Shown here piece after piece: positions 1 through 64,000 of a DNA stretch of 64,000 nucleotides. The DNA comes from an uncultured virus (IMG/VR IMGVR_UViG_2599185107_000001) (taxonomy: Duplodnaviria > Heunggongvirae > Uroviricota > Caudoviricetes): the IMG/VR virus record IMGVR_UViG_2599185107_000001, positions 1 through 64,000 of that record; one strand, 5' to 3'. Positions within the stretch are counted from its first letter, which is position 1. The number at the start of each line of letters is the position of its first letter. Under the pieces are notes generated by a model. The model was not told the DNA's origin and did not search any database. It saw only the letters and a list, made by a program, of their open reading frames with translations. A program made the translations under genes and the position numbers.

Positions 1-390
1 TTATGCGGATTTAGCGGCGCGGATACCTCGTTTTTCGAGGCTCTTATTCACGCGCTCGGTGAGACTGTTTAGGTACTGCTGACCCTTCGGCGTAACGAAC
101 AGCAGGTTCCGCCGCCGATAGGCAGGATCAGGACGCTGCTGGACGAACTCCACGCCAGGCTTGCCCCTCTTGTCATATTCGCTCCAGTCCATGATGTGGC
201 GAGATGCAGAGGAGCTGCTGAGGCCCTTGATGTGCTTTCCCAGGTCTAACTGTTGGAGCCCTGGGTGCTCGTAAGTCGTCGTCAAACAGAGCAACTTGGA
301 AGCCAATAAATCCGCGTCCACATCTTCCCGAAGCCCTTCCAGTGCAACCTGCAGGATATGGACGAGTTCGTCGGTCGTAAGTTTGGTCAT
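1..390 (-). CDS. MarR-type winged-helix regulator
   Basis: Start taken at MTKLTTDEL. HTH region (SSSSASRHI) plus wing motif DPAYRRRNLLFVTPKG. MarR genes precede int and RNAP in integrase-bearing T7-like phages. Confidence 0.75.
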   Translation of the reverse strand: MTKLTTDELVHILQVALEGLREDVDADLLASKLLCLTTTYEHPGLQQLDLGKHIKGLSSSSASRHIMDWSEYDKRGKPGVEFVQQRPDPAYRRRNLLFVTPKGQQYLNSLTERVNKSLEKRGIRAAKSA

Positions 391-445
391 GGGGTGGTTC
401 CAATGGGTTTCAGGAAGTGGGCGCCACCTTCCCCCAAGGTTGGCG

Positions 446-685
446 CTATTTCGGGCTATGTCCCTCGATTGCAATGATACCGGGGCCGCACCCGATGTAC
501 ACCTCGGCGTCCGAGTAGTAGTCAATCCAGAAGCCCTTCTGGTTCGCGCTTGCTGCCAAAAACGAAATTCTGGCGCGGAAAGTAACAACAGAGAGAAGGG
601 CGGAAATCAGTCTCACAGATGCTCGGTCTCTATGGCTCGACAAAGGGTCACGTCCCGCAATGGGGCCAATTCCATCACGACTCAT
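446..685 (-). CDS. Hypothetical early protein
   Basis: 79-aa ORF in the co-oriented early operon. Confidence 0.5.
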   Translation of the reverse strand: MSRDGIGPIAGRDPLSSHRDRASVRLISALLSVVTFRARISFLAASANQKGFWIDYYSDAEVYIGCGPGIIAIEGHSPK

Positions 686-703
686 GATTGCTCGAAAGCA
701 AGT

Positions 704-832
704 TTAGGCGGCGCCCAAAGGCGCGGCGGCGATAGCGGCCCAGAGGGCGACTCCGCCTAGCAGGAAGCCCAGGAACAACCCCTTTACCACCAAGATGCCG
801 ATCTCCTGGACGATGCGGCTGGCGTGTTTCAC
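704..832 (-). CDS. Small membrane protein (42 aa, MKHASRIVQEIGILVVKGLFLGFLLGGVALWAAIAAAPLGAA)
   Basis: Hand translation; GTGA overlap with the upstream stop; hydrophobic. Confidence 0.55.
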   Translation of the reverse strand: MKHASRIVQEIGILVVKGLFLGFLLGGVALWAAIAAAPLGAA

Positions 833-1026
833 GCGGCCTCCGTCGGAATCGGGTGGCGGAGCACTGATAGCTCCCAAGCCTGCCCGTTCTCAGTGAGGGC
901 GTGTAGTTGGACAGGAGCCTCCGGGGCGGCAACGCGAGCTACCGCAAGGGCGTCGGCAATTGCTTCTAGTAGGTCCTGAGAAGTGCGGTATTCAGTGCGC
1001 ACAATGCGGGCAATCTGCGGGGTCAT
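829..1026 (-). CDS. Hypothetical early protein
   Basis: 65-aa ORF with AGGAGG RBS. Confidence 0.65.
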   Translation of the reverse strand: MTPQIARIVRTEYRTSQDLLEAIADALAVARVAAPEAPVQLHALTENGQAWELSVLRHPIPTEAA

Positions 1027-1207
1027 GTGGCCTCCTGATCGTCCGTGTCGTAGTGCTTCCGCATGGCGCTATTAGAGCTTTGGCCCGTCTCACAGATGGA
1101 GACCAAGGGCCGTCCAGATAGGTCGTAGATCAAAGTGAACATTGCTGTCCTTGCATGGTTGAGATGGCAGATGGATGCATGCCGCTAGTTGATTTTTGCT
1201 TCCTTCG

Positions 1208-1235
1208 AAAAAAAACGCCGCAGTAGGCGGCGTTT
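1208..1235 (-). terminator. Intrinsic terminator
   Basis: AAACGCCGC...GCGGCGTTT stem followed by T8 on the minus strand. Confidence 0.7.
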
Positions 1236-1548
1236 GGCTGACTTGGCGTGCTTTGAGCGTCTCTCGCTAAAGGCGGGGTAGGCCGTCCGTCGAGACGTAG
1301 GCGTGTTCTCAAATGCTGCTGGAGTAGTTTGTTGGATTCGCTGGCTTCAAGTGTCTCGAGCGCCGTTAAGGCTGAGGGTTCGAGGCTGTTGTGCGAGGCC
1401 CTTGCGTCGCATGGAGCAGCAGGTGCTGTTCGTTTTAACTAGCGTTTGCTAGTAGTTGACGAATCCGTCAGTTTCATTTCTAAATGAAATATGAATGTAG
1501 AAAAATCGAACACTTATATTTCTTCAGTTTTGAGCATAGGCTTGAGCC

Positions 1549-2052
1549 ATGGATGCAATCGCACAAGCTCGAAATGAAATTGCGGTGCTGGATCAAAAGA
1601 TCTCAGAGCTGCAAGCACGTCGCGCGGCGTTTGTTCAATTCGTAGACATGGGAACGGCCTTGTTCGGTAAGGCGGTAGATCAGTCTCACCTACCAATACC
1701 CGTAAAACTGCCACCCCTGCCAGCGGCCAAGCTTCCGCCCTTACCGCCTAAAAAGTCGTTGAAAGATCAAGTAATTGAGGCGTGTTTCGATGAGCTGAAA
1801 GATGGTTTCGCTCAGAAGCCCGCAGCACTTGTTCGATCGCTGGAGGCACGGGGCATATTTATTGGCGGCGAAAACAAGGCAATGGCCCTATCTTCGATGC
1901 TATCGAAAGACGGGCGATTCATCCCTAATAGAAAATTTGGGTGGAGTTTGAGACTAATAAAGAGCGGTCCCGCACCAGCTGGCACTGGAACGGGACCTGG
2001 TTCAACTCAGGGTGAGACCCCTGACGCAGACAGCAGCGACGATGAGCTGTAA
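1549..2052 (+). CDS. Coiled-coil plus C-terminal winged-helix-like protein (moron or regulator)
   Basis: 167-aa ORF opposite to the phage genes; N-terminal heptads, Pro-rich linker, wHTH-like end (LSSMLSKDGRF...GWSL). Confidence 0.65.
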   Translation: MDAIAQARNEIAVLDQKISELQARRAAFVQFVDMGTALFGKAVDQSHLPIPVKLPPLPAAKLPPLPPKKSLKDQVIEACFDELKDGFAQKPAALVRSLEARGIFIGGENKAMALSSMLSKDGRFIPNRKFGWSLRLIKSGPAPAGTGTGPGSTQGETPDADSSDDEL

Positions 2053-2203
2053 GGAGGATGCGTATATGGAACCGATCCACCATATGACCACAACATGAGG
2101 TAGCCCATAGGCCCTGGCGTTCGCGTCGGGGCCTATTCTTTGGCGCAACGGACGCGACGTCAAGTTCTGTGTCTCTCTTGTAAATTGCCAATCAGCTTGG
2201 CGC

Positions 2204-2470
2204 TCAGCTCATCAGCGCCTCCACCAGCAACTTTGCGTGCGCTTCGACTGCGCAGTCGGCAATCCAGCCGTCGATGTAGTGGCCCGCGTTGTCGTAGTAG
2301 TCCACCCAGCGGACCTCCCAGTGGTCGGGGGTCTAGTCGGCCCCCGGCGGCTCGGTGTGCTCGGGTTCGCCGGAAGTGCCACCGCGGGTGATGCGTGGTC
2401 CGTAGGCGAAGACACGGCCGTCTGAGGTGTGCACTGTCTTGTCAACGCGCGGGGCGTAGAAGCTGTTCAT
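2204..2470 (-). pseudogene. Early gene with in-frame TAG at 2333-2335
   Basis: MNSFYAPRV...PPGPD*TPDHWEVRWVDYYDNAG...ALMS; GAGG RBS; the frame continues 42 codons after the stop. Confidence 0.6.
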
Positions 2471-2569
2471 GCGACCTCGCAGGCGAGCGAGTGGGTGAGA
2501 CTGCGGGGGAGGGTGCGCATAGGCGTGACTCCGGTGATTAAAGGGCCGCGGTTGCGGCTTGCTTTGGAC

Positions 2570-2598
2570 AAAGAAAAGGGCCGCTTTCGCGGCCCCTC
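2570..2598 (-). terminator. Intrinsic terminator
   Basis: GGGCCGC-GAAA-GCGGCCC followed by TTTTCTTT. Confidence 0.7.
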
Positions 2599-2627
2599 GT
2601 GTGCTCTTGGAATTCGTTTAGTGAAGC

Positions 2628-2948
2628 CTAGAAGTCCAGATCGCCGTTTTTGGCGTTCCAGTCGGCTATGGAATTACGTATTGAGGCAGGCAGTGCATCG
2701 CGGTGTTCAAAGCCTCCCTTGCTGCCCCTTCCCCAGGGCTTGCTGCTCCTTGCCGCGATCCAGCGGAGAACATGACGCTTTGCTTGGTCCACGCTTGCTG
2801 CTTTGGCGCGGATGTGGGTTCCGTTCCAGCGGATGAGGATGGCTGCGTCGCACTTGCGGATGTACACCGGAATGCCTCCAGGCGGCATCCAGAGTCCCCA
2901 TGTGTGTGGCGTTTCGAGCCACTTGTAGCCGTTCGGAAGCATCGGCAC
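2628..2948 (-). CDS. Hypothetical protein
   Basis: 106-aa ORF followed by a terminator. Confidence 0.6.
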   Translation of the reverse strand: MPMLPNGYKWLETPHTWGLWMPPGGIPVYIRKCDAAILIRWNGTHIRAKAASVDQAKRHVLRWIAARSSKPWGRGSKGGFEHRDALPASIRNSIADWNAKNGDLDF

Positions 2949-3118
2949 ACGGTGCGTCAGACCGGTCTCTAGTGCTGCGACACATGTGGGAGCTGTAACG
3001 GAAGCGAGACAAAAGTGTTATGGATCAATAGGTTGCGTCGTTTTTTGTCTTGCGCGCACCAAGATTTGCCGGTAAGGTCCACATGACGCTTCCGTCGCAT
3101 ACCTCTTGAGACTCAACT

Positions 3119-3268
3119 ATGCAGCTACCTAACGACCCCAACCTCCTGGCTGTCATTGCTGCCTGCTTACAGCTGGCGACTGCAGTAATTCACCTCATCG
3201 CGAGAAACGAAAACATCCCACCGAGAGGCAGCCGCCGCAGAGGTGTCCGAAAGAGGCGGCGGACCTGA
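3119..3268 (+). CDS. Small hydrophobic peptide with basic tail (49 aa)
   Basis: MQLPNDPNLLAVIAACLQLATAVIHLIARNENIPPRGSRRRGVRKRRRT; upstream TTGCGC-17-TAAGGT (3050-3078). Confidence 0.45.
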   Translation: MQLPNDPNLLAVIAACLQLATAVIHLIARNENIPPRGSRRRGVRKRRRT

Positions 3269-3270
3269 GG

Positions 3271-3816
3271 CTAAGCAGTTTTCCGTAGCGCTACGACACG
3301 CGACGGAAGCTCGATAATCGGCTCCCAGTTCACCAGTGCGCCGATGCTCAACGCGAGGTCGCAGGCCATCGTGTCAGCGTGTGACCCGTCATCCGCGACG
3401 CCCCACAGTGAATCGCTGTAGGCGGTCTTGTTGCCATCCGCATCTAGCAGCGTGACGATTACGCCGATGTAGCTCCACTCGTCCCAGCACCATGCCCGGA
3501 GGTGTTCGTAATCCTCACGGGCGGCTAGGGCGGCAATCTGGCGCTTGCTCATGCCCGGTTCGGCGCAGCGCGCTCCCCAGCCGTCACGCAAAGCGATCTT
3601 GCAGGCTTCCGCGAAGTCGTAGAAGCGGACCTCCATCGGGCTGTGTCGATTCAACACCAGCTCACCGGGGCGCTTGGTGCGCTTGTGTCGCCACCCGGAG
3701 ACAGGCCCATGTCCGTCCTCGCGGTCCCAGGGCGTGCCGGCGTCGTGGTCGTGTTCCTTCTCAACGGCGAAGGTCAGGCCGTGCAGCTCGATGGTTTCCA
3801 TGGGTGTGTGCTCCAA
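3271..3816 (-). CDS. Phage early hypothetical protein
   Basis: Long acidic ORF in the early operon; start may be 3801. Confidence 0.75.
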   Translation of the reverse strand: MEHTPMETIELHGLTFAVEKEHDHDAGTPWDREDGHGPVSGWRHKRTKRPGELVLNRHSPMEVRFYDFAEACKIALRDGWGARCAEPGMSKRQIAALAAREDYEHLRAWCWDEWSYIGVIVTLLDADGNKTAYSDSLWGVADDGSHADTMACDLALSIGALVNWEPIIELPSRVVALRKTA

Positions 3817-3848
3817 TATCCCCGGTAGGCACTGGCGCTGGGGAATAG

Positions 3849-4379
3849 ATGTCTGATTTGTTGGAATTAATGAAAGCCAGCCTTGGGCCGGCCGTTGCGC
3901 TGATGGGCGTGGCCGTTGCAGCGGCGCAGTGGCATACGAACGATGTCAAGCTAAGGCTTGATTCCTACGACCGGCGGCTGAGGGTGTATAAGGCGACGGT
4001 TGCGATGCTTGACAGCGCAGTAGCTGAAATACGTCGACGGCGTGTACCTAGCTGGCGCAAGTCAAACAAAAAACCAACCCTTCCTTATGAGGAACTGCCC
4101 GAAGAGGTGGTAAAAACATTCCAGGACTGCTTGCTTGAGGCTTCTTTTCTTTTTGATCGAGAAGTGACGCACACAATGCACTACATCGATAGAGAGGTGC
4201 GTCTTGTCCGCATGTACGCGATTAATTTGGCAAAGAAGGAGCCGAGCGAATTACTCGAAAAGTCCGGGCAAACCAGTCTGCGTGAGTTGCGGGAGGCGGA
4301 GGCGCGGATTGAGAAGCTGGACAAGAATATAGAGAAGCCTTTTCGGCGCTATCTCAAGCTTCAGCGGTTCCAGAAGTAA
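3849..4379 (+). CDS. Moron: N-terminal TM helix plus helical domain
   Basis: 176 aa, opposite strand, visibly more AT-rich. Confidence 0.7.
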   Translation: MSDLLELMKASLGPAVALMGVAVAAAQWHTNDVKLRLDSYDRRLRVYKATVAMLDSAVAEIRRRRVPSWRKSNKKPTLPYEELPEEVVKTFQDCLLEASFLFDREVTHTMHYIDREVRLVRMYAINLAKKEPSELLEKSGQTSLRELREAEARIEKLDKNIEKPFRRYLKLQRFQK

Positions 4380-4987
4380 TGGCCGTTGGCTTCATAAGCT
4401 TCCCCGCCCAAATGCATATCGCGCCCGTAACTAGCAAAGTCAAAGTAGCGGGCCACGCTTTCGGGCACATCTTGTAGCAGTCCCCCATCCTCGACGACGT
4501 GTTCCGCAACCTCGGCCCAGCTGTTGAATTCGCCAATGTAGCGCTCGCGGAAAGTGTCGATATCCTCGCCGTCCTCGACCTCGCAGAAAGCATCGAATGC
4601 TTCGCGCTCGTCGTCGCTGAGGTCCTCTAGCTCCTGCAATCGTTCCATCAAAGCGGACAGGTCGGGGTGTTCAGTGTCCCGGAAGCCTGCCGGAAGGTCC
4701 TCGCTGTCGTGGACAGCCCATTCCTCGGCGCTGGGCACCTTGCCGGTTCCTTTGCACAGTGCGCACAGTGGCGGGATGCCCGCGGGACGATCAGGGTCGG
4801 CGTCGCCGCTGCCCCCGCACTCCGGGCACTCCGCGGTCACGTTCGGGTGTGGCGACTCGCGCAGCATCTCGGCAATCTCCGCCTGCACGTCGTCGGCGTC
4901 CATCCCGTCCAGGTCGATCCAGCGCCCGTGCAGGACGCCGTTGTTGTAGGAGGCCAGGCAGGCCACGTAGATGCGCGGGGCGGTCAT
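4361..4987 (-). CDS. ardA: ArdA antirestriction protein with inserted Zn-finger
   Basis: RIYVACLASYNNGVLHGRWID, EEWAVHD, YFDFASYGRD; very acidic. Confidence 0.92.
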   Translation of the reverse strand: MTAPRIYVACLASYNNGVLHGRWIDLDGMDADDVQAEIAEMLRESPHPNVTAECPECGGSGDADPDRPAGIPPLCALCKGTGKVPSAEEWAVHDSEDLPAGFRDTEHPDLSALMERLQELEDLSDDEREAFDAFCEVEDGEDIDTFRERYIGEFNSWAEVAEHVVEDGGLLQDVPESVARYFDFASYGRDMHLGGEAYEANGHYFWNR

Positions 4988-5157
4988 GCCTTGTCCCCTG
5001 ACTTGCGGACGTTAGCCATCAGCGGGCGGCGGTTCTCCGCCTTCGCTGCGTCCCACTCAGCGAACATCACCGAAGACCACGCGCTCATCGGCGAGCCAAA
5101 GTCAACGCAGGCGTCCCAGCGGCATGCGTGGGACATCCAGAATCCATAAGAGGCCAT
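4984..5157 (-). CDS. Hypothetical early protein (57 aa)
   Basis: Hand translation MASYGFWMSH...; GGAG RBS; ATGA overlap with ardA. Confidence 0.55.
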   Translation of the reverse strand: MASYGFWMSHACRWDACVDFGSPMSAWSSVMFAEWDAAKAENRRPLMANVRKSGDKA

Positions 5158-5172
5158 GAGGTTTCTCCGGGC

Positions 5173-5199
5173 AACAAAAAAGCCGCCCGAAGGCGGCTT
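5173..5199 (-). terminator. Intrinsic terminator
   Basis: AAGCCGCC-TTCG-GGCGGCTT followed by a T-run. Confidence 0.8.
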
Positions 5200-5344
5200 G
5201 TGGGAATTTTCGGACAGCGCGTCGCGTCGTCCTGTGATGTGCGGGTGCTTACCCGATTGCTAGGATTTACTCACCAGCCACCGGGCCGTAGGCAGCCCAT
5301 CCGGTGTAGCGCTAGGGCAGCGCTCCTGCTGGTGCTTCGGGTAG

Positions 5345-5506
5345 TCAGCCGAACAACTTGATAACCGCCGCGACCGCTGCGAACAGCGCCGTGGTGACCA
5401 CCATCGGATACCAACGGGTCTCAAGCATCAGCTTGTCCGACTCCCGGTTGAGTTTGCGAATCTCGGCGCGCAGCTTGGTCAGTTTCAATGCGTCCTCCTC
5501 GATCAT
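5345..5506 (-). CDS. Small coiled-coil protein with C-terminal TM
   Basis: MIEEDALKL...WYPMVVTTALFAAVAAVIKLFG; ATGA-coupled to the upstream gene. Confidence 0.65.
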   Translation of the reverse strand: MIEEDALKLTKLRAEIRKLNRESDKLMLETRWYPMVVTTALFAAVAAVIKLFG

Positions 5507-5739
5507 GCGGGTGCTCCAGAGTGTACGTCCTCGATGCAGAAGTTCCACCCCTCGACTCGCAGCCACTCCTGCTCATCAGTACACCACGCTTGAAAGCGTC
5601 CGTCTAAGTCGGCGTCAGGGCGGACCAGCAGGTGCAGGTCGAGCGTGGTGGTCCTGGCAAATACTTCGCGGGTGAATCCGGCCATGGCTGCGGCGTTGTC
5701 GCAATCCAGAGCCTCAGTGATTCCGTCGTGCTCAGCCAT
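5503..5739 (-). CDS. Hypothetical early protein
   Basis: 78-aa ORF overlapping its neighbours. Confidence 0.65.
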   Translation of the reverse strand: MAEHDGITEALDCDNAAAMAGFTREVFARTTTLDLHLLVRPDADLDGRFQAWCTDEQEWLRVEGWNFCIEDVHSGAPA

Positions 5740-5929
5740 GAGTGCTTCCTTCGTGTTCGATCCGGGCCGCCACCAGTGCGCCTAGAGTTGGATAGATGCC
5801 AACCGCAAGGCCGTGGTGCCGCAGCACCCAGCGGCCAACGACGCGCAGGCAGGTGTACTGCGCTCTTCTCGCCGGCCTCCCCATGCCGGCTTGAACTCTT
5901 CTTTGGTGCGCTTCCTTATGCCTAGTCAT
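5732..5929 (-). CDS. Hypothetical early protein
   Basis: 65-aa ORF with AAGGAG RBS. Confidence 0.55.
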   Translation of the reverse strand: MTRHKEAHQRRVQAGMGRPARRAQYTCLRVVGRWVLRHHGLAVGIYPTLGALVAARIEHEGSTHG

Positions 5930-5930
5930 T

Positions 5931-6083
5931 TCACGCTCCTTCGTGGGATGTGTGCCAGATGTGGGATGCAGTGGACAGAGCTTCGGTACGGCCTATGCTC
6001 GTCCGGTAGCACGCCAGTTCCCACCTCACGGTGTCCATCAGGCGGTCGTCGGGTGCAACGTAGGGGATCGCATCGTGTTCCAT
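5931..6083 (-). CDS. First early gene, hypothetical (50 aa)
   Basis: MEHDAIPY... with GGAG RBS. Confidence 0.5.
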   Translation of the reverse strand: MEHDAIPYVAPDDRLMDTVRWELACYRTSIGRTEALSTASHIWHTSHEGA

Positions 6084-6398
6084 AGGGTTCTCCATTGAAT
6101 CAAGCCACTCAAACACCCCCGTGTGACCGAGGCGCTTGAGTGGCCCGACTCTCCTGCGGTGTGCAGGATTGTCAGGCCGTGCCGGTTTCGGGCCAGTGCC
6201 GCTCCGCTGTCGTTGAGGGGTCGTCATGTGGGTGGGTGAAGGCAGAGCCATTCCCGTCCCGGACTTCCCGCAACGACGCTTCATCGCGCCTTAGCTGGTC
6301 CAGCCGCACCGTGTTATTTACGACCCCGTGCAAGGGTCGGAATGCGGCGGGAGAGCTTCCCGCCTTGTCAGCTGGCTGCCTCAGCAACCGTGGGACAT

Positions 6399-6428
6399 AT
6401 CCTAAATCTGGAATCGTCCCGTTGTCAA
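6399..6428 (-). promoter_or_regulatory. Sigma70 early promoter, proximal (TTGACA-18-TAGGAT)
   Basis: -35 at 6428-6423 and -10 at 6404-6399, facing the early operon. Confidence 0.75.
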
Positions 6429-6675
6429 GTCATTTCCCAATGTTGGGATGGTTCGGCCGCGATATCTGAGAGCACCCCGGAACCGTGCGGCCTCTAGCCG
6501 CCTTGGCCTCTTTCGGTTCCCCTGCGGTTGCCTCTCGGCGTAGTCGCAGGCCCTTGAAGGCCGCCCCAGTAGCGCATCGCACGGGCTGGGGCCGGTTGAA
6601 TCCGATTGCTTCTCCTAGCGCCGCGCTGGGCGGCTCAGGGATCGCTTCGGCCGGTGTGGCTGGCCGATGGGATAT

Positions 6676-6704
6676 AAGCTAGATCAATTTCATATCTGGG
6701 TCAA
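6676..6704 (-). promoter_or_regulatory. Sigma70 early promoter, distal (TTGACC-17-TAGCTT)
   Basis: -35 at 6704-6699 and -10 at 6681-6676. Confidence 0.7.
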
Positions 6705-7184
6705 GTCCCAAATAAGGGATGTTGGGAAAATTGTGCGGATGCTCTCAAAACGGTAGGGCGCTAGCCGTGGTCTGTCAGTGCTATATGAGTAAGGCGACTA
6801 TTGCGCCGGCTGCTGGGCTGTGCGGCAGGAATAATCACGGGGCAGGGTAGGGCCGTGAGCGATCGGAAGGTGCCGGCCTATTGTCGGAAGCAAAACGACA
6901 GATAGGGACAGAGAGACGCGAACACATGCGGACAGCTTGAGCGCGCCAGCTGTGCGCTATTGGTGCGCGTTGGGGTAGCGCTTGGATAGGGAATCCATCG
7001 GGTTACCCTGCAATTCAATGGCTTAGCCCCAAAGGTGCCGCGGCAGGTGACGTAAGTTGCTGCAGGAGCTTGGAAAAGAGTAGTAGCGGCACACCGCGAC
7101 CCCCCGGAGGGGGGGGCGCGCGACGGTTGGGAGTCAGATACCCTCGCGGAAATTTGCGACTAACATTTCGACAAGGAGACGCTC

Positions 7185-7424
7185 ATGAAAGATGAAACAG
7201 CTGCTCAGATTGGAGGCAACATCGGTGCACTCACGGCCGCGATTGCGATCCTTGCTTCGAAGCTCTCAGAGGCGGATCAAAAGGACCTAGTAGACGGCCT
7301 CAAGGATGCTGTTGATCGCCTCGATGCGCATCCGGAGTTCGGTTCCGAACAGGGCAGTGTCTATGTTTCAGCTTTTACTAGCAGAGCTAAGTCGATCAGC
7401 AGGGCGCTAGCGGGCCTAAAGTAG
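7185..7424 (+). CDS. Hypothetical protein (moron)
   Basis: 79 aa with AAGGAG RBS. Confidence 0.7.
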   Translation: MKDETAAQIGGNIGALTAAIAILASKLSEADQKDLVDGLKDAVDRLDAHPEFGSEQGSVYVSAFTSRAKSISRALAGLK

Positions 7425-7487
7425 CCGCTGAATGCCGCCTCTCAGGCACTGACAGGCCACTTGGTCCATGAGTTGCTATCAGCCTAC

Positions 7488-7751
7488 CTAGGCGCCGTCG
7501 GGCGGTCCTTGAGGCGCGCTAGAAGTGTCCTTTGGGGTGCATTCGACCCAGCCTGTCACGGCATCCTTCAGCCCATCAGCACCTGGATGCGCCTTGGTGG
7601 CACCTTGGCAGATGAAGTCGTCACTCGCGACGATGATCTGGTCCTTGTCGACCGTCACCAGCAGACCCTTTGGAGCCTCCTGAGGAGGGTGTTTGGTGCA
7701 GCCGGTAGCTGCGATGATGACCAGGAAGGCGACGAAATGCTTGAGAGACAC
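7488..7751 (-). CDS. Putative lipoprotein
   Basis: Signal peptide with lipobox-like AATGC. Confidence 0.6.
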   Translation of the reverse strand: MSLKHFVAFLVIIAATGCTKHPPQEAPKGLLVTVDKDQIIVASDDFICQGATKAHPGADGLKDAVTGWVECTPKDTSSAPQGPPDGA

Positions 7752-8055
7752 AGGCGGGCACCGTAAGAGAACTTGAAGTGTTACTAAGGGTAGCCCCTGC
7801 CGTTAAAAGTAAAAACTCTTCGATAGGAGCCGGAAAGGACCTCTAGGCCAGCCTTACATGTCGGGGGCGGTACGCATCCCACATATCTTTGGAAGGTTAT
7901 ATGTGGTGCGTCGGCTAGTCGCCCGCTACGGCCACCTCACCTGTAATGGATGAGGTTGTGACCTCAGCCTCAAATAAACACGATCCGACTCTCTAGAGTG
8001 CTGATAGCATGCTTCGGCAGGCACGAAGCCTGCTCTTTCGACAATGGAGTGAAGT

Positions 8056-8523
8056 ATGAAGGCGATGCAAAAGACCGTCTTAGGCCTTGCACTGGTGCTT
8101 GGGACGTTGGGAAGTGGGAGTCTGTTCGCGAAGGAAATCAGTAACCCCAGTGGCGTCAATTCTGTCGTAACCACAACACGTGTTTATGATGGTAGTGGCG
8201 ATTTGGATCGCATTGCTGCGTCTATCAAAAAGGTCTCTCCTGGCTACGCGCCGATGATGCCTCTTCGCAAGGTAACCGCCACTCGGACCGTCAAGTCGTC
8301 CGGCCTGGTCACCACGCAAGCCTTGGGTGATCCGCCTGTCGACCTTCCGTCAAGCGGTATCCCCGGAGAGAAGCGGTCGTATCGGAACGAATATCCGTCA
8401 GGCTCCTTTGAGAGCTGGACATACGAATGGGTTTCCGGCTCTAACATCGCTGGTTGGGTTTTGCGTGACTATCAGTTCCATAGCAACGGAAAGGATGAGT
8501 TTCCCCCGACACACCCGTTCTGA
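8056..8523 (+). CDS. Secreted protein (moron)
   Basis: Sec-type signal peptide ending LFA; GGAG RBS. Confidence 0.7.
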   Translation: MKAMQKTVLGLALVLGTLGSGSLFAKEISNPSGVNSVVTTTRVYDGSGDLDRIAASIKKVSPGYAPMMPLRKVTATRTVKSSGLVTTQALGDPPVDLPSSGIPGEKRSYRNEYPSGSFESWTYEWVSGSNIAGWVLRDYQFHSNGKDEFPPTHPF

Positions 8524-8547
8524 ATTCCTATACGCTCAACTCGACTC

Positions 8548-8585
8548 AAGAACACCCACCCCTATCGGGGGTGGGTGTTTTCTTT
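8548..8585. terminator. Bidirectional terminator
   Basis: AACACCCACCCC...GGGGTGGGTGTT between convergent genes. Confidence 0.7.
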
Positions 8586-9026
8586 GGTCTCCCACATCGC
8601 CACGTTGGCGGCGCGGCGGGTAATCAGGCCGGGCAGCTTTCGGCTCTTGCCGTTGACCTGGCCGTACACCCAGCGCGGCAGCTCTGCAGACACTGCCGTG
8701 TAGTTGCCAGAGTTCAGCAGACGCAGCAAGGTTGAGGTACGCAAGCGCTCTGCGCCCAAGTTGAACACGAAATCCACGAGGGCGGCCTCCTGCTGCGCTG
8801 TGAGGGGCACGCGCACGTGCTTCCTTACGCCGGCCAAGGCCTTCGCGAGGTCGGCCTCTAGCAGCGCATCAGCGCGCTCCTGAGTGATCGTCAGTCCGGG
8901 AGTCACGTCCGAGCCGGTGTGGCCGTATCCGATGGTCAGCTTACCAGCTGGGCATACGTAGGCCCGAAGGCGCAAACCCTCACTCAACTTGGTGAGCGGG
9001 GTTGCGATGCGGATGGATTCGCTCAA
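8562..9026 (-). CDS. Endolysin, GH24 lysozyme
   Basis: SEGLRLRAYVCPAGKLTIGYGHT, ALVDFVFNLG, LPGLITRR; TTG start overlaps the upstream stop. Confidence 0.92.
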   Translation of the reverse strand: MSESIRIATPLTKLSEGLRLRAYVCPAGKLTIGYGHTGSDVTPGLTITQERADALLEADLAKALAGVRKHVRVPLTAQQEAALVDFVFNLGAERLRTSTLLRLLNSGNYTAVSAELPRWVYGQVNGKSRKLPGLITRRAANVAMWETKENTHPR

Positions 9027-9175
9027 CGGACCTGCTTGCGCGGCTTGGTGCCAGTGGAACCGCCGCCACCGACAGGTGCGCCGGTCGCGGCCGATGCCTT
9101 CGCTTTGCGAATGCGGTTGCGGATGAAGAGGCCGAACGCCAAGAAGACGGCAGCAGTGATGAAGAACTCGGTCAT
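9023..9175 (-). CDS. Small membrane-anchored basic protein (50 aa)
   Basis: MTEFFITAAVFLAFGLFIRNRIRK...; AAGGA RBS. Confidence 0.6.
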   Translation of the reverse strand: MTEFFITAAVFLAFGLFIRNRIRKAKASAATGAPVGGGGSTGTKPRKQVR

Positions 9176-9189
9176 GGGTATTTCCTTTG

Positions 9190-10869
9190 TCAGTAGTTGT
9201 CGTAGAAGTTCGCCTCGTCCACCGCACGGCCAGTGACCGATTGGATGAAGTCGAGGTAGTCCTGCTCTTGCAGTTCCTCCATGCGGCGCGACTCTTCGTC
9301 CTCGACATTGCGTGCGAGCTGGTCGGCCCAGTACGCAAGCGCCATGGCGAGCGGTTCCACGCGGTCGTCGTGTTTGACGGCGCCGCGGTCGCGGGTCATT
9401 CGGGAAAGTTGGTGGAACAGCTGGTAGTGGTGGTTCTCGGTGTCCGCGTCAGCGCGGATCACGGCTTTGTCCACTACCAGACGATGCTGATTCAGCACCG
9501 GCTCGATGGTGTCGCAGATGCGGCGCTCCTTCTGCGTCGAGTGCTTGATTTCCTCGACAGAGCACGGGTATATCCGCTTAAGGACTGGCTCAAACAGCTT
9601 GTTGAACATGCCGTCGCCAAAGTTGGATTCGACGAGGATCAGCTGGACCTTCTCGACCCGCGCGATATGCGCCAAGCCCTCCAGCGTTGAATCCTCGTAG
9701 CCGCCCTTGAAGCCGCCCGAGCGACGCAGGTAAATCATGCCGCGGAGAACCTTGGTGACGCAGTAGCCCGTCTCGTCGCCGCCGCGACCCGAGGGGTCAA
9801 CGGTCATCAGCGAGCCGGTGAACTCCTCCATCTCAGGAGCCACGTACATCGGCTGGTGCCAGCGGTCGCCCGAGAAACCCACGGAGGGCAACTCCTCGAC
9901 CACCTGCTGTTTACCAGAGGACCACACGACGCGGATCGGCGCGACCTCGCGGTCAACGTCCATGACGATGAAGTCCGACAGCTTGAGCGGATACTTCTCG
10001 GCGTCAGACAGCGTGGTGTCCAGCATGAACTGCAGAGCGAAGCCGGCTCGCCCGTAGGACGCCTCGCGCTCCATCAGGTCCTTCTCGTCGAATCGCTTGG
10101 AGTCGGTCGGTGTCCAGGCGAGTGCCTGGTTGTCGTCGAACGCCGCCGCGATCATCGGAGCGAGCATCGCGCCATAGGCGACGCGCTGCTTCATGTCCTT
10201 CGGGAAACGTGCGGGCCAGATGCGGATGTCATATCCGCGTTCCGGCAGCTTGTTGTAGAGCGACTCTTCGGTCTGAGGCGTACCCAGGTAGATCACCTGG
10301 CCGCCTGGCTTCAGCACCGCGTCGAACTCTTTGATAAGTTCTGCGAGCTTCTCGCGCTGCACGATGGTCTGTGAGTTCTTCACGACCTCGATGTCATCGG
10401 GGATGATCGTATTGGCGCGCGAGCCGGTCAGCTGGCCTGTGATGCCCACCGACTTTACCGAAGGCGATTGGTCGGGCAGGGCTGGACCAACGTCGAAGGC
10501 CAGGTTCGAGTTGCGCTGGTCACCGCGCGGGCGCAGGTGCGACAGCGGCTCGAAGGTCTCGATGATCTGCTTGACGAACACCGAGAAGGCGTCAGCGCGT
10601 TCCTTGCTCGCCGAGACGACCATGATTTTGTGTTGCGGATCTTTCCAGAGAAGCCAGCACACGTATCCGGCTGTGAGGAACGACTTGCCGACGCCTCGGA
10701 ACGCCTGGACCATTCGACGCCTTGGCCCATGCTGCAGGTACGAACAGATGTCGTACTGCACGGGCGTTGGCGAAGGCAGGGCCAGGTGCGTCCAGAGGTC
10801 GAACGCGAAGTTGCGGAAGTCCTCCCAGGGATGGATGACGTGCAGGGAGGTGATCCCTGACGCCTCCAT
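9190..10869 (-). CDS. Terminase large subunit (T7 gp19-like)
   Basis: AFRGVGKS Walker A; DPSGRGGDETG; HDDR. Confidence 0.97.
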   Translation of the reverse strand: MEASGITSLHVIHPWEDFRNFAFDLWTHLALPSPTPVQYDICSYLQHGPRRRMVQAFRGVGKSFLTAGYVCWLLWKDPQHKIMVVSASKERADAFSVFVKQIIETFEPLSHLRPRGDQRNSNLAFDVGPALPDQSPSVKSVGITGQLTGSRANTIIPDDIEVVKNSQTIVQREKLAELIKEFDAVLKPGGQVIYLGTPQTEESLYNKLPERGYDIRIWPARFPKDMKQRVAYGAMLAPMIAAAFDDNQALAWTPTDSKRFDEKDLMEREASYGRAGFALQFMLDTTLSDAEKYPLKLSDFIVMDVDREVAPIRVVWSSGKQQVVEELPSVGFSGDRWHQPMYVAPEMEEFTGSLMTVDPSGRGGDETGYCVTKVLRGMIYLRRSGGFKGGYEDSTLEGLAHIARVEKVQLILVESNFGDGMFNKLFEPVLKRIYPCSVEEIKHSTQKERRICDTIEPVLNQHRLVVDKAVIRADADTENHHYQLFHQLSRMTRDRGAVKHDDRVEPLAMALAYWADQLARNVEDEESRRMEELQEQDYLDFIQSVTGRAVDEANFYDNY

Positions 10870-11114
10870 TAGTGGTGCTTCAGGCTCTCGGCGGGATCGA
10901 AGGGATGCTTCGAGACTGCCTCGGCTACCTTGCCAACCGGATTGGTCTCAGTTGCCACGGAGTCGATGCCATTGTCCTTGAGGAATTGGCGGGCCACGTT
11001 CAGTAACGCGGCCAGTCCCTTGTCGCCTGCCTCCATGTTCTCGATGGTGTCGCTCAGCTTGTCAGCGATGGCGCCATGCAGGCGCTCCATCGAATCCTTG
11101 CTGGCCTTGCTCAT
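10869..11114 (-). CDS. Terminase small subunit (gp18-like)
   Basis: AALLNVARQFLKDNGI; directly upstream of TerL. Confidence 0.88.
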   Translation of the reverse strand: MSKASKDSMERLHGAIADKLSDTIENMEAGDKGLAALLNVARQFLKDNGIDSVATETNPVGKVAEAVSKHPFDPAESLKHH

Positions 11115-11383
11115 TTCTTCAGGTACTTGTTGAAGACCGCCTCCAGGGCGGAGGTGCCGAGTGAGGAGAACACGCAGGCGATTCCGACAATTGCGGCGGT
11201 GCCGATGCCAGGGATCAATACGAGGACGCCGGCCGACGCCACTCCAAGGCCAGCGTGCAGGAGGGCACGACCGATCACCTGGCGAGGCTTGAGGGGTTCG
11301 TCGGAGACAAGCAATTTTGCGATGCCGATCAGCGCTCCGACAGCACCGAGGGTGCCGAGGAGCGTAAGCTCTTCTTTGTTCAA
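11111..11383 (-). CDS. Holin
   Basis: 90 aa with three hydrophobic segments and a basic C-terminus; between tail genes and TerS. Confidence 0.8.
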   Translation of the reverse strand: MNKEELTLLGTLGAVGALIGIAKLLVSDEPLKPRQVIGRALLHAGLGVASAGVLVLIPGIGTAAIVGIACVFSSLGTSALEAVFNKYLKK

Positions 11384-11390
11384 GGGTTCC

Positions 11391-11846
11391 TTACACAGTG
11401 TTGAAGTAGTCGTAGTAATTCGTCGCGTAGGCGGTAGTGCTGCTCTGTCCGTCACTGACGGTGCATCCCACAGTGACGCTTCCGCCTTGATTTAGCGTGG
11501 CGGTGACGCTTACATCGCAGTGCGGCCCAGATTGGCTGAGCGATACATTTGACACTTGGCTAGAACTGCTCACGAACCAGGAGTAGCTGAGGTTCCCGTT
11601 TCCGCCTGCGGTGTAGACAGTCGCGCGTGCTCCCAGCTGCCGGGTCATGGGTGTGCGGCTATTGCCGTTGTTGTACTGAGCGGAGCTTCCAGTGGCATTG
11701 CTGGAGAGGGGGGTGTAGTTGGTCCATACGGTCACCCAGCCGCCGTTCTCTCGGCGCCTGACGAACTGAGCATTTCGCCAGCCGCCGTTCTGACGAATGC
11801 GAGGCGTAGCATCCGCCCATCCGCTGTTCTGGCGTCTACGAAACAC
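11391..11846 (-). CDS. Tail-fibre-associated or receptor-binding protein
   Basis: Three N-terminal R..NGGW-type repeats, then a beta-rich Ig-like region; follows the fibre gene. Confidence 0.65.
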   Translation of the reverse strand: MFRRRQNSGWADATPRIRQNGGWRNAQFVRRRENGGWVTVWTNYTPLSSNATGSSAQYNNGNSRTPMTRQLGARATVYTAGGNGNLSYSWFVSSSSQVSNVSLSQSGPHCDVSVTATLNQGGSVTVGCTVSDGQSSTTAYATNYYDYFNTV

Positions 11847-11849
11847 GGT

Positions 11850-13828
11850 TCACCAGATCCACAGATCGCCATCCTGTGCTGTCCCGCCAGGGTCGCCGGG
11901 GCTTACGAAGGTACGTGCCTGTCGAATCCAGGCCGTGCCGCCTAAATTGAGCTGATAGAGTTCGGCCGTGGTGCGGAATCGGCCATTGCACTGAATGCCG
12001 TAGTCGCCGTCGTTTACCAAGTTCTCGGCGCCATCACCGACGTATATGCGTCGATGCCTGATGGCCCCAGAGTCGTCCTCGGTTGGAATATGCCGCTGTA
12101 GCCCTGTGTTACTCATGAGACGCATCGGACGGTTGCCCGGACTGCCGTCCGAGTTTCCACCCAGGAATCCGAGCGAAATGGCATCTGAGCCCGACCGGTG
12201 GAAGCTTATAGACGGCGCGGTTCCGCCTTGGGGCGTCCTCAGTTCGATATGCGACCCGCCAAAGGTGCCGGAGTCCCAAGTGCCTGACTTCTCCACCCCG
12301 ATCCGACCGGAAATCCACCCTCCGCTGGCGTTGAATTTGAGGTCCGGGTTGAAGTTCCCCGGTAATCCCCCCGCCCATTAGCAGACGCCAGAAGTGGAAT
12401 TTTCTCGTATCCTTTCTCGAGGAGGTTCCATGAAGAAGTCCCGCTTTACCGACAGCCAGATCATCGCCGTGCNAATATGGCGCTCGGCGGCATCACGCCT
12501 GCCATGAAGTTGGCGATGGCCGCTTAGCTCCACTTCTGGCGACCGCTAGAAGTGGGGGGATTACCCCCCGAGTTCCACAGTGTCTGCCAAGTGGTGCCCT
12601 TGTCACGACTCATCAAGCCATCGAAACGCAGCAACATGTTTCCGCCATTGCTGCTGCCAACCTGGAGCGTGCCATCTCCTACGACAGGCAGTCCGGTGAA
12701 CACAGGCGAGACCCTTGGAGCCTTCGCATCCAAGGCCGCTTGCTGTGCAGAACTGATCGGCTTGTTTGCGTCGCTCGTGTTGTCGACGTTCGACAGGCCA
12801 ACGTCGCCCTTGGTGTGCGTGTGAGTGCTCGGTGGGTAGCTGGTCGGTTTGTTCGCGACATGACTGTTGAAGTCCACGGTGTCGCGCGTCGCCAGCGCAC
12901 CCAGCCCGGATACGTCTCCGGGCACGAGCTGGACCGCACCGGACTTTCCCGCCACCGATGTGACCTGTTCGGTGTTGTCGATGTGGTCCCAGCCGGCCCC
13001 GTTGCTCACGATCTGGTCGCCGGGGTTGTATTGCCGGGCGTCGACGAAGCCACCGACGGTGACCTTGTAGAACGCCCCCGTGTTGCCGCCTTGCGGGAAC
13101 GAGCCGGTGCTTGCGTCCCAGCCGCCGCGGTAGATTAGCGTGCCAGTAAGTGACGCCCTGGCTTGTTCAGACCAGTGCTTCGCTGAGTAGGCTCCCGGTT
13201 CAAGCTCGGTGCCTGCCGGTGCGTTGGCCCAAGCCTGGGCTTGGTCACTCCAATCTTCCGCCTGGTGTGCGTAAGAGGCGGCCTGATCCTCGCTGGACGC
13301 CGCCGCGCTCGCTGAGGCCACCGCATTGGACTTGGAGTTTGCAGCTTGGATCGCATCGGCGTCGGCATCAGCTGCGCTGGCGGATGCCGCCTTCTCGTGC
13401 AGTCCAGCCGATTGATTGCTTAACGCGGACTCGGTTGCACTTGCGGCGCTTGCAGTTGCACTTTCAGCTGCCGCTTCGGCCCGAGCTGTCGCGTCTTTAA
13501 GACGCTCGGCGGTATCCTCTGCACTCGCCTGTGCATCGTTGGCCGAAGCCTGAGCACCCTCAGCGTACAGACGTGCCATGCTGGCAAAGTCAGAGGCGCC
13601 AGCGACGGCGCCCGTCAGTTCATCCACCAGATCCGAGACGTCCGCGTAGAGCTGAGGGAAGGACGGCAGGACGCGATCCTTGCCGAGACCGTCAGTGACC
13701 GTCACGTCTCCTTCCGGTTGAGTCAGTAGCGCGATCATCTGGTTCTCGCGCGTGTTCCAGCGATCCACCAATGCCGAGATGCGTTCTGCAAGTTTGGCGT
13801 TGGAGACGTAACCTGGTGTTTCTGCCAT
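11850..13828 (-). pseudogene. Tail fibre interrupted by an IS (589 aa when rejoined)
   Basis: Removing 12361-12565 plus one CCCC fuses ...LWNSG to NFNPDLKF...DGDLWIW in frame. Confidence 0.88.
12361..12565 (+). mobile_element. IS3-family element (IS1404-like), collapsed at an assembly gap (N at 12473)
   Basis: Terminal IRs GGTAATCCCCCC / GGGGGGATTACC; CCCC target duplication; orfA start [14 protein letters not shown]. Confidence 0.88.
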
Positions 13829-13838
13829 TGATTCCTTG

Positions 13839-15872
13839 TTATCGAAGCCCTTGGATGAATCCACGGACCTTGGTGATGATTAGACGGTCACCGCGCGAAG
13901 AATCGGCGATGGCCACACGGTAGGTTGCTTCCGCTGTTGTCGGGTCTCCGACGTAGTTGAGCGCATGGTTGAACTTGTGGCCTGAGCCTTGAATGATGAA
14001 ATAGGTATCTACCGTCACCCAAGCCGCACCGACCAGCTTCTGGATGTAGATGAATGCACGCCCGTTGTCCGACGACGCATGGTCCACGCCTGCGCTTAGT
14101 ACGATTAACGGAATGTGCGATTCACCTAGTAGTACAGGGGCCGGCAGCGTGAAGTTCACGATCCCTGTGTTGTTGTTCATCGACACCGAGCCGGTCCAAT
14201 CTACTGGTGCCAGGCGATTGAAATTGCCGACGATGTTCGGCGCCGACACTCTGCCTTTAAAGCCTGCGTTGCCTGTCCGGTCTACCCAGAAAACTGCATT
14301 GTTCTCGTTCTTGTCTCCTGCGCCAACCCAGATAGGCCATGTGCCTACGTTGGACACCTCAACGCGAAATTCGCCGTAGTCCAGGACGTTACCGCTCCCG
14401 TCAAGCGTGTGGGTCTTGAAGGTGCCCCCGTTGACGGTCCCCAGGTTGGCGGTGATAGATGACAGGGAGTTCGCCCAAATCTTACCGGCAGTGATCGAGC
14501 CGTCCACCAGCAGCTGACCGTTGATGCCCACAGTGCTCAGCCCACCCACGGTCCCGACCACAAAGGGAAACTTCCGGCCTGCATATCCTGCAGTTGGCGT
14601 TGTAATTCCAAAGAGGTCCGACTGAACCACAAACGCTGAGCCGGTGGGTGTAGCGCTCAGTGCCAGACCGGCTACGACAGGGTTGTTCGGATCGCCACCG
14701 TTGATGCGGAGGGACCATGTACCTGACCACTTAGCGTCGTTTGCATCTACGTAGGCCTTGTAAGACTGTTGCAGGGCCGCGAACGTTCCGTTGGCGAATG
14801 CGGCAACAGAGGTGGTCGCGATGCTTTCGGCTTGGGCCGGGGTTGCCTTGGTGTCGATCTGCTGTTTCACCGCGGCTGCAACTGAGGCCCCGGTAGCACC
14901 TGGCGAGCCATACTGCGCAGCGAACATTTGGCGCCATTCAGTGCTTGCCTGTGCGCTATTCGTGACCACTTCTAGGGATTCGTTGGTAGCAGCGATGGCC
15001 CCGTCATGAGTCGCTAACCGACCTTCAGCAGTGGAAACGCGCGACTCGACCTCGTTGACCACGACTTCCACCTTTTCGACCGCCTGGGCGACCAGCGTTC
15101 CGGTCTCCGTAGTGATCTGTGCATGCATGTCGGTCATCGATTGAACGCGTGCTTCCCTCTCAGTGGCGACAGAGCGATTCACCTGCTCAAAGCTCGCGGT
15201 TACATCTGCCTCGTTCTTCGTCATGCGCGCAAGCAGCGTAGTGATCTGCTCGGCGGTGACTTTGTCGCCATCCTCGATCAAAGCGATACGAGTGGATGCC
15301 TCAGAGATGCGGTCACCGTAGTCGCGCTTTGTATCGAAGAACTCATTGGACCGCAGGAGTTCCTGCATGATGAGTTCGGCGTTCGCGTCAATCTCAGGAA
15401 TGCGTTCTTGGAGAATTTGATAGGCAGGCGACTGGACCAGTTGGTCAACAATTGTCTGTATATCCGGGATATTTCCACCGCCGCCACCTGGAAGGCCGCT
15501 GCCGGGCACACCGCCCCCGCCGATTCCGAACTCAGCTACCTCCTGTTGCACGAAGAGGAGTTGACGAATTGCGGTATTTAGCTGGTCGGCTGGAAGTTGT
15601 GCAGCATCCTGGAAGTTGACTGCTTGCTCCGCGAAGGGAGTTACGCGGCGCAGTAGGACGCTATAGGGCGTCTGCAAGTACTCGGATTGATCAGGAATCT
15701 CGATTGTGGTTGAGTTGATCCATGTCGCAAGAACGGAGCGTGGCGATTTAGGATCGCCGACAAGCACCCGCACGTGTTCTGGCTTGAGGCGCGGAAATGT
15801 GCAGGTGAAGCGCCGCGGCCCGCCTTCGTAGGTGTAAGCCACGAAAGACAGGCCTCGGTTTTGTTCAATCAT
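13839..15872 (-). CDS. Tail fibre or adaptor protein
   Basis: gp17-like N-terminal anchor, coiled coil, and a C-terminal region like lambda-J-type tips (VAGLALSA...FVVQSDLF). Confidence 0.8.
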   Translation of the reverse strand: MIEQNRGLSFVAYTYEGGPRRFTCTFPRLKPEHVRVLVGDPKSPRSVLATWINSTTIEIPDQSEYLQTPYSVLLRRVTPFAEQAVNFQDAAQLPADQLNTAIRQLLFVQQEVAEFGIGGGGVPGSGLPGGGGGNIPDIQTIVDQLVQSPAYQILQERIPEIDANAELIMQELLRSNEFFDTKRDYGDRISEASTRIALIEDGDKVTAEQITTLLARMTKNEADVTASFEQVNRSVATEREARVQSMTDMHAQITTETGTLVAQAVEKVEVVVNEVESRVSTAEGRLATHDGAIAATNESLEVVTNSAQASTEWRQMFAAQYGSPGATGASVAAAVKQQIDTKATPAQAESIATTSVAAFANGTFAALQQSYKAYVDANDAKWSGTWSLRINGGDPNNPVVAGLALSATPTGSAFVVQSDLFGITTPTAGYAGRKFPFVVGTVGGLSTVGINGQLLVDGSITAGKIWANSLSSITANLGTVNGGTFKTHTLDGSGNVLDYGEFRVEVSNVGTWPIWVGAGDKNENNAVFWVDRTGNAGFKGRVSAPNIVGNFNRLAPVDWTGSVSMNNNTGIVNFTLPAPVLLGESHIPLIVLSAGVDHASSDNGRAFIYIQKLVGAAWVTVDTYFIIQGSGHKFNHALNYVGDPTTAEATYRVAIADSSRGDRLIITKVRGFIQGLR

Positions 15873-18800
15873 TCAGTATCCAGGCCAAAGAGGGATTTTG
15901 CGGTCCAAGAATCTTTTTGCTCGTTTCGGTCTTCGCGGCGTGCGTTAGCTTCACCGGAGCCGTCGCTCAGCCAGCCGTTAGTCTCTGCTTCCTTAAGTGC
16001 CATACGCTGGATGTTTTGCCACCCTGTGAGATTCTGGAACCAGAACAGCTTGGCTGCGTTCTCCAGTTCCTTCCGGGTCACTTCGCGATCATCTCGGATC
16101 GCCTGAGCCGGGAGCGAGGACGCTTCCATTACACGGTTGGCGAAGTCGACGACTGGAATGCCACCCACGATGTTCGTGGACATGCCAGTTGAGCGGGCGT
16201 TGGCGAACACCGGGTCTTGACCCATTAGGGGCAATGCGGTGTCGACGATGGGCTGGATGACTCCGCCCCAGGAGGACTGCGATACGCCCGCAGCAACGAA
16301 GTTACCCATAGTGAGCTGCTTCTCGCGCTTTCCTGGGTCGTCAGCAGTGTTGAGAGAAGTACGCGCGGCCCACTGTAAGGCTGCGATGGAGCTGGAGAGC
16401 ATGACCATCATGTAGGTGTTCCAGTCCTTCCAGTGGTAGGCGGAGTTCAGCAAATGCCGCTCATAGCTGTAGGCCATGAACGAACGAAACTGAGTGACTA
16501 GCTTCCCGCCTGCCGAGTGCATCAGCATGATGGAGTCGCTGGCGTCACCTTCGATCACCTGCTGGCGCGTGACGCGGAACATGAAGGCTGCCACTCGCTC
16601 CCGGTCTGCTAGATTCAGGCCGGCCTCGGTGATGTCTTCGACCTTCTTGATGCCCCGGAGAGATGCGAATAGTGCGTCCTGGGCCTCTTGGTCGAGTCCG
16701 TAGGAGCGCATTCGGCGCGTCATTCCTTCCGACAGGGCGCGCTTGTCGTTCGCCAGTTGAAGCAGCTTCATCAGCGTGGCCCGCCCCGCGATACGCTGCA
16801 GTGCGGTGTTCATTGGAGCCATACCCGAGGCGATGCTCGTGAAACGCTGGCCGAGCATTGTTGCGTTCTCCATGGCCCTGCCGAACTTGCTGTCTCCGTA
16901 GACCGACGGCATGAAGGCGTCATCTTCGATCCGCATGAATGCAGGACTGCGGAGATGCTCTGTGCCAGTCGCAACGAGGTCTTCGATGTAGCGGGCCTCG
17001 CCGGACTTCAGGGTTCCGTCGGCGCCGCGGCGAAGAAAATCACCAATGAAAGCTATGGACCTGGCAGTGTTCATCAGGCCGGCATGTGCGACGGTGGGGC
17101 CAAGCTCGGTGAAGAGCGTGAAGCCCACCTGGTTCATCACTCGGAGAAACTGTGTGTCACGTAATGCGCGCGACCAGCGCGATGCCGTGCTATTCGGGTT
17201 GACCTCAGTGGAACGGCCCATGATCGACTTGACGCCAACGTCCAGCATCCGAAGGGTCTTCTCGGGATCATCGCCTGCTTTGATGGCCTGCTCGCGAAGG
17301 AGCTGCTGGAGCGCGTCCAGCTCCGCCCTGTTGCGGATGTTTCCCTTCTGCGCTAGCGCGGACCAGCCGACGACTTCACGGATGTGTGAGGACACGATGC
17401 GGGTGGTGTCGCTGTCGAGGAAGTCGGTGACTTTGAGAGTCACATCGTCCCCGTAGCGGTTCGTGAAAGTCATCTCGGTGTTCGGGTCGAACCGGATACG
17501 TTTCCTCGCGGCTCCGACCTTGGCGCCTTCGTGCATCTGAGCGGTGTACCTGCCGAGCACTGAAGCAATCTTCGCGTCGCTCGCTCCTGCATCTCGCAGG
17601 GCATCTGTGAGTTCTTGCACCGATTCAGTGTTGAGCGGACGCACGGGTGCGCCAGTGTCACCAGTGACCAAGCCGGAGCCGCGTTTGATGAGTGCGCGGG
17701 CGTACAGCTCTGCCAGCTCCTCGTCTACGCCGCCGTCGTCGGCGAGCTTCTTGGCTTCATTCCTAGCGTGTAGCGTCTTCTGTTCGTGCTCCAGCGCATT
17801 CTTGAGGCCAGCCTTAGCCTTCTCCAGACGTTCGTCATGGCGCTGCAGCTTGCGACGGGTGTCTTCAAGACGGCGCTGAGCTGCGGTGCGGCGACGGTCG
17901 CCCTGCTTGCCAGGCATGCCCTCCAGTTCCTTCAGCGACTCTTCGGCGGCACGCACAGCAGCCTGCTTGTCGGCAGTCAGTGTGCCCAGGTCATCGGCCT
18001 TCTCGCGCGCCCGGAGGGCACGGTCGGAGGTCCCGTTATAGTCGCCGGCAATCTCGTCGAACTTCTCCAGCTTGGACGCATCGCCGTTCTTGCGCATGTC
18101 GGAGATGATGGCCTGCTTGAAAATCTCGACCCCGTCTTCTTCGCTAAGTCCCATCTCGCCAAAGATGCGCTGGTACGCCTGCTTCGACTGGACCTGGGGG
18201 AAGTAGTCCAGATTCTTGCTGCCTGGCTCCAGAACACCTGAGCGGACACCTAGGTCATAGGTCGCGTCGAGCACCGGCCGAACTGCGGCTGCGGCCTGGT
18301 TGGCGGTTTCGTCGTCGGCCTTTACGCCGCGCAGTGAGTCGGCGACCTTGCGGCTCCATGCCAGCTCACCGCCGCGGTCCCAGCGGGACAGTCCGTGCTT
18401 CGCACGCGCTGCAGTCCAGGCGGCGTTGAAGCCGCGGTGCAGCTGCGTCTCTAGCGTGGCGCGGTTGACGCTGGCGTACTCGCCTGCAGATTGCTTCACA
18501 GCCAAGTCGCGGTCGGTGTAGCCCACGCCGTCGCGGAATAGCCAACGGCCTACACCCCGCGCGGTTGGATCTTTCAGCTTTCCCATCTGCGCCGACAAGG
18601 CAAGGCGGATATTGGCGAAGGCGGGTTGGACGGACAGCTCCTCCACGCCGCGGTCCACATGCGCCTGCATCACATCGGAGAGAGAGCGTTCGGATAGGCC
18701 TGGGGTCGGGTTGTCGGGAAGGCCATTCAAGCGTGCCGCGCCTAGGCTTTGGGATGATCCGGTGATGTCTCTCCTGGCGAGTTCCTCGACCTTCAAGGAT

Positions 18801-19492
18801 TCGGCGAAGTGCTCCCCACGGCGCGCTCCGAGAGCGCTGCCTAACGCAAACCCAGCGGCTGCTGAGATTGCGACATCCGCACTTCCTATTTCAGAGTTGA
18901 ACCTGGAGTTTCCGAGCGTCATCGCTGCATTGGTCGCACCAGCAGCCAAGCCGGCGCGGATAGAATTCGCCAAGCGTCCGGCACGGGCGCTTCGGGCGAG
19001 GCCGCCAGTAGCAGCATCAGCGGCGAAGAACACCGGGTCGGTGATGTCTGACGCGAAGTTTGCGACCATTCCGAAGGACGAACGGGTCTCCTTCACCATC
19101 TCGTTTTGAACGGCAAACTCCCGAAGAAGCTCATAGTGCTCCTGAGAGGTCGCACGGCTGAAAAGCTCCCACTGGTCCGTGCCGATGCCGAAGGTGTCCA
19201 TTTCCTCCTGAAATTTCTCAGGGAGCTTCCACTCTGGATCGGCACGGGAAAGTACTGACTCTTCCTGGAATGCTCGGTGGATCATGCCGATTCCGCCCTG
19301 TACTTGCGAGGCGCCGATCAGCTCACCGAACGGCGTTTCGTCCTTGCGCTTTTGGTCGGCCGCTTCGGCCTCTTTTCGGCGCATGACGCGGGTTACATGC
19401 CCGCCCTCGTTACTGCGCACCGATTCCGCAACAACCTCGTTGAGGTCTTTCGGTTTCGCAGGCGCAGTGAGGTCGAAGATGCTGGTCGGCAT
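15869..19492 (-). CDS. Internal virion protein (gp16 position)
   Basis: 1207 aa; synteny; QFRSF motif. Confidence 0.85.
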   Translation of the reverse strand: MPTSIFDLTAPAKPKDLNEVVAESVRSNEGGHVTRVMRRKEAEAADQKRKDETPFGELIGASQVQGGIGMIHRAFQEESVLSRADPEWKLPEKFQEEMDTFGIGTDQWELFSRATSQEHYELLREFAVQNEMVKETRSSFGMVANFASDITDPVFFAADAATGGLARSARAGRLANSIRAGLAAGATNAAMTLGNSRFNSEIGSADVAISAAAGFALGSALGARRGEHFAESLKVEELARRDITGSSQSLGAARLNGLPDNPTPGLSERSLSDVMQAHVDRGVEELSVQPAFANIRLALSAQMGKLKDPTARGVGRWLFRDGVGYTDRDLAVKQSAGEYASVNRATLETQLHRGFNAAWTAARAKHGLSRWDRGGELAWSRKVADSLRGVKADDETANQAAAAVRPVLDATYDLGVRSGVLEPGSKNLDYFPQVQSKQAYQRIFGEMGLSEEDGVEIFKQAIISDMRKNGDASKLEKFDEIAGDYNGTSDRALRAREKADDLGTLTADKQAAVRAAEESLKELEGMPGKQGDRRRTAAQRRLEDTRRKLQRHDERLEKAKAGLKNALEHEQKTLHARNEAKKLADDGGVDEELAELYARALIKRGSGLVTGDTGAPVRPLNTESVQELTDALRDAGASDAKIASVLGRYTAQMHEGAKVGAARKRIRFDPNTEMTFTNRYGDDVTLKVTDFLDSDTTRIVSSHIREVVGWSALAQKGNIRNRAELDALQQLLREQAIKAGDDPEKTLRMLDVGVKSIMGRSTEVNPNSTASRWSRALRDTQFLRVMNQVGFTLFTELGPTVAHAGLMNTARSIAFIGDFLRRGADGTLKSGEARYIEDLVATGTEHLRSPAFMRIEDDAFMPSVYGDSKFGRAMENATMLGQRFTSIASGMAPMNTALQRIAGRATLMKLLQLANDKRALSEGMTRRMRSYGLDQEAQDALFASLRGIKKVEDITEAGLNLADRERVAAFMFRVTRQQVIEGDASDSIMLMHSAGGKLVTQFRSFMAYSYERHLLNSAYHWKDWNTYMMVMLSSSIAALQWAARTSLNTADDPGKREKQLTMGNFVAAGVSQSSWGGVIQPIVDTALPLMGQDPVFANARSTGMSTNIVGGIPVVDFANRVMEASSLPAQAIRDDREVTRKELENAAKLFWFQNLTGWQNIQRMALKEAETNGWLSDGSGEANARREDRNEQKDSWTAKSLFGLDTE

Positions 19493-19499
19493 TTGATTC

Positions 19500-21692
19500 C
19501 TAGTTCTTGAAGGTTGAGAGGTAGTCGATCATGTCGGTGGTATCCGGACGCTTTGGCCCAACTACGGCTGGCTTGTCGCCCAGCTTCAGTACCGTGGGCT
19601 TCAGCGACGGGTCGCCCTTGGCAGTACGCATTGCTGCAGCCTGTACGGGGTCGATGCCCATGACGGTCAGCTTGGCCTTGTTCTGCGCATCAAATCTGGC
19701 CTGCTTCTCGGCCTCGTCGCGTTTCCACTGGTTGACGCCAGCAGCAGTCTTGTTGGGATCAAACAGCACAGGGCGCTGCGTACCGTCGCTAGCCTTTCCG
19801 TAGATGGGGAAGCCATCGCGGCTATGGAGGATGAACACGTTTGGGTCATCTTCTGTAGGTGCAGCAAAGACTCCGCTTGCTGTTCCCTTGGGAATCGCTC
19901 CGGCTTTCTCGGCATCTACCGCTGCGCGTCGGACGAACTCCGTTACACCAGATTCCGCCCCTGTCCGCATACCTCCGCGCGGCACCCAGCGACCGTTGAC
20001 GTTCGCCAAGTCACCTTGCACGCGTTTGAATGCGGTAGCGACCGCAGCGTCCGGCGGGGCCATAGGGTTGCGCATTGCTAATCGGGTCGCTTCACGCTGG
20101 ACGCGATCATGCAACCACGGTGGCATAGGCGTTCCGTCAGGCATCTCATCGACCTTCTTGAAGTACGCCGTCGCGGCGCGCCCAATCCGCGCAGAGACCT
20201 CAGCACGTACTGCTTTTTGTTCAGGACGGGTGATCTGTTGAAGCGCCTCTTGCTCGCTCATGCCGAATGTCGTTCGGTTCTCGTGGTATTCGTTCATGAG
20301 AATCGCGTTGTCTTCCGACACGTACCGCATGGCAGTGATGGGGTCGATGTCGGCGATAGCCTTGTAGGTGGCGTAGTTCTGCGTCAGGTTCGTTGACGTG
20401 GTGCGGCCGATGAGGTCCTGCACAGCGGGGATGACCACGCCGGCTCTGGTAGCGCGGGCGAGGGCGGTACCCATCGCCTGCTTGTTGCCCGCCTTGACCG
20501 CATCCGTCCACTCCTTCGAGAACGCCTTCTGCAGCTGGTGGGTTTCAAGGGTGAGGCCTTGCCCCGCCGTGAGAACTTGGATGGTTTCCTTATGGCGCGC
20601 CGCCTCCTTGGCCTCCTGTTCCATCCGGCGGATGCCGGCTTGGTTCTGGTCGTACCAATGGCGGACGAAGGTGTGGCGATCCTTGCCGGACAGGCCAAGA
20701 GCATCCGCGTTGGCATTGATGCTCGCCTCGGTCATGCGACCAACGTAGGCCTGGTCCTGCCATGTGACCTCTTTCTCGGCCTGCACGGACGCCTGCCGCT
20801 CCTCCAGCATCCGTTGCTGGATTGCAGCACCAGCGCGGGCGGCTTGGGTAAAAGTGTCACCCCAGGTCCCCTCGCCGTGCTTGCGGTCCCACAGGGATGT
20901 GCCGTTCTCGTCGCTGGTCTTCTGGGCGAACTCGGAGAGCGCTTTGATATTGCCCTCGCCGGTCGCCAGCACGTCCACGATCTGGCCTGCGGCTTGGTCG
21001 TAGAACTCATTGCGGGTGACGTAGGCGAATTCCTCGGTGTCGAGTGCCTGGGCGAATCGCTCGATGGCGCCGGGTTGCAATAGAGAGCCGTCGAGGGCGG
21101 CGTTGCGCAGCATCGCACCCACGTTCTCGGTCTGCCGCTCTAGCAGTTCAGCCGTCTCAGTCTTGGAGTGGACATCGAGTGCCTGCTGGCGGAGTTGTGC
21201 GACTGCGGGCTGCAGCTGTGCCATGACTTGCGGGTCTTGGAACTCCTTCTGCTGCATCAGGCCGCTCAGGGTCTCCTGGATGGCCGCCTGAGGATCTTCG
21301 CCAACGTCCAGTGCGGCGACACGGGCGATGAGTCCGCGCTTCGCGTCGCTGAGCTTGTTGGACGCTTCGGTTACGTAATAGCCCCGACGGAAGGCCGGAG
21401 TGAAGGAGGCTAGCGCGTCTTGCGACTGCGCGGCCGTGCCATCTAACGATTCTTGAGTGCGTTGCTGCTCGCCCTTAAGTGCGTCTTCGCGGTTCTGTCG
21501 AACCTGGCGATCCTGCTGCAGGCCGTTGGCTGCGGCCGACAGGCGCCCAAGGACACCTGCGGTAACGTTGGAAACCGCGGAGTAGCTCTGCGCCGCTGCG
21601 CCGCTGACCTGGGCGCGGTACTGCTCGGGGGCAGATTGCCGCGACTCGATCACGGCGCGGCGCTGGATGCCGCGCTCGTTAACCCTTGCCAT
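19500..21692 (-). CDS. Internal virion protein (gp15 position)
   Basis: 730 aa, helical; synteny. Confidence 0.8.
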   Translation of the reverse strand: MARVNERGIQRRAVIESRQSAPEQYRAQVSGAAAQSYSAVSNVTAGVLGRLSAAANGLQQDRQVRQNREDALKGEQQRTQESLDGTAAQSQDALASFTPAFRRGYYVTEASNKLSDAKRGLIARVAALDVGEDPQAAIQETLSGLMQQKEFQDPQVMAQLQPAVAQLRQQALDVHSKTETAELLERQTENVGAMLRNAALDGSLLQPGAIERFAQALDTEEFAYVTRNEFYDQAAGQIVDVLATGEGNIKALSEFAQKTSDENGTSLWDRKHGEGTWGDTFTQAARAGAAIQQRMLEERQASVQAEKEVTWQDQAYVGRMTEASINANADALGLSGKDRHTFVRHWYDQNQAGIRRMEQEAKEAARHKETIQVLTAGQGLTLETHQLQKAFSKEWTDAVKAGNKQAMGTALARATRAGVVIPAVQDLIGRTTSTNLTQNYATYKAIADIDPITAMRYVSEDNAILMNEYHENRTTFGMSEQEALQQITRPEQKAVRAEVSARIGRAATAYFKKVDEMPDGTPMPPWLHDRVQREATRLAMRNPMAPPDAAVATAFKRVQGDLANVNGRWVPRGGMRTGAESGVTEFVRRAAVDAEKAGAIPKGTASGVFAAPTEDDPNVFILHSRDGFPIYGKASDGTQRPVLFDPNKTAAGVNQWKRDEAEKQARFDAQNKAKLTVMGIDPVQAAAMRTAKGDPSLKPTVLKLGDKPAVVGPKRPDTTDMIDYLSTFKN

Positions 21693-22143
21693 TGGTGTCG
21701 CCTCGCTTCTTGATCTGGTAGTTGCTGTAAGCGCCTGTAGCGCCGCCAGCGGCGGAGTTGATTGCGCCCCCGACCATCTCGGCGTTGGCGACTCGGACGC
21801 GTGCCGCTGCGTCCGCGGAAGATGCGGCGATGCCGCGCTCGCGGTTGCCTTCGATCAGTGCTACGTCACGGCCCGCTTGGGTCATGATGTCGTTGTCGAT
21901 AGCCTGCAGAGAGTTGCCGCCGATGGCAGCCTCAGCTGCTGACGCTCGCGCGGTTGCGCGGAGGGATCGGGCCTCTGCCATTCGCTGCATGGTGTCCACC
22001 TGCGCCTTCGCGTCGATCTGGTCTTGCTCGGCTTGCATCTGCTCGCCGATGGCCTTGGCCTGTTGCTTGCCCTGGTATACGGCGGTGCCCGCTCCGATGA
22101 CTGCCATCGCAATCGGTACGGAGAAAACGCCGCCGTCACACAT
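21679..22143 (-). CDS. Internal virion protein (gp14-like)
   Basis: MCD start; Ala/Gln-rich; GGNS motif. Confidence 0.8.
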   Translation of the reverse strand: MCDGGVFSVPIAMAVIGAGTAVYQGKQQAKAIGEQMQAEQDQIDAKAQVDTMQRMAEARSLRATARASAAEAAIGGNSLQAIDNDIMTQAGRDVALIEGNRERGIAASSADAAARVRVANAEMVGGAINSAAGGATGAYSNYQIKKRGDTNGKG

Positions 22144-22597
22144 TGCCGATCTTGTAGAAGTAGCGGAACGGCACCTGCGCGGGGCCGTAGGGGACGGGTG
22201 CCGAGAAATTGAAGCCGACAGCGGCAAGCCATCGCTTCGAGACCTCGTTGCTGTCGTCCACGAAGTTGTGCAGGACAGAGAACCTCTCGCGCCAGTCATC
22301 AGTGATGCGGCGCGTCTCGGTCACCATCAGGCGCGGGATGGTTGCCAGGGCGTCAGTGCCCAGGAGCCAAACGGTTGCGCCCAGGCCGCCCCCGTAGGAG
22401 ACCCCGAAGATGCCTTCGGGGTTTCCATCTAGGACGATGCAGAACACCGCATCTGCGTCGTTGCAGGACTTCAGAAGAGCTTCGAGCGGAGTGTCGCCGC
22501 TTGCGGCAGCGACCTCCAGAACGTCGGCGTCCCGCATACGTGCGGCCACGCTCAGGATGTCCCCCGAGCTGGGCGGACGGTATTCGAGAACGGTCAA
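22136..22597 (-). CDS. gp13-like (GNAT-fold) assembly protein
   Basis: MRDADVLEV, VWLLGTD, LHNFVD..N..SKRWL..VGF. Confidence 0.8.
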   Translation of the reverse strand: MTVLEYRPPSSGDILSVAARMRDADVLEVAAASGDTPLEALLKSCNDADAVFCIVLDGNPEGIFGVSYGGGLGATVWLLGTDALATIPRLMVTETRRITDDWRERFSVLHNFVDDSNEVSKRWLAAVGFNFSAPVPYGPAQVPFRYFYKIGNV

Positions 22598-24714
22598 ACA
22601 GAACTCCTTGAAGAGAATAGTGCGCGGTACTGCGCAGACTGAAGCCAGCACTGAAACGGCAGGCGGTTGCGTAGGACGATCCGACAGTTGTCGGATCGTG
22701 CCTGTACGGGGAAGCGGCGCTCGCCGGAGTGGAAGTTAGGGCTACCCAAGCGGAACACCTCGTCGCCCAGCGTGCGGGCCGTGAACAGCCCTGAGTGCGA
22801 TGCGAGGTATGTCTGCGGGTCTCTCTCGCGGCCACGGGTGATGACCTCTACCTCGAAATAGGCGGCGTCCTTGTAGGCGACTGTGATGTCACGAACCTGG
22901 AGGCGCCCGACGAGGATTGAGTTGTTCCGCTGGTCGCGGAGGTAGGCTCGGGTCAGTTCGACGGAGAAGTCGTAGCTCACGCCGATTGCAAGGCGCCCGG
23001 CTGCCAGGTTGCCCTGAAACCGGATTCCCATTCCGCCGTTGATGAGTGTTGCGCCCGTCAGGTCCACCAGCTCGCCTGGAGATGCCCAGTCGTCTGTCTT
23101 GCCGATGACCAGGCCGTCCATGCTGGCGAGCGTGTAGGGGAGATTGATGTCGGTGTAGTTGCCGAATGCGTAGTAGTCCGGCCGGACCACCACAAGGCGA
23201 TCCAGCAACAACGAGTAGTCCTCGGTGAAGTCTGCCTCCTCTGCAGTCAGCGATAGGCTTAGCTTAAGCAGCTCAACGCCGCCGCGCGGTGACTCAGCGG
23301 CCACATACAGGTCATCGGAGTTGGAATGCAGGTGAACCACGCGGCCGACGCCGGAGAGGTCCCATCGTGCCCAGGACGACTGTGACTTCTCATTGCCGGC
23401 CCATCTCACGAAATAGGCGTAGAGCTGCGACGGGGAATCGACAGGAGCTACAACCAGCGCGTCGGCTCCCGGCACTGCGGCCATTGTCCGGAGCTTACCG
23501 GGGATCAGTCGAGGCACATGCGCGGTCACGTCAGCAGCGTCCCCGGTGATCGATACGTCGTCCACGAAATACTCGCGGAGCACGGAGAAGGCCCCTGAGT
23601 CGGAGGCGAAGTACAGGGTGTCGCCCAGCAGGACCGGGCGGACGTAGAGGGAGCACTCGTAGTTGACCAGCTCGTCGACCTTGGGGGTCTTCGGGGTCAG
23701 CATCGGATCGGCCGTCATCTGGAAGTTGGCGCGGTCGCCGAACATCAAGAGGGACGACTGGAACGGCACGCCGAACTGCAGCTGCGCTACGCCGCGCGAC
23801 TGCACAGCGAAGTCGATCACGTCGGAGTCGAGGAGCTGCTGGGTCGTGGTTCGCCAGAAGTTGAATGGATGGCCGATTTCGGAGAGGCAGGTGTTCTCGG
23901 TGGACATCAGGCCCAGGCGGCCCCGATGAAAGAACACGTCGCGGATCTTCTCGTCGATGAAGCTGGGCGGGCCGATGGTGGTGTCGTCGCCGGCCAGGCG
24001 CTTGTCCCAGTCCATCGGGCCGAAGCTGAAGAACAGGCCGTCGCCGTGGACCGGGTCGACCACGCGCTTCAGCAGGTGAGGCATCGTGGTCTTATCGAAC
24101 GTGTTGTAAGCACCGGGCCGGGCAATCTCTTGCCACACGCCCTTGCCGGCGCGCTGGACCACGAAGTTGTCGTACTTGTTGCCGCTGGCGCCGAGGATTT
24201 CGTAGATGGCGCCGGTAGGTACAACCACGTTCTTGTCGGGCTTCGGCAGGTCCGTGAAGGTCTGGACCGATCCGGTGATGCGGCCTGGCGCCTTCTCGGT
24301 GCTCATCTTGGCCGTGACCTGAGTGTTCACGATGAACGTGGTGTCCGCCTGCGTGCAGGTGCGGAACACGGACCAGGGCTGCTTGTCGGTCGCCAGGTAC
24401 GCGGCCGAGCCCTCGGCCATCAGCACGTCGTACTCGTAGCCGGTCTCGTGGTTGAACACGCGGACCTTGCCGCTCTCGACGACCACCAGGTAGTGCTCCA
24501 CGCTGTCACGGACGATGGAATGGAAGTGCGCGTGAGGGGCGATATCGTTGCCCAGCACTTTGACGAACTGCGCCGCGGGGCGCTTGCCGGTGCCCATGGC
24601 GGAATGTAGCCAGGTGTTATGAGCGTCGGTGACTTGTGTTGCGTTGCGGACGGATGCGTCCTGCTGTGAGACACCGCCCAGGAAGGACGGATAGCTGCCG
24701 GTTTCCAGACTCAA
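22594..24714 (-). CDS. Tail tubular protein B (gp12-like)
   Basis: GGVSQQ, RLAGDD, FFHRGRLG, DVTAHVP, QSSWARW. Confidence 0.93.
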   Translation of the reverse strand: MSLETGSYPSFLGGVSQQDASVRNATQVTDAHNTWLHSAMGTGKRPAAQFVKVLGNDIAPHAHFHSIVRDSVEHYLVVVESGKVRVFNHETGYEYDVLMAEGSAAYLATDKQPWSVFRTCTQADTTFIVNTQVTAKMSTEKAPGRITGSVQTFTDLPKPDKNVVVPTGAIYEILGASGNKYDNFVVQRAGKGVWQEIARPGAYNTFDKTTMPHLLKRVVDPVHGDGLFFSFGPMDWDKRLAGDDTTIGPPSFIDEKIRDVFFHRGRLGLMSTENTCLSEIGHPFNFWRTTTQQLLDSDVIDFAVQSRGVAQLQFGVPFQSSLLMFGDRANFQMTADPMLTPKTPKVDELVNYECSLYVRPVLLGDTLYFASDSGAFSVLREYFVDDVSITGDAADVTAHVPRLIPGKLRTMAAVPGADALVVAPVDSPSQLYAYFVRWAGNEKSQSSWARWDLSGVGRVVHLHSNSDDLYVAAESPRGGVELLKLSLSLTAEEADFTEDYSLLLDRLVVVRPDYYAFGNYTDINLPYTLASMDGLVIGKTDDWASPGELVDLTGATLINGGMGIRFQGNLAAGRLAIGVSYDFSVELTRAYLRDQRNNSILVGRLQVRDITVAYKDAAYFEVEVITRGRERDPQTYLASHSGLFTARTLGDEVFRLGSPNFHSGERRFPVQARSDNCRIVLRNRLPFQCWLQSAQYRALFSSRSSV

Positions 24715-25304
24715 GTGCGGTTCGCGATGGCGGAGGTGTCGGTGTCGTCGTTGAGGAAGTTGGCGCCCTTGGCGAACTCGAAGTCGTCGGCCTCGTCGGC
24801 CAGCAGGGCCAGCGCGGCGCCCTCGTGGTCTTCGGTGAAGCCGTTGAGCGACTCGCTGCCCAGCACGTTCTTCTGGAAGATGCGGGCCGCGCGGATGGCG
24901 ATGTAGCGCCGGACGGTCTCCGGCAGAAGCTCGAAGTCCATGAACCAGACCACCCTGGCGGACGGCGCCGCGTCGGCAGCGAACACGTCAGTAGCGTTGG
25001 TCAGGTCGTACAGGAAGCCGTTGCGGTGGGTGATGCGGGCGGAGCCTCGGCCCAGCGGCCGGATGCTCAGAATGAGGTTAGGGAGCGGGACACGGTTGTC
25101 GGCGTTGAGCACGAACGTGTAGCTCTCGTCGGTGTTGAACCACCAGGCGGCGGTTTGCACCTCGCGCGATACGCCGCGAAGGGTGCGAATGGCAATGGCA
25201 ACGTCGGTGTTGCCGACCGCTTCCAGGGCGCTTACGGGCTGTTCGCCGATCACGGCGAGCATCTCGTTGACGGCCTCAAGCTCAGTGGTCGGGATCAGGT
25301 CCAT
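24711..25304 (-). CDS. Tail tubular protein A (gp11-like)
   Basis: TELEAVNEMLAVIGEQPV, WWFN, YIAIRAARIF. Confidence 0.93.
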   Translation of the reverse strand: MDLIPTTELEAVNEMLAVIGEQPVSALEAVGNTDVAIAIRTLRGVSREVQTAAWWFNTDESYTFVLNADNRVPLPNLILSIRPLGRGSARITHRNGFLYDLTNATDVFAADAAPSARVVWFMDFELLPETVRRYIAIRAARIFQKNVLGSESLNGFTEDHEGAALALLADEADDFEFAKGANFLNDDTDTSAIANRT

Positions 25305-25324
25305 GCGGTTCTCTTGAAGTGGTC

Positions 25325-25362
25325 AAAAAAAACCGGAGGTCCCCGTTAAGAGACCCCCGGTT
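25325..25362 (-). terminator. T-phi-like terminator after the capsid gene
   Basis: AACCGGGGGTCTC-TTAACG-GGGACCTCCGGTT followed by a T-run. Confidence 0.85.
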
Positions 25363-25456
25363 AGGAGGAGATTGAGAGTGGCGACTTGACGATCTAGGTA
25401 TGTGGTGCCGCCAGCACGACCGAGCTTCCTTCTGGAACTCTCAATCTACTTTGGGC

Positions 25457-26407
25457 TTACTTGGTGCCTAGCTCGACAGCACCGTCGCCACGCAGCTCGC
25501 CGTGGCCCAGTGCGTACTTGGACAGCATCAGGGTGCCCTGCTTGTTGCCCTGGTACACGTCCTCGACGGACAGACCCAGCAGCTGCAGCGTGCCCACCGC
25601 CGAGCGGTGGAAGATGACGCCCGCGGTGCCGCTGTAGTCGCCGCGGTACTTGGCCTGCAGCGTCGCATCGGCCGACTCGTCGATGCCCGGCAGGGCGTTG
25701 ACCTTCAGCAGCGGGATGCGTGCGATGGACGAAATGACGGCGTCGTTGTAGCTGCCCTTCGACTCGGTGTTGATGTCCTTGTCGATCAGGTCCTTGTTCT
25801 CGGTCAGCAGGTAATACTGAGCCGGACGCAGCGCACCCGTGAACTCCTGCGGGTTCTCCGAGATGCCCTTCTCGTCGAAGTTCTGGCGCGCGGCGCGGAA
25901 CGCCTTCGCCATCACGACCGGGTCAGTCAGCATCGCAGCGTTGACGATGCGCAGGCCGCCCGGCTGGCCGTCGACCACCGAGTCGGTGATGCGGGCTGCA
26001 CGGATGGCGCAACGCAGTTCGTTCTTCATGCGCTGCAGAGCCAGCTCGGCGCCCTGCAGGCGGGTGTACTCGCCGCGCACGTCGAAGTGGTTCATGGCCT
26101 CGTCGATGTTCGCGATGAACACGTCCGAGATGAGCATCGGGTCGAGCGTCAGGATGCGCTCGTTGTGGTCCACGGTCTGGCCCAGGATGTCGGTGCCGGG
26201 GACGTGGTAACGCGAGCCGACCTTGCCGATTGCCGGGAACGACGCGGACTTGCCGGAAGAGATTGTGCGCGTCATGACGCGGCCTTCCAGCTTGTAGTTC
26301 TCGATGAACGAGGTATCGACCTCGGCCATGTAGTTCTGCATGAACAGCGCCCAGGCATCGCCCTGCTTGTTGATCTGACCGATGCGGCTGGGATTGGAAT
26401 CTGCCAT
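25457..26407 (-). CDS. Major capsid protein (gp10-like)
   Basis: RTISSGKSASFP, DEAMNHFDVRGEY, YALGHGELR. Confidence 0.96.
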   Translation of the reverse strand: MADSNPSRIGQINKQGDAWALFMQNYMAEVDTSFIENYKLEGRVMTRTISSGKSASFPAIGKVGSRYHVPGTDILGQTVDHNERILTLDPMLISDVFIANIDEAMNHFDVRGEYTRLQGAELALQRMKNELRCAIRAARITDSVVDGQPGGLRIVNAAMLTDPVVMAKAFRAARQNFDEKGISENPQEFTGALRPAQYYLLTENKDLIDKDINTESKGSYNDAVISSIARIPLLKVNALPGIDESADATLQAKYRGDYSGTAGVIFHRSAVGTLQLLGLSVEDVYQGNKQGTLMLSKYALGHGELRGDGAVELGTK

Positions 26408-26480
26408 TTTGTTTCCTTGGGGTACGGGTGTGCTTCACCTGGGAAACAGGCGAGGCTGGAGTAATTTAGAGAGGGGTGAC

Positions 26481-27227
26481 TCAGTACACGTCGGAGGCGC
26501 GCAAGCGAGCCGTGTGTCGCTCGCGGTACGCGGGGTCGGAGCGGTACTTCGGATTGCGGATCGCTTCCTGTACCTCGGCGCGCGAGGCATACGGCTGCAC
26601 GCCTGGGGCAGGGGAGGCCTTGCCGTTAATCAGAACAGCTGGAGCGGAGGTCTTTGCCTGCGCGGCCAGGCCAGCGACAGCCAACTTGGCACGTGCGGCA
26701 TCGCCGGAGGTGACAGCGGCATTGAAGGCGTCGATGTCGGCGTCTTCCAGATTCTTGCCGGCCCACTCCAGGAGCTTTGCGTAGCCGTCCTTGCCGCCTG
26801 CCGGGGCGAAGATTCCAGCCTCGTAGGTGGACTGGCGCGCCTTGAGGCCATCCAGATACACGCCGACCAGCTCTTTGGGGAAACCAGCCTTTTCCAAGGA
26901 CTTGAAGCTCTCTTCGGAGATGGTGCCGGTCTCGGCAAACTCCTGAGTGAACACAGTCTGGTCGAGGCCAGCGGCCTTCAGTGCGTCTGCTGCAGCGGCT
27001 TCGTTGGCATCGCTGCCGTTTCCTTCGCCTTCCACTGTCGCGGCTTCTTTGGCCGCCTTCAGCCCAGCATTGCCGGCCGGGTCAGCCGGAGTTGCGGCAG
27101 CCGCGTAGGCTGCCTCCAGTTCTTCGACCGTTTTGTATTTGCCGCCATACAGGCGTTCGGTCTGCTGACCTTCGGTTCCGTCAGCGGCGACCTGGGCCGG
27201 TTGGGTCTCGGAGGTTTGCTCGGTCAC
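26481..27227 (-). CDS. Capsid scaffolding protein (gp9-like)
   Basis: GKYKTVEELEAAY; C-terminal PKYRSDPAYR. Confidence 0.9.
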   Translation of the reverse strand: MTEQTSETQPAQVAADGTEGQQTERLYGGKYKTVEELEAAYAAAATPADPAGNAGLKAAKEAATVEGEGNGSDANEAAAADALKAAGLDQTVFTQEFAETGTISEESFKSLEKAGFPKELVGVYLDGLKARQSTYEAGIFAPAGGKDGYAKLLEWAGKNLEDADIDAFNAAVTSGDAARAKLAVAGLAAQAKTSAPAVLINGKASPAPGVQPYASRAEVQEAIRNPKYRSDPAYRERHTARLRASDVY

Positions 27228-27394
27228 TTGGTCGTGCCCAGCGCGTTGTAGTGGGTGGTGCCGTCGGCGAATTCAGTGATCGTCACGTCGCCCTTCTTGG
27301 TCACGCGCGGATACGTCTTATCGGCCACGGCGTCAGCCCGTGGTGCTGGTGTGCCTGCCTCGTCGGCGGGAGTTGCGGCTTTTGCCATGGTCAT
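27224..27394 (-). CDS. Small hypothetical protein
   Basis: Coupled between portal and scaffold. Confidence 0.5.
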   Translation of the reverse strand: MTMAKAATPADEAGTPAPRADAVADKTYPRVTKKGDVTITEFADGTTHYNALGTTK

Positions 27395-28956
27395 TCCTGG
27401 ATTGGTGAGCCACCTGTCATCGCTGCGTTCACCAAGTTCGGTGCGGCGCGGACAGCTGCCTCGTTCATTGCGGAGGTCTGGTCGTTTTGCTGGATAGCTT
27501 GTGGGTCGAGCACCAGACCCTTTGTGGTGATGTCGGATGCGGCGCCCAGTCGGGACAGCCACTCGCCCCAGTCGATGCGGCGGCCAGCTTCTTGCTCACC
27601 CATGACGCCCTTGGCGGTCTCGCCAAAGCGCACGAGCTTCTCGAAGTCGTGGCCGCGGCCTAGGGCTGCGACACCTACGGTGATGCGTGGTTTGATGAGA
27701 CCTTCCGGCAGCTCCGGGATTGCCCCGTTTTGCTGCAGTCGGAAGAGAATGCGACGGATGAGTGGAACCATCAGCTCGGGGCCGAGCACCGAATAGAGGC
27801 CGGCGCGGTTGTCCTCAAGCACACGGGCGAGATACTGGATTTCTTCTCGGGTCACCCGGTCGCCGCTGCGCTGGATGGCAGTGCCGACGCCGAAGACCAG
27901 CTCCAGGTTGCGGGCGGTGGTGTCGGCTTCGCTCTTGACGAAGGAGAGGTCCTGGAACTTGTCCAAGGTCAAGGAGGAAATGTCGTTCTTGTCGCCGCGG
28001 ATGACGGCGCCCGACTCAGCCTTGGTCAGCTGGTCCGGCTTCATCGCCGAGGTCGGCTTCAGCAGCCAGAGGATTTTGGCGGCAGCTGCAGCCCCCTTCC
28101 GAAGCGCCTTTCGGAGCGCCTCAAGAGTCTCGAACTCACCTCGGTAATCTTCGATCAGGCCGCGACCATAGTCTTCACTAGTGGGTCGAGGGATCGATAC
28201 GGGAATCCAAGGGGGAGCATCGATTGGATAGCTGCCTTCGGTCCCGGCGATGATTACGCCTTCGACCTCCTGATAGCACAGCCAGTTCTCGTTGTTCTCG
28301 TCGCGGTACACGCGGGTGTAAAGCTCAGCGTCTTCGGCCAGCTTCTTCAACCGCTCGGTCTCGGAGACCTTAGCAAGTATGGATTCACGAGCCTCGGCTG
28401 GAAGCATCTGAATTGCGATCATGTCGAGGGTGACAATCTCCAGCACGTTGCCCAGGCCGTCGCGGTCAGCGATGTAGGAGGTCAACGGATAGAGCTTGCC
28501 CGGCCCCTGGTCTGGCACATACAGCAGCCAATTGCCAGTTGCCGCGGAGTGCTTGAAGCCTTCCGCTAGGACCGAACGCAGCTGCGCACCCGCTTCGATT
28601 TCATCCATGACGGCACGTTCGATTTCCGAAAGCGCCGTCTCAAGTTCTCCCTTCTGGATGCCTGCTTCCTGCATGAGCTTGTCCGATTCGGACAAGTCGG
28701 GCTTCAGGGTGAAGGGGGTGATGTTGGGCGGCAAAACTGCCAGTAAAAGTGCATTGGCGATTGCGTTGGCGCAGCGTGCGCCTGTGCCCTGTACGGGAGT
28801 AATGAAAGTCTGTGACTTTTGCTTTGGGTCAACGAACAGTGCTGGGATGGTGACCTTGGTACATGCTTTGGCGCGGGTCTCGGCACTGTTTCGGTTGGGC
28901 TTCAGCTCGTCGTAGCGTTCCTTGGCGGATACGAGGGTCTTGGCGGCGTCAGCCAC
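27391..28956 (-). CDS. Portal / head-tail connector (gp8-like)
   Basis: RDGLGNV, EDYGRG, RVTREEI, ALGRGHD. Confidence 0.95.
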   Translation of the reverse strand: MADAAKTLVSAKERYDELKPNRNSAETRAKACTKVTIPALFVDPKQKSQTFITPVQGTGARCANAIANALLLAVLPPNITPFTLKPDLSESDKLMQEAGIQKGELETALSEIERAVMDEIEAGAQLRSVLAEGFKHSAATGNWLLYVPDQGPGKLYPLTSYIADRDGLGNVLEIVTLDMIAIQMLPAEARESILAKVSETERLKKLAEDAELYTRVYRDENNENWLCYQEVEGVIIAGTEGSYPIDAPPWIPVSIPRPTSEDYGRGLIEDYRGEFETLEALRKALRKGAAAAAKILWLLKPTSAMKPDQLTKAESGAVIRGDKNDISSLTLDKFQDLSFVKSEADTTARNLELVFGVGTAIQRSGDRVTREEIQYLARVLEDNRAGLYSVLGPELMVPLIRRILFRLQQNGAIPELPEGLIKPRITVGVAALGRGHDFEKLVRFGETAKGVMGEQEAGRRIDWGEWLSRLGAASDITTKGLVLDPQAIQQNDQTSAMNEAAVRAAPNLVNAAMTGGSPIQE

Positions 28957-29116
28957 GCGGAATGGTCAATCCTTGGTAGAGCGGGGAGTTCATGTCGCTG
29001 CGCAGGCTAGATTTCTTTCGGGCCTGCGCTGATTGGGACTGGCCGGAGCCGTCGCGTGCGGTGACCAGAATGTCTGGTGTTTCCGTCTTCGGAGTCTTTG
29101 GTTTGGAGCTGCACAT
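28949..29116 (-). CDS. Small virion protein (gp6.7/7.3-like, 55 aa)
   Basis: MCSSKPKTPK...KSSLR...GLTIPRG directly before the portal gene. Confidence 0.7.
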   Translation of the reverse strand: MCSSKPKTPKTETPDILVTARDGSGQSQSAQARKKSSLRSDMNSPLYQGLTIPRG

Positions 29117-29301
29117 CAGTAGCGGTCTCCACGGGACTCTTCGCGTTCCTGCTCGCGCGCGGCCAGGAGTCGAAGTACCAGGCGGCGCTCCCCGGACTTG
29201 AGGAGGAATTCCTCTCGGTCCTGCTCGGGGTCGTAGATAACCTCGGGGTAGATGCGGGCCAGCTCGTCGATCAGCTCGTCGGCGGTCAGGGGAATATTCA
29301 T
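29116..29301 (-). CDS. First late gene, hypothetical
   Basis: 61 aa (LIDELARIYPE...GERRLV) downstream of the late promoter. Confidence 0.7.
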   Translation of the reverse strand: MNIPLTADELIDELARIYPEVIYDPEQDREEFLLKSGERRLVLRLLAAREQEREESRGDRY

Positions 29302-29358
29302 GATTCTTTAGGTGAACTTAGAGTGGATCTAGAAAGGGGAAAACCGTGGGTTTTCCCT

Positions 29359-29376
29359 CTAGAGGCCCGACTAATT
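29359..29376 (-). promoter_or_regulatory. Phage-RNAP late promoter AATTAGTCGGGCCTCTAG (+1 at 29359)
   Basis: 16/18 identical to the copy at 43425-43442; T7-like layout; at the class II/III boundary; transcript begins with a hairpin. Confidence 0.75.
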
Positions 29377-29901
29377 CGCCAATCCCTGCGCAGCCGCTCG
29401 AAGCTGCGCCAACGTCCCGCTATTGACCACGGTGTGGTCCACCAGCCAGGACGGCAGGGGGCGTTCACTTGCATGGTCTGCGACTGAGGCGACGCCTGGT
29501 CGATCCACGACGACAACGCTGCCGCCAAGCTCTCGCACCAGCATCGCTTCGTTCTCGAAGCGCACGTCAGGAATGACGACACCAGCAGCGCCGCCAGCGC
29601 GGGCCTCCTCGACGCGACGTGCGGCGACTTTCAGCCAAAGGCTCTCGTCGATCATCTCTCGACCCCATTCGGTGCCGATGGTCTGCATGAGGCGACGAGG
29701 GGAAGTACCGCCCAGCCAGTCCAGCGGTGCTTCCTTCAGAGGGCCTGCGGTCAGTTCCTCCATGCTCAGACCGGTGATATCCGACACAAAGCGGCGCAGC
29801 GGTTCGGCTAAGGCGATGCGGATGAAGCCTTGCTCGACGAGAAAGCCAGCGAGGGTGTCCTTGCCAGAGCCAGCTTTGCCTGAGATGCCGACGATCTTCA
29901 T
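29371..29901 (-). CDS. dNMP kinase
   Basis: GISGKAGSGKDT, RRLMQTIGTEWGR, IPDVRFENE, HASE. Confidence 0.92.
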   Translation of the reverse strand: MKIVGISGKAGSGKDTLAGFLVEQGFIRIALAEPLRRFVSDITGLSMEELTAGPLKEAPLDWLGGTSPRRLMQTIGTEWGREMIDESLWLKVAARRVEEARAGGAAGVVIPDVRFENEAMLVRELGGSVVVVDRPGVASVADHASERPLPSWLVDHTVVNSGTLAQLRAAAQGLAN

Positions 29902-30107
29902 CGGACCACCTGCAGGGAACAGAGGTATCTGGCTCAAGATGCCCAACCCGCAATCAGCCAACACCAGCACATGGCGGGTGCGAGGATGTTGAACAGCTTT
30001 ACTTTCACTTGCCGCCCGAGGCCAAGAGCGACGAAGGCCCAAAACACAGTCCAGCCCAGCGTGAAGTAGGCCACGCCGAACCACGCGACGATGGTTAGAA
30101 ACAGCAT
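29898..30107 (-). pseudogene. Membrane protein gene with probable internal TGA (29934-29936)
   Basis: ...GWAS*ARYLCSLQVVR*; the second stop forms an ATGA overlap with the kinase start. Confidence 0.5.
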
Positions 30108-30919
30108 TACGGTTCCCAAAGATTCACCTTGTTTGTTTTGTAGTTGAGGTCACCGTGGCGGAGGATTCGCGCCAGGCGTGCTTGGACGAGGGCGTCATCT
30201 GCCGTCAGTCCCTTCTTTTTGTAGATAGCAACCACGGCCGCCCACAGGGCCGCCAGGTGCTCCTCTGGGGAGCCGTCGCGGTACGCCTCGTGGACGGGCA
30301 TCAGGGCCTCGTCTGCGCGCTTGGCACCGATGCCAGGGCACCCGGTGTAGTTGTCGGTGGTGTCGCCCATCAGGGCTTGCTTCATCCAGAACAGGTCGGC
30401 GTCGTATCGATCGATCGATCGCACGCCGAGGTCCGGCTTGTTGGGGTTATAGAGCCGGCAAGGAATTGTCTGCAAGTCCTTGTCGATGGATACGACGATG
30501 CGCGGGCCAGGACACCGCTTGGGACTTGGATGCGTCGCCAGGGTTCCGAGGATGTCGTCGCCCTCCAGCGAGTGGCGCTTGACGATCTTGTCGGCATACT
30601 CCTCGTGGATGAATTCGTCGAGGGCGTGCCACAGGAACGGCTTGGCCTTCTGGTGGCGAGCCTGCTTGTAGGTCGGCTCGATGTCCTTGCGGAAGTTGTG
30701 TTCCGGGCAGGACAGTGGGAGGACGAAGTCGGCGGCGTCGAACTTCTCGACCATCTCCGCGATGTACTCGGCAATCTCGACCTTGGCCTTCTCGGGCTGG
30801 TAGACCTCCATGGTCTCGCGGTCGTCGTCCCAGTCGATGCTCTTGGTGTTCTTGAAGGCCATGTAGTACCGCAGCACGTCCGCGTCAATCAGCAGGACGG
30901 GTCGCTGGCGCTTGCTCAA
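30107..30919 (-). CDS. 5'-3' exonuclease (gp6-like)
   Basis: LLIDAD, LEGDDILG, SIDKDL, GDTTDNYTGCPGIG, QARLARIL. Confidence 0.95.
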   Translation of the reverse strand: MSKRQRPVLLIDADVLRYYMAFKNTKSIDWDDDRETMEVYQPEKAKVEIAEYIAEMVEKFDAADFVLPLSCPEHNFRKDIEPTYKQARHQKAKPFLWHALDEFIHEEYADKIVKRHSLEGDDILGTLATHPSPKRCPGPRIVVSIDKDLQTIPCRLYNPNKPDLGVRSIDRYDADLFWMKQALMGDTTDNYTGCPGIGAKRADEALMPVHEAYRDGSPEEHLAALWAAVVAIYKKKGLTADDALVQARLARILRHGDLNYKTNKVNLWEP

Positions 30920-31140
30920 GCCAGGTCCTCGTGGATCGCCACGACGCAGTTCCGGCCAATTTGGCGGATGACGTAGTTGTGGACCTTTGCCTCCATGGTG
31001 TACTCGATCATGCTGTTCGGACGAAACACGTGCTCCGGCAGCTCGGCCACGCGGAAGTACGAGAGGCCGCGCTCCACTCGGCGCTTGTCGCCATCCGCCG
31101 GGCCACCGATGAAGTGGACCAGTTGTGGTTTGTCATTCAC
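30916..31140 (-). CDS. Hypothetical protein
   Basis: FIGGPADG motif; coupled ORF. Confidence 0.6.
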   Translation of the reverse strand: MNDKPQLVHFIGGPADGDKRRVERGLSYFRVAELPEHVFRPNSMIEYTMEAKVHNYVIRQIGRNCVVAIHEDLA

Positions 31141-31358
31141 CGTGGCAACTCCTTGTGCGTGACTTTGATAAGCAGCTGGTCGGCTGCGAGGTCGTAACAA
31201 GTGCGGATGGACGGCTCCAGCTCCCTAACTGCTTGGTCTACGGCTACGCGCAGTGCGGGCTTGATCTGTTCAATCAGTTCCGCTTCCAGGTTCTTTCGGA
31301 CCATCTCAGTGAACGCTCGAAAGAGCATGTCGCCCTGCTGGATTGCGTTGACGTTCAT
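31137..31358 (-). CDS. Hypothetical protein
   Basis: 73-aa coupled ORF. Confidence 0.6.
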   Translation of the reverse strand: MNVNAIQQGDMLFRAFTEMVRKNLEAELIEQIKPALRVAVDQAVRELEPSIRTCYDLAADQLLIKVTHKELPR

Positions 31359-31609
31359 CGCTTGCCCTCCTGAAGGCGCTTGATGGATTCCTTGTCGGCG
31401 TTGCAGCGCGCAAGGGCGTCCTCGGCGTTGCCGCCGAAGTGGTAGAGGTCGTATGTCTCGGAAGCCGGGTCGGCCATCAACGCGTCAAGGGAGCTGTGCT
31501 TGCCCTCGACCAGGCATGGCTGGAGATACGGTTCGATCAGCGAAGTGCGCGTTGCGCAGCTCGTCAGGAATGCGCTGGTGCAGATAGCCAGCAACAACAG
31601 GGTTTTCAT
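31355..31609 (-). CDS. o-spanin (Rz1-like lipoprotein)
   Basis: MKTLLLLAICTSAFLTSC lipobox; LARCNADKESI; overlaps the i-spanin in another frame. Confidence 0.78.
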   Translation of the reverse strand: MKTLLLLAICTSAFLTSCATRTSLIEPYLQPCLVEGKHSSLDALMADPASETYDLYHFGGNAEDALARCNADKESIKRLQEGKR

Positions 31610-31865
31610 TTGCGGCGGTCTCCACGGAACGGTTGCGCTCGGCGCGCAAGTCCCGGATTGCTTTGTCGAAAGAGGCACGGCGAACGGCCTCCTGCTGGAG
31701 GTTCGCCACGGATTTTTTGAGGTCGTCGTAATCACGCGAAGTCGCTTCGAGCGACTCAACACGCTTCGCCATGTGGCCGTAGGACCACAGACCGAATACC
31801 CCTCCGCCGAGGGCGGCCAGGATCAGCAGACCGGCGAGAGTCTGGAGAATCTGCTTGGGGGTCAT
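31485..31865 (-). CDS. i-spanin (Rz-like)
   Basis: N-terminal TM, coiled coil, C-terminal YLHQRIPDELR. Confidence 0.78.
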   Translation of the reverse strand: MTPKQILQTLAGLLILAALGGGVFGLWSYGHMAKRVESLEATSRDYDDLKKSVANLQQEAVRRASFDKAIRDLRAERNRSVETAANENPVVAGYLHQRIPDELRNAHFADRTVSPAMPGRGQAQLP

Positions 31866-32017
31866 TCAACGTCTTGGGAGATTTCCAAGGCGTAGTCATA
31901 GCCGTCCCAGTTATCCACGCCGGCTGCACGAAGGGCACTCAGAAACTCTTCGTCCTCTAGCAGTTCGACATATCGGGCACGGGTGATGGTCACCGTCTCG
32001 GTGTTCGTGTCGTTCAT
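31862..32017 (-). CDS. Small acidic protein, putative RecBCD inhibitor (gp5.9 position)
   Basis: VTITRARY...FLSALRAAGVDNWDGYDYA. Confidence 0.6.
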   Translation of the reverse strand: MNDTNTETVTITRARYVELLEDEEFLSALRAAGVDNWDGYDYALEISQDVE

Positions 32018-32340
32018 GTGTTCTCCTGAACCCAGCAAGCCACCTGCAGAAGCTCTGCGGTAGAAGCGTCGGATTTAATTTGGTTGGCCCTGCTGGAGAT
32101 AACGCGGACGTTGCCGCGCACGTAACCCAGCTCAGGCGTGATGCGATCCAGCGTCGGGGAGTTAGGTCCCTGCGCCTTCAGTCCGACAGAGCGGAACAGC
32201 GGAATTCCCAAGGCGGGACAGAAGTTTGGAATCTTGATGTCGTACCTTTCTAAGTCGAAAGGGAGACCGCGCTTCTGTGCCCGCCTACGGGCACTGCGAA
32301 GGAGCACACCTACCGGATCGGAGGTGCGTGGTTTGGTCAG
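32014..32340 (-). CDS. HNH-type endonuclease
   Basis: CPALGI, PTLDRITPELGYVRGNVRVISSRANQIK; start uncertain. Confidence 0.75.
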   Translation of the reverse strand: MTKPRTSDPVGVLLRSARRRAQKRGLPFDLERYDIKIPNFCPALGIPLFRSVGLKAQGPNSPTLDRITPELGYVRGNVRVISSRANQIKSDASTAELLQVACWVQENT

Positions 32341-34250
32341 TGGGTTTCTGCCCAGTTGTTGCCGATTTTGTATTCGCCATCGAGCTGACAGCGGAAGCCG
32401 AAGTAGTCACCCGCGGCGCGGATAGATGCCACCGCGGTCTGGCCGACGAATTCGGCATGCTGCTCGTCAACCTCAATCTGCCATTCATCGTGGATGTTGC
32501 CGACGAACTCATAGTTCACTCCCGGAACCAGGCCTGCCTCCTGAAGCTTCTGGTCGAGGATGTGCAGGCCCTTCTTCATGACAAGGGCGCCGGCCGACTG
32601 CAGCAGCGTGTTGAGTGCTGCGTGGTCGCTGCGAATGTGCAGCTTCCGGCCGTCTAGGCCGATCAGGTAGCCCTTGTCCTTGGCGCGTTTCTTGACGCCC
32701 TTGACGAGCTTTGCGAGCGCCGGAAGACCCTGTAGGAATTTCTCCTTGAGAACCTTGCCGTGCTTGCGCCCCTTGCCGATGATCGATCCGATCTTCTCGT
32801 CGCCTGCTCCATAGAGGAAGGCGTAGATGAAGGTCTTTGCGTTGTCGCGGGAAGGGAGGCCAGCTGCATTCTGGTTGACTGCGTGGATGTCGCCCTCCAG
32901 CAAGACTCGGGCGTAGTCGCCACCATCGAACGCGGCCATGAAGTGCGCCAGACAGCGTAGCTCCAGGCCCGATGCGTCAGCGCCCACCAGCTTCTTGCCC
33001 TTCGGCACGGTGAACAGCTCGCGGCACTCATAGCCCCAGCCGCCCGCCTCGCCGAAGAGAATCCCTTCCTTGCCCTTTTGGACTTTGGGGACCTGGGCCA
33101 TGTTCGGCCCCGAGTGCGTCATGCGTCCGGTGACCGCAGCGTTCTGATTCACTCGGCCGTGGATGCGTCCATCCTTCTTAACCTGGGTGATCCAGGCTTC
33201 GGACTTCTTCTTCGACTTGCTCGGGGTACCGTCCTTCTTGAGCTTCGGCGGAGGCTCGGAGAGTTGCCCTGCGCGCTTCGCCACCGTCAGGTAGCGCAAC
33301 AGCATGGGAATCTCGGGGTACTTTAGGTGCGCAAGGGTCTCTTCGTCGATCTTCGGGCGACCCTCAGGCGTAAATACCGTGGGCTTCCATCCGTGGAGTG
33401 CCTTTAGGCGCTTTGCGATGTGATCGCGAGAGCCCGCATTGAAGACATACGACTTGAACTTTTCGTGCGGCACGCCTTTGACGTAGCCGAGCTTTGCGTT
33501 GTTGACCTTCGGGACGAACATGCCGAGGCTCTCGCGCCACGGCTGGAACACGCGGGTCAGCTCGTCAGTGAGTTTGGCCTTGGTGACCATGAACTCGCGT
33601 TGCAGCTTGTCGGCCTTCTTTTGGTCGAACAGAAAGCCATAGGAAGTCTGGCGCTGGAGTATCGGTGCGATGCCATGCTCCAGGTCAATCGCTTCTTGTG
33701 ACAGCCCCTTGGTCATCTGCAGGGCGAATAGCTTTTGCGTGACGCGCACGTCCTGGTCGCAGTAGTCGTCCATCTCCTGGTTCCATGCTGCCCAGGGATC
33801 GAGTCCCCTGGACTTCATGACTTCGGAGTAGTCGCCTTTCCATTCGCCAAGGCGGTAGCCCCAGGCTTCCAGCGCGTGCCTTCCCACAAACTGTCCCGGC
33901 AGCTTCCCAGGCGACTTCTTGATGGCAGCGAAGTCGCGGTCGCGCAGGTCCGGCCATAGCAGAGTGGACAACAGCATCGTGTCCAGTGCCCGCTTAACCT
34001 TGAAGTCCGGGTACAGCTTGCGGATGGCGGGCACGTCGAAGTTGACGATGTTGTGGCCAACTACGGCATCCGCGCCCCGAAGCATCTCCAGTGCCTGCTC
34101 GATGGTCAGCTCTCCGTTTACGCGGTTGGCTGACAGCACTGCGCCCACGGGCACTCCCTCAGGGGTTACTTCCTGGAGGGAGATGCAGTGGATGGTGGTG
34201 AGTTCGTCGAGTAGGCCGTTGGTCTCAATGTCAAAGACGAGCCAGGCCAT
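32337..34250 (-). CDS. DNA polymerase family A (gp5-like)
   Basis: FDIETNG, DASGLELR, AKTFIYAFLYG, IHDEWQ. Confidence 0.97.
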   Translation of the reverse strand: MAWLVFDIETNGLLDELTTIHCISLQEVTPEGVPVGAVLSANRVNGELTIEQALEMLRGADAVVGHNIVNFDVPAIRKLYPDFKVKRALDTMLLSTLLWPDLRDRDFAAIKKSPGKLPGQFVGRHALEAWGYRLGEWKGDYSEVMKSRGLDPWAAWNQEMDDYCDQDVRVTQKLFALQMTKGLSQEAIDLEHGIAPILQRQTSYGFLFDQKKADKLQREFMVTKAKLTDELTRVFQPWRESLGMFVPKVNNAKLGYVKGVPHEKFKSYVFNAGSRDHIAKRLKALHGWKPTVFTPEGRPKIDEETLAHLKYPEIPMLLRYLTVAKRAGQLSEPPPKLKKDGTPSKSKKKSEAWITQVKKDGRIHGRVNQNAAVTGRMTHSGPNMAQVPKVQKGKEGILFGEAGGWGYECRELFTVPKGKKLVGADASGLELRCLAHFMAAFDGGDYARVLLEGDIHAVNQNAAGLPSRDNAKTFIYAFLYGAGDEKIGSIIGKGRKHGKVLKEKFLQGLPALAKLVKGVKKRAKDKGYLIGLDGRKLHIRSDHAALNTLLQSAGALVMKKGLHILDQKLQEAGLVPGVNYEFVGNIHDEWQIEVDEQHAEFVGQTAVASIRAAGDYFGFRCQLDGEYKIGNNWAETH

Positions 34251-34851
34251 CGGAGCCTACACCTCGTGCAGCCTTGGGGTAGCTTTTGAGGAGCTGCTTG
34301 ACGCGCTCGAAACTTGGCAGGGGAACATCATTCGGCTGCTTGGTGAGGTCTTCATCGAGACTTAATTCGAGGCGGTAGCCGTAGTCCTTGTAGCGATGCA
34401 TCCGAGCATAAGTACGCTCGTCGCCGTTGTTGTTCATCACAACGAGACGCTTCGCCTCGGCGTCGGCAGCAGCTTCAGGGTGCGCTGAAGCTGTCGGGAG
34501 GTCGTATTCCAGCCACGCCACGAACATGCAGCAGCGGAAGTCGAATGCATCTCGGTGCCCTTGAGGTGTGTCGAAATGAAAGCCGACCAAGTTGAATAGG
34601 CGGCCGGTGCTTAGGTCGTGGAACTGTGAGGTGCCGTTGGGTGCCGCCAGCTCCATGTACCGGTTGCCCTGCTCCGAGAATGCAGCGAAGGCAACGAGGT
34701 AGTCCTGATAAGAACGGAAGAACAGGTCGTAGTCTTTGGCGGCGGTGCCGTCAAAGAACGACCGCAGGGCGCCACCACCGAGGATGGAGACGATGCGCGC
34801 TGCGGCCGGCATGTCCAGAAAGATTGCCTTGATGTAGGCGCCGTAGGTCAT
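34231..34851 (-). CDS. Nucleotidyltransferase-like protein
   Basis: GGGALR...KDYDLFF and FDF motifs of the CCA/polyA-polymerase head. Confidence 0.72.
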   Translation of the reverse strand: MTYGAYIKAIFLDMPAAARIVSILGGGALRSFFDGTAAKDYDLFFRSYQDYLVAFAAFSEQGNRYMELAAPNGTSQFHDLSTGRLFNLVGFHFDTPQGHRDAFDFRCCMFVAWLEYDLPTASAHPEAAADAEAKRLVVMNNNGDERTYARMHRYKDYGYRLELSLDEDLTKQPNDVPLPSFERVKQLLKSYPKAARGVGSDGLARL

Positions 34852-35093
34852 TCGATGATGGCCTTGATGCGGCTGGCGACGCGACCAGCACGTAGAGCGC
34901 GCGAGCGGTGGCCCACGGCTTCCTGTACCAACTTGGCAGCCTTCGCTTCTGCGATTGCAGCGCGGTCGCGCAGCTTCCCTTCGGCTGCATCCAGTTTGCC
35001 CAGGGTGCGGTCCAGGTCGGCGACGATGGCTTCAACGCTTGGGGCTGGGGTCAGGAAAGCGTGGATCGCCAGCAGTGCGGTCTTGAGGGTCAT
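34848..35093 (-). CDS. Small coiled-coil protein
   Basis: MTLKTALL... with AAGGA RBS. Confidence 0.65.
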   Translation of the reverse strand: MTLKTALLAIHAFLTPAPSVEAIVADLDRTLGKLDAAEGKLRDRAAIAEAKAAKLVQEAVGHRSRALRAGRVASRIKAIIE

Positions 35094-35124
35094 GTTGTTT
35101 TCCTTGAGTGAGGTGAGGTGCAGC

Positions 35125-36759
35125 TCAGTAGCCGCTTGGCGTGTCGTCGAAGCTCTCGTCATCGCCGTCCGCGTATGGGTCGGCGCACGGCACGAGGCGG
35201 CCGGTCTGTTCGTCGTAGCGGAGGTAGATGCACTTGCCCGCGGCCTGGCCGGTGTAGCGGTCCTTGAGCACGCGGAGAGTCGTTGTGGTTCGGACGGAGA
35301 TGTCTGCCGCCTGTTGATCGCGCTCCAGACCGAACATGAAGTGCGACCAGAAGCCAATGGCGCGACTACCCTTGAACTGACGGATGGTCACGCGCCCACC
35401 TTCCTCGTGCGGCGAACCCTTCTCGGGGGTCGTGAGGTGGGAGATGAAATAGATGCAGACGTTCAGCTCCATCGCCAACTTGGCGAGTGCAGCCATCACC
35501 TGTTCCAGCACTTTCTTCTCGTCGTCGGCGTCGGCTGCGAGTGCAGTGAGGTGGTCCAGGAAGATGTGCTTGACGCCGTCAGCGACGGCCATGTGGCGCA
35601 TCTTTGAAGCGATTACTTCCCAGTCGGTGGTGCCGAAGTGGTCGTAAAGAACGACGTTGCCCGTGCTGTCCAGGATATCGAACGCGTCTTCTAATTCCTG
35701 TTGCGTCCAGCCTGCATCAGGCACATGGAAGCGGCGCGAGGCATATTTTCCGGCCAGGCGCTTCGCGGTCTCCGCGGGCGGCTGCTCCAGCTTGAGGACG
35801 CCGCACTTCTCGTTGCAGGTGGTCGCCGTAAACACGATGATTTCGTCGAACACATCGGACTTGCCCATGCCCGTGCCGGCGCCCAGGCCGTAGATTTCGC
35901 CGTAGCGCCGGCCAAGGGTGTAGTCGGTCAATTCGGGCCACGGCCAGGGCATCCCGATGACAACGGGAGCTAGCGCCTTCTCGCGCACAGAGCCGAAGGT
36001 CACGATGCCGTCTGGACGAACCGTCTGGGCTTCGTAGATGCACGAGACGATGGCCTCGCCGTTACCGGCCTGGAGCATCGCGTTGGGGTCTTTCAGCGGC
36101 AGCTGTGCGATGCGTGCCTTGCCCGGCGAAAGGATTCCAGCGACCTCCTGAGCGGCGGCCTGGCCTGGTTCATCCATGTCGAACATGATGACCACTTCGT
36201 CAAACTTCTCGACCCACTCAAGCTCACGCTTGATGGCCTTCGCCGCGCCCTGTGCGCCGTTTGGAACCGACACTACGGGCCACTTCAGGCCGAGCACTTG
36301 AGCGACGCTTAGGCAGTCCACTTCACCTTCGGTGATGACCAGGCGCCGCGTGGGTTGCCAAAGGTGCTGGCCGAACAGGCCTGCTTCCTTGGTGTCGCCA
36401 ATGAAGGCGAATTTCTTATCTTTGAACCGGAGCTTCTGTGCGACGGTGCGCCCGTCGCGGCGATAGTTGGCGATCTGGCAGGTTTTGCCGTCCTTGTTCT
36501 TGCCTACCCAGTAGGAGAACTTTCGACAGGTTTCTTCCTGCAGACCGCGAGCGGCCAGAGCTGAGGCTTCGCCCTGGGCAAAGTCGTCGGACATGCGGTG
36601 CCTTGATTGCGTGCGTGTGGCGTCGCCATCTGCCGGCTCGTAGTAGGAGCACCCAAAGCAGAAGCCGTGCCCGTCGTCGTAGCGCGCGAGGTTGTCGCGA
36701 CTGCCACACTTAGGGCACGGCTCTTTAGCAACGAACTGAGACTCAGCGTCGGCTGACAC
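35125..36759 (-). CDS. Primase-helicase (gp4-like)
   Basis: CPKC...CFGC Zn finger, ITEGEVD toprim, GTGMGKS, FLDHL, KGS. Confidence 0.97.
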   Translation of the reverse strand: MSADAESQFVAKEPCPKCGSRDNLARYDDGHGFCFGCSYYEPADGDATRTQSRHRMSDDFAQGEASALAARGLQEETCRKFSYWVGKNKDGKTCQIANYRRDGRTVAQKLRFKDKKFAFIGDTKEAGLFGQHLWQPTRRLVITEGEVDCLSVAQVLGLKWPVVSVPNGAQGAAKAIKRELEWVEKFDEVVIMFDMDEPGQAAAQEVAGILSPGKARIAQLPLKDPNAMLQAGNGEAIVSCIYEAQTVRPDGIVTFGSVREKALAPVVIGMPWPWPELTDYTLGRRYGEIYGLGAGTGMGKSDVFDEIIVFTATTCNEKCGVLKLEQPPAETAKRLAGKYASRRFHVPDAGWTQQELEDAFDILDSTGNVVLYDHFGTTDWEVIASKMRHMAVADGVKHIFLDHLTALAADADDEKKVLEQVMAALAKLAMELNVCIYFISHLTTPEKGSPHEEGGRVTIRQFKGSRAIGFWSHFMFGLERDQQAADISVRTTTTLRVLKDRYTGQAAGKCIYLRYDEQTGRLVPCADPYADGDDESFDDTPSGY

Positions 36760-36912
36760 GCTCGACCGACCACATGGTCTTGCGGCGGGTCACGCCCAGT
36801 TGGCGGTTGGACGCCGAGCGGACCATCGCGTAAGTGCGGTCGCGCTCTTCCTTCGGTACTTCTTGGGTCGCCTTTGCGAAGGCCAGGCGCATTGCGGATT
36901 GGACCTGTTGCA

Positions 36913-37293
36913 TCACTTGGCCTCCTGAAGGAAGCGGCGGAAGTCCTCGGTCTCGGTATCCAGGTCATCACCGCCCAGGCCCAGTTCCTTCGCGCAGTAG
37001 GTGCGGTAAAGGTCGATCAGGCGGTCCAGTAGGAAGCGCGGCTGCTCGGGAGTAGGCGGGTGCAGTGGCGTGCTGCGGCGCTTTTGCGCACGAGTGAAGG
37101 AGTAGCGTGTGTAGGACTGCCCCGTCGCGTCTTCGCAACGCTCCTTACGGATGTCGTAGCCGGCACGATTCAGTTCGGTAATACGCGACGCCAGCCGACG
37201 GACGCGGTAGACGCCCTCGGCCTGCCACGAGGTGATGTGCTGGTTGTTGTAGAGGTGATCGACGATCAGGTTGGCTTGACGGGACAGTTTCAT
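36913..37293 (-). CDS. Helix-turn-helix protein
   Basis: ITSWQA...RLASRITEL..AGYDI. Confidence 0.72.
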   Translation of the reverse strand: MKLSRQANLIVDHLYNNQHITSWQAEGVYRVRRLASRITELNRAGYDIRKERCEDATGQSYTRYSFTRAQKRRSTPLHPPTPEQPRFLLDRLIDLYRTYCAKELGLGGDDLDTETEDFRRFLQEAK

Positions 37294-37295
37294 TG

Positions 37296-37667
37296 CTAGA
37301 TTTCCTGTAGTGGACACACGCGGTCGAACACCGCGGGAAGCCCGTGCTTGAGCACGAGTCGCCGCAGCGCCATGCGCTGTTGCTTGGAGAAGTTGTTGGT
37401 GGGTGTCAGTGCGTCATCCACACCGCCGACCAGGCATGCCTGGATCGATCGATCGTTGGCGCGTGCGGCCAAACAGCCCGGCTCGTCCAAAGAGCGGCCC
37501 TCGAAGACGGCTCCATCTCGCTCGATGACGTAATGGACTGCGATCTTGGAGAAGCCCTGAGAGCGGTGGATGCGCGCCAGTTCGGCGCCAGTGACCGGGT
37601 GGTCCGGCCGCGTCATTGAGGCGGTCACGAACAGCTGGTCAGGGTTGGCCATCTTTTTCAGTCGCAC
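37296..37667 (-). CDS. T7 lysozyme (gp3.5) amidase homologue, catalytically degenerate
   Basis: HYVIERDGAVFEGR, SIQACLVGGVD, NFSKQQ; GTG start with GGAGG RBS. Confidence 0.8.
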   Translation of the reverse strand: MRLKKMANPDQLFVTASMTRPDHPVTGAELARIHRSQGFSKIAVHYVIERDGAVFEGRSLDEPGCLAARANDRSIQACLVGGVDDALTPTNNFSKQQRMALRRLVLKHGLPAVFDRVCPLQEI

Positions 37668-38164
37668 CGGAAGACCTCCCGGATGAACTGAGTGATCTGA
37701 TTGAACAGGCTCTCGCGGGGCGCTTCGTACACCGACAGTGCGGTGTGCGGCTCCTCGCCCGGCTCCTGGAATCGCTTGGTTGCTACGACCGTGGTGATCC
37801 ACTTGTCGTCGCCCCACATGCCGACGTGTGTAATCGCGTCCAGTGGAGCCTTCAGGTAATTGTCGATGTCGCCTTTGGGCGTCAGCAGCTTTGTCGTTTT
37901 CGGTTTGCGGCAGACGAACTCGGCCACAACGATCAATGGAGTGCTTGCTGGAATGCCGCGGCCAGGTATGGCTGGGATGCTCTTGAGGTACTTGCCTGCC
38001 GCTTCCAGCCAGGTCTTGTAGGTCTTCAGGTGATACGTGCCCCAACGCGTGACGCGGGGGCGAGAAGCCGGAACGGGGTCTATGGGGAAAATGAAAGAGG
38101 CGGCCGGAGCCGCCCCTTTCGTGACCTTGGACGAGGGCTTAGTAGTCGCCGTCGTCGCCATCAT
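37658..38164 (-). CDS. rusA: RusA-family Holliday junction resolvase
   Basis: PVPASRPR, GDIDNYLKAPLDA, WGDD; start uncertain. Confidence 0.82.
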   Translation of the reverse strand: MMATTATTKPSSKVTKGAAPAASFIFPIDPVPASRPRVTRWGTYHLKTYKTWLEAAGKYLKSIPAIPGRGIPASTPLIVVAEFVCRKPKTTKLLTPKGDIDNYLKAPLDAITHVGMWGDDKWITTVVATKRFQEPGEEPHTALSVYEAPRESLFNQITQFIREVFRCD

Positions 38165-38816
38165 CTCCGTCGTCGCTGTCGTCGTCGTTCGACTCGTCGG
38201 AGTCGTTGTCATCGTTCGGGCAGTCTGCGCCGTCAGCGATGTCGTCGCCGTCCTCCTCATCGAAGTCGTCGGCCGCGCGGCTGGCGCCGCCGAACTCGAC
38301 CAGCTTGATGATCTGGACGCCGACCATGCGCAGCGAAATACCGAACTTCTTGTCGGACGCGGCGAAGTACGGAATGGCCTCGAAGCTCACCTTGAGGATG
38401 CTGCCGCCACCGACATTCGGCGGGTTCTTCAGCACTTCCTTCTTGGCGTTCACGATGGTCGGGACCATGGTGTAAACCTTGCCGGTCTTCTTCGCCTTGA
38501 CCTTGTGCTTCATCTTGAAGTTGAAGGTCACGCGGCCGGTCTCATCGCCCTCATCGTCCACTTCCGCGGTCCAGAAGTCTGCCAGCGCGGCCTTCTTGTG
38601 CTTCGGGTTTTCGGACTTGAACTGCTCGAACGCTTCGTCGCGGATCGCGGTCAGCTTCTTGATGAATGCCTGGGTGGCGGCATCGGCCTCTTCCATTGCC
38701 AGCTTGGCGGAGAACTCGCCGTCAGCGTTGTACTTGGTGTCCGGGGAGTTCAGGCGCGGCCAGATGGCCGAACCGGCCGGGGACACGTAACGCTTATTCG
38801 CTTTCTTCTGGGTCAT
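38139..38816 (-). CDS. ssDNA-binding protein (gp2.5-like)
   Basis: WPRLNSPD, VGGGS..KV, GISLR..VQIIKLVE; acidic tail ending in an aromatic residue. Confidence 0.93.
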   Translation of the reverse strand: MTQKKANKRYVSPAGSAIWPRLNSPDTKYNADGEFSAKLAMEEADAATQAFIKKLTAIRDEAFEQFKSENPKHKKAALADFWTAEVDDEGDETGRVTFNFKMKHKVKAKKTGKVYTMVPTIVNAKKEVLKNPPNVGGGSILKVSFEAIPYFAASDKKFGISLRMVGVQIIKLVEFGGASRAADDFDEEDGDDIADGADCPNDDNDSDESNDDDSDDGDDGDDGDY

Positions 38817-38943
38817 AGGTTTCTGTTTCTTCGGGGAGGTAGCCGGCTTCGATCAGACGGGCTTCGGTGGAGGCGAAAGCCGCTCCGTACAGCTCACTTT
38901 CCAGTGCTGCCTGTTCAAGCAGCTGTTCGATTTCGCGTGTCAT
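38794..38943 (-). CDS. Small acidic protein (49 aa)
   Basis: Hand translation MTREIEQLL...PEESE; ATGA-coupled. Confidence 0.5.
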   Translation of the reverse strand: MTREIEQLLEQAALESELYGAAFASTEARLIEAGYLPEETETYDPEESE

Positions 38944-39230
38944 GGGAGCTTCTTCGCCAGTTCTTCCTGGGCGTACTTGCGGACGGCCGACAGGGTGTTG
39001 AGTTCACGGAAGCGGCAGTCCGCTTCCATGCGTTCGGTGAGTTCAAGAAGGGAGAGCGGGTCGTACCCGCATTCCTCGGCGGTGAATCGGAAAGCGCAGG
39101 CCAGTCCGATGAGCTGGTCTGCGGGGTGCTCGATCAACTGCACGCCGTTGAGGGCTGCGAAGGCGCCGCGGGAGGCCGCGTGTGCGCTTCGGGAGTGCAG
39201 TACGTGCGAGCGGAGACGCGGCTCGATCAC
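38940..39230 (-). CDS. Hypothetical protein
   Basis: MIEPRLRS...KKLP; GTGA-coupled. Confidence 0.65.
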   Translation of the reverse strand: MIEPRLRSHVLHSRSAHAASRGAFAALNGVQLIEHPADQLIGLACAFRFTAEECGYDPLSLLELTERMEADCRFRELNTLSAVRKYAQEELAKKLP

Positions 39231-39361
39231 TCGGACCGGCCCATCTCGTTGCGAAACTCCTCGACCGTTCCGTGGGTGGACGGGCTGTAGATCGCCAGGA
39301 CTTGGCCGTAGGCATCCAGTGCGACGTAGGTGCCGAGAGTTGCGTTGAAGTTGATGCTCAT
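39227..39361 (-). CDS. First class II gene, hypothetical (44 aa)
   Basis: MSINFNATLG... with AGGA RBS. Confidence 0.55.
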   Translation of the reverse strand: MSINFNATLGTYVALDAYGQVLAIYSPSTHGTVEEFRNEMGRSE

Positions 39362-39365
39362 TGGG

Positions 39366-39399
39366 TTTCCTGTGTTGGGATGAATCCCAAATATGGGAT
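39366..39399. promoter_or_regulatory. Tandem operator-like palindromes
   Basis: TTTCCT-GTGT-TGGGAT and perfect ATCCCA-AATA-TGGGAT, 18 bp apart. Confidence 0.72.
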
Positions 39400-40140
39400 G
39401 TATCAGGCAAAGAAATAGCTGCTCTCAAGCACTGCGGAGAGGTCCAGGTCACCGAAGGGGGGAATCTCTGGAAGGTCAGCGGCGACCTCCACGGGTAGCT
39501 GTTCGGCCAGTTCGGTTCTGAAGTTGCCCAGTACGTCGCCCTCGTATTGCTCAATAAAGGCGTGACGCAGCGCGGCGGCGAGGGTGCCGGTGTTGCCGGC
39601 ATGGGTTCCGTAGGAGTCGTGGATCATCGCGAAGCTGGTGATCCCGTTGTCCGACGCGAGACAGGTGGTCAGCATCAGGTGGCTCGCATCGCAGGAGTGA
39701 ACGAAGTTGGGGGAGATCCCTAGACCCTGGCGACGGCGGTCAAGTTTGCTCCCGTCCATAGCCACGATTAATTCGACGCGCTTGCCGCCGATGTGGGTTG
39801 TGACGCGCTTGCCGAGGTCCTCCCTGTACTCCTGCAGGACCGGGAAGCCTGCCGGCGTGGTCCACGCGATAGGGAGGTCGGAGGCCGATGCGACCTTCGA
39901 TGCTTCCTTCAGCCAGTCCATCGCTTGGCGCGCGGCCACCACGACTTCGCCAATGCAGTCCCAAAGAATGTCGCCGAGGTAAGCGGCCTGCTCGTTGGAG
40001 GGCGAGAGTCCCTCCTTTTTGGCGTTGGCCTGCACCTGGCCGCGCATACCGGACTTGGTGACGCCGTAAGGAAGCGTCATGACTGGCTGTTTGACGATGC
40101 CACGTGTCAACAGGTGATACGCCCAGGGTTCCGTAGACAC

Positions 40141-40995
40141 TCAAGACCCTCGTTGCGCGTAGCGCCGTTCAAACTCTACAGGGGACAGGTCGCCAGTTGA
40201 ACCATGACGGCGTTGTGGGTTGTAGAACATCTCGATGTAGTCGAACACCTCGGCGCGTGCGGCGTCCTTGGTGGGGTAGATCCGCCGCCTGATCCGCTCG
40301 CGTTTGAGCAGACCAAAGAAGCTCTCCACCGGTGCGTTGTCATGGCAGTTGCCACGCCGACTCATGCTGCACACCAAGCCATGGGACGCCAGGAAACTGC
40401 GCCAGTCATCGCTGGTGTAGACAGACCCCTGGTCCGAATGAACCAGGCAACCAGCGCTGGGTTTGCGCCGCCACACCGCCGACAGCAAGGCCTGCACGAC
40501 CAACTCGGTATCGGCTCGATCGCGCATCGCCCAGCCGACGACCTGCCTGGAAAACAGATCGATCACCACAGCCAGGTACATCCAGCCTTCATGCGTACGG
40601 ATGAAGGTGAAGTCGCTCGCCCAGGCCGTGTCCGGCTCGGTCACGTCGAACTGTCGATCCAGCAGGTTGGCTGCCGCCTTGCACGGCGTTCCGCCATGGA
40701 AGCGCGGCTTGCGGCCATAGCCCACCTGGGCACGCAGTCCCTCGGTGCGCATCAATCGATGCACCCGATGGCGACTGCAACGCTCACCCAGATCGCGTAG
40801 ATCCTTGGCAATCTTGCGATGCCCATAGACACTGCCGCTGGCCAACCAGTGGTGCTTGATCAGCCCCAGCAGGCGTTCGTCTTCCTTGGCGCGTTCACTG
40901 TCGGGCGACTTTAGCCACGCGTAGTATCCAGCCCGGTTCACCCGCAAAACCCGGCACATCGCGCACACCCTGAATTCTTCGCGGTGGACTTGCAT
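40141..40995 (-). CDS. IS3 transposase OrfB (DDE)
   Basis: WASDFT, HSDQGS, DNAPVESFF. Confidence 0.95.
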   Translation of the reverse strand: MQVHREEFRVCAMCRVLRVNRAGYYAWLKSPDSERAKEDERLLGLIKHHWLASGSVYGHRKIAKDLRDLGERCSRHRVHRLMRTEGLRAQVGYGRKPRFHGGTPCKAAANLLDRQFDVTEPDTAWASDFTFIRTHEGWMYLAVVIDLFSRQVVGWAMRDRADTELVVQALLSAVWRRKPSAGCLVHSDQGSVYTSDDWRSFLASHGLVCSMSRRGNCHDNAPVESFFGLLKRERIRRRIYPTKDAARAEVFDYIEMFYNPQRRHGSTGDLSPVEFERRYAQRGS

Positions 40996-41012
40996 GAAGA
41001 GGTACTTTGCCT

Positions 41013-41285
41013 TTACCCCTTGGCAAAGTACGCGGCGGCCTTTTTTAGGATGTCGCGCTCCTCCGTCACCCGGCGCAACTCGATCTTCAGCCGCCGGACT
41101 TCGGCGCTCTGGTCCGCCTCAGCGCGCTGTACTACGCCGGGCTTGCCGAACTTGCGCAGCCAAGCGTACAGGCTGTGCGTGGTGACACCCAGTCGCTCGG
41201 CGACCTCTGCCACCTTGAACCCACGATCGGTCACTTGCCGGACCGCCTCGATCTTGAACTCATCCGTATACCGCTTACTGCTCAT
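41013..41285 (-). CDS. IS3 transposase OrfA
   Basis: HTH plus leucine zipper; A6G slippery site near its 3' end. Confidence 0.93.
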   Translation of the reverse strand: MSSKRYTDEFKIEAVRQVTDRGFKVAEVAERLGVTTHSLYAWLRKFGKPGVVQRAEADQSAEVRRLKIELRRVTEERDILKKAAAYFAKG

Positions 41286-43165
41286 GGACACCTCCGAATC
41301 AGCCATTTTCCATGGCCTTGAGATGTCTAGGAAATCCTGGGCGTATCANCCGGACCGCCTCGATCTTGAACTCATCCGTATACCGCTTACTGCTCATGGA
41401 CACCTCCGAATCAGCCATTTTCCATGGCCTTGAGATGTCTAGGAAATCCTGGGCGTATCAAGGCCATCCCAGAACAAGGCGCAAGCGTTCCCTGCCTCGG
41501 CTTCTGCCCTGACACGCGCCGCAGCCACGTCCATCACTGCCGTGTAGATGTCGGCCGGCTTGTCCTGCGGTAGAAGGTTCGTCGCAGAGCCGCCGATGGA
41601 GTCTCGGAGCATCGCCGAGAAGTTCTGCAAGCCGTTGCACGAGCCGTCGAGGGCGACCGGCAGGTGCGACACGTGCTCGTTGCCGTTAATGGAGTAGCCG
41701 AGCCACTCAAAGCAGGCGGCGAGGGCGCAGAACGGCGAGTCGGCTTTGGACCAAGCGCGCTGGCCGTCCAGCGGGTTGAGGGCCGAGTCTAGAATCATCT
41801 CCTCGTTCGCCTTGACCCACGCGAGGCGTTCCGAGAAGGCGACCTTATCGACGCCGAAGCAGTTTGCGACGTGGATAGCCAGCCAGAACGCGCCGTCCTC
41901 GCCAAGCGGTACGCCTTCGGCAAGTGTCAACAGTGCTTTTGCCTGGTCGTCGCCTTGCGGAGTCAGGATCGATGGGATCGGGTAGACCCGTCCGCGGAAG
42001 TCCAAGTTGTGCGGAAAGTAGATCGCCTCCTCTTCTTTGAACTTCACCGCCAGAGCGATTTTCTGCGCTGCCGACAATCGGCGGGAGGTGCCGCGGGCGT
42101 TCTCTTCGTAGACCTCTGCGCGGGCGCGCTTCCACGCCTTGAACTCCTCCGCATGGTGCTCCTTGTAGAACTCGGGGTCGCTAACCAGCAGTGCCGGCTG
42201 CTCCGGCAATTCCACTAGGTCGCGGTCAGGCAGGTCAGCGAAGCCGCCGCCCATTGCCCAAGCGTCCTGCATAACTTCCAGGACTGGTTTGTTGATCTTC
42301 CACGGAGTGGACTGGATGAGGTTGACCGCCCGGTAGACATTGGGCATGTCTGCCTGCTCCAGCTCGCGCTTGTAGGCACGGTTGCGCGTGCGCACGAGGT
42401 CCGCTCTTCCGCCGATGTCGGTGAGATAGCCACCGTCGCGAGGCGTCGTCCAGTCCTTGGGCGGGACGAGCATGGGCAACCACACTGGCAGGAACATCGA
42501 GGCGCTCTCGTGGGCCTTGGCGAGCCACTCGCGGATCGCGGCGGTGCCCTGAAGGATCGCGACGGTTTGGTTCTTGCGGGGTCTGGTCAGGATGATTTCG
42601 ACCAGGCCAGATGCCTCAATGAAGAGGTCGATCAGCTTCATGCCGACCAGAGCCTCTTCGTCCGGCGTGAACACGAACATTTCGGTCTCGGTCTTGGCGA
42701 GGGCGTGGTTCATCACTCCGGTCGAGTGATGCGCAGAGGTGGATTTCTTCAGCTGTTGTTGGATTACCCGGTAGAGGCCCGCGTGGTTGTCCCGCAGCTT
42801 TTTGTAGTTCACGTCCTGGGCGAGGGCAGCGCCTACAGAGCGCGCTACTGCTGTCAGCTTGGCCTGCTCGCCAGCCAGGGCATTCACGCACACCACCGCG
42901 GTCAGGTAAGCGCAACCCTCGGGGTCGAGATGCTCCAGCCACTTCACCGCCGTGTGTCTACGGCCGCCACCTCCTTGCTTAGCCTTCTCGACAAACTCAC
43001 GGATGGCTTGGCCGGTGGCCGCGACCGCTTGCATGACCAGCTTCTTGCCGGGGCCGGTGTCAGCCTCGTCGGAATTGGCGCGGGCCTTCTCGTAACGGGC
43101 AATGCCGAGCGAAGTCGATTCGGATTCCAGCTGGAGCTGGCGTTCGTGGAGCGTTTGGGCGGTAG

Positions 43166-43199
43166 ATTGCATATTAGGAATGCGTCCCGAATTTGAGAT
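43166..43199. promoter_or_regulatory. Degenerate tandem operator pair over the RNAP start codon
   Basis: ATTGCA-TATT-AGGAAT and GTCCCG-AATT-TGAGAT, 18 bp apart. Confidence 0.55.
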
Positions 43200-43208
43200 G
43201 GAATGGGC

Positions 43209-43244
43209 AAACGAAAAACGCCCCCGCCCGAAGGCGGAGGTGTT
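43209..43244 (-). terminator. Intrinsic terminator in the RNAP leader
   Basis: AACACCTCCGCC-TTCG-GGCGGGGGCGTT followed by TTTCGTTT. Confidence 0.78.
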
Positions 43245-43350
43245 GGCGGAGCTGCTGAAACCGGCACGGCCGGAGGGTGGTACTCGAAGAGCCCCTTCAG
43301 TGGAACTGAAAGAGAGCTTTAAGTGACACCCTTGTGGTTCGAACTATCTT

Positions 43351-43366
43351 ATCCCATATCTGGGAT
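43351..43366. promoter_or_regulatory. Perfect operator-like palindrome
   Basis: ATCCCA-TATC-TGGGAT. Confidence 0.72.
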
Positions 43367-43424
43367 CGTATCTGCCGCACTTAGAGCTGGAGGTCTTTTG
43401 CCTCCCTCTGAAAGTTCGTTTGGT

Positions 43425-43442
43425 CTATAGCCCCGACTAATT
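43425..43442 (-). promoter_or_regulatory. Phage-RNAP promoter AATTAGTCGGGGCTATAG (+1 at 43425), upstream of the RNAP gene
   Basis: AT-rich -17..-13, TATA at -4..-1 and G at +1, as in T7/SP6 promoters; second copy at 29359. Confidence 0.78.
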
Positions 43443-43446
43443 GGTC

Positions 43447-43498
43447 GCGTCACCTGTGACGCCACGGATGTCACCTTTACGTCACCCGCGGCGTCACA
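43447..43498. repeat. GTCAC repeats, putative integrase arm-type sites
   Basis: Four direct and one inverted GTCAC about 40-90 bp from the att core. Confidence 0.5.
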
Positions 43499-43535
43499 AA
43501 CGAACGAAAACGTTGTATGCTTAGGGGCTGGGGCA

Positions 43536-43583
43536 GGATTGTGATTCCAGATGTCGGGGGTTCGAGTCCCCTCAGCCACCCCA
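43536..43583 (+). repeat. att core: 3' half of tRNA-His(GTG)
   Basis: GGATTGTGATTCCAG...GGTTCGAGTCCC...CCACCCCA; D-arm and 5' acceptor strand absent. Confidence 0.9.
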
Positions 43584-43632
43584 CTGATGACGAGAAATTG
43601 CAGGTATGTTTGACCCGATGTGTCACAGGGTG

Positions 43633-43661
43633 TTGCAACAAAGCAAAAATGCACATACAAT
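43633..43661 (+). promoter_or_regulatory. Sigma70 promoter of tRNA-Lys
   Basis: TTGCAA-17-TACAAT. Confidence 0.7.
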
Positions 43662-43676
43662 GTGCGACCAGTTTCA

Positions 43677-43752
43677 GGGCCGTTAGCTCAGTTGGTAGAG
43701 CAGTTGACTCTTAATCAATAGGTCCAAGGTTCGAATCCTTGACGGCCCACCA
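43677..43752 (+). tRNA. tRNA-Lys(CTT)
   Basis: 76-nt cloverleaf; anticodon loop CTCTTAA; encoded CCA. Confidence 0.97.
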
Positions 43753-43755
43753 ATT

Positions 43756-43792
43756 AAAACAGCCACTTAGCGCAAGCCAAGTGGCTGTTTTT
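43756..43792 (+). terminator. Terminator after tRNA-Lys
   Basis: AAAACAGCCACTT...AAGTGGCTGTTTTT. Confidence 0.8.
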
Positions 43793-43797
43793 CTATG

Positions 43798-43824
43798 TGC
43801 CGGGAAAATTGCCGGGAAAATTGC
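43798..43824. repeat. Tandem TGCCGGGAAAAT, putative integrase arm sites
   Basis: Two 12-bp direct copies next to att. Confidence 0.55.
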
Positions 43825-44442
43825 ATGCCGATCATCGTTCAGATACCGAAAACTGGCGTCGAGTGGACGGCGTTGTCAGTGGCCTTTGCCATCTTCGTTT
43901 TCCTCTGGAACGTCGCCGCCCAAAGGCGCGCACGGCGCGCAGCTGGACGTGTGCTCGCTGCTGTTGTCGAGCTCGAGCTTCAAATCGTCAGTCGGGTTGC
44001 AGAGAGTGTTAGCGACTATGTGGCGACAAAGTCCTATGTATCTAGCGGATCAATTTTAGGTCCCCGTAACGACGCATTCTTGGAGGGAAGGCGTGATGCG
44101 CTCGACCTGCCAATGATGCGCAGAGACGCCTCACAACTCTCGCAGCTTCCTCATCAGCTGACGCAAGCGCTCGCAGACTGCTTAAGCCACATGACCAGCC
44201 TCAAGTCAGCCATCGATGTGATGGTGCTCTCAGACGGATCGTTGGGCTTCGATTCAGGCAATCGACCTTCTCCCGCCGTAACTGCTAAGCAGATGCTGAA
44301 GGCATGTGCTGACCTACACGATTCAGCTCGACTGGCAAAAGAGTGGGCAACGGCGGTACGCACCGGCGAGGCTGGAACAATCAGGGATCACCTGAACCGG
44401 CTCGATCAATGGTGGTGGGAAAATCGCCCAAGTTGGCTTTAG
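43825..44442 (+). CDS. Moron with N-terminal TM helix
   Basis: WTALSVAFAIFVFLW; lies between att and integrase, convergent with int. Confidence 0.7.
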   Translation: MPIIVQIPKTGVEWTALSVAFAIFVFLWNVAAQRRARRAAGRVLAAVVELELQIVSRVAESVSDYVATKSYVSSGSILGPRNDAFLEGRRDALDLPMMRRDASQLSQLPHQLTQALADCLSHMTSLKSAIDVMVLSDGSLGFDSGNRPSPAVTAKQMLKACADLHDSARLAKEWATAVRTGEAGTIRDHLNRLDQWWWENRPSWL

Positions 44443-44458
44443 GGCGATTGCCTACGAG

Positions 44459-45640
44459 CTACCTGCGTCTGGGGGGCTGAACCACTGGTACGTCATGTGT
44501 GTACCTGTTGGTCATCTGCTGCGTCGCATGACCGGCGGCCTCCTGCTTGTCGGCGCGGGTACCGGCGGTGTCGGTGATTCCCCGATGCTTCAGTCCATGC
44601 AAGCTGAATCGCAGTTCAGCTGTGATGACCCCATCCTTGATGGCGAGCGCGATCATTCGTTGCCAAGCACTGTCGAGCGCTGACTTGCTCAAGGGGGTGC
44701 CCGATTGATTCACCAGAAGCCGGCGCTGTCCCGGTTTCATATGCAGAGGGCGCCCATGGGCGTTCATCGTTCGTTGCCGATAGGCCGCCAACCAGGCCCA
44801 GGCGTGGCGCAGGTCATCGTTCCAGGCAGTAACCGTGTCACGAGAGCCTTTGCGCCGGCTGCTCCGTATGCCCTCAGCCTCCGCGTGCGCATCAGTTAGG
44901 TCTGTGACCTCAACACCGCGCAGGCGCACGTTGTAGGCGAGCAACATCACCGCGTGGAGATAGGGCGGCACACTGCCGCGTGTATGCGCCTTGAGGCTGC
45001 CGCGTTCGAGCGCAAAGGCCAGCACGGTGGCGAATACATCAGATTCGGGCATGTTGTGCTCACCGCGCTCCTTCGCCTGGCGGACCCCCTTGGCAGGATT
45101 GTGCTCGCATAGGCCCATACGAATGCCCCAGCCGAAGGTGCGACGCAGGTAGCGCAAGACATGGTTGGCTTTGCTCGGGCGCGGTTCGATTGCGGGCTGC
45201 AGTTTGGTTGCTGGCCGACCTCCCGCGAGTGTTTCGACCAAGCGCTGCATCGCCGGCACGTTGATGCGCGCAATCTGCATCTTGCCGAGCAGCGAGCCAT
45301 CCTTGAGCACATACGCAGTCGCTGTCTCGGCGCACCAGCGGTAATCCCGCTGTGTGTCCCTCGACAGCTCTGCAAATTCAGTGGACGCCTCGAAGCGTTC
45401 CGCGAGGTAAGCCAATGTGCCCCTGACCTCATTGCCCGCTGCGGCTTCAGCAATGCTGTGGAGCTCAGAAAGCCGGATATCAGCATGGGCGACCGTCCGC
45501 TTTCGCGGACGGCCTCCTTCTGGATGAGCTTCTAAGAGATACCAGCGGTTGTCTTCCCAATAGATACCCTTGGGAAGGGCTGCTTGGTCAATATGCGCTG
45601 GAATAGCCGGGTTGAACTTCCGTTTTCTACCGCGTCCCAT
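44459..45640 (-). CDS. int: Tyrosine integrase
   Basis: R (RLRGVE), HGLKH, GH and Y (TNRY) catalytic pattern. Confidence 0.92.
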   Translation of the reverse strand: MGRGRKRKFNPAIPAHIDQAALPKGIYWEDNRWYLLEAHPEGGRPRKRTVAHADIRLSELHSIAEAAAGNEVRGTLAYLAERFEASTEFAELSRDTQRDYRWCAETATAYVLKDGSLLGKMQIARINVPAMQRLVETLAGGRPATKLQPAIEPRPSKANHVLRYLRRTFGWGIRMGLCEHNPAKGVRQAKERGEHNMPESDVFATVLAFALERGSLKAHTRGSVPPYLHAVMLLAYNVRLRGVEVTDLTDAHAEAEGIRSSRRKGSRDTVTAWNDDLRHAWAWLAAYRQRTMNAHGRPLHMKPGQRRLLVNQSGTPLSKSALDSAWQRMIALAIKDGVITAELRFSLHGLKHRGITDTAGTRADKQEAAGHATQQMTNRYTHDVPVVQPPRRR

Positions 45641-45861
45641 CAGATCAGCTCCATTGTGTTTGTCGTTTCTCCCTGGGCGGTATGCAGGCCAAGCGCGGCG
45701 TTAAGCGCGTCCACGGTTGTCCAAATGCCGCCGCGACCGTCGTATCTGTAGCGAATGCCCTGATCGCGTGCCCATCGCATGACTGTCGATGCACGGGGAG
45801 CAGGGCCGGCCGGCGCGCAGAGGCGACGCAGATCCTCGAACGTGATCACCGGACTGCTCAC
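45640..45861 (-). CDS. Probable excisionase
   Basis: Small HTH-like ORF coupled to int. Confidence 0.6.
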   Translation of the reverse strand: MSSPVITFEDLRRLCAPAGPAPRASTVMRWARDQGIRYRYDGRGGIWTTVDALNAALGLHTAQGETTNTMELI

Positions 45862-48272
45862 GCGCCTCTCCCCTCGATCCACTCCCGCCTGTGTCTCCAT
45901 TGCTCGCGCATTTCCACGACGAGCAAGTCAGCAGCGGCGTAGCCGCGCTGAGCGGCAATGCGAAGCCTCAGCTCTTGCACCTTGGCTGCATCCGTGTAGC
46001 CCTGCCGCAGCCAGTGACGTGCCTCGCAAGCCCTGCGGAATCCTTCCACATTTGCGCCATCGATCATCGCTGACGCGTGCCGGTGAAGCGCAGGCCCAGC
46101 TGCACGACGTTCTGCGCGCAGGGACGTGGCTGACGAGGGGTGCGGATGCGATGCGCACGCCGCCATTCGGTCATGGCCAACTCGAAGCTGGGGTGCTTTT
46201 GTGTGCGCCCACACACACACTCGATGAAGTGCCCACCGCCTGCCTCGGGGCGGCGGGCATCGAGCATATGGCGAGCCAAGTGCCCGTTCGTGCAGGGTGG
46301 CAAAGGACTATCGTGGTTGACCTGACGTTGCGTCATAGCCCCTCCTGGCCCAACGCGCGCTCGGCATCCCGCAGATGCTGCGCGGTGTCGGAGTCGATCC
46401 GGTCCAACGCCTGGGCGATGGTGTAGCCCATTTCGGCCAGCCAGTCGTGGCGATTCAGCACCAGAGCGGCTGTGAGCGACTCCCCGGTGGACAAGGGGCC
46501 AGGCTCTCCCAAACGCGCTGCGGCGCGCGCAATCTCGATTGTGCGCTGCAGGTTCATGGCTGCGTCCTCCACGCGTCGCCGAGCTGGGCACGTGCTTCCT
46601 CGACACGCATGAGGCGCAAGCCCCAGCGTACCGACCAGGTGCGGGCCTGCTGCTCGTTGCAGGTCAGGATCAGCTGCCCGGAAGACTCCAGGCGATCAGC
46701 GCGGAACGCGAACAACAGATCGTCCAGCTCGATGAACTCCTGCAGGCCGAGCTTTTGACACAGAGCCTCGGCGTTGAGCGATTTGCAGCTGCCCTGCGGA
46801 CCGAGAAGAATGACCGACTCAGCCATGAGCAGCCTCCCGCCGCACAGCCATGCGGGTGCGGCGACGAAGGCGCTGCGGTACCTGTCCGACGGCCAGGCCG
46901 GTTTGTGTCAGGCGCGGACGGCGCGTCGTCCACAACTTGTAGACCAGCGCGCCACCGGCCGCCGGCGCCAGGACCACCACAAGCGCGAGCAACTCAACCA
47001 TGCGCCACCTCCCGCGCGGCTTGCGCGACCGCAGCTGCAGCAGCTGCAGTCGGCCTGCGCGGCAGCATGTTGGCCAGGTCAAAAGGGAAATCTAGGCCGT
47101 CCATGAACTCGGCCAACTCAGTGCTGATGCGGTCTTCCACCGTCGTCCACAGGCGAGGCCCGTCGATGAGTTTCCAGCCGGTGCCGGTGCCACGCCGCCG
47201 CTCCCACGTTTGGCGAGCCTCGCGTAGCGGTCCCATGTTCAGGGTTGCGGTGACTACGACCGCACCATGCGTGACGTGCATGGTGATGGTCGCTGAGCAG
47301 TCGCCCATGCTGCGGTCGTAGGCGGCGACGGCCGGCGTGGTAGCCTCCGGGCCGGGTCCGGTGCTCAAAGCCAACGGACGTGCTGCCGTGGCTGGACGTG
47401 TTCCAGTGTGCTGTTGCATATCGACTCTCCTGAGTTGCGTTGGTGGAGGGCCTTGGGGCGGTGTTACAGCACCGCCCGCCGGCCCGCTGGTGCGGGGTTA
47501 GATCAGGTCGGCGCCAGATGGCGGAATGCTGGGGTCAGGCACACGCAGACGTTGCGCGCTGCTGAGGACATCAAGCAGTTCGTGGCGGATGTACTCGGCC
47601 ACTGCCGCCGGTCCGTCGTGATTGATGCCTGCCTCGATCGCGATATCGTTGGTCAGCGCTGCGAGCAATGTGGTCGCGTGGTAGGCGAGCCAAAGGCGGG
47701 ACTGATCTTCTTCACTGATCGAGAAGTCAGCGTCCTCTGGCAGCTGTGGGTTCGGGTGAGCGGCGTCCATCACGCCACCTCCGATGCAGGCATGCGCTCG
47801 ATGACCCATTCCTGAAGCGCGGCGGCCTCGGCTTCCGGCATGACCACGTGCAACGAGCCGATGACCAGGCCGGTGCCATCGTCGACGGGGAACAACTCGC
47901 GTGCGTCTTTAATTGCGCTGCAGGCGAACATGACCGGCGCGCGATCATGCAGACCGTCGGCGTACAGTTCGGCCAGCACGTCGGTCGCCCGGATCTGCAG
48001 GAGCAGGTAGACGCCGGGAGCCACGCGGAGTGCTTTGTGCAGGTCGCGGCGGCTCACTGGCGCACCTCGGCCAGGTCGGCATTGATGCTGGAAATGGCGG
48101 CCTCGACATCGGCCAAGGTCAGCGCCTCGGGCGCTTTGCCCATGGCCTGCAGCTTCGCCTGCAGGGCGAGCCAGGCGGTGTGGTTCCAGTCGAGGGTGTC
48201 GGCGATCAGGCCGAAGTAATGGGCGATCTGACGCGCGGCATTTGCCGGCGCTTCTTGGGCATCGTAAGACAT
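45858..48272 (-). CDS. Run of nine small, mostly overlapping hypothetical early genes (45858-46067, 46064-46336, 46333-46557, 46554-46826, 46819-47001, 46994-47419, 47498-47770, 47770-48057, 48054-48272)
   Basis: Co-oriented ORFs with start/stop overlaps; 46554-46826 has a degenerate P-loop GPQGSCKS. Confidence 0.6.
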
Positions 48273-48319
48273 GCAGGCTCCTAAGTTGTTGGAGTCCGGC
48301 ACATCGCTGCTAAACGAGG

Positions 48320-48393
48320 TGGCGGACGGTGCGCGGTTAGCAGACCGGTAGGAGTCACCGGCAGGCCCGAAGGCCTCCGCACACCGCCCGCCA
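48320..48393 (-). ncRNA. C4/CI-type antisense RNA
   Basis: Long closing stem, GGCC-TTCG-GGCC hairpin, GCCGGT-GACTCCT-ACCGGT hairpin, CTGCTAA bulge; complementary TTTAGCAG and TAGGAG targets on both sides. Confidence 0.85.
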
Positions 48394-48433
48394 TAGAACT
48401 GGCTGGCACGTGCCCACGACGATACAGCGGGCA

Positions 48434-48467
48434 TAAAAAAAGCGCCTTGCATCGATCGATAGGCGCT
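48434..48467 (-). terminator. Terminator or attenuator between the upstream target and the C4 RNA
   Basis: AGCGCCT...AGGCGCT followed by a T-run. Confidence 0.7.
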
Positions 48468-48592
48468 GGTGCGCCTCCTAGTCGGGCTGCTAAACCCGGT
48501 CGCCGATTGTGCGGCGACGCGGTAATGGTTGCTCCGCTGCCAGGTAGAAGTCAACGAAAATTTCCTAAAATTTCCAACATGAGAAAGCGTGC

Positions 48593-51289
48593 TCATTTGG
48601 CGAACACCCAGCACTTCACGGTGGTGCCGACGCCGGTCAGATCGTCCTTGAGGACGGCGCTGTTGACGGCCACGTTCGCCCCGATGAACTTGTGCCGGCG
48701 CGAGTCACCGAGCAGCGCACGCAGCACCTTGAGATCGGGCACGGACTGACTGAACTGCGCGGCCCGCGCAGCGAAGTGATTGAGGTTGATCGCGATGCGC
48801 TGCGCGTCGCGGCTATGGTTGACGACGGCCTTACCGTGGCCGGTGGCTTCGAGGTATTCGTAGACCTCCCAGAACTCGTTGACCATCGCGTGGTCGGCGC
48901 TGATCGCCTTCTGTCGTTCCAGGGCCATGTCCAACAACGCGAGCCGCGTCTGCTCGACCATGTCGTCAGGGATGCTGATGACCAGGCGCAGGCAGTCGAA
49001 CAGCGCCAGCATCTGCGCGTGGTTCTTGATGACGCGTTCAAGGCGCAGATCCTGCTGCGCGCGCAGCTTGGCCTCAAACACCTTCACCCGCTCGGCGAAC
49101 AGATCGAGGATGGCGCGCTCCTGGCGAATGGCACGCACGAGGAAGTGGCTGACTTCTTCGACCTGCAGCGCGTTGAGATTGTCGGCCGCGATGCGGCTTT
49201 CGGTGGTGACCTGGGGCCGCTTGAAATGCAGCTTGACGATGCGCGTGAGGATCGCCTCGCTGGCGTCCACTGCAGCGTTCTGGGTGATGACGATCGTGCC
49301 GCGAAAGGGCGGCTCGTAGGTCTCGTTGCCGCCATTGCGCACGCCGCGTGTTGCCAGCGTGCCGCCGCCGAAGAAGTCCTTCAGCTCATCCCACTCAAAC
49401 GTCTTTGAATGCGCCTTGTCTGGCTCGCTGCGATCGGCTTCCAGCAGGACCACGGGCATGCCGGACACCTGGCCCATGGCGCGTGCACGGCCGGCCTTGG
49501 ACGACTTGGCCGGGTCGAAGCCCTCGTAGTCGGATCGGCCCAGTAGCTTCCACAGGAACGTCAGCAGCGTGGTCTTGCCGGCGCCGGCTTCACCGGTGGC
49601 TTCGAGGAATGGGAAGCTCTTGTGGCCGGTGCGGATCTGCTCGGCGAACAACGAGCCAAACCAGAACGTCATGGCGACCATGCCGTGGGTGCCGAAGCAC
49701 TGCCACAGCCACGGCAGCCAATCCACACGGAACGCCTCGGCATCGCGTTGGATCTCCAGACGGATGGACTTCTGCGTGGTCTTCAAGCGCAGCTTGTCGA
49801 ACTCGAAGTAGTCCTCTTCGTTGGCCGTCACCAGCTCGCCGTCGCGCACGGCCATATCGCCGAGCAGGTAGGCGCGGTGTTCCTTGCTGTAGCCCACGAA
49901 GTCGATCGCGTCGACTGTCTTGATTGCCTCGGTCTGCTCTTCGATCAGGCGGTCCAGCTGGTGGCCGGTACCGGTGAACATGGCGCCGGCGGCCAGGGAG
50001 ATCAGGCGCTTCTTGAACTCGGAAGCGCTGGCGACGTGACCACCTGTAAAGGTGCCCTTTACGCTGGGGCCGTCGTGCGGGAAATCGACGCGGAAGTAGT
50101 ACCAGCTTTCGTCGGTGACCTCTTGGCGCTGGAAATACAGGGCTTCCGGGTAGCAGTTGGCGATCTTCTGCACGGAGCACGCGGCGCGCTTGATCTTTTT
50201 CAGATCCTCGGCCGCAACCTCGTCGCCGTCGTCCGCATCGATGTCGCCCAGCTTTTCCTTGCGCAGCTTGTCGAAGCGCTGCGTATCGAAGTCGAACCAG
50301 TACAGGCGAGAGCGGTAGTCCAGCCAGAAGTCGTTGCGGCCGTCGTGTTCGAACATCAGCAGGCCTTTGTCCACAGCCGAGCGAGCCACAAGCAGGTCGC
50401 CCTGGTAGCGGGCTTCGTTGACGTCGTTGTCCCATTGCTTGGGATCATCGGACGCGATAGCGCGCAGATGCAGGTCGTTCCAGTCGGTCTTCTTGCCGTC
50501 GCGCTGGACGATCTGCGCGGCCCGCGAGTCGAAGCCCAGCGCCGCTGCGCGCTTGATGTGCTTGTGCGTGTACGCACGGGCACCCGGCTCGTTGTCTAGC
50601 GCCCACACGAGCGTCGGAAGGTCGGCCATGCGTGCCCTTGCCAGCTCGCGTAGCGACTCTTCCGGAAAAGCGTTGGAGGACATGGCCGCCACTGCGCACA
50701 TGCCGTGCTGTAGGAGTGCGATCGCATCAAAGATGCCCTCGACGATCCATACCTCGCGCACCGTCTGCATGGCTTTGAGCGCGGCAGGCGGAGCCCACCA
50801 GACGCCCGCATAGCTCTGGCCTGGCGCAAAGCGCGCTTTCTGCTTGCCGAAGCGGTGAGGCCGATCGATTAGGCGTTCCCACCAGCCGCCCTTGACCAGC
50901 GGGAAACGTACCGTCGCGGTGCCGGCGCTGATCTTGCGATCGTAATGGCTGTCCTGGGCGTAGAGACCTTTCAGCGGAGCCAGGTCAAAGCCACGGGAGA
51001 ACTGCAGGTAGGCATCGGCCGCAGCATTGGGAGCCGCCGCCGTTGGCTGGAAGCGCTTGGACCAGTCGTCGAACAGGTCGTCGTACAGATCCTTGACGTG
51101 CAGCTCGCGCCCACACTTGGATTGGCGGCCGCACTTCACTACCCAAGGTTTGAGATGGTTGGTGTACAGCTCCTTCTTGCTGCATGACGGGCATTTGCCA
51201 CCGCGCATGTACTCGGTACCGCTCCGGTGCTTGAGTCCGTAATCCCGTTCCAGCCGGGACAGCACCTGTTGCCGCAGATCCTCTTGCAT
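48593..51289 (-). CDS. Zn-finger/toprim primase-helicase
   Basis: CPSC...CGR..KC, WIVEGIFDA, LDNE, GEAGAGKT. Confidence 0.9.
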   Translation of the reverse strand: MQEDLRQQVLSRLERDYGLKHRSGTEYMRGGKCPSCSKKELYTNHLKPWVVKCGRQSKCGRELHVKDLYDDLFDDWSKRFQPTAAAPNAAADAYLQFSRGFDLAPLKGLYAQDSHYDRKISAGTATVRFPLVKGGWWERLIDRPHRFGKQKARFAPGQSYAGVWWAPPAALKAMQTVREVWIVEGIFDAIALLQHGMCAVAAMSSNAFPEESLRELARARMADLPTLVWALDNEPGARAYTHKHIKRAAALGFDSRAAQIVQRDGKKTDWNDLHLRAIASDDPKQWDNDVNEARYQGDLLVARSAVDKGLLMFEHDGRNDFWLDYRSRLYWFDFDTQRFDKLRKEKLGDIDADDGDEVAAEDLKKIKRAACSVQKIANCYPEALYFQRQEVTDESWYYFRVDFPHDGPSVKGTFTGGHVASASEFKKRLISLAAGAMFTGTGHQLDRLIEEQTEAIKTVDAIDFVGYSKEHRAYLLGDMAVRDGELVTANEEDYFEFDKLRLKTTQKSIRLEIQRDAEAFRVDWLPWLWQCFGTHGMVAMTFWFGSLFAEQIRTGHKSFPFLEATGEAGAGKTTLLTFLWKLLGRSDYEGFDPAKSSKAGRARAMGQVSGMPVVLLEADRSEPDKAHSKTFEWDELKDFFGGGTLATRGVRNGGNETYEPPFRGTIVITQNAAVDASEAILTRIVKLHFKRPQVTTESRIAADNLNALQVEEVSHFLVRAIRQERAILDLFAERVKVFEAKLRAQQDLRLERVIKNHAQMLALFDCLRLVISIPDDMVEQTRLALLDMALERQKAISADHAMVNEFWEVYEYLEATGHGKAVVNHSRDAQRIAINLNHFAARAAQFSQSVPDLKVLRALLGDSRRHKFIGANVAVNSAVLKDDLTGVGTTVKCWVFAK

Positions 51290-51297
51290 GACCTTCC

Positions 51298-51510
51298 TTA
51301 GACGCCGAGCTGGCGCCGAGGCGCGTGCGGAGATGTGGCGGCTTCGATCACGACGTAAGCACCGCCGGCGCGGCGGTGTTCGTCAACGGCGGCAGCGAGC
51401 AGGCGTGCCTCTTCGTGCTTGGCGTGCGGCGCGACGCGCTGCGGCACATTGCTGGCCGCATCCACGAATCGCGGCTCCTGTGCGGTGAACCAGCTGTTGG
51501 CATGCCTCAC
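51298..51510 (-). CDS. Hypothetical protein
   Basis: 70-aa coupled ORF. Confidence 0.6.
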   Translation of the reverse strand: MRHANSWFTAQEPRFVDAASNVPQRVAPHAKHEEARLLAAAVDEHRRAGGAYVVIEAATSPHAPRRQLGV

Positions 51511-51785
51511 GAACCGACCTCGGTGTTTGTGTGTTGGAAATCGAATAAAGCGGTGGCGGCATCGGTCAGCACGACCAGGCGATCGTCGAAGGCGTCAGAG
51601 GTGGCAAGCCCATCACGCATGAGCGCGGCAACCACAACCGCGCCGAAGCGCTGATCTGTGTCAGGTGCGGCAGTGCGGCCGATGTAGCCGTGCTCGGTCT
51701 TCACCAGGCCGCCGTGGATGCGCGCAACTTCCAGGCAAAGCTTCGCCGTGGGCGGCAGTGCCGCCCAATCAATGGTCTTTCGCAT
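51507..51785 (-). CDS. Hypothetical protein
   Basis: 92-aa ORF with GAGG RBS. Confidence 0.65.
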   Translation of the reverse strand: MRKTIDWAALPPTAKLCLEVARIHGGLVKTEHGYIGRTAAPDTDQRFGAVVVAALMRDGLATSDAFDDRLVVLTDAATALFDFQHTNTEVGS

Positions 51786-51795
51786 TCGGGTTACC

Positions 51796-52122
51796 TCAGA
51801 GGTGAGGGAAGAACGGCTCGCCGCCCATGGGGATCAAGTCCAACTGGCGATCGCCCAGCGACTCGCGGTAGGCCTGCAACGCTTGGGCGCGCTGATAGGC
51901 AGGTGTTGGTGGAAGCTCGCTATGTGCGGTGGGTACGCCGCTGGGGCTGGCAATTCCCGTCAACTCCGAATGGCCCGTGTAGGTCGCGCCACACATGGGG
52001 TTTTCACAGACATATGAGTCGTGCCGCAGGAACTTATGTGCAAGGACGCTGGTGCGTTTGATGAGCCTTGCACTGCATGCCTCGCAGCGAAAAACGATCT
52101 TTTTCCGACCGAACATGCTCAC
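51796..52122 (-). CDS. ogr: Ogr/Delta-family late activator
   Basis: CEAC...YVCENPMCGATY...IASPSG. Confidence 0.88.
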   Translation of the reverse strand: MSMFGRKKIVFRCEACSARLIKRTSVLAHKFLRHDSYVCENPMCGATYTGHSELTGIASPSGVPTAHSELPPTPAYQRAQALQAYRESLGDRQLDLIPMGGEPFFPHL

Positions 52123-52379
52123 CCCCTAGAGCGCTTGGAAGTTTGGACTTTTGCGGCATAATCTGGCGGTGCTTTGAGGCCAAGAGCGATTGCAGCCGTG
52201 TGCGCGTCGCCGTATTTGCCTTGCGAGCGCCCACGGAGTAGGTCGTCGATAACCGTGCGATTCACCCCAAGTTGCCGGGCGAATCCGGAGACCGTGATGC
52301 CGTTGGACACCAACCATTCCCGCGCTTGTGCTGGGCTTCGGGGATGGAACTGCTGCTGAGCTTGCACGTTGCGGGGCAT
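52119..52379 (-). CDS. Cro/Cox-like DNA-binding protein
   Basis: GITVSGFARQLG...G..H.AAIALGLK; divergent from the repressor. Confidence 0.8.
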   Translation of the reverse strand: MPRNVQAQQQFHPRSPAQAREWLVSNGITVSGFARQLGVNRTVIDDLLRGRSQGKYGDAHTAAIALGLKAPPDYAAKVQTSKRSRG

Positions 52380-52406
52380 CGGTTGCGGTCGTCTGCGGTT
52401 TTGGAA

Positions 52407-52435
52407 ATTGTTGGTGTTAACACCAATTTTGTCAA
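52407..52435 (-). promoter_or_regulatory. Lytic promoter with a perfect palindromic operator
   Basis: TTGACA-17-AACAAT spanning TTGGTGTTAACACCAA (52411-52426). Confidence 0.6.
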
Positions 52436-52452
52436 TATGAGGAAAAACCTGA

Positions 52453-52884
52453 GTGACTGTAGGGAAACGCCTGAAGGAAGAACGGAAGCGCCTGCGCCTT
52501 ACGCAGCAGGAGATGGCCGACGCTTGTGGCATTTCGAAGTGGGCACAGCTTTACTTCGAAAAAGACCAGAACATGCCAGGTGGAGCCTACCTATTGGCCG
52601 CGCATGCTCGCGGCGTGGATATCATGTATGTGCTTCTGGAACAGCGGGTGGAATTGGACCCGTCTGAGGCTGAGTTGGTGGCTGCGTTTCGTGCCGCATC
52701 GCATGAGGTGCGCGCCGCAATGCTGTCCAATCTTGGATCGGCAAGCGGTTCTGCTGAGAGCGTTGCGCCTGTCGTGACGTTCAACGACGACAGCCACGTA
52801 TCTCAAATGCTCAATACGACGGGCGCGATCGATCAGAGATACATGCAGATCAACGTGGGCGGACGCAAAAAAAAGAAATCGTGA
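52453..52884 (+). CDS. XRE-family immunity repressor
   Basis: GKRLKEERKRLRLTQQEMA...FEKD...GVDIMYVL. Confidence 0.88.
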   Translation: MTVGKRLKEERKRLRLTQQEMADACGISKWAQLYFEKDQNMPGGAYLLAAHARGVDIMYVLLEQRVELDPSEAELVAAFRAASHEVRAAMLSNLGSASGSAESVAPVVTFNDDSHVSQMLNTTGAIDQRYMQINVGGRKKKKS

Positions 52885-52985
52885 TCAACGTCCAAATAGG
52901 ACAGCTGGTCCTCGCAAAAGAGAGCGCTATCGGCAGCGGCTGGCTGACGTTTAGCAGCTAGGAAAGCATTCGAGATCGTGTGCAC

Positions 52986-53017
52986 AAAAAAAGCCGCCGG
53001 TGGTGCCGGCGGCTTTA
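52986..53017. terminator. Intrinsic terminator (T-run on minus strand)
   Basis: AAAGCCGCCGG...CCGGCGGCTTT flanked by A7. Confidence 0.7.
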
Positions 53018-53226
53018 AAGGTGTCGGCGCGTAGCTCCTTGCGATCCAGTCGCCGCCGTCCTGGCAGCGCGAGATGACCTGACATCCACGATACAAACTA
53101 CGCGAGCCACATCCGGTCAGCCATCAGGGAATCCCTACAAATAGCGTAAGGAATTCGCCGGTGCGAGGGAGCGTGCGCTACCTTAGAATTCGCGAACTAT
53201 TGAAGCAACTACGCATGGATGCCTGA

Positions 53227-53472
53227 ATGATTCGACAGATTGGCGATTACATAATGACTGCGCACGCCACCGCGTCCGGAGCCATGTTCTTTCCGGAAAT
53301 CCTGGTATCAAAAAGTGGTGGCCTTACCTTGCATCGGCACCAGTTGCCCAGTTCAGGGTATGGCACGTATGCACAAGCTGTCGCATATGCCGAAGGTGAG
53401 CTGGGACTCTATCGAGTGCTGAGCAATGGTTCGCTGTTGGTGTGTCACTCACGGGATGCCGCTGCCGGGTAA
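53227..53472 (+). CDS. Small moron, hypothetical
   Basis: 81 aa between repressor and gpD, opposite to the tail genes. Confidence 0.55.
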   Translation: MIRQIGDYIMTAHATASGAMFFPEILVSKSGGLTLHRHQLPSSGYGTYAQAVAYAEGELGLYRVLSNGSLLVCHSRDAAAG

Positions 53473-53490
53473 GCAGCGTGGCGTGAGCGC

Positions 53491-54477
53491 TTACGGCGTG
53501 GCTTCCAGTTCGAGTGCCGTGCTAAAGCCGCTGGAGCCGCTCACCGTGTGGTTGGTCTTTGCAATCAACCAACGTTGCCCATCAATCTCCGGTTTGAAGC
53601 CGCTCACCGTGACGATGTGTTCTGGGAACAGATCCGCCCGGCCGATCGCCAGCGTGTAGTCGAGTTTCGCTACGCCACGCTTCACCCGCTCCAGCTCAGC
53701 GTGTGCATGCTGGCGTGCCGTCGCCTCATCGGCATACGACTCTTGCAGGCGCTTGGCGTTGTCGTCCGTGCCCACCAGCACCGACTGCCGCCGCGCCTTG
53801 CCTTTGTCTACCCAGTACGCGCGCACGCCGGTGTAGGCATCGCGGTCGGCCACCGAGTAGCGGTGCTGGTCGCCGTCGCGCCGCGTCAGGGTGACGGTCG
53901 GCAGCGGTTTGCCGGTCGCGGTGGTGCCGGCGCCGATCGGCGCAAAAACCAAAGCACCTGCCTTCACTGTTGCTACCGCATCGAAGCGCTGCCCCAGGCG
54001 GGTGAGCAGATTCATATCGCTCTCGTTGGCCTGGTCGAGATGGGGCAGCTTGGTGCGCGCCAGCGCCTCGGCCACGCGCGGCGTCAGTCCATGCTCGCCG
54101 GCGAGCGCGTTGAGCACGGCGCCTAGCGTGGTGTTGTGCCAGCTGCGTTCGCGGCGCGTGCGCATATCTGCAGTCAGATCCGCACTGCGCGCGCGCACGG
54201 TGATGATGTCCGGCGCACCGCTGTACTCCACCTCGTCCACGATGAAGGTGCCTTTGTCGACCAGGCCCGTGGCTTTCCAGCCCAGCGCAACGGCTAGGCG
54301 CACCCCGCGTCTGGGCAGCGCCATCTTGCTGTCGTGGTCGTGGATACTCAGGTCTAGTAGATCGGCTTCGCCACCTCGGCATTCGGTGAGGGTGAGATCG
54401 CGCAGGCGCGGCGCGATGCGCTCGGTGAGATCGATGCCATCGAGCACCACGCGCCACTGCGGAGTCGGGTAGCTCAT
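53491..54477 (-). CDS. D: P2 gpD-like baseplate hub
   Basis: GTFIVDEVEYSGAPD, DQANESD. Confidence 0.93.
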   Translation of the reverse strand: MSYPTPQWRVVLDGIDLTERIAPRLRDLTLTECRGGEADLLDLSIHDHDSKMALPRRGVRLAVALGWKATGLVDKGTFIVDEVEYSGAPDIITVRARSADLTADMRTRRERSWHNTTLGAVLNALAGEHGLTPRVAEALARTKLPHLDQANESDMNLLTRLGQRFDAVATVKAGALVFAPIGAGTTATGKPLPTVTLTRRDGDQHRYSVADRDAYTGVRAYWVDKGKARRQSVLVGTDDNAKRLQESYADEATARQHAHAELERVKRGVAKLDYTLAIGRADLFPEHIVTVSGFKPEIDGQRWLIAKTNHTVSGSSGFSTALELEATP

Positions 54478-54875
54478 GCGGAAGCTGCCTCCGGGGTGAA
54501 GTCGTCTGCACGCCGCAGGCTCAGTTGGAACTCGATCCGTCGCGGCGTACCGTCCTCGAAGAACAGCGAGGCTGTCTCGTTGATCGACAGCAGCAGATAC
54601 GGCCCGTAGACCACACCTGCGCCATCGACCAACGGTAGCGGCTCACCATCTGCGGCAAGTTCGCGCAAGGTGTCCAGCGACGCGCGGGTGCCAGTGAGTT
54701 CGGGAGCAATCAGACCAGATATGTCGATGCTGTCATCGCCTGGTCCGAGGAATTGGCTGGCCGGCCGCGCGCCGACGCGCTCGCTGGTGGCGTGGCGCCA
54801 ACTCATCTGCCGCTGCAACTGCAAGAAGGCGGCGCTGTCGAGGGAAAACACGAACGTGCCGTAAGACATCATCAT
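54474..54875 (-). CDS. U: P2 gpU-like tail protein
   Basis: QFLGPG; FFEDGTPRRIEFQLSL. Confidence 0.92.
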   Translation of the reverse strand: MMMSYGTFVFSLDSAAFLQLQRQMSWRHATSERVGARPASQFLGPGDDSIDISGLIAPELTGTRASLDTLRELAADGEPLPLVDGAGVVYGPYLLLSINETASLFFEDGTPRRIEFQLSLRRADDFTPEAASA

Positions 54876-54887
54876 CGGGGCGGATCC

Positions 54888-57758
54888 TCAGTCGTCGCGT
54901 AGGCTGGAGCGGCGGGTGGCCATCGTTCGCCGTTCGCGGTCTTCGATCTGGCGGGCGACTTCGCGCGCCAGTGCGTTGGCGTCCATGCCAGGTGCGGCAT
55001 GGACGTGAATGACGTAGTTGTTGCCGCCTGCAGGGGCGCTGGCTGCGCGCACAGGCGCCGACAGCGGCGCCCGGCTGTCGATCGCCGCCACCGGCGCCGT
55101 AGCCGTCGCCAAGGCCAGTCCGGCCCCCATCGCCCGCATCCGGTTGCCGAGCCCCGTGATGGCCTGCACAGGCGCGCCCTGGCCGCGCTGCAGGCCCACG
55201 GTGAGGCCCTGCATGGTGAAGTCGCCCAGCTGTGCAAACACGCGCGAGGGGCTATGGATGCCCAGCAGGCCCTTGAAGCGATCGACCACACCCGTGCCGA
55301 CGCTGGCGATCGCATTGGCAGCGGCGCCGAGCTTGGAGCGGATGCCCTGGACAAGGCCGCTGATCATGTCCGCGCCGGCCTGCAGCATTCGGGCCGGCCA
55401 GTTGGCCAGCTGCAGGTTGATGCCGGCCCACAGCTGCAGCAGCCCTTGGCGGATTCGATCGCCGTTGCCGGTGAACACGCCCACGATGAGCGACCACGTG
55501 CCCTGGACGGTTTGCCACACGCCGCCGAGGATCTGCTTGATCACCGGCAACACGACCACGAACGCCTGCACCAGCCAGCCGATCGCCTTGACTGCCAACT
55601 GAAGCTGGGCGACCAGCACCGCGCCCAGGATCTGCCCAAAGCCGCGACCGGCGTCAGTTGCGCCGTGCAACTGCTCCGTGGTGGCCTCGAACGGCGTCAG
55701 CAGCTGCTTCACCCACGCCCAAGCCTGGCCCATCGCCGCAGCCACGGTGTCCCACACGGGCCCAAGCGGCGCGAGTGCGGCCTGCAGTTCGGCCAGCACC
55801 GGCGCGGCGACATCGACGATGCCCTGCCACACGCCGATGGCGAAGGCCTTGATCGGCCCCCAGTACTTCCACACCAGCAGCGCGACCGCCGCAACGGCCG
55901 CAGCGATCGCCAGCACCGGCAGGCTGACGCCGCCGAGCAGCGGTAGCAGCAGGCGCGCGCCATTGGCGAGCATGGGCAGCACGCGGCCGCCGAACGCCAG
56001 CCCCTGCCGCAGCAGCGCACCGAAGCCGCCACCGCCCGACAGCAGCGCCACGGCACCGTGGATCTGCGAAAACGCCATCGCGGCCACGCCCCCGGCGACC
56101 AGCAGGCCGCCCAGGATCGTGACCAGCGCGGCGCCGACGATCGCCGTCTTGGCGATCGCACCCACCAGCACCGGATTTGCGCGGATCCACGTCGTGACCT
56201 GGCCGACTACCGCAGCCGTGCGCTCGGTCAGTTCCTTGAACTGCGGTAGCAGCACCTGGCCGATCGACTGTGACACCACCACAGCGGTGTTTTTCAGCAG
56301 CTGCAGCGAGTTGGCCGAGGTGGCCACTCGCGATGCGTACTCAGCCGACATCGAGCCGCCGTAGCGCTGCGCATCGGCGACCTTGGCGAAGTTGCCCTGC
56401 AGCAGTTCCAGATTGGTCAGCAGCGGCGCGATCGCACCGATCGACTCGCGGCCGAACAGCTGCGTCATGGTCGCGGCCTGCTCGGCCTTGGGCAGTGCGC
56501 GCAGCTTCTGCAGCACCGACATGATCGCCCCGCCGGCGTCCTTCTGCATGACCTGGGCCATGGTCGTGGCCTTGATGCCCAGCTTGTCGAAGGCCTCGCG
56601 CTGGCTCTTGGTGGCCGACTCGCCCGAGGCCAGAGTGAGCAGCATGTTCTTGATGCCGGTGGCCGAGACTTCCGACTCGATGCCCATGCCAGCGACAGTG
56701 GTACCCAGCGCTGCCAGTGGCCCGCTCTGCAGGCCGGCGACCTCGCCCAGGGCACCAATGCGGTTCACCACCGCGCTGATCTTGTTGACGCTGGCAGGTC
56801 CAGTGTTGCCGAGATAGTTGATCTTGTCGGCCAACACGACGACCTCGTCCTGGCCCATTCGGAAAGCGGTGCGCCAGGTGGCCATGGTCTGGCCGGCTTC
56901 CTCGGCGCTGCTGTCGAAGGCCACGCCCATCTTGGCCGCGTCCTCGGCAAAGCGGACCAGCTCCTGGCGCGGGATGGCGGCCTGGCCGGCAGCCGCCACG
57001 ATCTTGGCAATCTCGGCCGGCAGCATGGGCAGGCGCATGGAGAGGTTCTCGACATCGCGGCCCATCTGCGCGAACTGCTGCGGCGTCTTGAAGTCCACGA
57101 CTTTGCGCACATCGGCCATGGCTGACTCGAATTCCATCGCATCGCTGATCGGCAGCACAGACGCGCCCAAAGCACGCTGGCCGGCGAAGGCCATGCCGGC
57201 GCCGTAGGCGCTCGCCTGCAGACCGGCGCTTTGGATCCGGGCGCTGCGACGCTGTGCCGCGTCGATCGCCACCAGGCGCTGCTGCTGTGCGCGCATCGCG
57301 GTGTTGGTGCTCTCGATCTCGCTGCGCAAACGGCGCTCATGCGTGACCAGCTCGCGCGTACTGATCCCGGCCGTCTCGAGCCGACCACGCAGGCGCTGCA
57401 GGCCGGCCTCCTGCGCACCGTGCGTGGTCTTGAGTTCGCGTGCGGTGCGCACGGCGCGCTCGAATTCGGCATTCATGGCAGCGGTGGGCGTGCCGGTGGC
57501 CTTGATCTGTTGGGCAAGCGTGCGCACCGATTGCCGCTGCGCATCGAGCGCAACCTTGGCACGCTGTGCCATCGCCACCTGTTCGCGGTAGGCGCCGATA
57601 TCGCGGTGCTGGCTGTTGAGCTGACGCAGCGCATCGCGCTGGTTGCGCAGTGCGGTGGCAACGCCACGGCTACCACTGAGCACGCGTTTGAACGGGCCGG
57701 TGGCGCGATCGACGGCGGCCAGGATGACCTGCAGGCGCAGATTGTCGGAGGCCGCCAT
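54888..57758 (-). CDS. T: Tape measure protein
   Basis: FESAMADVRKV; LFGRES; LGIHSPSRVF. Confidence 0.95.
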   Translation of the reverse strand: MAASDNLRLQVILAAVDRATGPFKRVLSGSRGVATALRNQRDALRQLNSQHRDIGAYREQVAMAQRAKVALDAQRQSVRTLAQQIKATGTPTAAMNAEFERAVRTARELKTTHGAQEAGLQRLRGRLETAGISTRELVTHERRLRSEIESTNTAMRAQQQRLVAIDAAQRRSARIQSAGLQASAYGAGMAFAGQRALGASVLPISDAMEFESAMADVRKVVDFKTPQQFAQMGRDVENLSMRLPMLPAEIAKIVAAAGQAAIPRQELVRFAEDAAKMGVAFDSSAEEAGQTMATWRTAFRMGQDEVVVLADKINYLGNTGPASVNKISAVVNRIGALGEVAGLQSGPLAALGTTVAGMGIESEVSATGIKNMLLTLASGESATKSQREAFDKLGIKATTMAQVMQKDAGGAIMSVLQKLRALPKAEQAATMTQLFGRESIGAIAPLLTNLELLQGNFAKVADAQRYGGSMSAEYASRVATSANSLQLLKNTAVVVSQSIGQVLLPQFKELTERTAAVVGQVTTWIRANPVLVGAIAKTAIVGAALVTILGGLLVAGGVAAMAFSQIHGAVALLSGGGGFGALLRQGLAFGGRVLPMLANGARLLLPLLGGVSLPVLAIAAAVAAVALLVWKYWGPIKAFAIGVWQGIVDVAAPVLAELQAALAPLGPVWDTVAAAMGQAWAWVKQLLTPFEATTEQLHGATDAGRGFGQILGAVLVAQLQLAVKAIGWLVQAFVVVLPVIKQILGGVWQTVQGTWSLIVGVFTGNGDRIRQGLLQLWAGINLQLANWPARMLQAGADMISGLVQGIRSKLGAAANAIASVGTGVVDRFKGLLGIHSPSRVFAQLGDFTMQGLTVGLQRGQGAPVQAITGLGNRMRAMGAGLALATATAPVAAIDSRAPLSAPVRAASAPAGGNNYVIHVHAAPGMDANALAREVARQIEDRERRTMATRRSSLRDD

Positions 57759-57787
57759 TTAGGCGGCCTGGTGCGTTGGGTGGGGCA

Positions 57788-58212
57788 TCATTCGGCTCCG
57801 CTTCGCAGGCGGGCACGCTCGCGCCACGCCGTGAGTTCGTGCAGCGACCAGCCGTCCATTTCAGACGGCGGCCAGTGGAAAATGGCCGCGATGTCGGCCA
57901 TCGCATCCTCTACGCAGTCGGGAAGTTCGCTTCCCTCTGTGCCTTCGGCAAGAAAAAAACCTGTACCTCCTGGCCTACCGCCAGCAGGTCGGCCGGATCC
58001 ATCGCATTGACGTCGGCGGTGGTCAGCGTGGGCGAAGAGATTCGCGGCAGCAGCGTCGCCAGCGCGGTGACATCCAGCTGCAGCACGTCGGTGAGCTTGA
58101 GGCCGCGCAGCTCACCCGCACCAGGCTTGCGCACCTTGAGGTCGGTGATGGTCTGTTCGCCGCGCGTGATCGGCTGGTCGAGGGAAATGGCTGGGGAAAA
58201 GGTCGGGGTCAT
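57788..58212 (-). CDS. E: Tail assembly chaperones gpE (57910-58212) and gpE+E' via -1 frameshift
   Basis: T7 run at 57953-57959; -1 frame reads ...MADIAAIFHWPPSEMDGWSLHELTAWRERA. Confidence 0.88.
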
Positions 58213-58257
58213 CGAAAGGTCTCAGGGCGAAGGCCTGGCGGCGCCAGGCCGGAAGGG

Positions 58258-58767
58258 TCAGGCGCCAATGGCGCGGCGTTGGGCGGCGAGCAGATCCACG
58301 CCGTTGACGATCTCGGTCATGTTCACGAAATCGATCTCGATCACAGTGGCGCCGTTGATGCTCAGCTTGTAATAGCTGGCCGAGGTCTTGACCGAAAACT
58401 CGGTGTCATCGCCGGACTTGCCGGTGCCCGGGTCGATCTCGCTGTGGCGGCCGCGCACGACCACTTCCACCGCATCCACCTCGGCGGTGTCATCGCGCTG
58501 GTAGGCGCCGGCAAAGCGCAGCTGCACGGCGTTGTGGGTGGTGGCGCCGTACTGGTTCAGCACACCACGCATCAGGCCGCCGCACTTCCATTCGAGCTCG
58601 ATCTTCTCCTGCCCGAAGTCGATATCGACCGGGCCATTCATGCCGCCGCCGCGGTATTCCTCCATCTTGCGGGACAGCGTAGGCAGCTTCACTTCGACCA
58701 CTTGGCCGAGATAGCTCTCACCGTCGTTGAACAGGTTGAGCGCTTTGAGTTTCTTGGGCAACGCCAT
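58258..58767 (-). CDS. FII: Tail tube protein
   Basis: MALPKKLK, EEYRGGGM. Confidence 0.95.
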   Translation of the reverse strand: MALPKKLKALNLFNDGESYLGQVVEVKLPTLSRKMEEYRGGGMNGPVDIDFGQEKIELEWKCGGLMRGVLNQYGATTHNAVQLRFAGAYQRDDTAEVDAVEVVVRGRHSEIDPGTGKSGDDTEFSVKTSASYYKLSINGATVIEIDFVNMTEIVNGVDLLAAQRRAIGA

Positions 58768-58796
58768 GGGGTTCTCCGGTATCTAAGGCGGGTGCG

Positions 58797-59963
58797 TTAT
58801 GCGTTGACGCGTTCGGCGAAGTCGGCCAGGTAGCTGGTGGTGATCTTCTGGTAGAGCTGCAGGTTCTCCAGCGGCGGTACCGGGGTGTAGTCGTAGTCGA
58901 TGCGCAGCGCGCCATCGGCCAGCGTGGTTGCGCTGTTGACGGTGCCGTCGTACCAGGCGTTGGCATCGATCAGATAGCCCGACGCCTTCAGGTCGCGGAA
59001 CTTGGCGTTGATCGTTTCGATCAGGTCTTTGATCAGCGAGGGATGCATCGGCTTGTCGACGTAGAACGCCACACCCTCGGCGATGGTGTCCGCCAGGATC
59101 TGCGCGGTGCGCGTGGCCGTCTCGAAGGCGAACATCGTGTCTTCCGCGCACGTGCGCGATCCCCAGAAGCGCTGGCCGTTGAACGTGACCAACGTGGTGA
59201 TGTCGCCCTCATTTAGCACGCCCGCATCGGTCGCCGGATCCTGAAGATCCCAGTGCACGTCCTTGGAGATGCCGGTGACGCCCGCCACCGGCACGTTGGA
59301 CAGACTCTTGTGCCAGCCCTGCTCAGTGTCGATCTTTGCGCGCAGGCCGAGCGCACGTGCGGTGGCATACGCCGCCTTCATGGTGCTGCTGGCGGTATCG
59401 AAGGCCAGGAAGTCCGGCCAGATCATCATCAGCTCGCGATCGCCGAACTGCCCGCGGTAGGTAATGGCATCGGCCACGTTATCGGCGACAGGGCGCACAT
59501 ATGCCATGGCGCGCAGCTTTTTGGCGATGGTCGCCAGCGCCTTTGCCACCTCCAGTGTGTCCAGCCCCGGCGCGCCCAGGATGCGCGGGCGCACGCCAAG
59601 CTGTGCCTGTGCGGCGAGCAAGGCATACAGACCGGTGTAGCCGCTGGACTTGACCTCGCCAATGACGTTGCTGGTGGTCTTGGCCGCATCCGCGTCCTCG
59701 GCCACACGTACGACGATGGTGACCGGGTTGGTCTGGTCGGCGATGCCCTGCAGCGTGGCGCGCAAGGTGCCCTGGATGCCAGCGCTGGCGATCGCACCGA
59801 GCACATCGGTGATCAGCACCGCCTTGTTCAGTGGGAAGACTTTCTCATCCGCGTCGGATGCCGTGGCGACCAGGCCGACGACAGCAGTGGAGACGGTGCG
59901 AATTGTGCGCGTGCCCGCGCTGACTTCGATGACGCGGACGCCGTGGTGGTAGGCAGTGGACAT
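58797..59963 (-). CDS. FI: Tail sheath protein
   Basis: YHHGVRV, GWHKSLSN, RFWGSRT. Confidence 0.96.
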   Translation of the reverse strand: MSTAYHHGVRVIEVSAGTRTIRTVSTAVVGLVATASDADEKVFPLNKAVLITDVLGAIASAGIQGTLRATLQGIADQTNPVTIVVRVAEDADAAKTTSNVIGEVKSSGYTGLYALLAAQAQLGVRPRILGAPGLDTLEVAKALATIAKKLRAMAYVRPVADNVADAITYRGQFGDRELMMIWPDFLAFDTASSTMKAAYATARALGLRAKIDTEQGWHKSLSNVPVAGVTGISKDVHWDLQDPATDAGVLNEGDITTLVTFNGQRFWGSRTCAEDTMFAFETATRTAQILADTIAEGVAFYVDKPMHPSLIKDLIETINAKFRDLKASGYLIDANAWYDGTVNSATTLADGALRIDYDYTPVPPLENLQLYQKITTSYLADFAERVNA

Positions 59964-59974
59964 AGGTTCCTCGA

Positions 59975-60334
59975 TCAGGACGAGCGGAAGCGGAGCGGGA
60001 TGGTCATGCGCGAGCGCGCATTGGCGGGGGCAACGTCGGTGCGTTCGCCTTCGATGGTCAGTACGAAGCTGCCAGGCGCATCACCGAGCACCAGGTCGAC
60101 GTGGGTCAGGCGCAGGCGAGGTTCCCAGCGCATCAATGCGGTGGCGGTGGCGCCGTAGAGCAGCGTGCGGGTGGCGCCGTTGAACGGCTGGTCGATCAGT
60201 TCGGGCAGCAGCGAGCCGAAGTCGCGGCGCTGCTCGCGCGTGCCGATGGGTGTGGTGAGGATGCAGACGATCGACTGCGCCAGATGCTGCTCGCCCTCGA
60301 TCACGCGCCCGGTAGAGGCATCGACGCCGATCAC
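59975..60334 (-). CDS. W: Baseplate wedge gpW
   Basis: HLAQSI..ILTTPIGTR..RRDFGS; WEPR. Confidence 0.92.
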   Translation of the reverse strand: MIGVDASTGRVIEGEQHLAQSIVCILTTPIGTREQRRDFGSLLPELIDQPFNGATRTLLYGATATALMRWEPRLRLTHVDLVLGDAPGSFVLTIEGERTDVAPANARSRMTIPLRFRSS

Positions 60335-60894
60335 TGCGGGCCACCACTGAGAGCGCTGCCGGCAGTCACGCCGGTAGTCTTGTGGTTCTTGAGGCTGATC
60401 CCGCCGCCGAGTACGTCCGTGTCGACCGTGGCCGTGCCGGTGATGCCGGCGTCGCCGTTGATCTGCGTGTTGCCGTTGACCGTCAGCGGACCGTTGAGGG
60501 TGATGCCGCCATCGGCGGTGATCGTGGCGGTGCCGCCGCTGGGCAACGTGGCCTGCAGTGCGTGCGCGTCGGTGTCGTACTGCAGCTGCGCGCCATCGGC
60601 AAAGCGCAACACGTGCAGTGTGTCGGAGGCGGCAGGCGCTGCGAATTGGTCGGAATACAGCCCGCGTAGCACCATGCCATCGGCCAGGTCGCCGACCGGC
60701 GACAGCACGACGACCTGTTCGCCGATTGCCGGCGCCGACCAAACGATGGTGGTGCCGGCTAGCGTGACCACCCAGGGCAGATAGTCGGTCAGCATCTCGC
60801 CGACCTGCACGCGGCATCGCGCCGTGGCGAGATTCACCTCGGCCACAGTGCCGAGGCGAATGGCGTTACTCAGTGCGGAGGATGCGGTGCCCAT
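60331..60894 (-). CDS. V: Baseplate spike gpV
   Basis: IRLGTV, P.IGEQV, ISLKNHK. Confidence 0.93.
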   Translation of the reverse strand: MGTASSALSNAIRLGTVAEVNLATARCRVQVGEMLTDYLPWVVTLAGTTIVWSAPAIGEQVVVLSPVGDLADGMVLRGLYSDQFAAPAASDTLHVLRFADGAQLQYDTDAHALQATLPSGGTATITADGGITLNGPLTVNGNTQINGDAGITGTATVDTDVLGGGISLKNHKTTGVTAGSALSGGPQ

Positions 60895-61036
60895 GCAGCC
60901 ATGGTCAGCGGCTGCGTGCTGTGGCGCACTCGAATTGATGCGTACAACGCGTACCTACACGGATCGCGGTCGGGTGCATCCAATCAAGCGAAGGCACGCG
61001 CCGCACTCTGCGATCCAGTATGCGCTGGACCAAGCG

Positions 61037-61711
61037 TCAGGCGAAGCCTACTGCTTCAGCGACGAGGGAAATGGCAGTGGTAGAAACATAGCCAGTGGCA
61101 TTGTTGCGGATCCGAATCGTCAGCTTGCCTTCTCCATAGCACTCGTTGCCAGACCCTGACAGCGCTGTGGACGTGATGCTGCAACTGTAATCGCCGGTCA
61201 TCGCAGAGTAGTTCGCAGCCGTGTTGGAGGACGATCCATTGCGGTTGCCACGCAGCCAGGACACGGCAAAATCTAGCTGCACAGAATAGTTGCTCGCCGG
61301 TTGCCCGTTGGGTAGCCAAGTTCCGGAGATTGGCGAGCCGCCCACCGCTTTTCCAGAGAGGCCAATCGCCCAGGTGCCATTTGCCCGAATAGAGAACGAA
61401 ACGCTTGCCGTCTGGCTACCGCCTTCGGACGTGAGTGCCTGGCTGCTCGCGTAGTAGCGGACGCCGTTGTTGGAGAGTGAATAGACGGCGCTTCCCTTCC
61501 TCGCCCAACGGTTGCTGAGATCCGAACCGGCATTGTCGCGGTAGCCGACGTCCGACGCTCTGCTGCCAAACGCCAAGGGCGCATACCGGCGGTGCAAATC
61601 GTTGCCGTCGCTGGAGCGGTAGCCCGATACGCCGCCAATATCGCCTTGCACGTAGAGGTCAAAGACATCGTCGAAGTCGAGTCCTGCACCTGAGCGGTAG
61701 CCCGTTGCCAT
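61037..61711 (-). CDS. Tail-fibre-associated protein, possible receptor-binding tip
   Basis: Three GYR....DL/DF repeats, then a beta-rich domain. Confidence 0.65.
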   Translation of the reverse strand: MATGYRSGAGLDFDDVFDLYVQGDIGGVSGYRSSDGNDLHRRYAPLAFGSRASDVGYRDNAGSDLSNRWARKGSAVYSLSNNGVRYYASSQALTSEGGSQTASVSFSIRANGTWAIGLSGKAVGGSPISGTWLPNGQPASNYSVQLDFAVSWLRGNRNGSSSNTAANYSAMTGDYSCSITSTALSGSGNECYGEGKLTIRIRNNATGYVSTTAISLVAEAVGFA

Positions 61712-61713
61712 GA

Positions 61714-62064
61714 CTAGGCGGCCGCCGGTGGCTGGACCGCAGCTGCCTCGTTGTGGAGGCGGTCATAGACGGCCTTCAGATACACGACCACGCCGGCGGC
61801 GCTGACATTGGACAGATCTTGGCCGGTCACAGGATCGGAGAGGCCAGCAGCAAATGTGCGGGTCGCGATGGCATCTGAGGTGGTGGTAAGCGGCTCCCGG
61901 CCGTCCAGCATCTTGTTGACAGCACCATCGAGCAGCAGAAACTCCATCCCTTGGAAAACGACGTTTGCCACGCCGGTCAACGGGTCGTAGAAGAAATGGG
62001 ACTCCACCGCAATGCGCTCAACGTCAACGCCTGGTGCGAGTGTGCGAATTCGAGAATTGGTCAT
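61714..62064 (-). CDS. Hypothetical tail-associated protein
   Basis: 116 aa directly after the fibre gene. Confidence 0.65.
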   Translation of the reverse strand: MTNSRIRTLAPGVDVERIAVESHFFYDPLTGVANVVFQGMEFLLLDGAVNKMLDGREPLTTTSDAIATRTFAAGLSDPVTGQDLSNVSAAGVVVYLKAVYDRLHNEAAAVQPPAAA

Positions 62065-62080
62065 GGGGTAAGCCTATGAA

Positions 62081-63880
62081 TCAGTGGATGGGTCGGAGGT
62101 CAGCGAGGTCTGCCTGCAGCCGCCGAACGGCGGTGGACAGTTGTTTGATGGCGTTAAATGCGATCGGCAGGAGCTGATCGATGTGGACCGATGGCACCAG
62201 TTCACCGTCAAAGCTCACGCCCTGCGCGTCCACTGTTTCGGGCATGAGTTCCAGCAGCTGCTCTGCATCGAAGAACAGGCGCACCCGTCCATCCGGGTTG
62301 TACTGTTCTTTGTAGCGCCCAAGCAGTGTGGTGACTTGTTCCACCTCGGCCAAGCCATAGGGCAACGCGCCAATGATGTTTTTGAGCTTGCGAGACGAGC
62401 CGAAGTCAAAGCCCCCGACGGCCGATAGTGCGCCGGAGGTAGTCAACCCCATGCGCTGCTGCAAGGCTCCGTTGTTAGTCGCCATGCCGATACGCAGATG
62501 ACCGTTCTCGCTCCAAAAGCCGATGTTGTAACCACCATCGATCAGCCCAAAACCACCGCCAAAGCTGCCTGAGCTTAGGCACGCAAAGCTGTTGACGCCG
62601 TAGCCTGGTTGGCTCACGGTCGAGCGCAGTGATAGGGTGCCTGCCGTGTTCAGTACTGCTTCTGCGGTGGAGTTGAAAGCGCCATTGGGACGAAGACAGA
62701 TGCTCGCCCCGCCCTCGGCCCCGAGGACAGTGAGGTTACTTTTGCTGATGAAATAGCCCGATGCGGAGCCTAAACTATCTGCTTGCACCGATCCGGCAAA
62801 GGAGCCCGCCCCCGAGACCGCGATTTGAGTGGTTTCGAGGTAGAGCGGGTTAGCGCCTGTTCGAATACGGCCCGCGACCCAAGCGTTATTCGCCGTATTG
62901 ACGAAATCCAACACTGGTGTGCCGTTACCGTAGTCACGCATGAGCACGCGGCCGGCGCTAGAAACGACGGCGTCAAACGCCCCCTGTGCGCCGCCGCTGA
63001 TGTTGATCCCCAAACGCGTGACGGTGAGCTGTCCGGTCATCGTGTCCCCTGACTTAGCCACGTAGTTGGCGTGTGAGTGGTCCGCAGGCGTGAAGGTTTG
63101 CGGCTTATTGCCAACTTGTTCCCAGGTTGGCCACGTGCTCGCGGTGGTAGGGATGCCGGTCAAGTTCTCCCACGCGCGGTAGTAAGCGCCATGCTGCCCA
63201 TCGAGCTTGTCGGCATCCAAATTGTTGCCGGCACCTTCGTCCTTGAGGGCTGCGCCCTTCAATTCGAGTGCGGTGCGCAGCAGCGCGGCGCTTGTTACGC
63301 CCAGCAGTCCACGAATGAACGTAGATGGCGCACCGGCACCCAGCCGTGCGTCCAAGATCTTCTTCAACAGCCATGCGGTGATGACACGGATTTTGTCGGT
63401 ACCCTCAGTGGCTTCTTCTTCTGTCGCTAGCTCAACGATCCCGGCGACCTCAGTCGTGGCGGCCGGATCGGTGAAGTTGGTGCCGCCGAATGTGATTTGC
63501 TGTACGTCGATGTCAGCAAACACCGCATCGAGAGCGAGCAGCATCATGGCTGCGGCCGCCTTGCCCAGTAGAAGCGCCGGCTGGCTGTAAACGGCGAACA
63601 ATGTGCCGTTGGACAGGTACAGGCCGAACCCGTAGCAGTCATAGACGGCATCGGACTCATCGCGGATGGACACGTGGATGGTGTCGTCGGCGGTAATGGT
63701 CCCGCCGACTGCAGCAACCCGTTTGATTTCGCCAGGTAACGCGGTCAACGCGGCCGAGGCGCTAAACGGCGCGTTCGCGATGCCAACATGGCTGATCAGC
63801 ACCGCATTGGTGCCGGTGTTGGGAGCATTGACCAGCGCGGCACGGCCAGCGGTGGTGACTTGGAGCTTGAGACCGGGCAT
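62081..63880 (-). CDS. H: Tail fibre with C-terminal intramolecular chaperone (S74-like)
   Basis: DADKLDG; SSRKLKN cleavage-type motif; AEQL...PETV; terminal coiled coil. Confidence 0.88.
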   Translation of the reverse strand: MPGLKLQVTTAGRAALVNAPNTGTNAVLISHVGIANAPFSASAALTALPGEIKRVAAVGGTITADDTIHVSIRDESDAVYDCYGFGLYLSNGTLFAVYSQPALLLGKAAAAMMLLALDAVFADIDVQQITFGGTNFTDPAATTEVAGIVELATEEEATEGTDKIRVITAWLLKKILDARLGAGAPSTFIRGLLGVTSAALLRTALELKGAALKDEGAGNNLDADKLDGQHGAYYRAWENLTGIPTTASTWPTWEQVGNKPQTFTPADHSHANYVAKSGDTMTGQLTVTRLGINISGGAQGAFDAVVSSAGRVLMRDYGNGTPVLDFVNTANNAWVAGRIRTGANPLYLETTQIAVSGAGSFAGSVQADSLGSASGYFISKSNLTVLGAEGGASICLRPNGAFNSTAEAVLNTAGTLSLRSTVSQPGYGVNSFACLSSGSFGGGFGLIDGGYNIGFWSENGHLRIGMATNNGALQQRMGLTTSGALSAVGGFDFGSSRKLKNIIGALPYGLAEVEQVTTLLGRYKEQYNPDGRVRLFFDAEQLLELMPETVDAQGVSFDGELVPSVHIDQLLPIAFNAIKQLSTAVRRLQADLADLRPIH

Positions 63881-63892
63881 GTCGGTGTCCAG

Positions 63893-64000
63893 TTACTGGG
63901 CGTCCATCAGCAACCGCCGATAGACGGCTGGCCGCGCAACGGCGAGTACGCCGATGCGGGCTTCTGCTTGGAATCCCTGGGTGAAAGTGAAGTGGGAACG
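63893..64000 (-). CDS. I: P2 gpI-like baseplate protein, 3' end only
   Basis: RSHFTFTQG...; directly upstream of the fibre gene. Confidence 0.65.
   Translation of the reverse strand, partial: RSHFTFTQGFQAEARIGVLAVARPAVYRRLLMDAQ

Follow-up and report, generated by a model that had tools for sequence, protein, structure and literature searches.

Palindromic sites around the early and RNA polymerase genes of a T7-like prophage and a MarR-type protein as their candidate repressor

The window analysed here, a 64,000-nucleotide stretch of an uncultured virus record, holds a T7-like prophage in which copies of the palindrome ATCCCA-N4-TGGGAT are probably operators for a MarR-type repressor that the prophage itself encodes (390-1, minus strand), a candidate dimer on these sites. 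The analysis shows where the sites lie, that they are conserved, that palindrome and recognition helix vary jointly among relatives, and that the protein has a predicted MarR fold; we infer that it would bind the sites as a dimer, perhaps cooperatively, repress the adjoining genes and have a role in lysogeny. The initial annotation had proposed that a single dimeric repressor acts cooperatively at the early, RNA polymerase (RNAP) and class II points; the idea of operators for one symmetric, phage-encoded binder is supported, with silencing and cooperativity as putative features. The features are listed in Table 1.

Table 1. Features of the operator system and its surroundings (window positions)
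Feature	Position	Strand	Matrix score (bits)	Remarks
MarR-like winged-helix gene, proposed repressor	1..390	-		129 aa; stop codon 1-3 is the contig end
Promoter-like site TGTACA-16-TATCAT (501->474)	460..501	-		before MarR gene; 9/12 matches
Operator E	5944..5967		16.9	5952-5967, with half-site 5944-5949 (18-bp phase)
Operators C1 and C2	6399..6449		21.7 (C1); 19.0 (C2)	C1 6434-6449, C2 6399-6414; 35 bp apart on early promoter
Operator D	6687..6720		19.8; 6.4 (weak partner)	6705-6720, weak partner 6687-6702
Operator A	39376..39399		25.4	perfect palindrome 39384-39399, extra half-site 39376-39381 (18-bp phase)
T7-type RNAP gene	39403..43172	-		split by IS3-family element, 40115-41460
IS3-family element ORFs	orfA 41013-41306; orfB 40141-40995
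Pre-RNAP site	43184..43199		14.0	GTCCCGAATTTGAGAT (minus strand ATCTCAAATTCGGGAC)
Intrinsic terminator-like hairpin and T-run	43221..43240	-		between operator B and RNAP gene
Operator B	43351..43366		22.6	perfect palindrome ATCCCATATCTGGGAT; 178 nt upstream of RNAP start codon
Phage-RNAP-type promoter motif	43424..43442	-		AATTAGTCGGGGCTATAGA; distinct from palindrome
Attachment-site repeat	43536..43588			3' part of tRNA-His gene; prophage end, RNAP side

The two perfect copies, at 39384 and 43351, compare with 0.01 expected, and none of 100 shuffles held two or more. Six sites have at most two mismatches (5952, 6399, 6434, 6705, 39384 and 43351) versus 1.52 expected, a number reached in one shuffle of 100. 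A symmetrised weight matrix, built from 20 distinct sites of relatives G001-G004 only, was run over the whole 79,172-bp contig with a cut-off of at least 12 bits. It returned seven matches, all within the T7-like prophage, and the next-best match on the contig scored 9.6 bits; the same matrix on 50 shuffles gave a mean of 0.98 matches at or above the cut-off and a top score of 18.2. The perfect palindrome of the initial annotation is thus real, its four near-perfect copies (5952, 6399, 6434 and 6705) all score between 16.9 and 21.7 bits with a matrix that owes nothing to the window, and the virion module and the P2-like prophage, which it had described as free of the motif, hold 0 matches of at least 12 bits. 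Six of the seven sites are fully intergenic, in a prophage whose non-coding share on the gene map is 11.9% (binomial P ~2e-5). The motif is kept at the same places in related prophages of Xanthomonas and Lysobacter, the arms being preserved and the 4-base spacer variable.

The sites had also been described as strong and weak pairs 18 bp apart. The phasing holds up, and several of the weak partners are marginal: 39366 scores 7.4 bits, 6687 and 43166 score 6.4 each, and 5934, 6381 and 6416 fall outside the best 25 matrix matches on the contig. Pairs of the half-site TGGGAT exactly 18 bp apart occur at 5944/5962 and 39376/39394, versus ~0.005 such pairs expected from only 19 copies of TGGGAT in 79 kb. 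Among the relatives, both members of the 6687/6705 pair reach at least 12 bits in G002 and G003, and G005 has a good palindrome pair with 18-bp spacing. More regular than the 18-bp spacing is one of 35 bp, seen from 6399 to 6434 and also in a pair of sites at the 3' end of the integrase gene of relatives.

By its predicted structure the 129-aa protein has a MarR fold. Searched alone against Pfam MarR it gives an E-value of 0.1, short of the threshold; a profile of 71 family members matches 41 solved MarR-family chains (best E 5.5e-11), and Pfam finds MarR_2 in 35 and MarR in 12 of these members. The AlphaFold2 model (pLDDT 96.5, pTM 0.87) has helices at residues 6-23, 30-41, 47-53, 59-69 and 101-128 and strands at 83-88 and 91-99, and Foldseek returned 77 matches with E <= 0.001, the best-listed of which are all MarR-family regulators (TM 0.5-0.68). 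Helix 59-69 holds the residues that vary with the palindrome and is followed by the beta wing, 83-99. In profile, in fold and in this order of recognition helix and wing the protein resembles MarR, MexR, MepR, SlyA and AbfR, and its proposed palindromic target overlaps promoter elements, as in bacterial MarR-family repressors. It differs from these in being shorter and phage-encoded and in ending, in the model, in a single long C-terminal helix; it shows no evident sensor for a ligand or for redox state, and the only cysteine that it has is not conserved. Both the family and the symmetry of the sites suggest that it acts as a dimer.

The MarR gene lies directly upstream of a tyrosine integrase gene, beside attP and the RNAP gene, in G001-G005, G008 and G010; in the window the contig stops at the MarR stop codon, and the place of the integrase would be beyond the contig end. 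The promoter-like site at 501->474, kept in G004, is the putative promoter of the MarR gene. A degenerate palindrome at 460-475 overlaps it, with a weak score of 6.8 bits.

The assignment to the MarR-like protein draws on relatives with a different palindrome. G005, the RNAP of which is 87% identical, yet has 0 matches to the ATCCCA-N4-TGGGAT matrix and carries ATCCAC-N2-GTGGAT instead, at seven matching places; one of these, within the coding tail of the integrase, still holds a palindrome while the encoded residues differ. The MarR-like proteins of G005 and G004 are 35% identical, versus 42-95% for the other frames shared by these two phages and 62-95% for their long core proteins, and the recognition helix reads SSRNVTSW in G005 against ASRHIMDW, four residues differing. 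In G010, with the same gene order as the others (MarR, integrase, RNAP), the helix is ASRNFYRL and a palindrome TAAGAT-N-ATCTTA lies ~135 bp before the RNAP gene. The MarR-like proteins of the window and G004 are 58% identical and share the palindrome, so the link between helix and palindrome rests on a short helix and three specificity classes. Three proteins had been put forward as binders by the initial annotation. The MarR-like one (1-390) keeps its place as first candidate because its recognition helix varies together with the palindrome, and the helix-turn-helix protein at 36913-37317 (HTH_39) loses ground, as its DNA-binding stretch stays the same where the palindromes of the phages differ. 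The winged-helix protein at 1549-2052 is unsupported as the site binder, as only one of eight relatives has it.

Three of the sites lie around the RNAP gene. Operator B is ~60 nt downstream of the phage-type promoter motif, further copies of which are found at 29358-29376 and, with 3 mismatches, at 39755-39773. A perfect copy occupies the operator B place in all three close relatives with upstream sequence (L002, L004, L006), and the leader terminator hairpin is kept in the same three. The pre-RNAP site falls between this terminator and the RNAP ATG (43170-43172); G006 has a site at this place (16.9 bits), and G005 has its own palindrome there. A site had been placed over the RNAP start codon itself; none covers this codon, and the conserved one stops 11 nt upstream of it. 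The operator A palindrome begins 3 nt past the RNAP stop codon and has 0-1 mismatch at the same place in 6/6 close relatives (L001-L006) and in L008. It had been taken to precede the first replication gene; the gene that follows, its ATG 22 nt past the palindrome, is a 44-codon ORF with no assigned replication role. The phage-type promoter motif upstream of the RNAP gene is flanked by repeated sites, operator B and the pre-RNAP site on one side and, in relatives, the integrase-3'-end pair on the other; this pair occupies the final integrase codons, close by attP.

In the early region, the promoter scan identified a sigma-70 promoter, TTGACA-18-TAGGAT, on the minus strand (6428->6399, 10/12 matches), with its -35 box at 6423-6428 and its -10 box at 6399-6404, which is also one half-site of C2. 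The C1/C2 pair recurs with identical 35-bp spacing in G001, G004 and L069. Operator D abuts TTGACC, a -35-like box on the minus strand, and the promoter there is below the threshold of the scan. Sites had been described on both sigma-70 early promoters: this holds for the one at 6428->6399, the only one to pass the scan. An operator that abuts a -35 box from upstream could activate instead of repress. Operator E, 22 nt upstream of an ATG (5927-5929), covers the end of the predicted ORF 5931-6284, on its last codons, and is kept in G001-G004, L064 and L069; the early-promoter sites together with E are found in these relatives and in L074. The sites before and after the RNAP gene and site E have a companion box, CTTTGCC, exactly 6 nt upstream (15/63 instances versus 0.25 expected). 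No recognisable promoter was found at these three site classes, and the box hints at another factor or function there.

The same protein and sites might instead belong to a regulator of lytic timing, which would shut off early promoters and tune polymerase synthesis rather than maintain lysogeny. We consider this unlikely. The MarR gene does follow the early genes and shares their strand; from the parts of the sources available, cyanophage P-SSP7 reportedly has a MarR-type factor that acts on a host gene in infection (PMC9692554), and Pseudomonas phage LUZ100 gave no stable lysogens (PMC10134795). However, the gene directly precedes the integrase gene in all relatives having that region, the elements are integrated at a tRNA-His gene, a terminator (1213-1235) as well as the separate promoter-like site stands before the MarR gene, and G005 and G008 have good palindromes just upstream of the MarR region, as would fit a self-controlled maintenance gene. 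It is less probable still that another phage protein binds the sites. HTH_39 is the only other DNA-binding candidate present in 8/8 relatives, and several small early ORFs have no known family, any of which might encode an unrecognised binder; but the DNA-binding stretch of HTH_39 in the window and G004 is one residue different from that in G005 despite the different palindromes, and the 1549-2052 protein has the distribution given above. A host transcription factor is very unlikely to be served by the sites. The relatives with the same palindrome do come from related hosts, Xanthomonas and Lysobacter; however, a 5.1-Mb Xanthomonas genome has only seven places with at most one mismatch, four of them in a prophage, including both perfect ones, which are 2,618 bp apart, the B-to-A spacing of G002 and G004. 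A 6.7-Mb Lysobacter genome has five such places, no host regulon with the palindrome is visible in either genome, and the palindrome varies together with a phage protein.

T7 has RNA processing sites before and after its RNAP gene, and the palindromes might likewise be RNA hairpins that govern transcript processing or stability, much as the intercistronic sites in early T7 RNA do. There are sites before and after the RNAP gene here too, and the two perfect copies fold into 6-bp hairpins (-9.4 and -9.7 kcal/mol, z -2.6 and -1.4). We nevertheless hold this to be highly improbable: the hairpin is absent from 5952 (z +1.07) and 43184 (z -0.01), that of 6434 is weak (z -0.37), and 6705 adopts another fold. 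Of the 306 arm positions in 51 distinct sites, 81 lack pairing, and among these only 13 are G-U on the sense strand, against 39 A-C. C1 and D lie upstream of the -35 boxes of their promoters, and each phage has one sequence with all sites co-varying, which independent hairpins need not do. That the phage RNA polymerase uses the palindrome as its promoter is scarcely credible. The GGGA of the right arm may resemble the start regions of T7-group promoters, one copy immediately follows the RNAP gene, and the sites face genes; but a different, asymmetric 19-bp motif, AATTAGTCGGGsCTmTAGA, stands where promoters would be expected, ahead of the RNAP gene and of the virion module. At the same places G005 has copies of this motif with no more than one base changed, and none in the virion-module copy, though the palindrome differs. 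Both arms of the palindrome vary symmetrically in G005, for which a single-subunit polymerase gives no reason, and the virion module has no palindromes.

A repressor of the lambda CI type is a dimer with a cleavable domain that uses multiple palindromic operators at early promoters. The system described here is similar in its candidate dimer, in several palindromic operators with half-sites about one helical turn apart, in sites that overlap promoter elements, and in pairs that suggest cooperativity. It differs in the use of a MarR winged helix rather than a CI/Cro-type helix-turn-helix with a cleavable domain, in showing neither a divergent repressor/cro layout nor a visible link to RecA-mediated cleavage, and in its key target, the phage RNA polymerase gene.

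The MarR-integrase lysogeny module was reportedly proposed by Boeckman et al. 2022 (Virology 568:86). That temperate T7-like phages have a MarR-like regulator by the integrase, with MarR sites flanking the promoter before the RNAP gene, is an existing hypothesis in the parts of two sources available (PMC10134795, PMC11321410), which cite Boeckman et al. 2022 for it and the first of which discusses the module in LUZ100. A MarR-based dormancy switch for such viruses has thus already been proposed and is not new here. As far as these accounts were available, common to both are the MarR gene upstream of the integrase gene (here in relatives), the T7-type backbone with a single-subunit RNAP, palindromic sites flanking the pre-RNAP promoter region, and a proposed promoter for MarR and integrase of their own. 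Additional here are the sites on the sigma-70 early promoter, those directly adjoining the RNAP gene on both sides, the one ahead of a small early gene and those that relatives have inside the integrase 3' end, and the host group differs (Xanthomonas/Lysobacter). These sites beyond the RNAP promoter may partly be described in Boeckman et al. 2022 already. The pMarR of P-SSP7 is likewise a MarR-type protein from a T7-like phage; the part of its description available reports that it raises host gene expression in infection and describes no operator network on the phage genome (PMC9692554).

The prophage, from a Xanthomonas-type bacterium, has a T7-type backbone: RNAP, primase/helicase, DNA polymerase, portal, capsid, tail tube, internal virion protein and terminase were all matched, on a single strand; the RNAP is 39-45% identical to that of isolated T7-like phages. 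In G004, a 53-bp direct repeat is present at both prophage ends, with an intact tRNA-His(GTG) on the integrase side. The IS3-family element in the window's RNAP gene has inverted ends TGATACGCCCAGG and a target duplication of 3 bp, CCT; the two pieces of the gene, which is unbroken in relatives (801-823 codons), match the phrog_414 profile at positions 2-573 and 572-816. Since the gene is split, the prophage as it stands is without a lytic programme. Contigs from RNA libraries, in four runs of a single study, span positions 1-20000 completely, with the late genes among them, and extend ~2 kb past position 1; given this coverage, the contigs, which carry no levels and may reflect DNA carry-over, do not demonstrate that the prophage is silent.

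One elaboration, which we regard as speculative and improbable, is a two-part switch sensitive to the integration state. In the prophage the integrase-3'-end pair and the RNAP-side operators are at opposite ends, and excision alone would join both groups at a distance of ~250 bp, with attP and the phage-type promoter between them. The integrated and excised forms could then differ in how far MarR occupies its sites and, through this, in recombination or RNAP expression. The CTTTGCC box, invariant and at a fixed distance from the dyad centre at the three gene-start operators, could recruit a second conserved factor, perhaps the invariant HTH_39.

Under the favoured explanation, a MarR-type repressor acting through its own operators, the protein would cover the -10 box of the early sigma-70 promoter, with a second operator 35 bp upstream, and keep host RNA polymerase off the early operon, ArdA included. 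The three sites that bracket the phage RNAP gene, past the phage-type promoter, between leader terminator and start codon and after the stop codon, would ensure that no polymerase is made and that there is no read-on into the class II genes; relatives have a further pair of sites at the end of the integrase gene, beside attP. Made together with the integrase from its own weak promoter, the repressor would hold the phage dormant. In the window itself this operator system is a relic, its RNAP gene being broken by the IS element.

We scanned the whole contig with a weight matrix built only from the sites of four relatives, thereby avoiding circularity. Seven places scored at least 12 bits (39384, 43351, 6434, 6705, 6399, 5952 and 43184), with a clear gap below them, the next-best match reaching 9.6 bits. 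The first two are the perfect copies and the next four the near-perfect copies of ATCCCA-N4-TGGGAT listed in the initial annotation, and their occurrence is above chance. That annotation saw no copies in the virion module or the P2-like prophage, and indeed no match of at least 12 bits was found there or in the rest of the contig. Six of the seven sites are intergenic, in a gene map that leaves 11.9% non-coding, and the remaining one overlaps the final codons of a predicted ORF. No site covers the RNA polymerase (RNAP) start codon, where one had been placed. The strong sites had also been described as having weak partners 18 bp away. The 18-bp phase holds, while as full sites the partners are marginal: three score 6.4-7.4 bits and the others do not register. 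Exact TGGGAT half-sites stand 18 bp apart at two operators, at least 12 bits are reached at the place of the 6687 partner in two relatives, and the related record G005 has a good palindrome pair with 18-bp spacing. The most regular spacing between sites is 35 bp.

Conservation was assessed in 21 related loci collected via RNAP. The motif is conserved, with early, RNAP-flanking and integrase sites at matching places. The site just after the RNAP stop codon has zero or one mismatch in all six close relatives, as it does in a relative of 70% identity; about 190 bp upstream of the RNAP gene, all three close relatives with that sequence have a perfect copy. In whole records of relatives, the early-promoter pair (6434 and 6399, sites C1 and C2), site D (6705) and site E (5952) stand at matching places. 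The same records also carry a pair 35 bp apart within the last codons of the integrase gene, a place beyond the contig end in the window. Among the relatives' sites the arms are kept and the four central bases are free to vary.

A relative with a different palindrome points to the protein that reads these sites. G005, with 87% RNAP identity, has no matrix matches and carries ATCCAC-N2-GTGGAT at seven matching places instead (see table); one of its early-promoter palindromes takes up the spacer between the TTGACA and TAGATT boxes of a promoter. Since both arms are altered symmetrically, and in all G005 sites together, the reader should be symmetric and phage-encoded. Of the DNA-binding candidates, an HTH_39 protein and a MarR-like protein are the only two shared by all eight relatives examined. 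The 'wHTH' ORF at 1549-2052, one of three binders initially put forward, is not among them and is rejected as the specific binder. So is the HTH_39 protein (36913-37317), whose DNA-binding stretch is the same in the window, in the relative G004 and in G005 but for one residue, while the palindrome differs. The third, the MarR-like protein, is favoured, as its recognition helix changes with the palindrome across relatives. This helix reads ASRHIMDW in ATCCCA phages versus SSRNVTSW in G005, and G004 and G005 share 35% identity in this protein, where their other shared frames reach 42-95% and their long core proteins 62-95%. The distant relative G010, which has terminal repeats, shows the same order of MarR, integrase and RNAP, the helix ASRNFYRL and the palindrome TAAGAT-N-ATCTTA about 135 bp before the RNAP gene and at two further places. 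In this relative (L061-L063) the palindrome sits inside a cassette of about 70 bp that is present twice, in the early region and upstream of the RNAP gene (20900-21000 and 26600-26720 in the orientation used here).

The family profile matches 41 solved MarR-family chains (best E 5.5e-11), and Pfam MarR_2 is matched by 35 of 71 relatives of the MarR-like protein. In a structure model (pLDDT 96.5), for which every top-listed Foldseek match is a MarR-family regulator, the residues varying with the palindrome fall in helix 59-69, just ahead of the beta wing. A word-indexed protein search returned only six relatives, an exhaustive search gave 1,321 cluster representatives at E ≤0.001, and searching IMG/VR and species genomes with the protein added few loci. 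We consider the MarR-like protein, with fair confidence, the candidate repressor.

Other functions of the palindrome were weighed against repressor binding. A role as promoter of the phage polymerase is rejected, as that role probably belongs to a separate 19-bp asymmetric motif, AATTAGTCGGGsCTmTAGA, which is kept in five relatives and unchanged when the palindrome changes: its copies at the same places in G005 differ by at most one base, the virion-module copy being identical, despite the different palindrome. RNA hairpins would suit the two perfect copies, the only ones that fold as such. As a common function of the sites they are rejected on folding and arm pairing: of 306 arm positions in 51 distinct sites, 81 lack pairing, only 13 of them as G-U on the sense strand versus 39 as A-C. 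Two site classes lie upstream of -35 boxes, and an Rfam scan found no family at the palindrome sites; it matched only a tRNA-Lys and, in the other prophage, the C4 RNA pair. As for a host factor, no host regulon is visible in two host genomes. A 5.1-Mb Xanthomonas genome has just seven places with at most one mismatch. The prophage accounts for four of these, among them the two perfect copies, which stand 2,618 bp apart, as do the sites upstream of and after the RNAP gene in the relatives G002 and G004. The reading of the palindromes as an operator network for a phage repressor is supported by comparison of sequences, and the original observation is largely right.

The record is 79 kb long and classed as a virus record, the window being its first 64 kb. 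From about 43,588 down to 1 it holds a T7-type genome with nearly all supported genes on the minus strand (see table). The RNAP gene, uninterrupted in relatives (801-823 codons), is split by an IS3-family element, and the prophage is therefore defective. The N at 41349, which has an identical 111-nt copy on either side, marks an assembly join. G004 has the same 53-bp repeat at both prophage ends and an intact tRNA-His beyond the integrase. No att repeat was found in the left part of the window, because the integrase end is off the contig; the integrase follows the MarR-like gene in every relative with that region. The relatives' hosts are Xanthomonas and Lysobacter. The nearest isolated phages share just 39-45% RNAP identity, and DNA of 5000-9200 compared with isolated phages matched lysozyme fragments only.

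Features of the T7-type prophage and palindrome places in G005
Feature	Position	Strand	Remarks
RNA polymerase gene	43172→39403	-	first in gene order
SSB-like protein, RusA-like nuclease, amidase, primase/helicase, DNA polymerase, endonuclease, exonuclease		-	in this order after RNAP
Portal, scaffold, capsid, tail tube A and B, internal virion proteins, fibres		-	next block
Holin, small and large terminase, endolysin	endolysin 9338→8562	-	follow the virion block
Gap with a few cargo ORFs, then early region			beyond endolysin
ArdA anti-restriction gene	4987→4361	-	in early region
IS3-family element	40115-41460		orfA 41013-41306, orfB 40141-40995; inverted ends TGATACGCCCAGG; 3-bp target duplication CCT
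tRNA-His 3' fragment	43536-43588		53 bp; prophage att repeat, RNAP-side end
MarR-like gene	390→1	-	129 codons; last gene before contig end
19-bp motif	43424-43442, 29358-29376, 39755-39773	-	upstream of RNAP, before virion module, in RNAP 3' part
CTTTGCC box	39406-39412, 43206-43212, 5974-5980	-	also in relatives
G005 palindromes			before RNAP start; after RNAP stop; two early-promoter places; pair before MarR region; integrase tail

An intact tRNA-Lys(CTT) (43677-43752) adjoins the tRNA-His fragment, and beyond it lies the integrase of the P2-like prophage (44459-45640), so that two prophages stand side by side at a tRNA cluster. The P2-like neighbour has a P1/P7-type immunity element, a C4 antisense RNA with its a1/b1 target (both by Rfam; 48315-48398 and 48479-48531, minus strand). 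Five GGTGAC(G/A)-like repeats at 43450-43510, between the att core and the phage-type promoter and found in distant relatives too, probably serve as arm-type sites for the integrase. The capsid gene is directly followed by a strong hairpin with a T-run (25345-25380, minus strand); T7-group phages have a terminator at this position.

Of the two sigma70 early promoters proposed initially, one stands (TTGACA-18-TAGGAT, 6428→6399), its -10 box being the C2 half-site, with C1 35 bp upstream; the other, at the TTGACC box that site D abuts, failed the promoter scan. Repressor bound at C1 and C2 would exclude host polymerase from the early promoter. On the minus strand, the order around the polymerase gene is phage-type promoter, site B (43351), leader with terminator, the pre-RNAP site (43184), the gene and site A (39384). 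Sites B and pre-RNAP would limit polymerase synthesis, and site A would restrain entry into the class II genes. The conserved leader of about 130 nt (43215-43350) contains internal hairpins and, at its end, an intrinsic terminator shortly ahead of the RNAP gene; it could function as an attenuator or small RNA and matches no Rfam family. A terminator at 1235→1213 lies upstream of the MarR gene, as does a promoter-like site at 501→474 that shares bases with a degenerate palindrome; this fits a MarR-integrase unit that would have its own promoter and be weakly self-controlled. Integration at attP, between the integrase and RNAP genes, would sever the RNAP gene from the early operon. The arrangement resembles that of the temperate T7-like Pseudomonas phage LUZ100, where a separately driven MarR-integrase unit was found by transcript mapping (PMC10134795).

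CTTTGCC occurs exactly 6 nt upstream (sense strand) of the three gene-start operators, pre-RNAP, A and E, and is absent from promoter-associated operators. With at most one mismatch it accompanies 15 of 63 operator instances, versus 0.25 expected; seven of the 15 are outside RNAP C-terminal codons. In G005 the gap is 7 nt, which preserves the distance to the dyad centre.

RNA-library contigs from four runs of one study cover all of 1-20000; they come without strand, ends or levels and with possible DNA carry-over, so that silent genes cannot be told. A long contig in all four runs skips 12357-12565 (209 bp, N at about 12473), and separate high-depth contigs cover this stretch and continue into unlike sequence; a repeat, or an artefact of scaffolding in the record, is the probable explanation. 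Two cargo ORFs, 1549-2052 and 8056-8523, the second with a signal-peptide-like start, lie on the opposite (plus) strand and may be cargo genes expressed in lysogeny. Parts of both are covered by short high-depth contigs (1598-2134 and 8144-8450), which cannot rank genes.

T7 is the textbook strictly lytic phage and has no repressor. The LUZ100 paper hypothesizes that MarR represses RNAP expression via sites on either side of the promoter that precedes the RNAP gene and credits Boeckman et al. 2022 (PMC10134795); the same hypothesis is restated in a second paper (PMC11321410). Our literature search found no report demonstrating MarR binding, Boeckman et al. 2022 being known to us via citing papers only. 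The locus is a further case of a MarR switch already proposed and still unproven, the published account of how temperate T7 relatives stay silent being so far a hypothesis; the present analysis extends the site map and adds a natural change of specificity. The element in the window is a dead prophage, so that nothing can be concluded from it for the host strain itself. Matched repressor-operator pairs on T7-type polymerase genes may provide parts for controlled expression systems. Together with its relatives, the locus offers a testable operator consensus, a site map over three transcription tiers and a natural switch in specificity, four helix residues (65-68) versus two palindrome types, with which a small binding and reporter study could test the MarR model directly.

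What the first reader, a model, noticed from the sequence alone, without database searches (positions are those of the whole stretch)
43425..43442. New phage-RNAP promoter, with one copy pointing into the polymerase's own gene
Seen: AATTAGTCGGGGCTATAG (43442-43425) and AATTAGTCGGGCCTCTAG (29376-29359) match at 16/18 and have the T7/T3/SP6 layout with a different specificity core (GTCGGG). One copy is about 250 nt upstream of the RNAP start; the other is at the head of the virion operon. I found no other good copies by eye. Inference: the RNAP amplifies itself and drives class II genes from the same promoter. That positive feedback would need the operators and terminator to hold it off in a lysogen. 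The repaired RNAP would be a candidate orthogonal polymerase/promoter pair.
Basis: partly seen in the sequence, partly recalled or inferred. Interest (0 to 1): 0.85.

Follow-up and report, generated by a model that had tools for sequence, protein, structure and literature searches.

The report
Phage polymerase promoters, one inside its gene
A dormant T7-like virus in a bacterial genome carries three copies of its own polymerase's promoter, and one copy is written into the codons for the part of the polymerase that reads promoters.

Summary
Both 18-mers sit at the stated coordinates on the gene strand of a T7-like prophage whose RNA polymerase (RNAP) gene is split by an insertion sequence. Chance is excluded: 0.05 matches expected, and 0 of 100 shuffles reached the observed 3.

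Comparative evidence makes them the RNAP's cognate promoters. Both sites are conserved in close relatives. In diverged relatives the same sites carry a different, lineage-specific sequence that changes together with the RNAP specificity loop. This holds for seven specificities.

It lies in the codons of the specificity loop and tracks each lineage's own promoter. It uses the gene's rarest codons, and its synonymous sites are frozen.

A phage promoter upstream of the phage's own RNAP, with a positive-feedback model and a MarR-like repressor, is already published for phage LUZ100. Caulobacter phage S2B has the same three-promoter plan.

A conserved terminator-like hairpin lies between the upstream promoter and the RNAP start, so self-amplification is probably throttled.

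No transcription start was mapped. The verdict is a real feature and a new variant of a known kind.

The parts
43425..43442 (-). P1: phage-RNAP promoter upstream of the RNAP gene; predicted +1 is G at 43425
   Evidence: Conserved in 4 of 4 close relatives that hold upstream sequence. Replaced by a lineage-specific matched motif at the same place in diverged relatives.
39756..39773 (-). P2: third promoter copy inside the RNAP ORF (codons E-L-I-V-A-M-D, in the specificity loop); predicted +1 is G at 39756, 351 nt before the RNAP stop codon
29359..29376 (-). P3: promoter at the head of the virion-gene block; it overlaps the TAG stop of the dNMP-kinase-like gene; predicted +1 is G at 29359
   Evidence: Identical in 5 of 5 related records searched. 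A matched lineage-specific motif lies about 405-412 nt upstream of the portal gene in G006, G008 and G009.
43173..43424 (-). 252-nt structured leader between P1 and the RNAP ATG
   Evidence: The 256-nt stretch 43425-43170 (+1 through the ATG) folds at -91.2 kcal/mol, z = -3.79, and 0 of 200 shuffles fold as well. Alignments A1 and A2.
43211..43240 (-). Intrinsic-terminator-like hairpin (stem 43240-43221) with a T-rich tail, 44 nt upstream of the RNAP ATG
   Evidence: A stable hairpin plus T-rich tail lies 21-46 nt before the ATG in all 11 loci examined (9 different stems; dG -14.8 to -28.2).
43449..43500 (-). Phased array of five GTGAC sites (four direct, most as GGTGAC, and one inverted; about 11-12 bp apart) between the att fragment and P1. 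The binding protein is unknown.
   Evidence: It is the only such cluster in each genome scanned. It is present in relatives, as GGTGGC in one lineage.
43525..43583 (+). 3' fragment of a tRNA gene marking the prophage end (att). By eye the anticodon loop reads as tRNA-His-like.
   Evidence: ARAGORN does not call it. RNA/DNA graph branch points lie at 43550 and 43583. Relatives carry other tRNA 3' fragments at the same place.
41461..43172 (-). RNAP gene, N-terminal part
   Evidence: Pfam RPOL_N and RNA_pol. Joint 40111->41461 in another strain.
40112..41460 (-). IS3-family insertion sequence splitting the RNAP gene. The assembly holds an N at 41349 flanked by a 111-nt duplicated join.
   Evidence: Pfam rve/HTH_Tnp_1. 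Inverted repeats and the duplication. Skipped in all 4 laid runs.
39403..40111 (-). RNAP gene, C-terminal part, holding the specificity loop and P2
   Evidence: Pfam RNA_pol. Translation ends in ...SSYFFA. Alignment to T7 RNAP.
29337..29357 (-). Stem-loop at +3..+23 of the predicted P3 transcript
   Evidence: Relatives have different sequences that also form a hairpin at this place (flanks shown).
25331..25362 (-). Strong terminator-like hairpin (14 pairs, then T7) just after the capsid gene
   Evidence: capsid gene 25457-26407.
13..399 (-). MarR-like regulator of the lysogeny module, at the far end of the prophage. The integrase that follows it in relatives lies off the record.
   Evidence: 46% identity to the G005 regulator, E 1.1e-37. 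(33% identity to the LUZ100 MarR-family regulator, E 2e-14). In relatives the regulator hits phrog_9665 and the adjacent integrase hits phrog_1. Only one integrase is in the record, and it belongs to the neighbouring prophage.

Best explanation
The 18-mers are cognate promoters of the prophage's T7-type single-subunit RNA polymerase. The prophage has three, all on the gene strand.
- P1 lies 252 nt upstream of the RNAP gene.
- P2 lies inside the RNAP ORF, in the codons of the promoter-specificity loop, and points into the DNA-metabolism genes.
- P3 lies ahead of the portal/capsid/tail/terminase block.

Inferred working. A little RNAP is first made by leaky host transcription. RNAP then fires P1 (self-amplification, damped by the conserved leader terminator), P2 (replication genes) and P3 (virion genes). 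In a lysogen the loop is kept off by the MarR-like regulator and by prophage geometry. Integration through the att site next to P1 places the regulator-integrase operon 43 kb away, at the other prophage end, and the leader terminator shields the RNAP gene from outside transcription.

In this strain the circuit is dead because an IS splits the RNAP gene.

Shown: presence, position, orientation, conservation, co-variation with the RNAP loop, and DNA-level selection on P2. Inferred: initiation at the predicted G, the feedback loop, and who binds the GGTGAC array.
For: (1) Chance is excluded.

(2) The layout matches the T7 consensus quoted: an AT-rich 5' end, an 8-nt core that differs, and an identical CTATAG at the 3' end.

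(3) Close relatives. P1 is present in 4 of 4 loci that hold upstream sequence, and P2 in 7 of 7. P3 is present in 5 of 5 records.

(4) In diverged relatives (RNAP 55-70% identical) the same three places carry a different motif that is matched within each genome. There are seven specificities. Own P2 versus own P1 gives 14-17 of 18 identities in six lineages. The seventh, L055, scored 7 because my anchor was one base out of register, and 15 of 18. Off-diagonal pairs average 9.2, with a maximum of 14.

(5) Whole-genome scans at up to 4 mismatches found the three copies as the only gene-strand matches in G006 and G009, in the window's prophage (8001-43700) and in G005. G005 had one extra 4-mismatch match on the opposite strand. 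In G007, whose contig ends before P1, P2 and P3 were found plus one unrelated 4-mismatch match.

(6) The RNAP loop residues at the T7 R746/N748/R756/Q758-equivalent positions differ between lineages and are the same within them. Those four residues make the base contacts in T7.

(7) P2 is under DNA-level selection. It holds the only TTA among 79 Leu codons in L008 and the only AAA among 31 Lys codons in L015. In L010 its GC3 is 0.38 against 0.93 for the gene, in the lowest 0.3% of windows. It has 1 variable site in 18 nt against a mean of 5.35, in the lowest 1.2% of windows among 8 distinct alleles in which 538 of 806 third positions vary.

(8) Single-base co-variation: L014 has AGTCGTC in both P1 and P2, while L012 and L013 have AGTGGTC in both.

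(9) Precedent. LUZ100 has a TSS-mapped phage promoter phi1 directly upstream of its RNAP and phi2 right after it. S2B has exactly three copies at up to 5 mismatches: before the RNAP gene, 44 nt after its stop, and before the portal operon.

(10) A MarR-like regulator is in the window. The order regulator -> integrase -> att -> GGTGAC array -> P1 is seen in a relative assembled with terminal repeats.
Against: No transcription start was measured. The only RNA data available were assembled contigs, which cannot show starts or strand.

A conserved terminator-like hairpin lies between P1 and the RNAP ATG. If the phage RNAP stops there efficiently, P1 mainly makes a roughly 210-nt leader RNA, not RNAP mRNA.

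In this lineage P2 differs from P1/P3 at 3 of 18 positions, including -1, so it may be weak. Two of those positions also vary in other copies: L006's P1 carries the same G-to-A change, and G006's P3 has a T where its P1 has a G, which I take to be the corresponding core position.

The margin of the 18-mer test over its null is small for single loci (15-17 against a null maximum of 14-15). For L010 the best hit was elsewhere (14 of 18).

No sigma-70-like promoter for the first round of RNAP synthesis was found on the gene strand, so the ignition step is a guess.

Three promoters for about 43 kb is few, though Syn5 has two.
Confidence: 0.85

Rival explanations
1. P1 is a true phage promoter, but its main product is not RNAP mRNA. 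Most transcripts end at the leader terminator and yield a structured RNA of about 210 nt. That RNA could be regulatory or could prime replication at the genome end. RNAP synthesis would then depend chiefly on host transcription.
For: A terminator-like hairpin follows P1 in all 11 loci examined. The leader is unusually structured (z -3.79). P1 sits at the very end of the phage map next to att. From my own recall, not from a call: T7 has a polymerase promoter near its left end that is linked to replication or packaging rather than gene expression.
Against: The published LUZ100 model reads its equivalent promoter as an RNAP amplifier. No other promoter for the RNAP gene was found. Hairpin terminators stop T7-type polymerases only partly (my own recall). 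No Rfam family matches the leader.
Confidence: 0.2
2. The copy inside the RNAP ORF (P2) is not used as a promoter. Its likeness to P1/P3 reflects another constraint, such as an RNAP-binding site acting as an autoregulatory roadblock, or an evolutionary relic.
For: In this lineage it has 3 mismatches including -1. No start was mapped. S2B, LUZ100 and 3 of the 7 ~40%-identity relatives tested place the second promoter after the RNAP stop rather than inside the gene.
Against: It tracks the lineage's own promoter in seven specificities. Rare codons and frozen synonymous sites show selection on the DNA itself. It is on the sense strand in a fixed codon register. No other copy lies between the RNAP gene and the replication genes. 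A relic would have decayed. A pure binding site would still require recognition by the RNAP.
Confidence: 0.12
3. The repeated 18-mers are binding sites of some other protein, such as a repressor or packaging factor, and are not promoters.
For: There is no direct initiation data. Only three copies exist.
Against: The sequence changes in step with the RNAP specificity loop, not with any other gene examined. The positions are those of known T7-group, LUZ100 and S2B promoters. The 3' end CTATAG is identical to T7's. All copies face downstream genes.
Confidence: 0.04

Closest known systems
T7-group phage promoters (T7 consensus as quoted in PMC10134795)
   Same: An 18-nt unit ending at +1 G, an AT-rich 5' part, a central specificity core and a CTATAG 3' end (9 of 18 identical to T7). 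It is read by a homologous single-subunit RNAP (E 9.6e-136 to T7 RNAP) whose specificity loop varies with the core.
   Different: The core is GTCGGGG(C). Position 11 is G, whereas C pairs with the R746-equivalent residue in 91% of mined T7-like pairs. There are only three copies per genome. The host is a prophage, not a lytic phage.
Pseudomonas phage LUZ100: phi1 promoter upstream of its RNAP, plus a MarR-like regulator and integrase (PMC10134795, passages read; record OP329100)
   Same: A phage-specific promoter directly upstream of the phage's own RNAP gene, with a proposed positive-feedback loop and MarR repression. The regulator is homologous (33-35% identity). A tyrosine integrase lies beside the regulator and a tRNA-type att site is used. 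A second phage promoter lies at the RNAP gene's 3' side.
   Different: In LUZ100 the terminator (T4) precedes phi1. Here the terminator follows P1. In LUZ100 att lies between the regulator and the integrase. Here it lies between the integrase and P1, so integration moves the whole regulator-integrase operon away from the RNAP gene. LUZ100 phi2 is after the RNAP stop, and its RNAP ORF holds no promoter copy (best 11 of 17). LUZ100 has eight promoters.
Caulobacter phage S2B (MN857473; RNAP about 44% identical)
   Same: Exactly three copies of one motif (AATTACCCCATG[T/C]CCTAGG): upstream of the RNAP gene, next to the RNAP gene's 3' end, and ahead of the portal operon. An integrase lies upstream of the RNAP gene.
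   Different: The second copy lies 44 nt after the RNAP stop, not inside the ORF. The core is different. I found no statement on these promoters in the papers searched.
Cyanophage Syn5 (PMC3950665, passages read)
   Same: Very few polymerase promoters per genome: two. This implies long, processive transcription units.
   Different: Unrelated promoter sequence. No copy inside the RNAP gene is reported in the passages read.

Membership tests
T7-type single-subunit-RNAP promoter | A conserved unit of about 18-23 nt, repeated in a genome that encodes a T7-type RNAP, all copies co-oriented with the genes | tested here: met
   Three copies, all on the gene strand. RNAP homology to T7.
T7-type single-subunit-RNAP promoter | Copies lie at the heads of transcription units (the early/replication and virion blocks) | tested here: met
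   P1 is before the RNAP gene, P2 before the SSB/primase/DNA polymerase block, and P3 before the portal/capsid block. The places are the same in relatives.
T7-type single-subunit-RNAP promoter | Promoter core co-varies with the RNAP specificity loop | tested here: met
   Seven promoter cores pair with seven loop sequences. Cores and loops are identical within the two lineages sampled more than once.
T7-type single-subunit-RNAP promoter | The cognate RNAP initiates at the +1 G | not testable with these tools
   Only assembled RNA contigs were available, and they show no starts.
Temperate T7-like phage with a MarR/integrase lysogeny module (LUZ100 type) | A MarR-like regulator next to a tyrosine integrase, upstream of the RNAP gene in the phage map | tested here: met
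   The regulator is in the window at 13-399. The regulator-integrase pair is present in G005, G006 and G009. In this record the integrase is cut off.
Temperate T7-like phage with a MarR/integrase lysogeny module (LUZ100 type) | A phage-specific promoter directly upstream of the RNAP gene | tested here: met
   P1.
Temperate T7-like phage with a MarR/integrase lysogeny module (LUZ100 type) | Regulator binding sites flanking that promoter (as LUZ100's authors cite from Boeckman 2022) | tested here: inconclusive
   A GGTGAC array lies only upstream of P1. Direct repeats one helix turn apart are also typical of excision factors (abstract of PMC7498355, seen in the listing). The Boeckman paper is not held.

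The most novel reading that the evidence does not exclude
In this clade of Xanthomonas/Stenotrophomonas/Lysobacter T7-like prophages, the polymerase gene carries one of its own promoters inside the codons of its promoter-reading loop. It starts at or next to the T7 Q758-equivalent residue. Protein 'reader' and DNA 'target' therefore share the same 18 bases. The overlap has been kept, in the same codon register, while promoter specificity diverged at least seven times.

If P2 is functional, three things follow. The cognate promoter of an uncharacterised polymerase of this clade can be read off its own gene. The overlap constrains which loop residues and which promoter bases can co-exist. Residue-base covariation at these loop positions partly reflects the genetic code rather than contact.
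Probability: 0.7. Interest if true: 0.8.

Novelty: new variant of a known kind. Interest (0 to 1): 0.62.

Why it matters
It supplies seven natural polymerase/promoter pairs with distinct cores, whose cognate promoters are inferred from three concordant copies each. These are raw material for orthogonal expression systems, and intact alleles are available without repairing anything.

It shows that the self-directed promoter proposed for LUZ100 is a shared design of temperate T7-like phages: this clade, S2B, and at least 3 of 7 more distant relatives. In this clade a terminator sits inside the loop, and integration breaks the link between the early operon and the RNAP gene.

The promoter hidden in the specificity-loop codons is an overlapping code I did not find described (searches; Boeckman 2022 not readable). 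It gives a direct handle on how polymerase and promoter co-diverge.

Tried and rejected
RNA evidence. One search found 4 RNA-library runs from one study that hold the stretch. Laying them gave only assembled contigs, so there is no start, strand or level. They do show an intact RNAP allele and an extra insertion (see Noticed in passing). Contig depth for the late block was 1.4-2.5 times that of the early block. I do not use this as evidence of promoter activity.

Rfam: the prophage has no family match other than tRNA-Lys.

Sigma-70 consensus scan: there is no gene-strand candidate between att and the RNAP gene or around P3. The scan is weak, so this is not proof of absence.

Palindromes. ATCCCAGATATGGGAT in the P1 leader (43366-43351) and ATCCCATATTTGGGAT after the RNAP stop (39399-39384) looked like paired operators. 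They recur only in the Xanthomonas group, not in the four other lineages checked, so I left them unexplained.

GGTGAC array as integrase arm sites. No second cluster was found on the integrase side or elsewhere, so this stays undecided between excision factor, integrase and regulator.

I first read the 4-residue longer loop of G009 as being encoded by the promoter half. That depends on where the alignment places the gap, so I dropped it.

The L010 18-mer test picked another hit (14 of 18). Its P2 is supported only by the consensus scan (2 mismatches in 18).

The L055 row of the matrix is out of register by one base because of my anchor.

The ~40%-identity relatives L016-L023 show no loop-embedded copy (0 of 7 above null).

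Earlier scan notes: none exist for this genome.

The Boeckman 2022 paper could not be read.

One script ended in an error after printing its main result.

Full report
**What is in the window**

The finding lies in a T7-like prophage on the minus strand. Pfam identifies, in T7 order:
- an RNAP gene in two pieces (43172-41461 and 40111-39403);
- SSB, an amidase, primase/helicase, DNA polymerase and a 5'-3' exonuclease;
- a dNMP-kinase-like gene, portal, capsid, nozzle and tail fibre;
- small and large terminase, holin and lysozyme.

The RNAP gene is split by an IS3-family element. That element carries an assembly join: an N at 41349 flanked by a 111-nt duplication.

The right prophage end is a 3' fragment of a tRNA gene at about 43525-43583, followed by a host tRNA-Lys. 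Beyond it lies a separate myovirus-type prophage with its own integrase. The window is the first 64 kb of a 79-kb provirus record.

**The observation**

A degenerate scan at up to 3 mismatches gave 3 matches against 0.05 expected, and 0 of 100 shuffles reached 3. Positions:
- Copy 1 is 252 nt upstream of the RNAP ATG.
- Copy 2 overlaps the stop codon of the dNMP-kinase-like gene. It precedes a 61-aa ORF, a 55-aa ORF and the portal gene.

The last six bases of copy 1, CTATAG, are identical to the end of the T7 consensus quoted. The 5' end is AT-rich and the middle differs.

**Conservation and co-variation**

The RNAP N-terminal part found 21 related loci in the viral collection, at 36-96% identity.

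In the close group (RNAP 86-96% identical):
- P1 is present in 4 of 4 loci that hold upstream sequence. Three further loci begin at the ATG and cannot be scored.
- P3 is identical in 5 of 5 records searched.

In relatives at 62-70% identity, the best 18-mer shared between the RNAP-upstream region and the portal-upstream region falls at the same two places: 212-267 nt before the RNAP ATG and 405-412 nt before the portal start. The sequence there differs in each lineage.

A scan of species-representative genomes added prophages in Xanthomonas arboricola pv. juglandis, Stenotrophomonas, Lysobacter and two MAGs. That brings the count to seven distinct promoter cores. The sites are conserved in place and change in sequence together with the polymerase.

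**The third copy**

The 3-mismatch match (39773-39756) lies inside the RNAP ORF, at nt 2051-2068 of the 2421-nt gene.

Whole-genome scans with each lineage's own consensus at up to 4 mismatches gave these results:
- In G006, G009 and the window's prophage (8001-43700), there were exactly three matches: P1, P3 and this in-gene site.
- G005 had the same three plus one 4-mismatch match on the opposite strand.
- In G007, whose contig ends before P1, the in-gene copy matches P3 at 17 of 18. One unrelated 4-mismatch match also appeared.

A direct test compared the loop-coding DNA with the RNAP-upstream region.
- 6 of 7 clade loci gave 15-17 of 18 identities, landing on P1. The null maxima were 14-15, taken from 40 other segments of the same gene.
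- The seventh, L010, picked another hit at 14 of 18. Its P2 is supported only by the consensus scan.
- 8 of 8 loci gave 15-17 of 18, also landing on P1.
- None of 7 relatives at about 40% identity exceeded the null.

Own-P2 versus own-P1 identity is 14-17 of 18, while other-lineage pairs average 9.2 with a maximum of 14. The L055 row of that matrix is out of register by one base because of my anchor. One search gives 15 of 18 for L055.

**Where P2 lies in the protein**

An intact allele aligns to T7 RNAP over its whole length (E 9.6e-136). The P2 codons (E-L-I-V-A-M-D in this lineage) fall on T7 residues from about Q758 to K765. That is inside the antiparallel loop whose residues R746, N748, R756 and Q758 make the base-specific contacts in T7. 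The mapping is good to within one or two residues, because the loop is one residue shorter here.

The loop sequences differ between lineages at those positions. They are identical among the sampled alleles of the Stenotrophomonas lineage. In the Xanthomonas group they are identical apart from conservative changes in L009 (M to I in the P2 block, S to T beside it).

In the six lineages where I checked the codon frame, the register is the same. Position -17 is the second base of the first codon, and +1 is the first base of the codon preceding an invariant glycine (my reading of the outputs).

**Selection acts on the DNA of P2**

P2 is built from the rarest codons of the gene:
- the only TTA among 79 Leu codons in L008, and the only TTA among 90 and 86 in L013 and L014;
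- the only AAA among 31 Lys codons and the only ATT among 32 Ile codons in L015;
- two ATA codons in L011;
- GC3 of 0.38 against 0.93 in L010, in the lowest 0.3% of windows.

Among 8 distinct alleles of the Xanthomonas group, 538 of 806 third positions vary. The P2 18-mer has one variable site against a mean of 5.35 per window, which puts it in the lowest 1.2% of windows.

L014 has C where L012 and L013 have G at one core position. The difference appears in both P1 and P2.

**Surroundings of P1**

Upstream, between the att fragment and P1, lies an array of five GTGAC sites about 11-12 bp apart.
- It is the only such cluster in each genome scanned.
- It recurs in relatives that use other tRNA att sites.
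- Candidates for the bound protein are an excision factor, the integrase or the regulator. Direct repeats one helix turn apart at att and at promoters are typical of excision factors (abstract of PMC7498355, seen only in the listing).

Downstream, the 256-nt stretch from +1 through the ATG is strongly structured (z -3.79). It ends in a GC-rich hairpin with a T-rich tail 44 nt before the ATG. All 11 loci examined, with 9 different stems, have such a hairpin 21-46 nt before the ATG. The structure, not the sequence, is conserved.

**The lysogeny module**

In a relative assembled with terminal repeats, the order is regulator, integrase, att fragment, GGTGAC array, P1, RNAP. The regulator is 35% identical to the MarR-family regulator of LUZ100.

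In the window the regulator lies at 13-399, at the opposite prophage end. The integrase is cut off by the record's start. G005 is collinear with window 43802-4363.

Integration at the att site next to P1 therefore separates the RNAP gene from the early/regulator/integrase transcription unit. That unit includes an ArdA anti-restriction gene at 4361-4987.

**Comparison with what is known**

The LUZ100 paper (passages read) maps a phage-specific promoter phi1 directly upstream of the RNAP gene. It proposes leaky host read-through, positive feedback and MarR repression, citing Boeckman 2022 for regulator sites flanking the promoter. That paper is not held.

The LUZ100 record places terminator T4 before phi1 and places phi2 just after the RNAP stop. 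Its promoter motif does not occur inside its RNAP ORF (best 11 of 17).

S2B has exactly three copies of its own motif at up to 5 mismatches: 121 nt before the RNAP ATG, 44 nt after the RNAP stop, and before the portal operon.

Three of 7 relatives at about 40% identity (L016, L017, L021) show a matched motif both before the RNAP gene and 44-242 nt after its stop. They scored 16-18 of 18 against null maxima of 14-15. L018 exceeded its null by only one (15 against 14), and L019, L022 and L023 did not exceed theirs.

Syn5 has only two polymerase promoters.

The self-directed promoter and the three-unit plan are therefore known or shared. Placing the middle promoter inside the specificity-loop codons is confined to the clade with at least 55% RNAP identity. 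I did not find it described.

**How it most likely works**

Shown:
- three co-oriented, co-varying copies at the heads of the RNAP, replication and virion blocks;
- DNA-level selection on the in-gene copy;
- a conserved terminator-like hairpin after P1;
- a MarR-like regulator.

Inferred:
- The RNAP initiates at the G ending each 18-mer.
- P1 gives damped self-amplification.
- P2 drives the replication genes.
- P3 drives the 21-kb virion block. Its copies share a C at -3, a GGGAA-type start and a 5' hairpin in all five lineages with a known P3.
- The off state rests on the regulator, on the terminator, and on the physical separation created by integration.

In this strain the IS in the RNAP gene makes all three promoters inert.

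**What RNA data added**

Four RNA-library runs from one study hold the prophage with zero differences and with the RNAP gene uninterrupted (joint 40111->41461 in 4 of 4 runs). These are contigs, so they say nothing about starts. They break at 29329-29332 in all four runs (see Noticed in passing).

Noticed in passing
window 29329-29332: In the RNA-library strain (runs X4-X7) both contigs break at the CTAG 27 nt downstream of the predicted P3 start. The 30-nt loose ends are inverted repeats of each other (17 of the first 18 bases identical), and the two contigs share these 4 bases. This looks like an IS5-type insertion with a 4-bp target duplication, cutting P3 off from the virion genes. That strain has an intact RNAP gene, so different strains appear to disable the prophage at different key points.
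   Followed up: partly
window 12380-12560 (N at 12473): A second, collapsed insertion sequence lies between the tail-fibre genes and the holin region. An IS3-type orfA start ([14 protein letters not shown]...) and inverted ends flank a single N.
   Followed up: no
window 43795-64000: A separate myovirus-type prophage (tail sheath, baseplate hub, tape measure, gp25-like, Toprim primase) sits directly beside the T7-like one. Its own integrase is at 44459-45640, next to tRNA-Lys.
   Followed up: partly
window 43351-43366 and 39384-39399: Two near-identical 16-bp palindromes (ATCCCA-N4-TGGGAT) bracket the RNAP gene, one in the P1 leader and one just after the stop codon. They are conserved in the Xanthomonas group only. 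They could be an operator pair or RNA hairpins.
   Followed up: partly
window 43173-43215 and 39362-39410; relatives: A TTTGCC...CATCCC box recurs just upstream of the RNAP start codon and just upstream of the next gene's start codon, across lineages. There is no obvious Shine-Dalgarno sequence before the RNAP ATG.
   Followed up: no
window 4361-4987: An ArdA anti-restriction gene lies in what is probably the phage's early region, between the lysis genes and the MarR-like regulator.
   Followed up: no
L058, about 40-65 nt upstream of its P1: A degenerate second P1-like sequence (GGAATAAAAGAGTCACCC...) stands in tandem upstream of P1 in the most distant clade member. Its GTGAC sites lie about 150-200 nt upstream of P1, not abutting it.
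   Followed up: no
window 25331-25362: A very strong terminator-like hairpin (14 pairs, then a run of 7 T) lies right after the major capsid gene, as in T7 and LUZ100.
   Followed up: no
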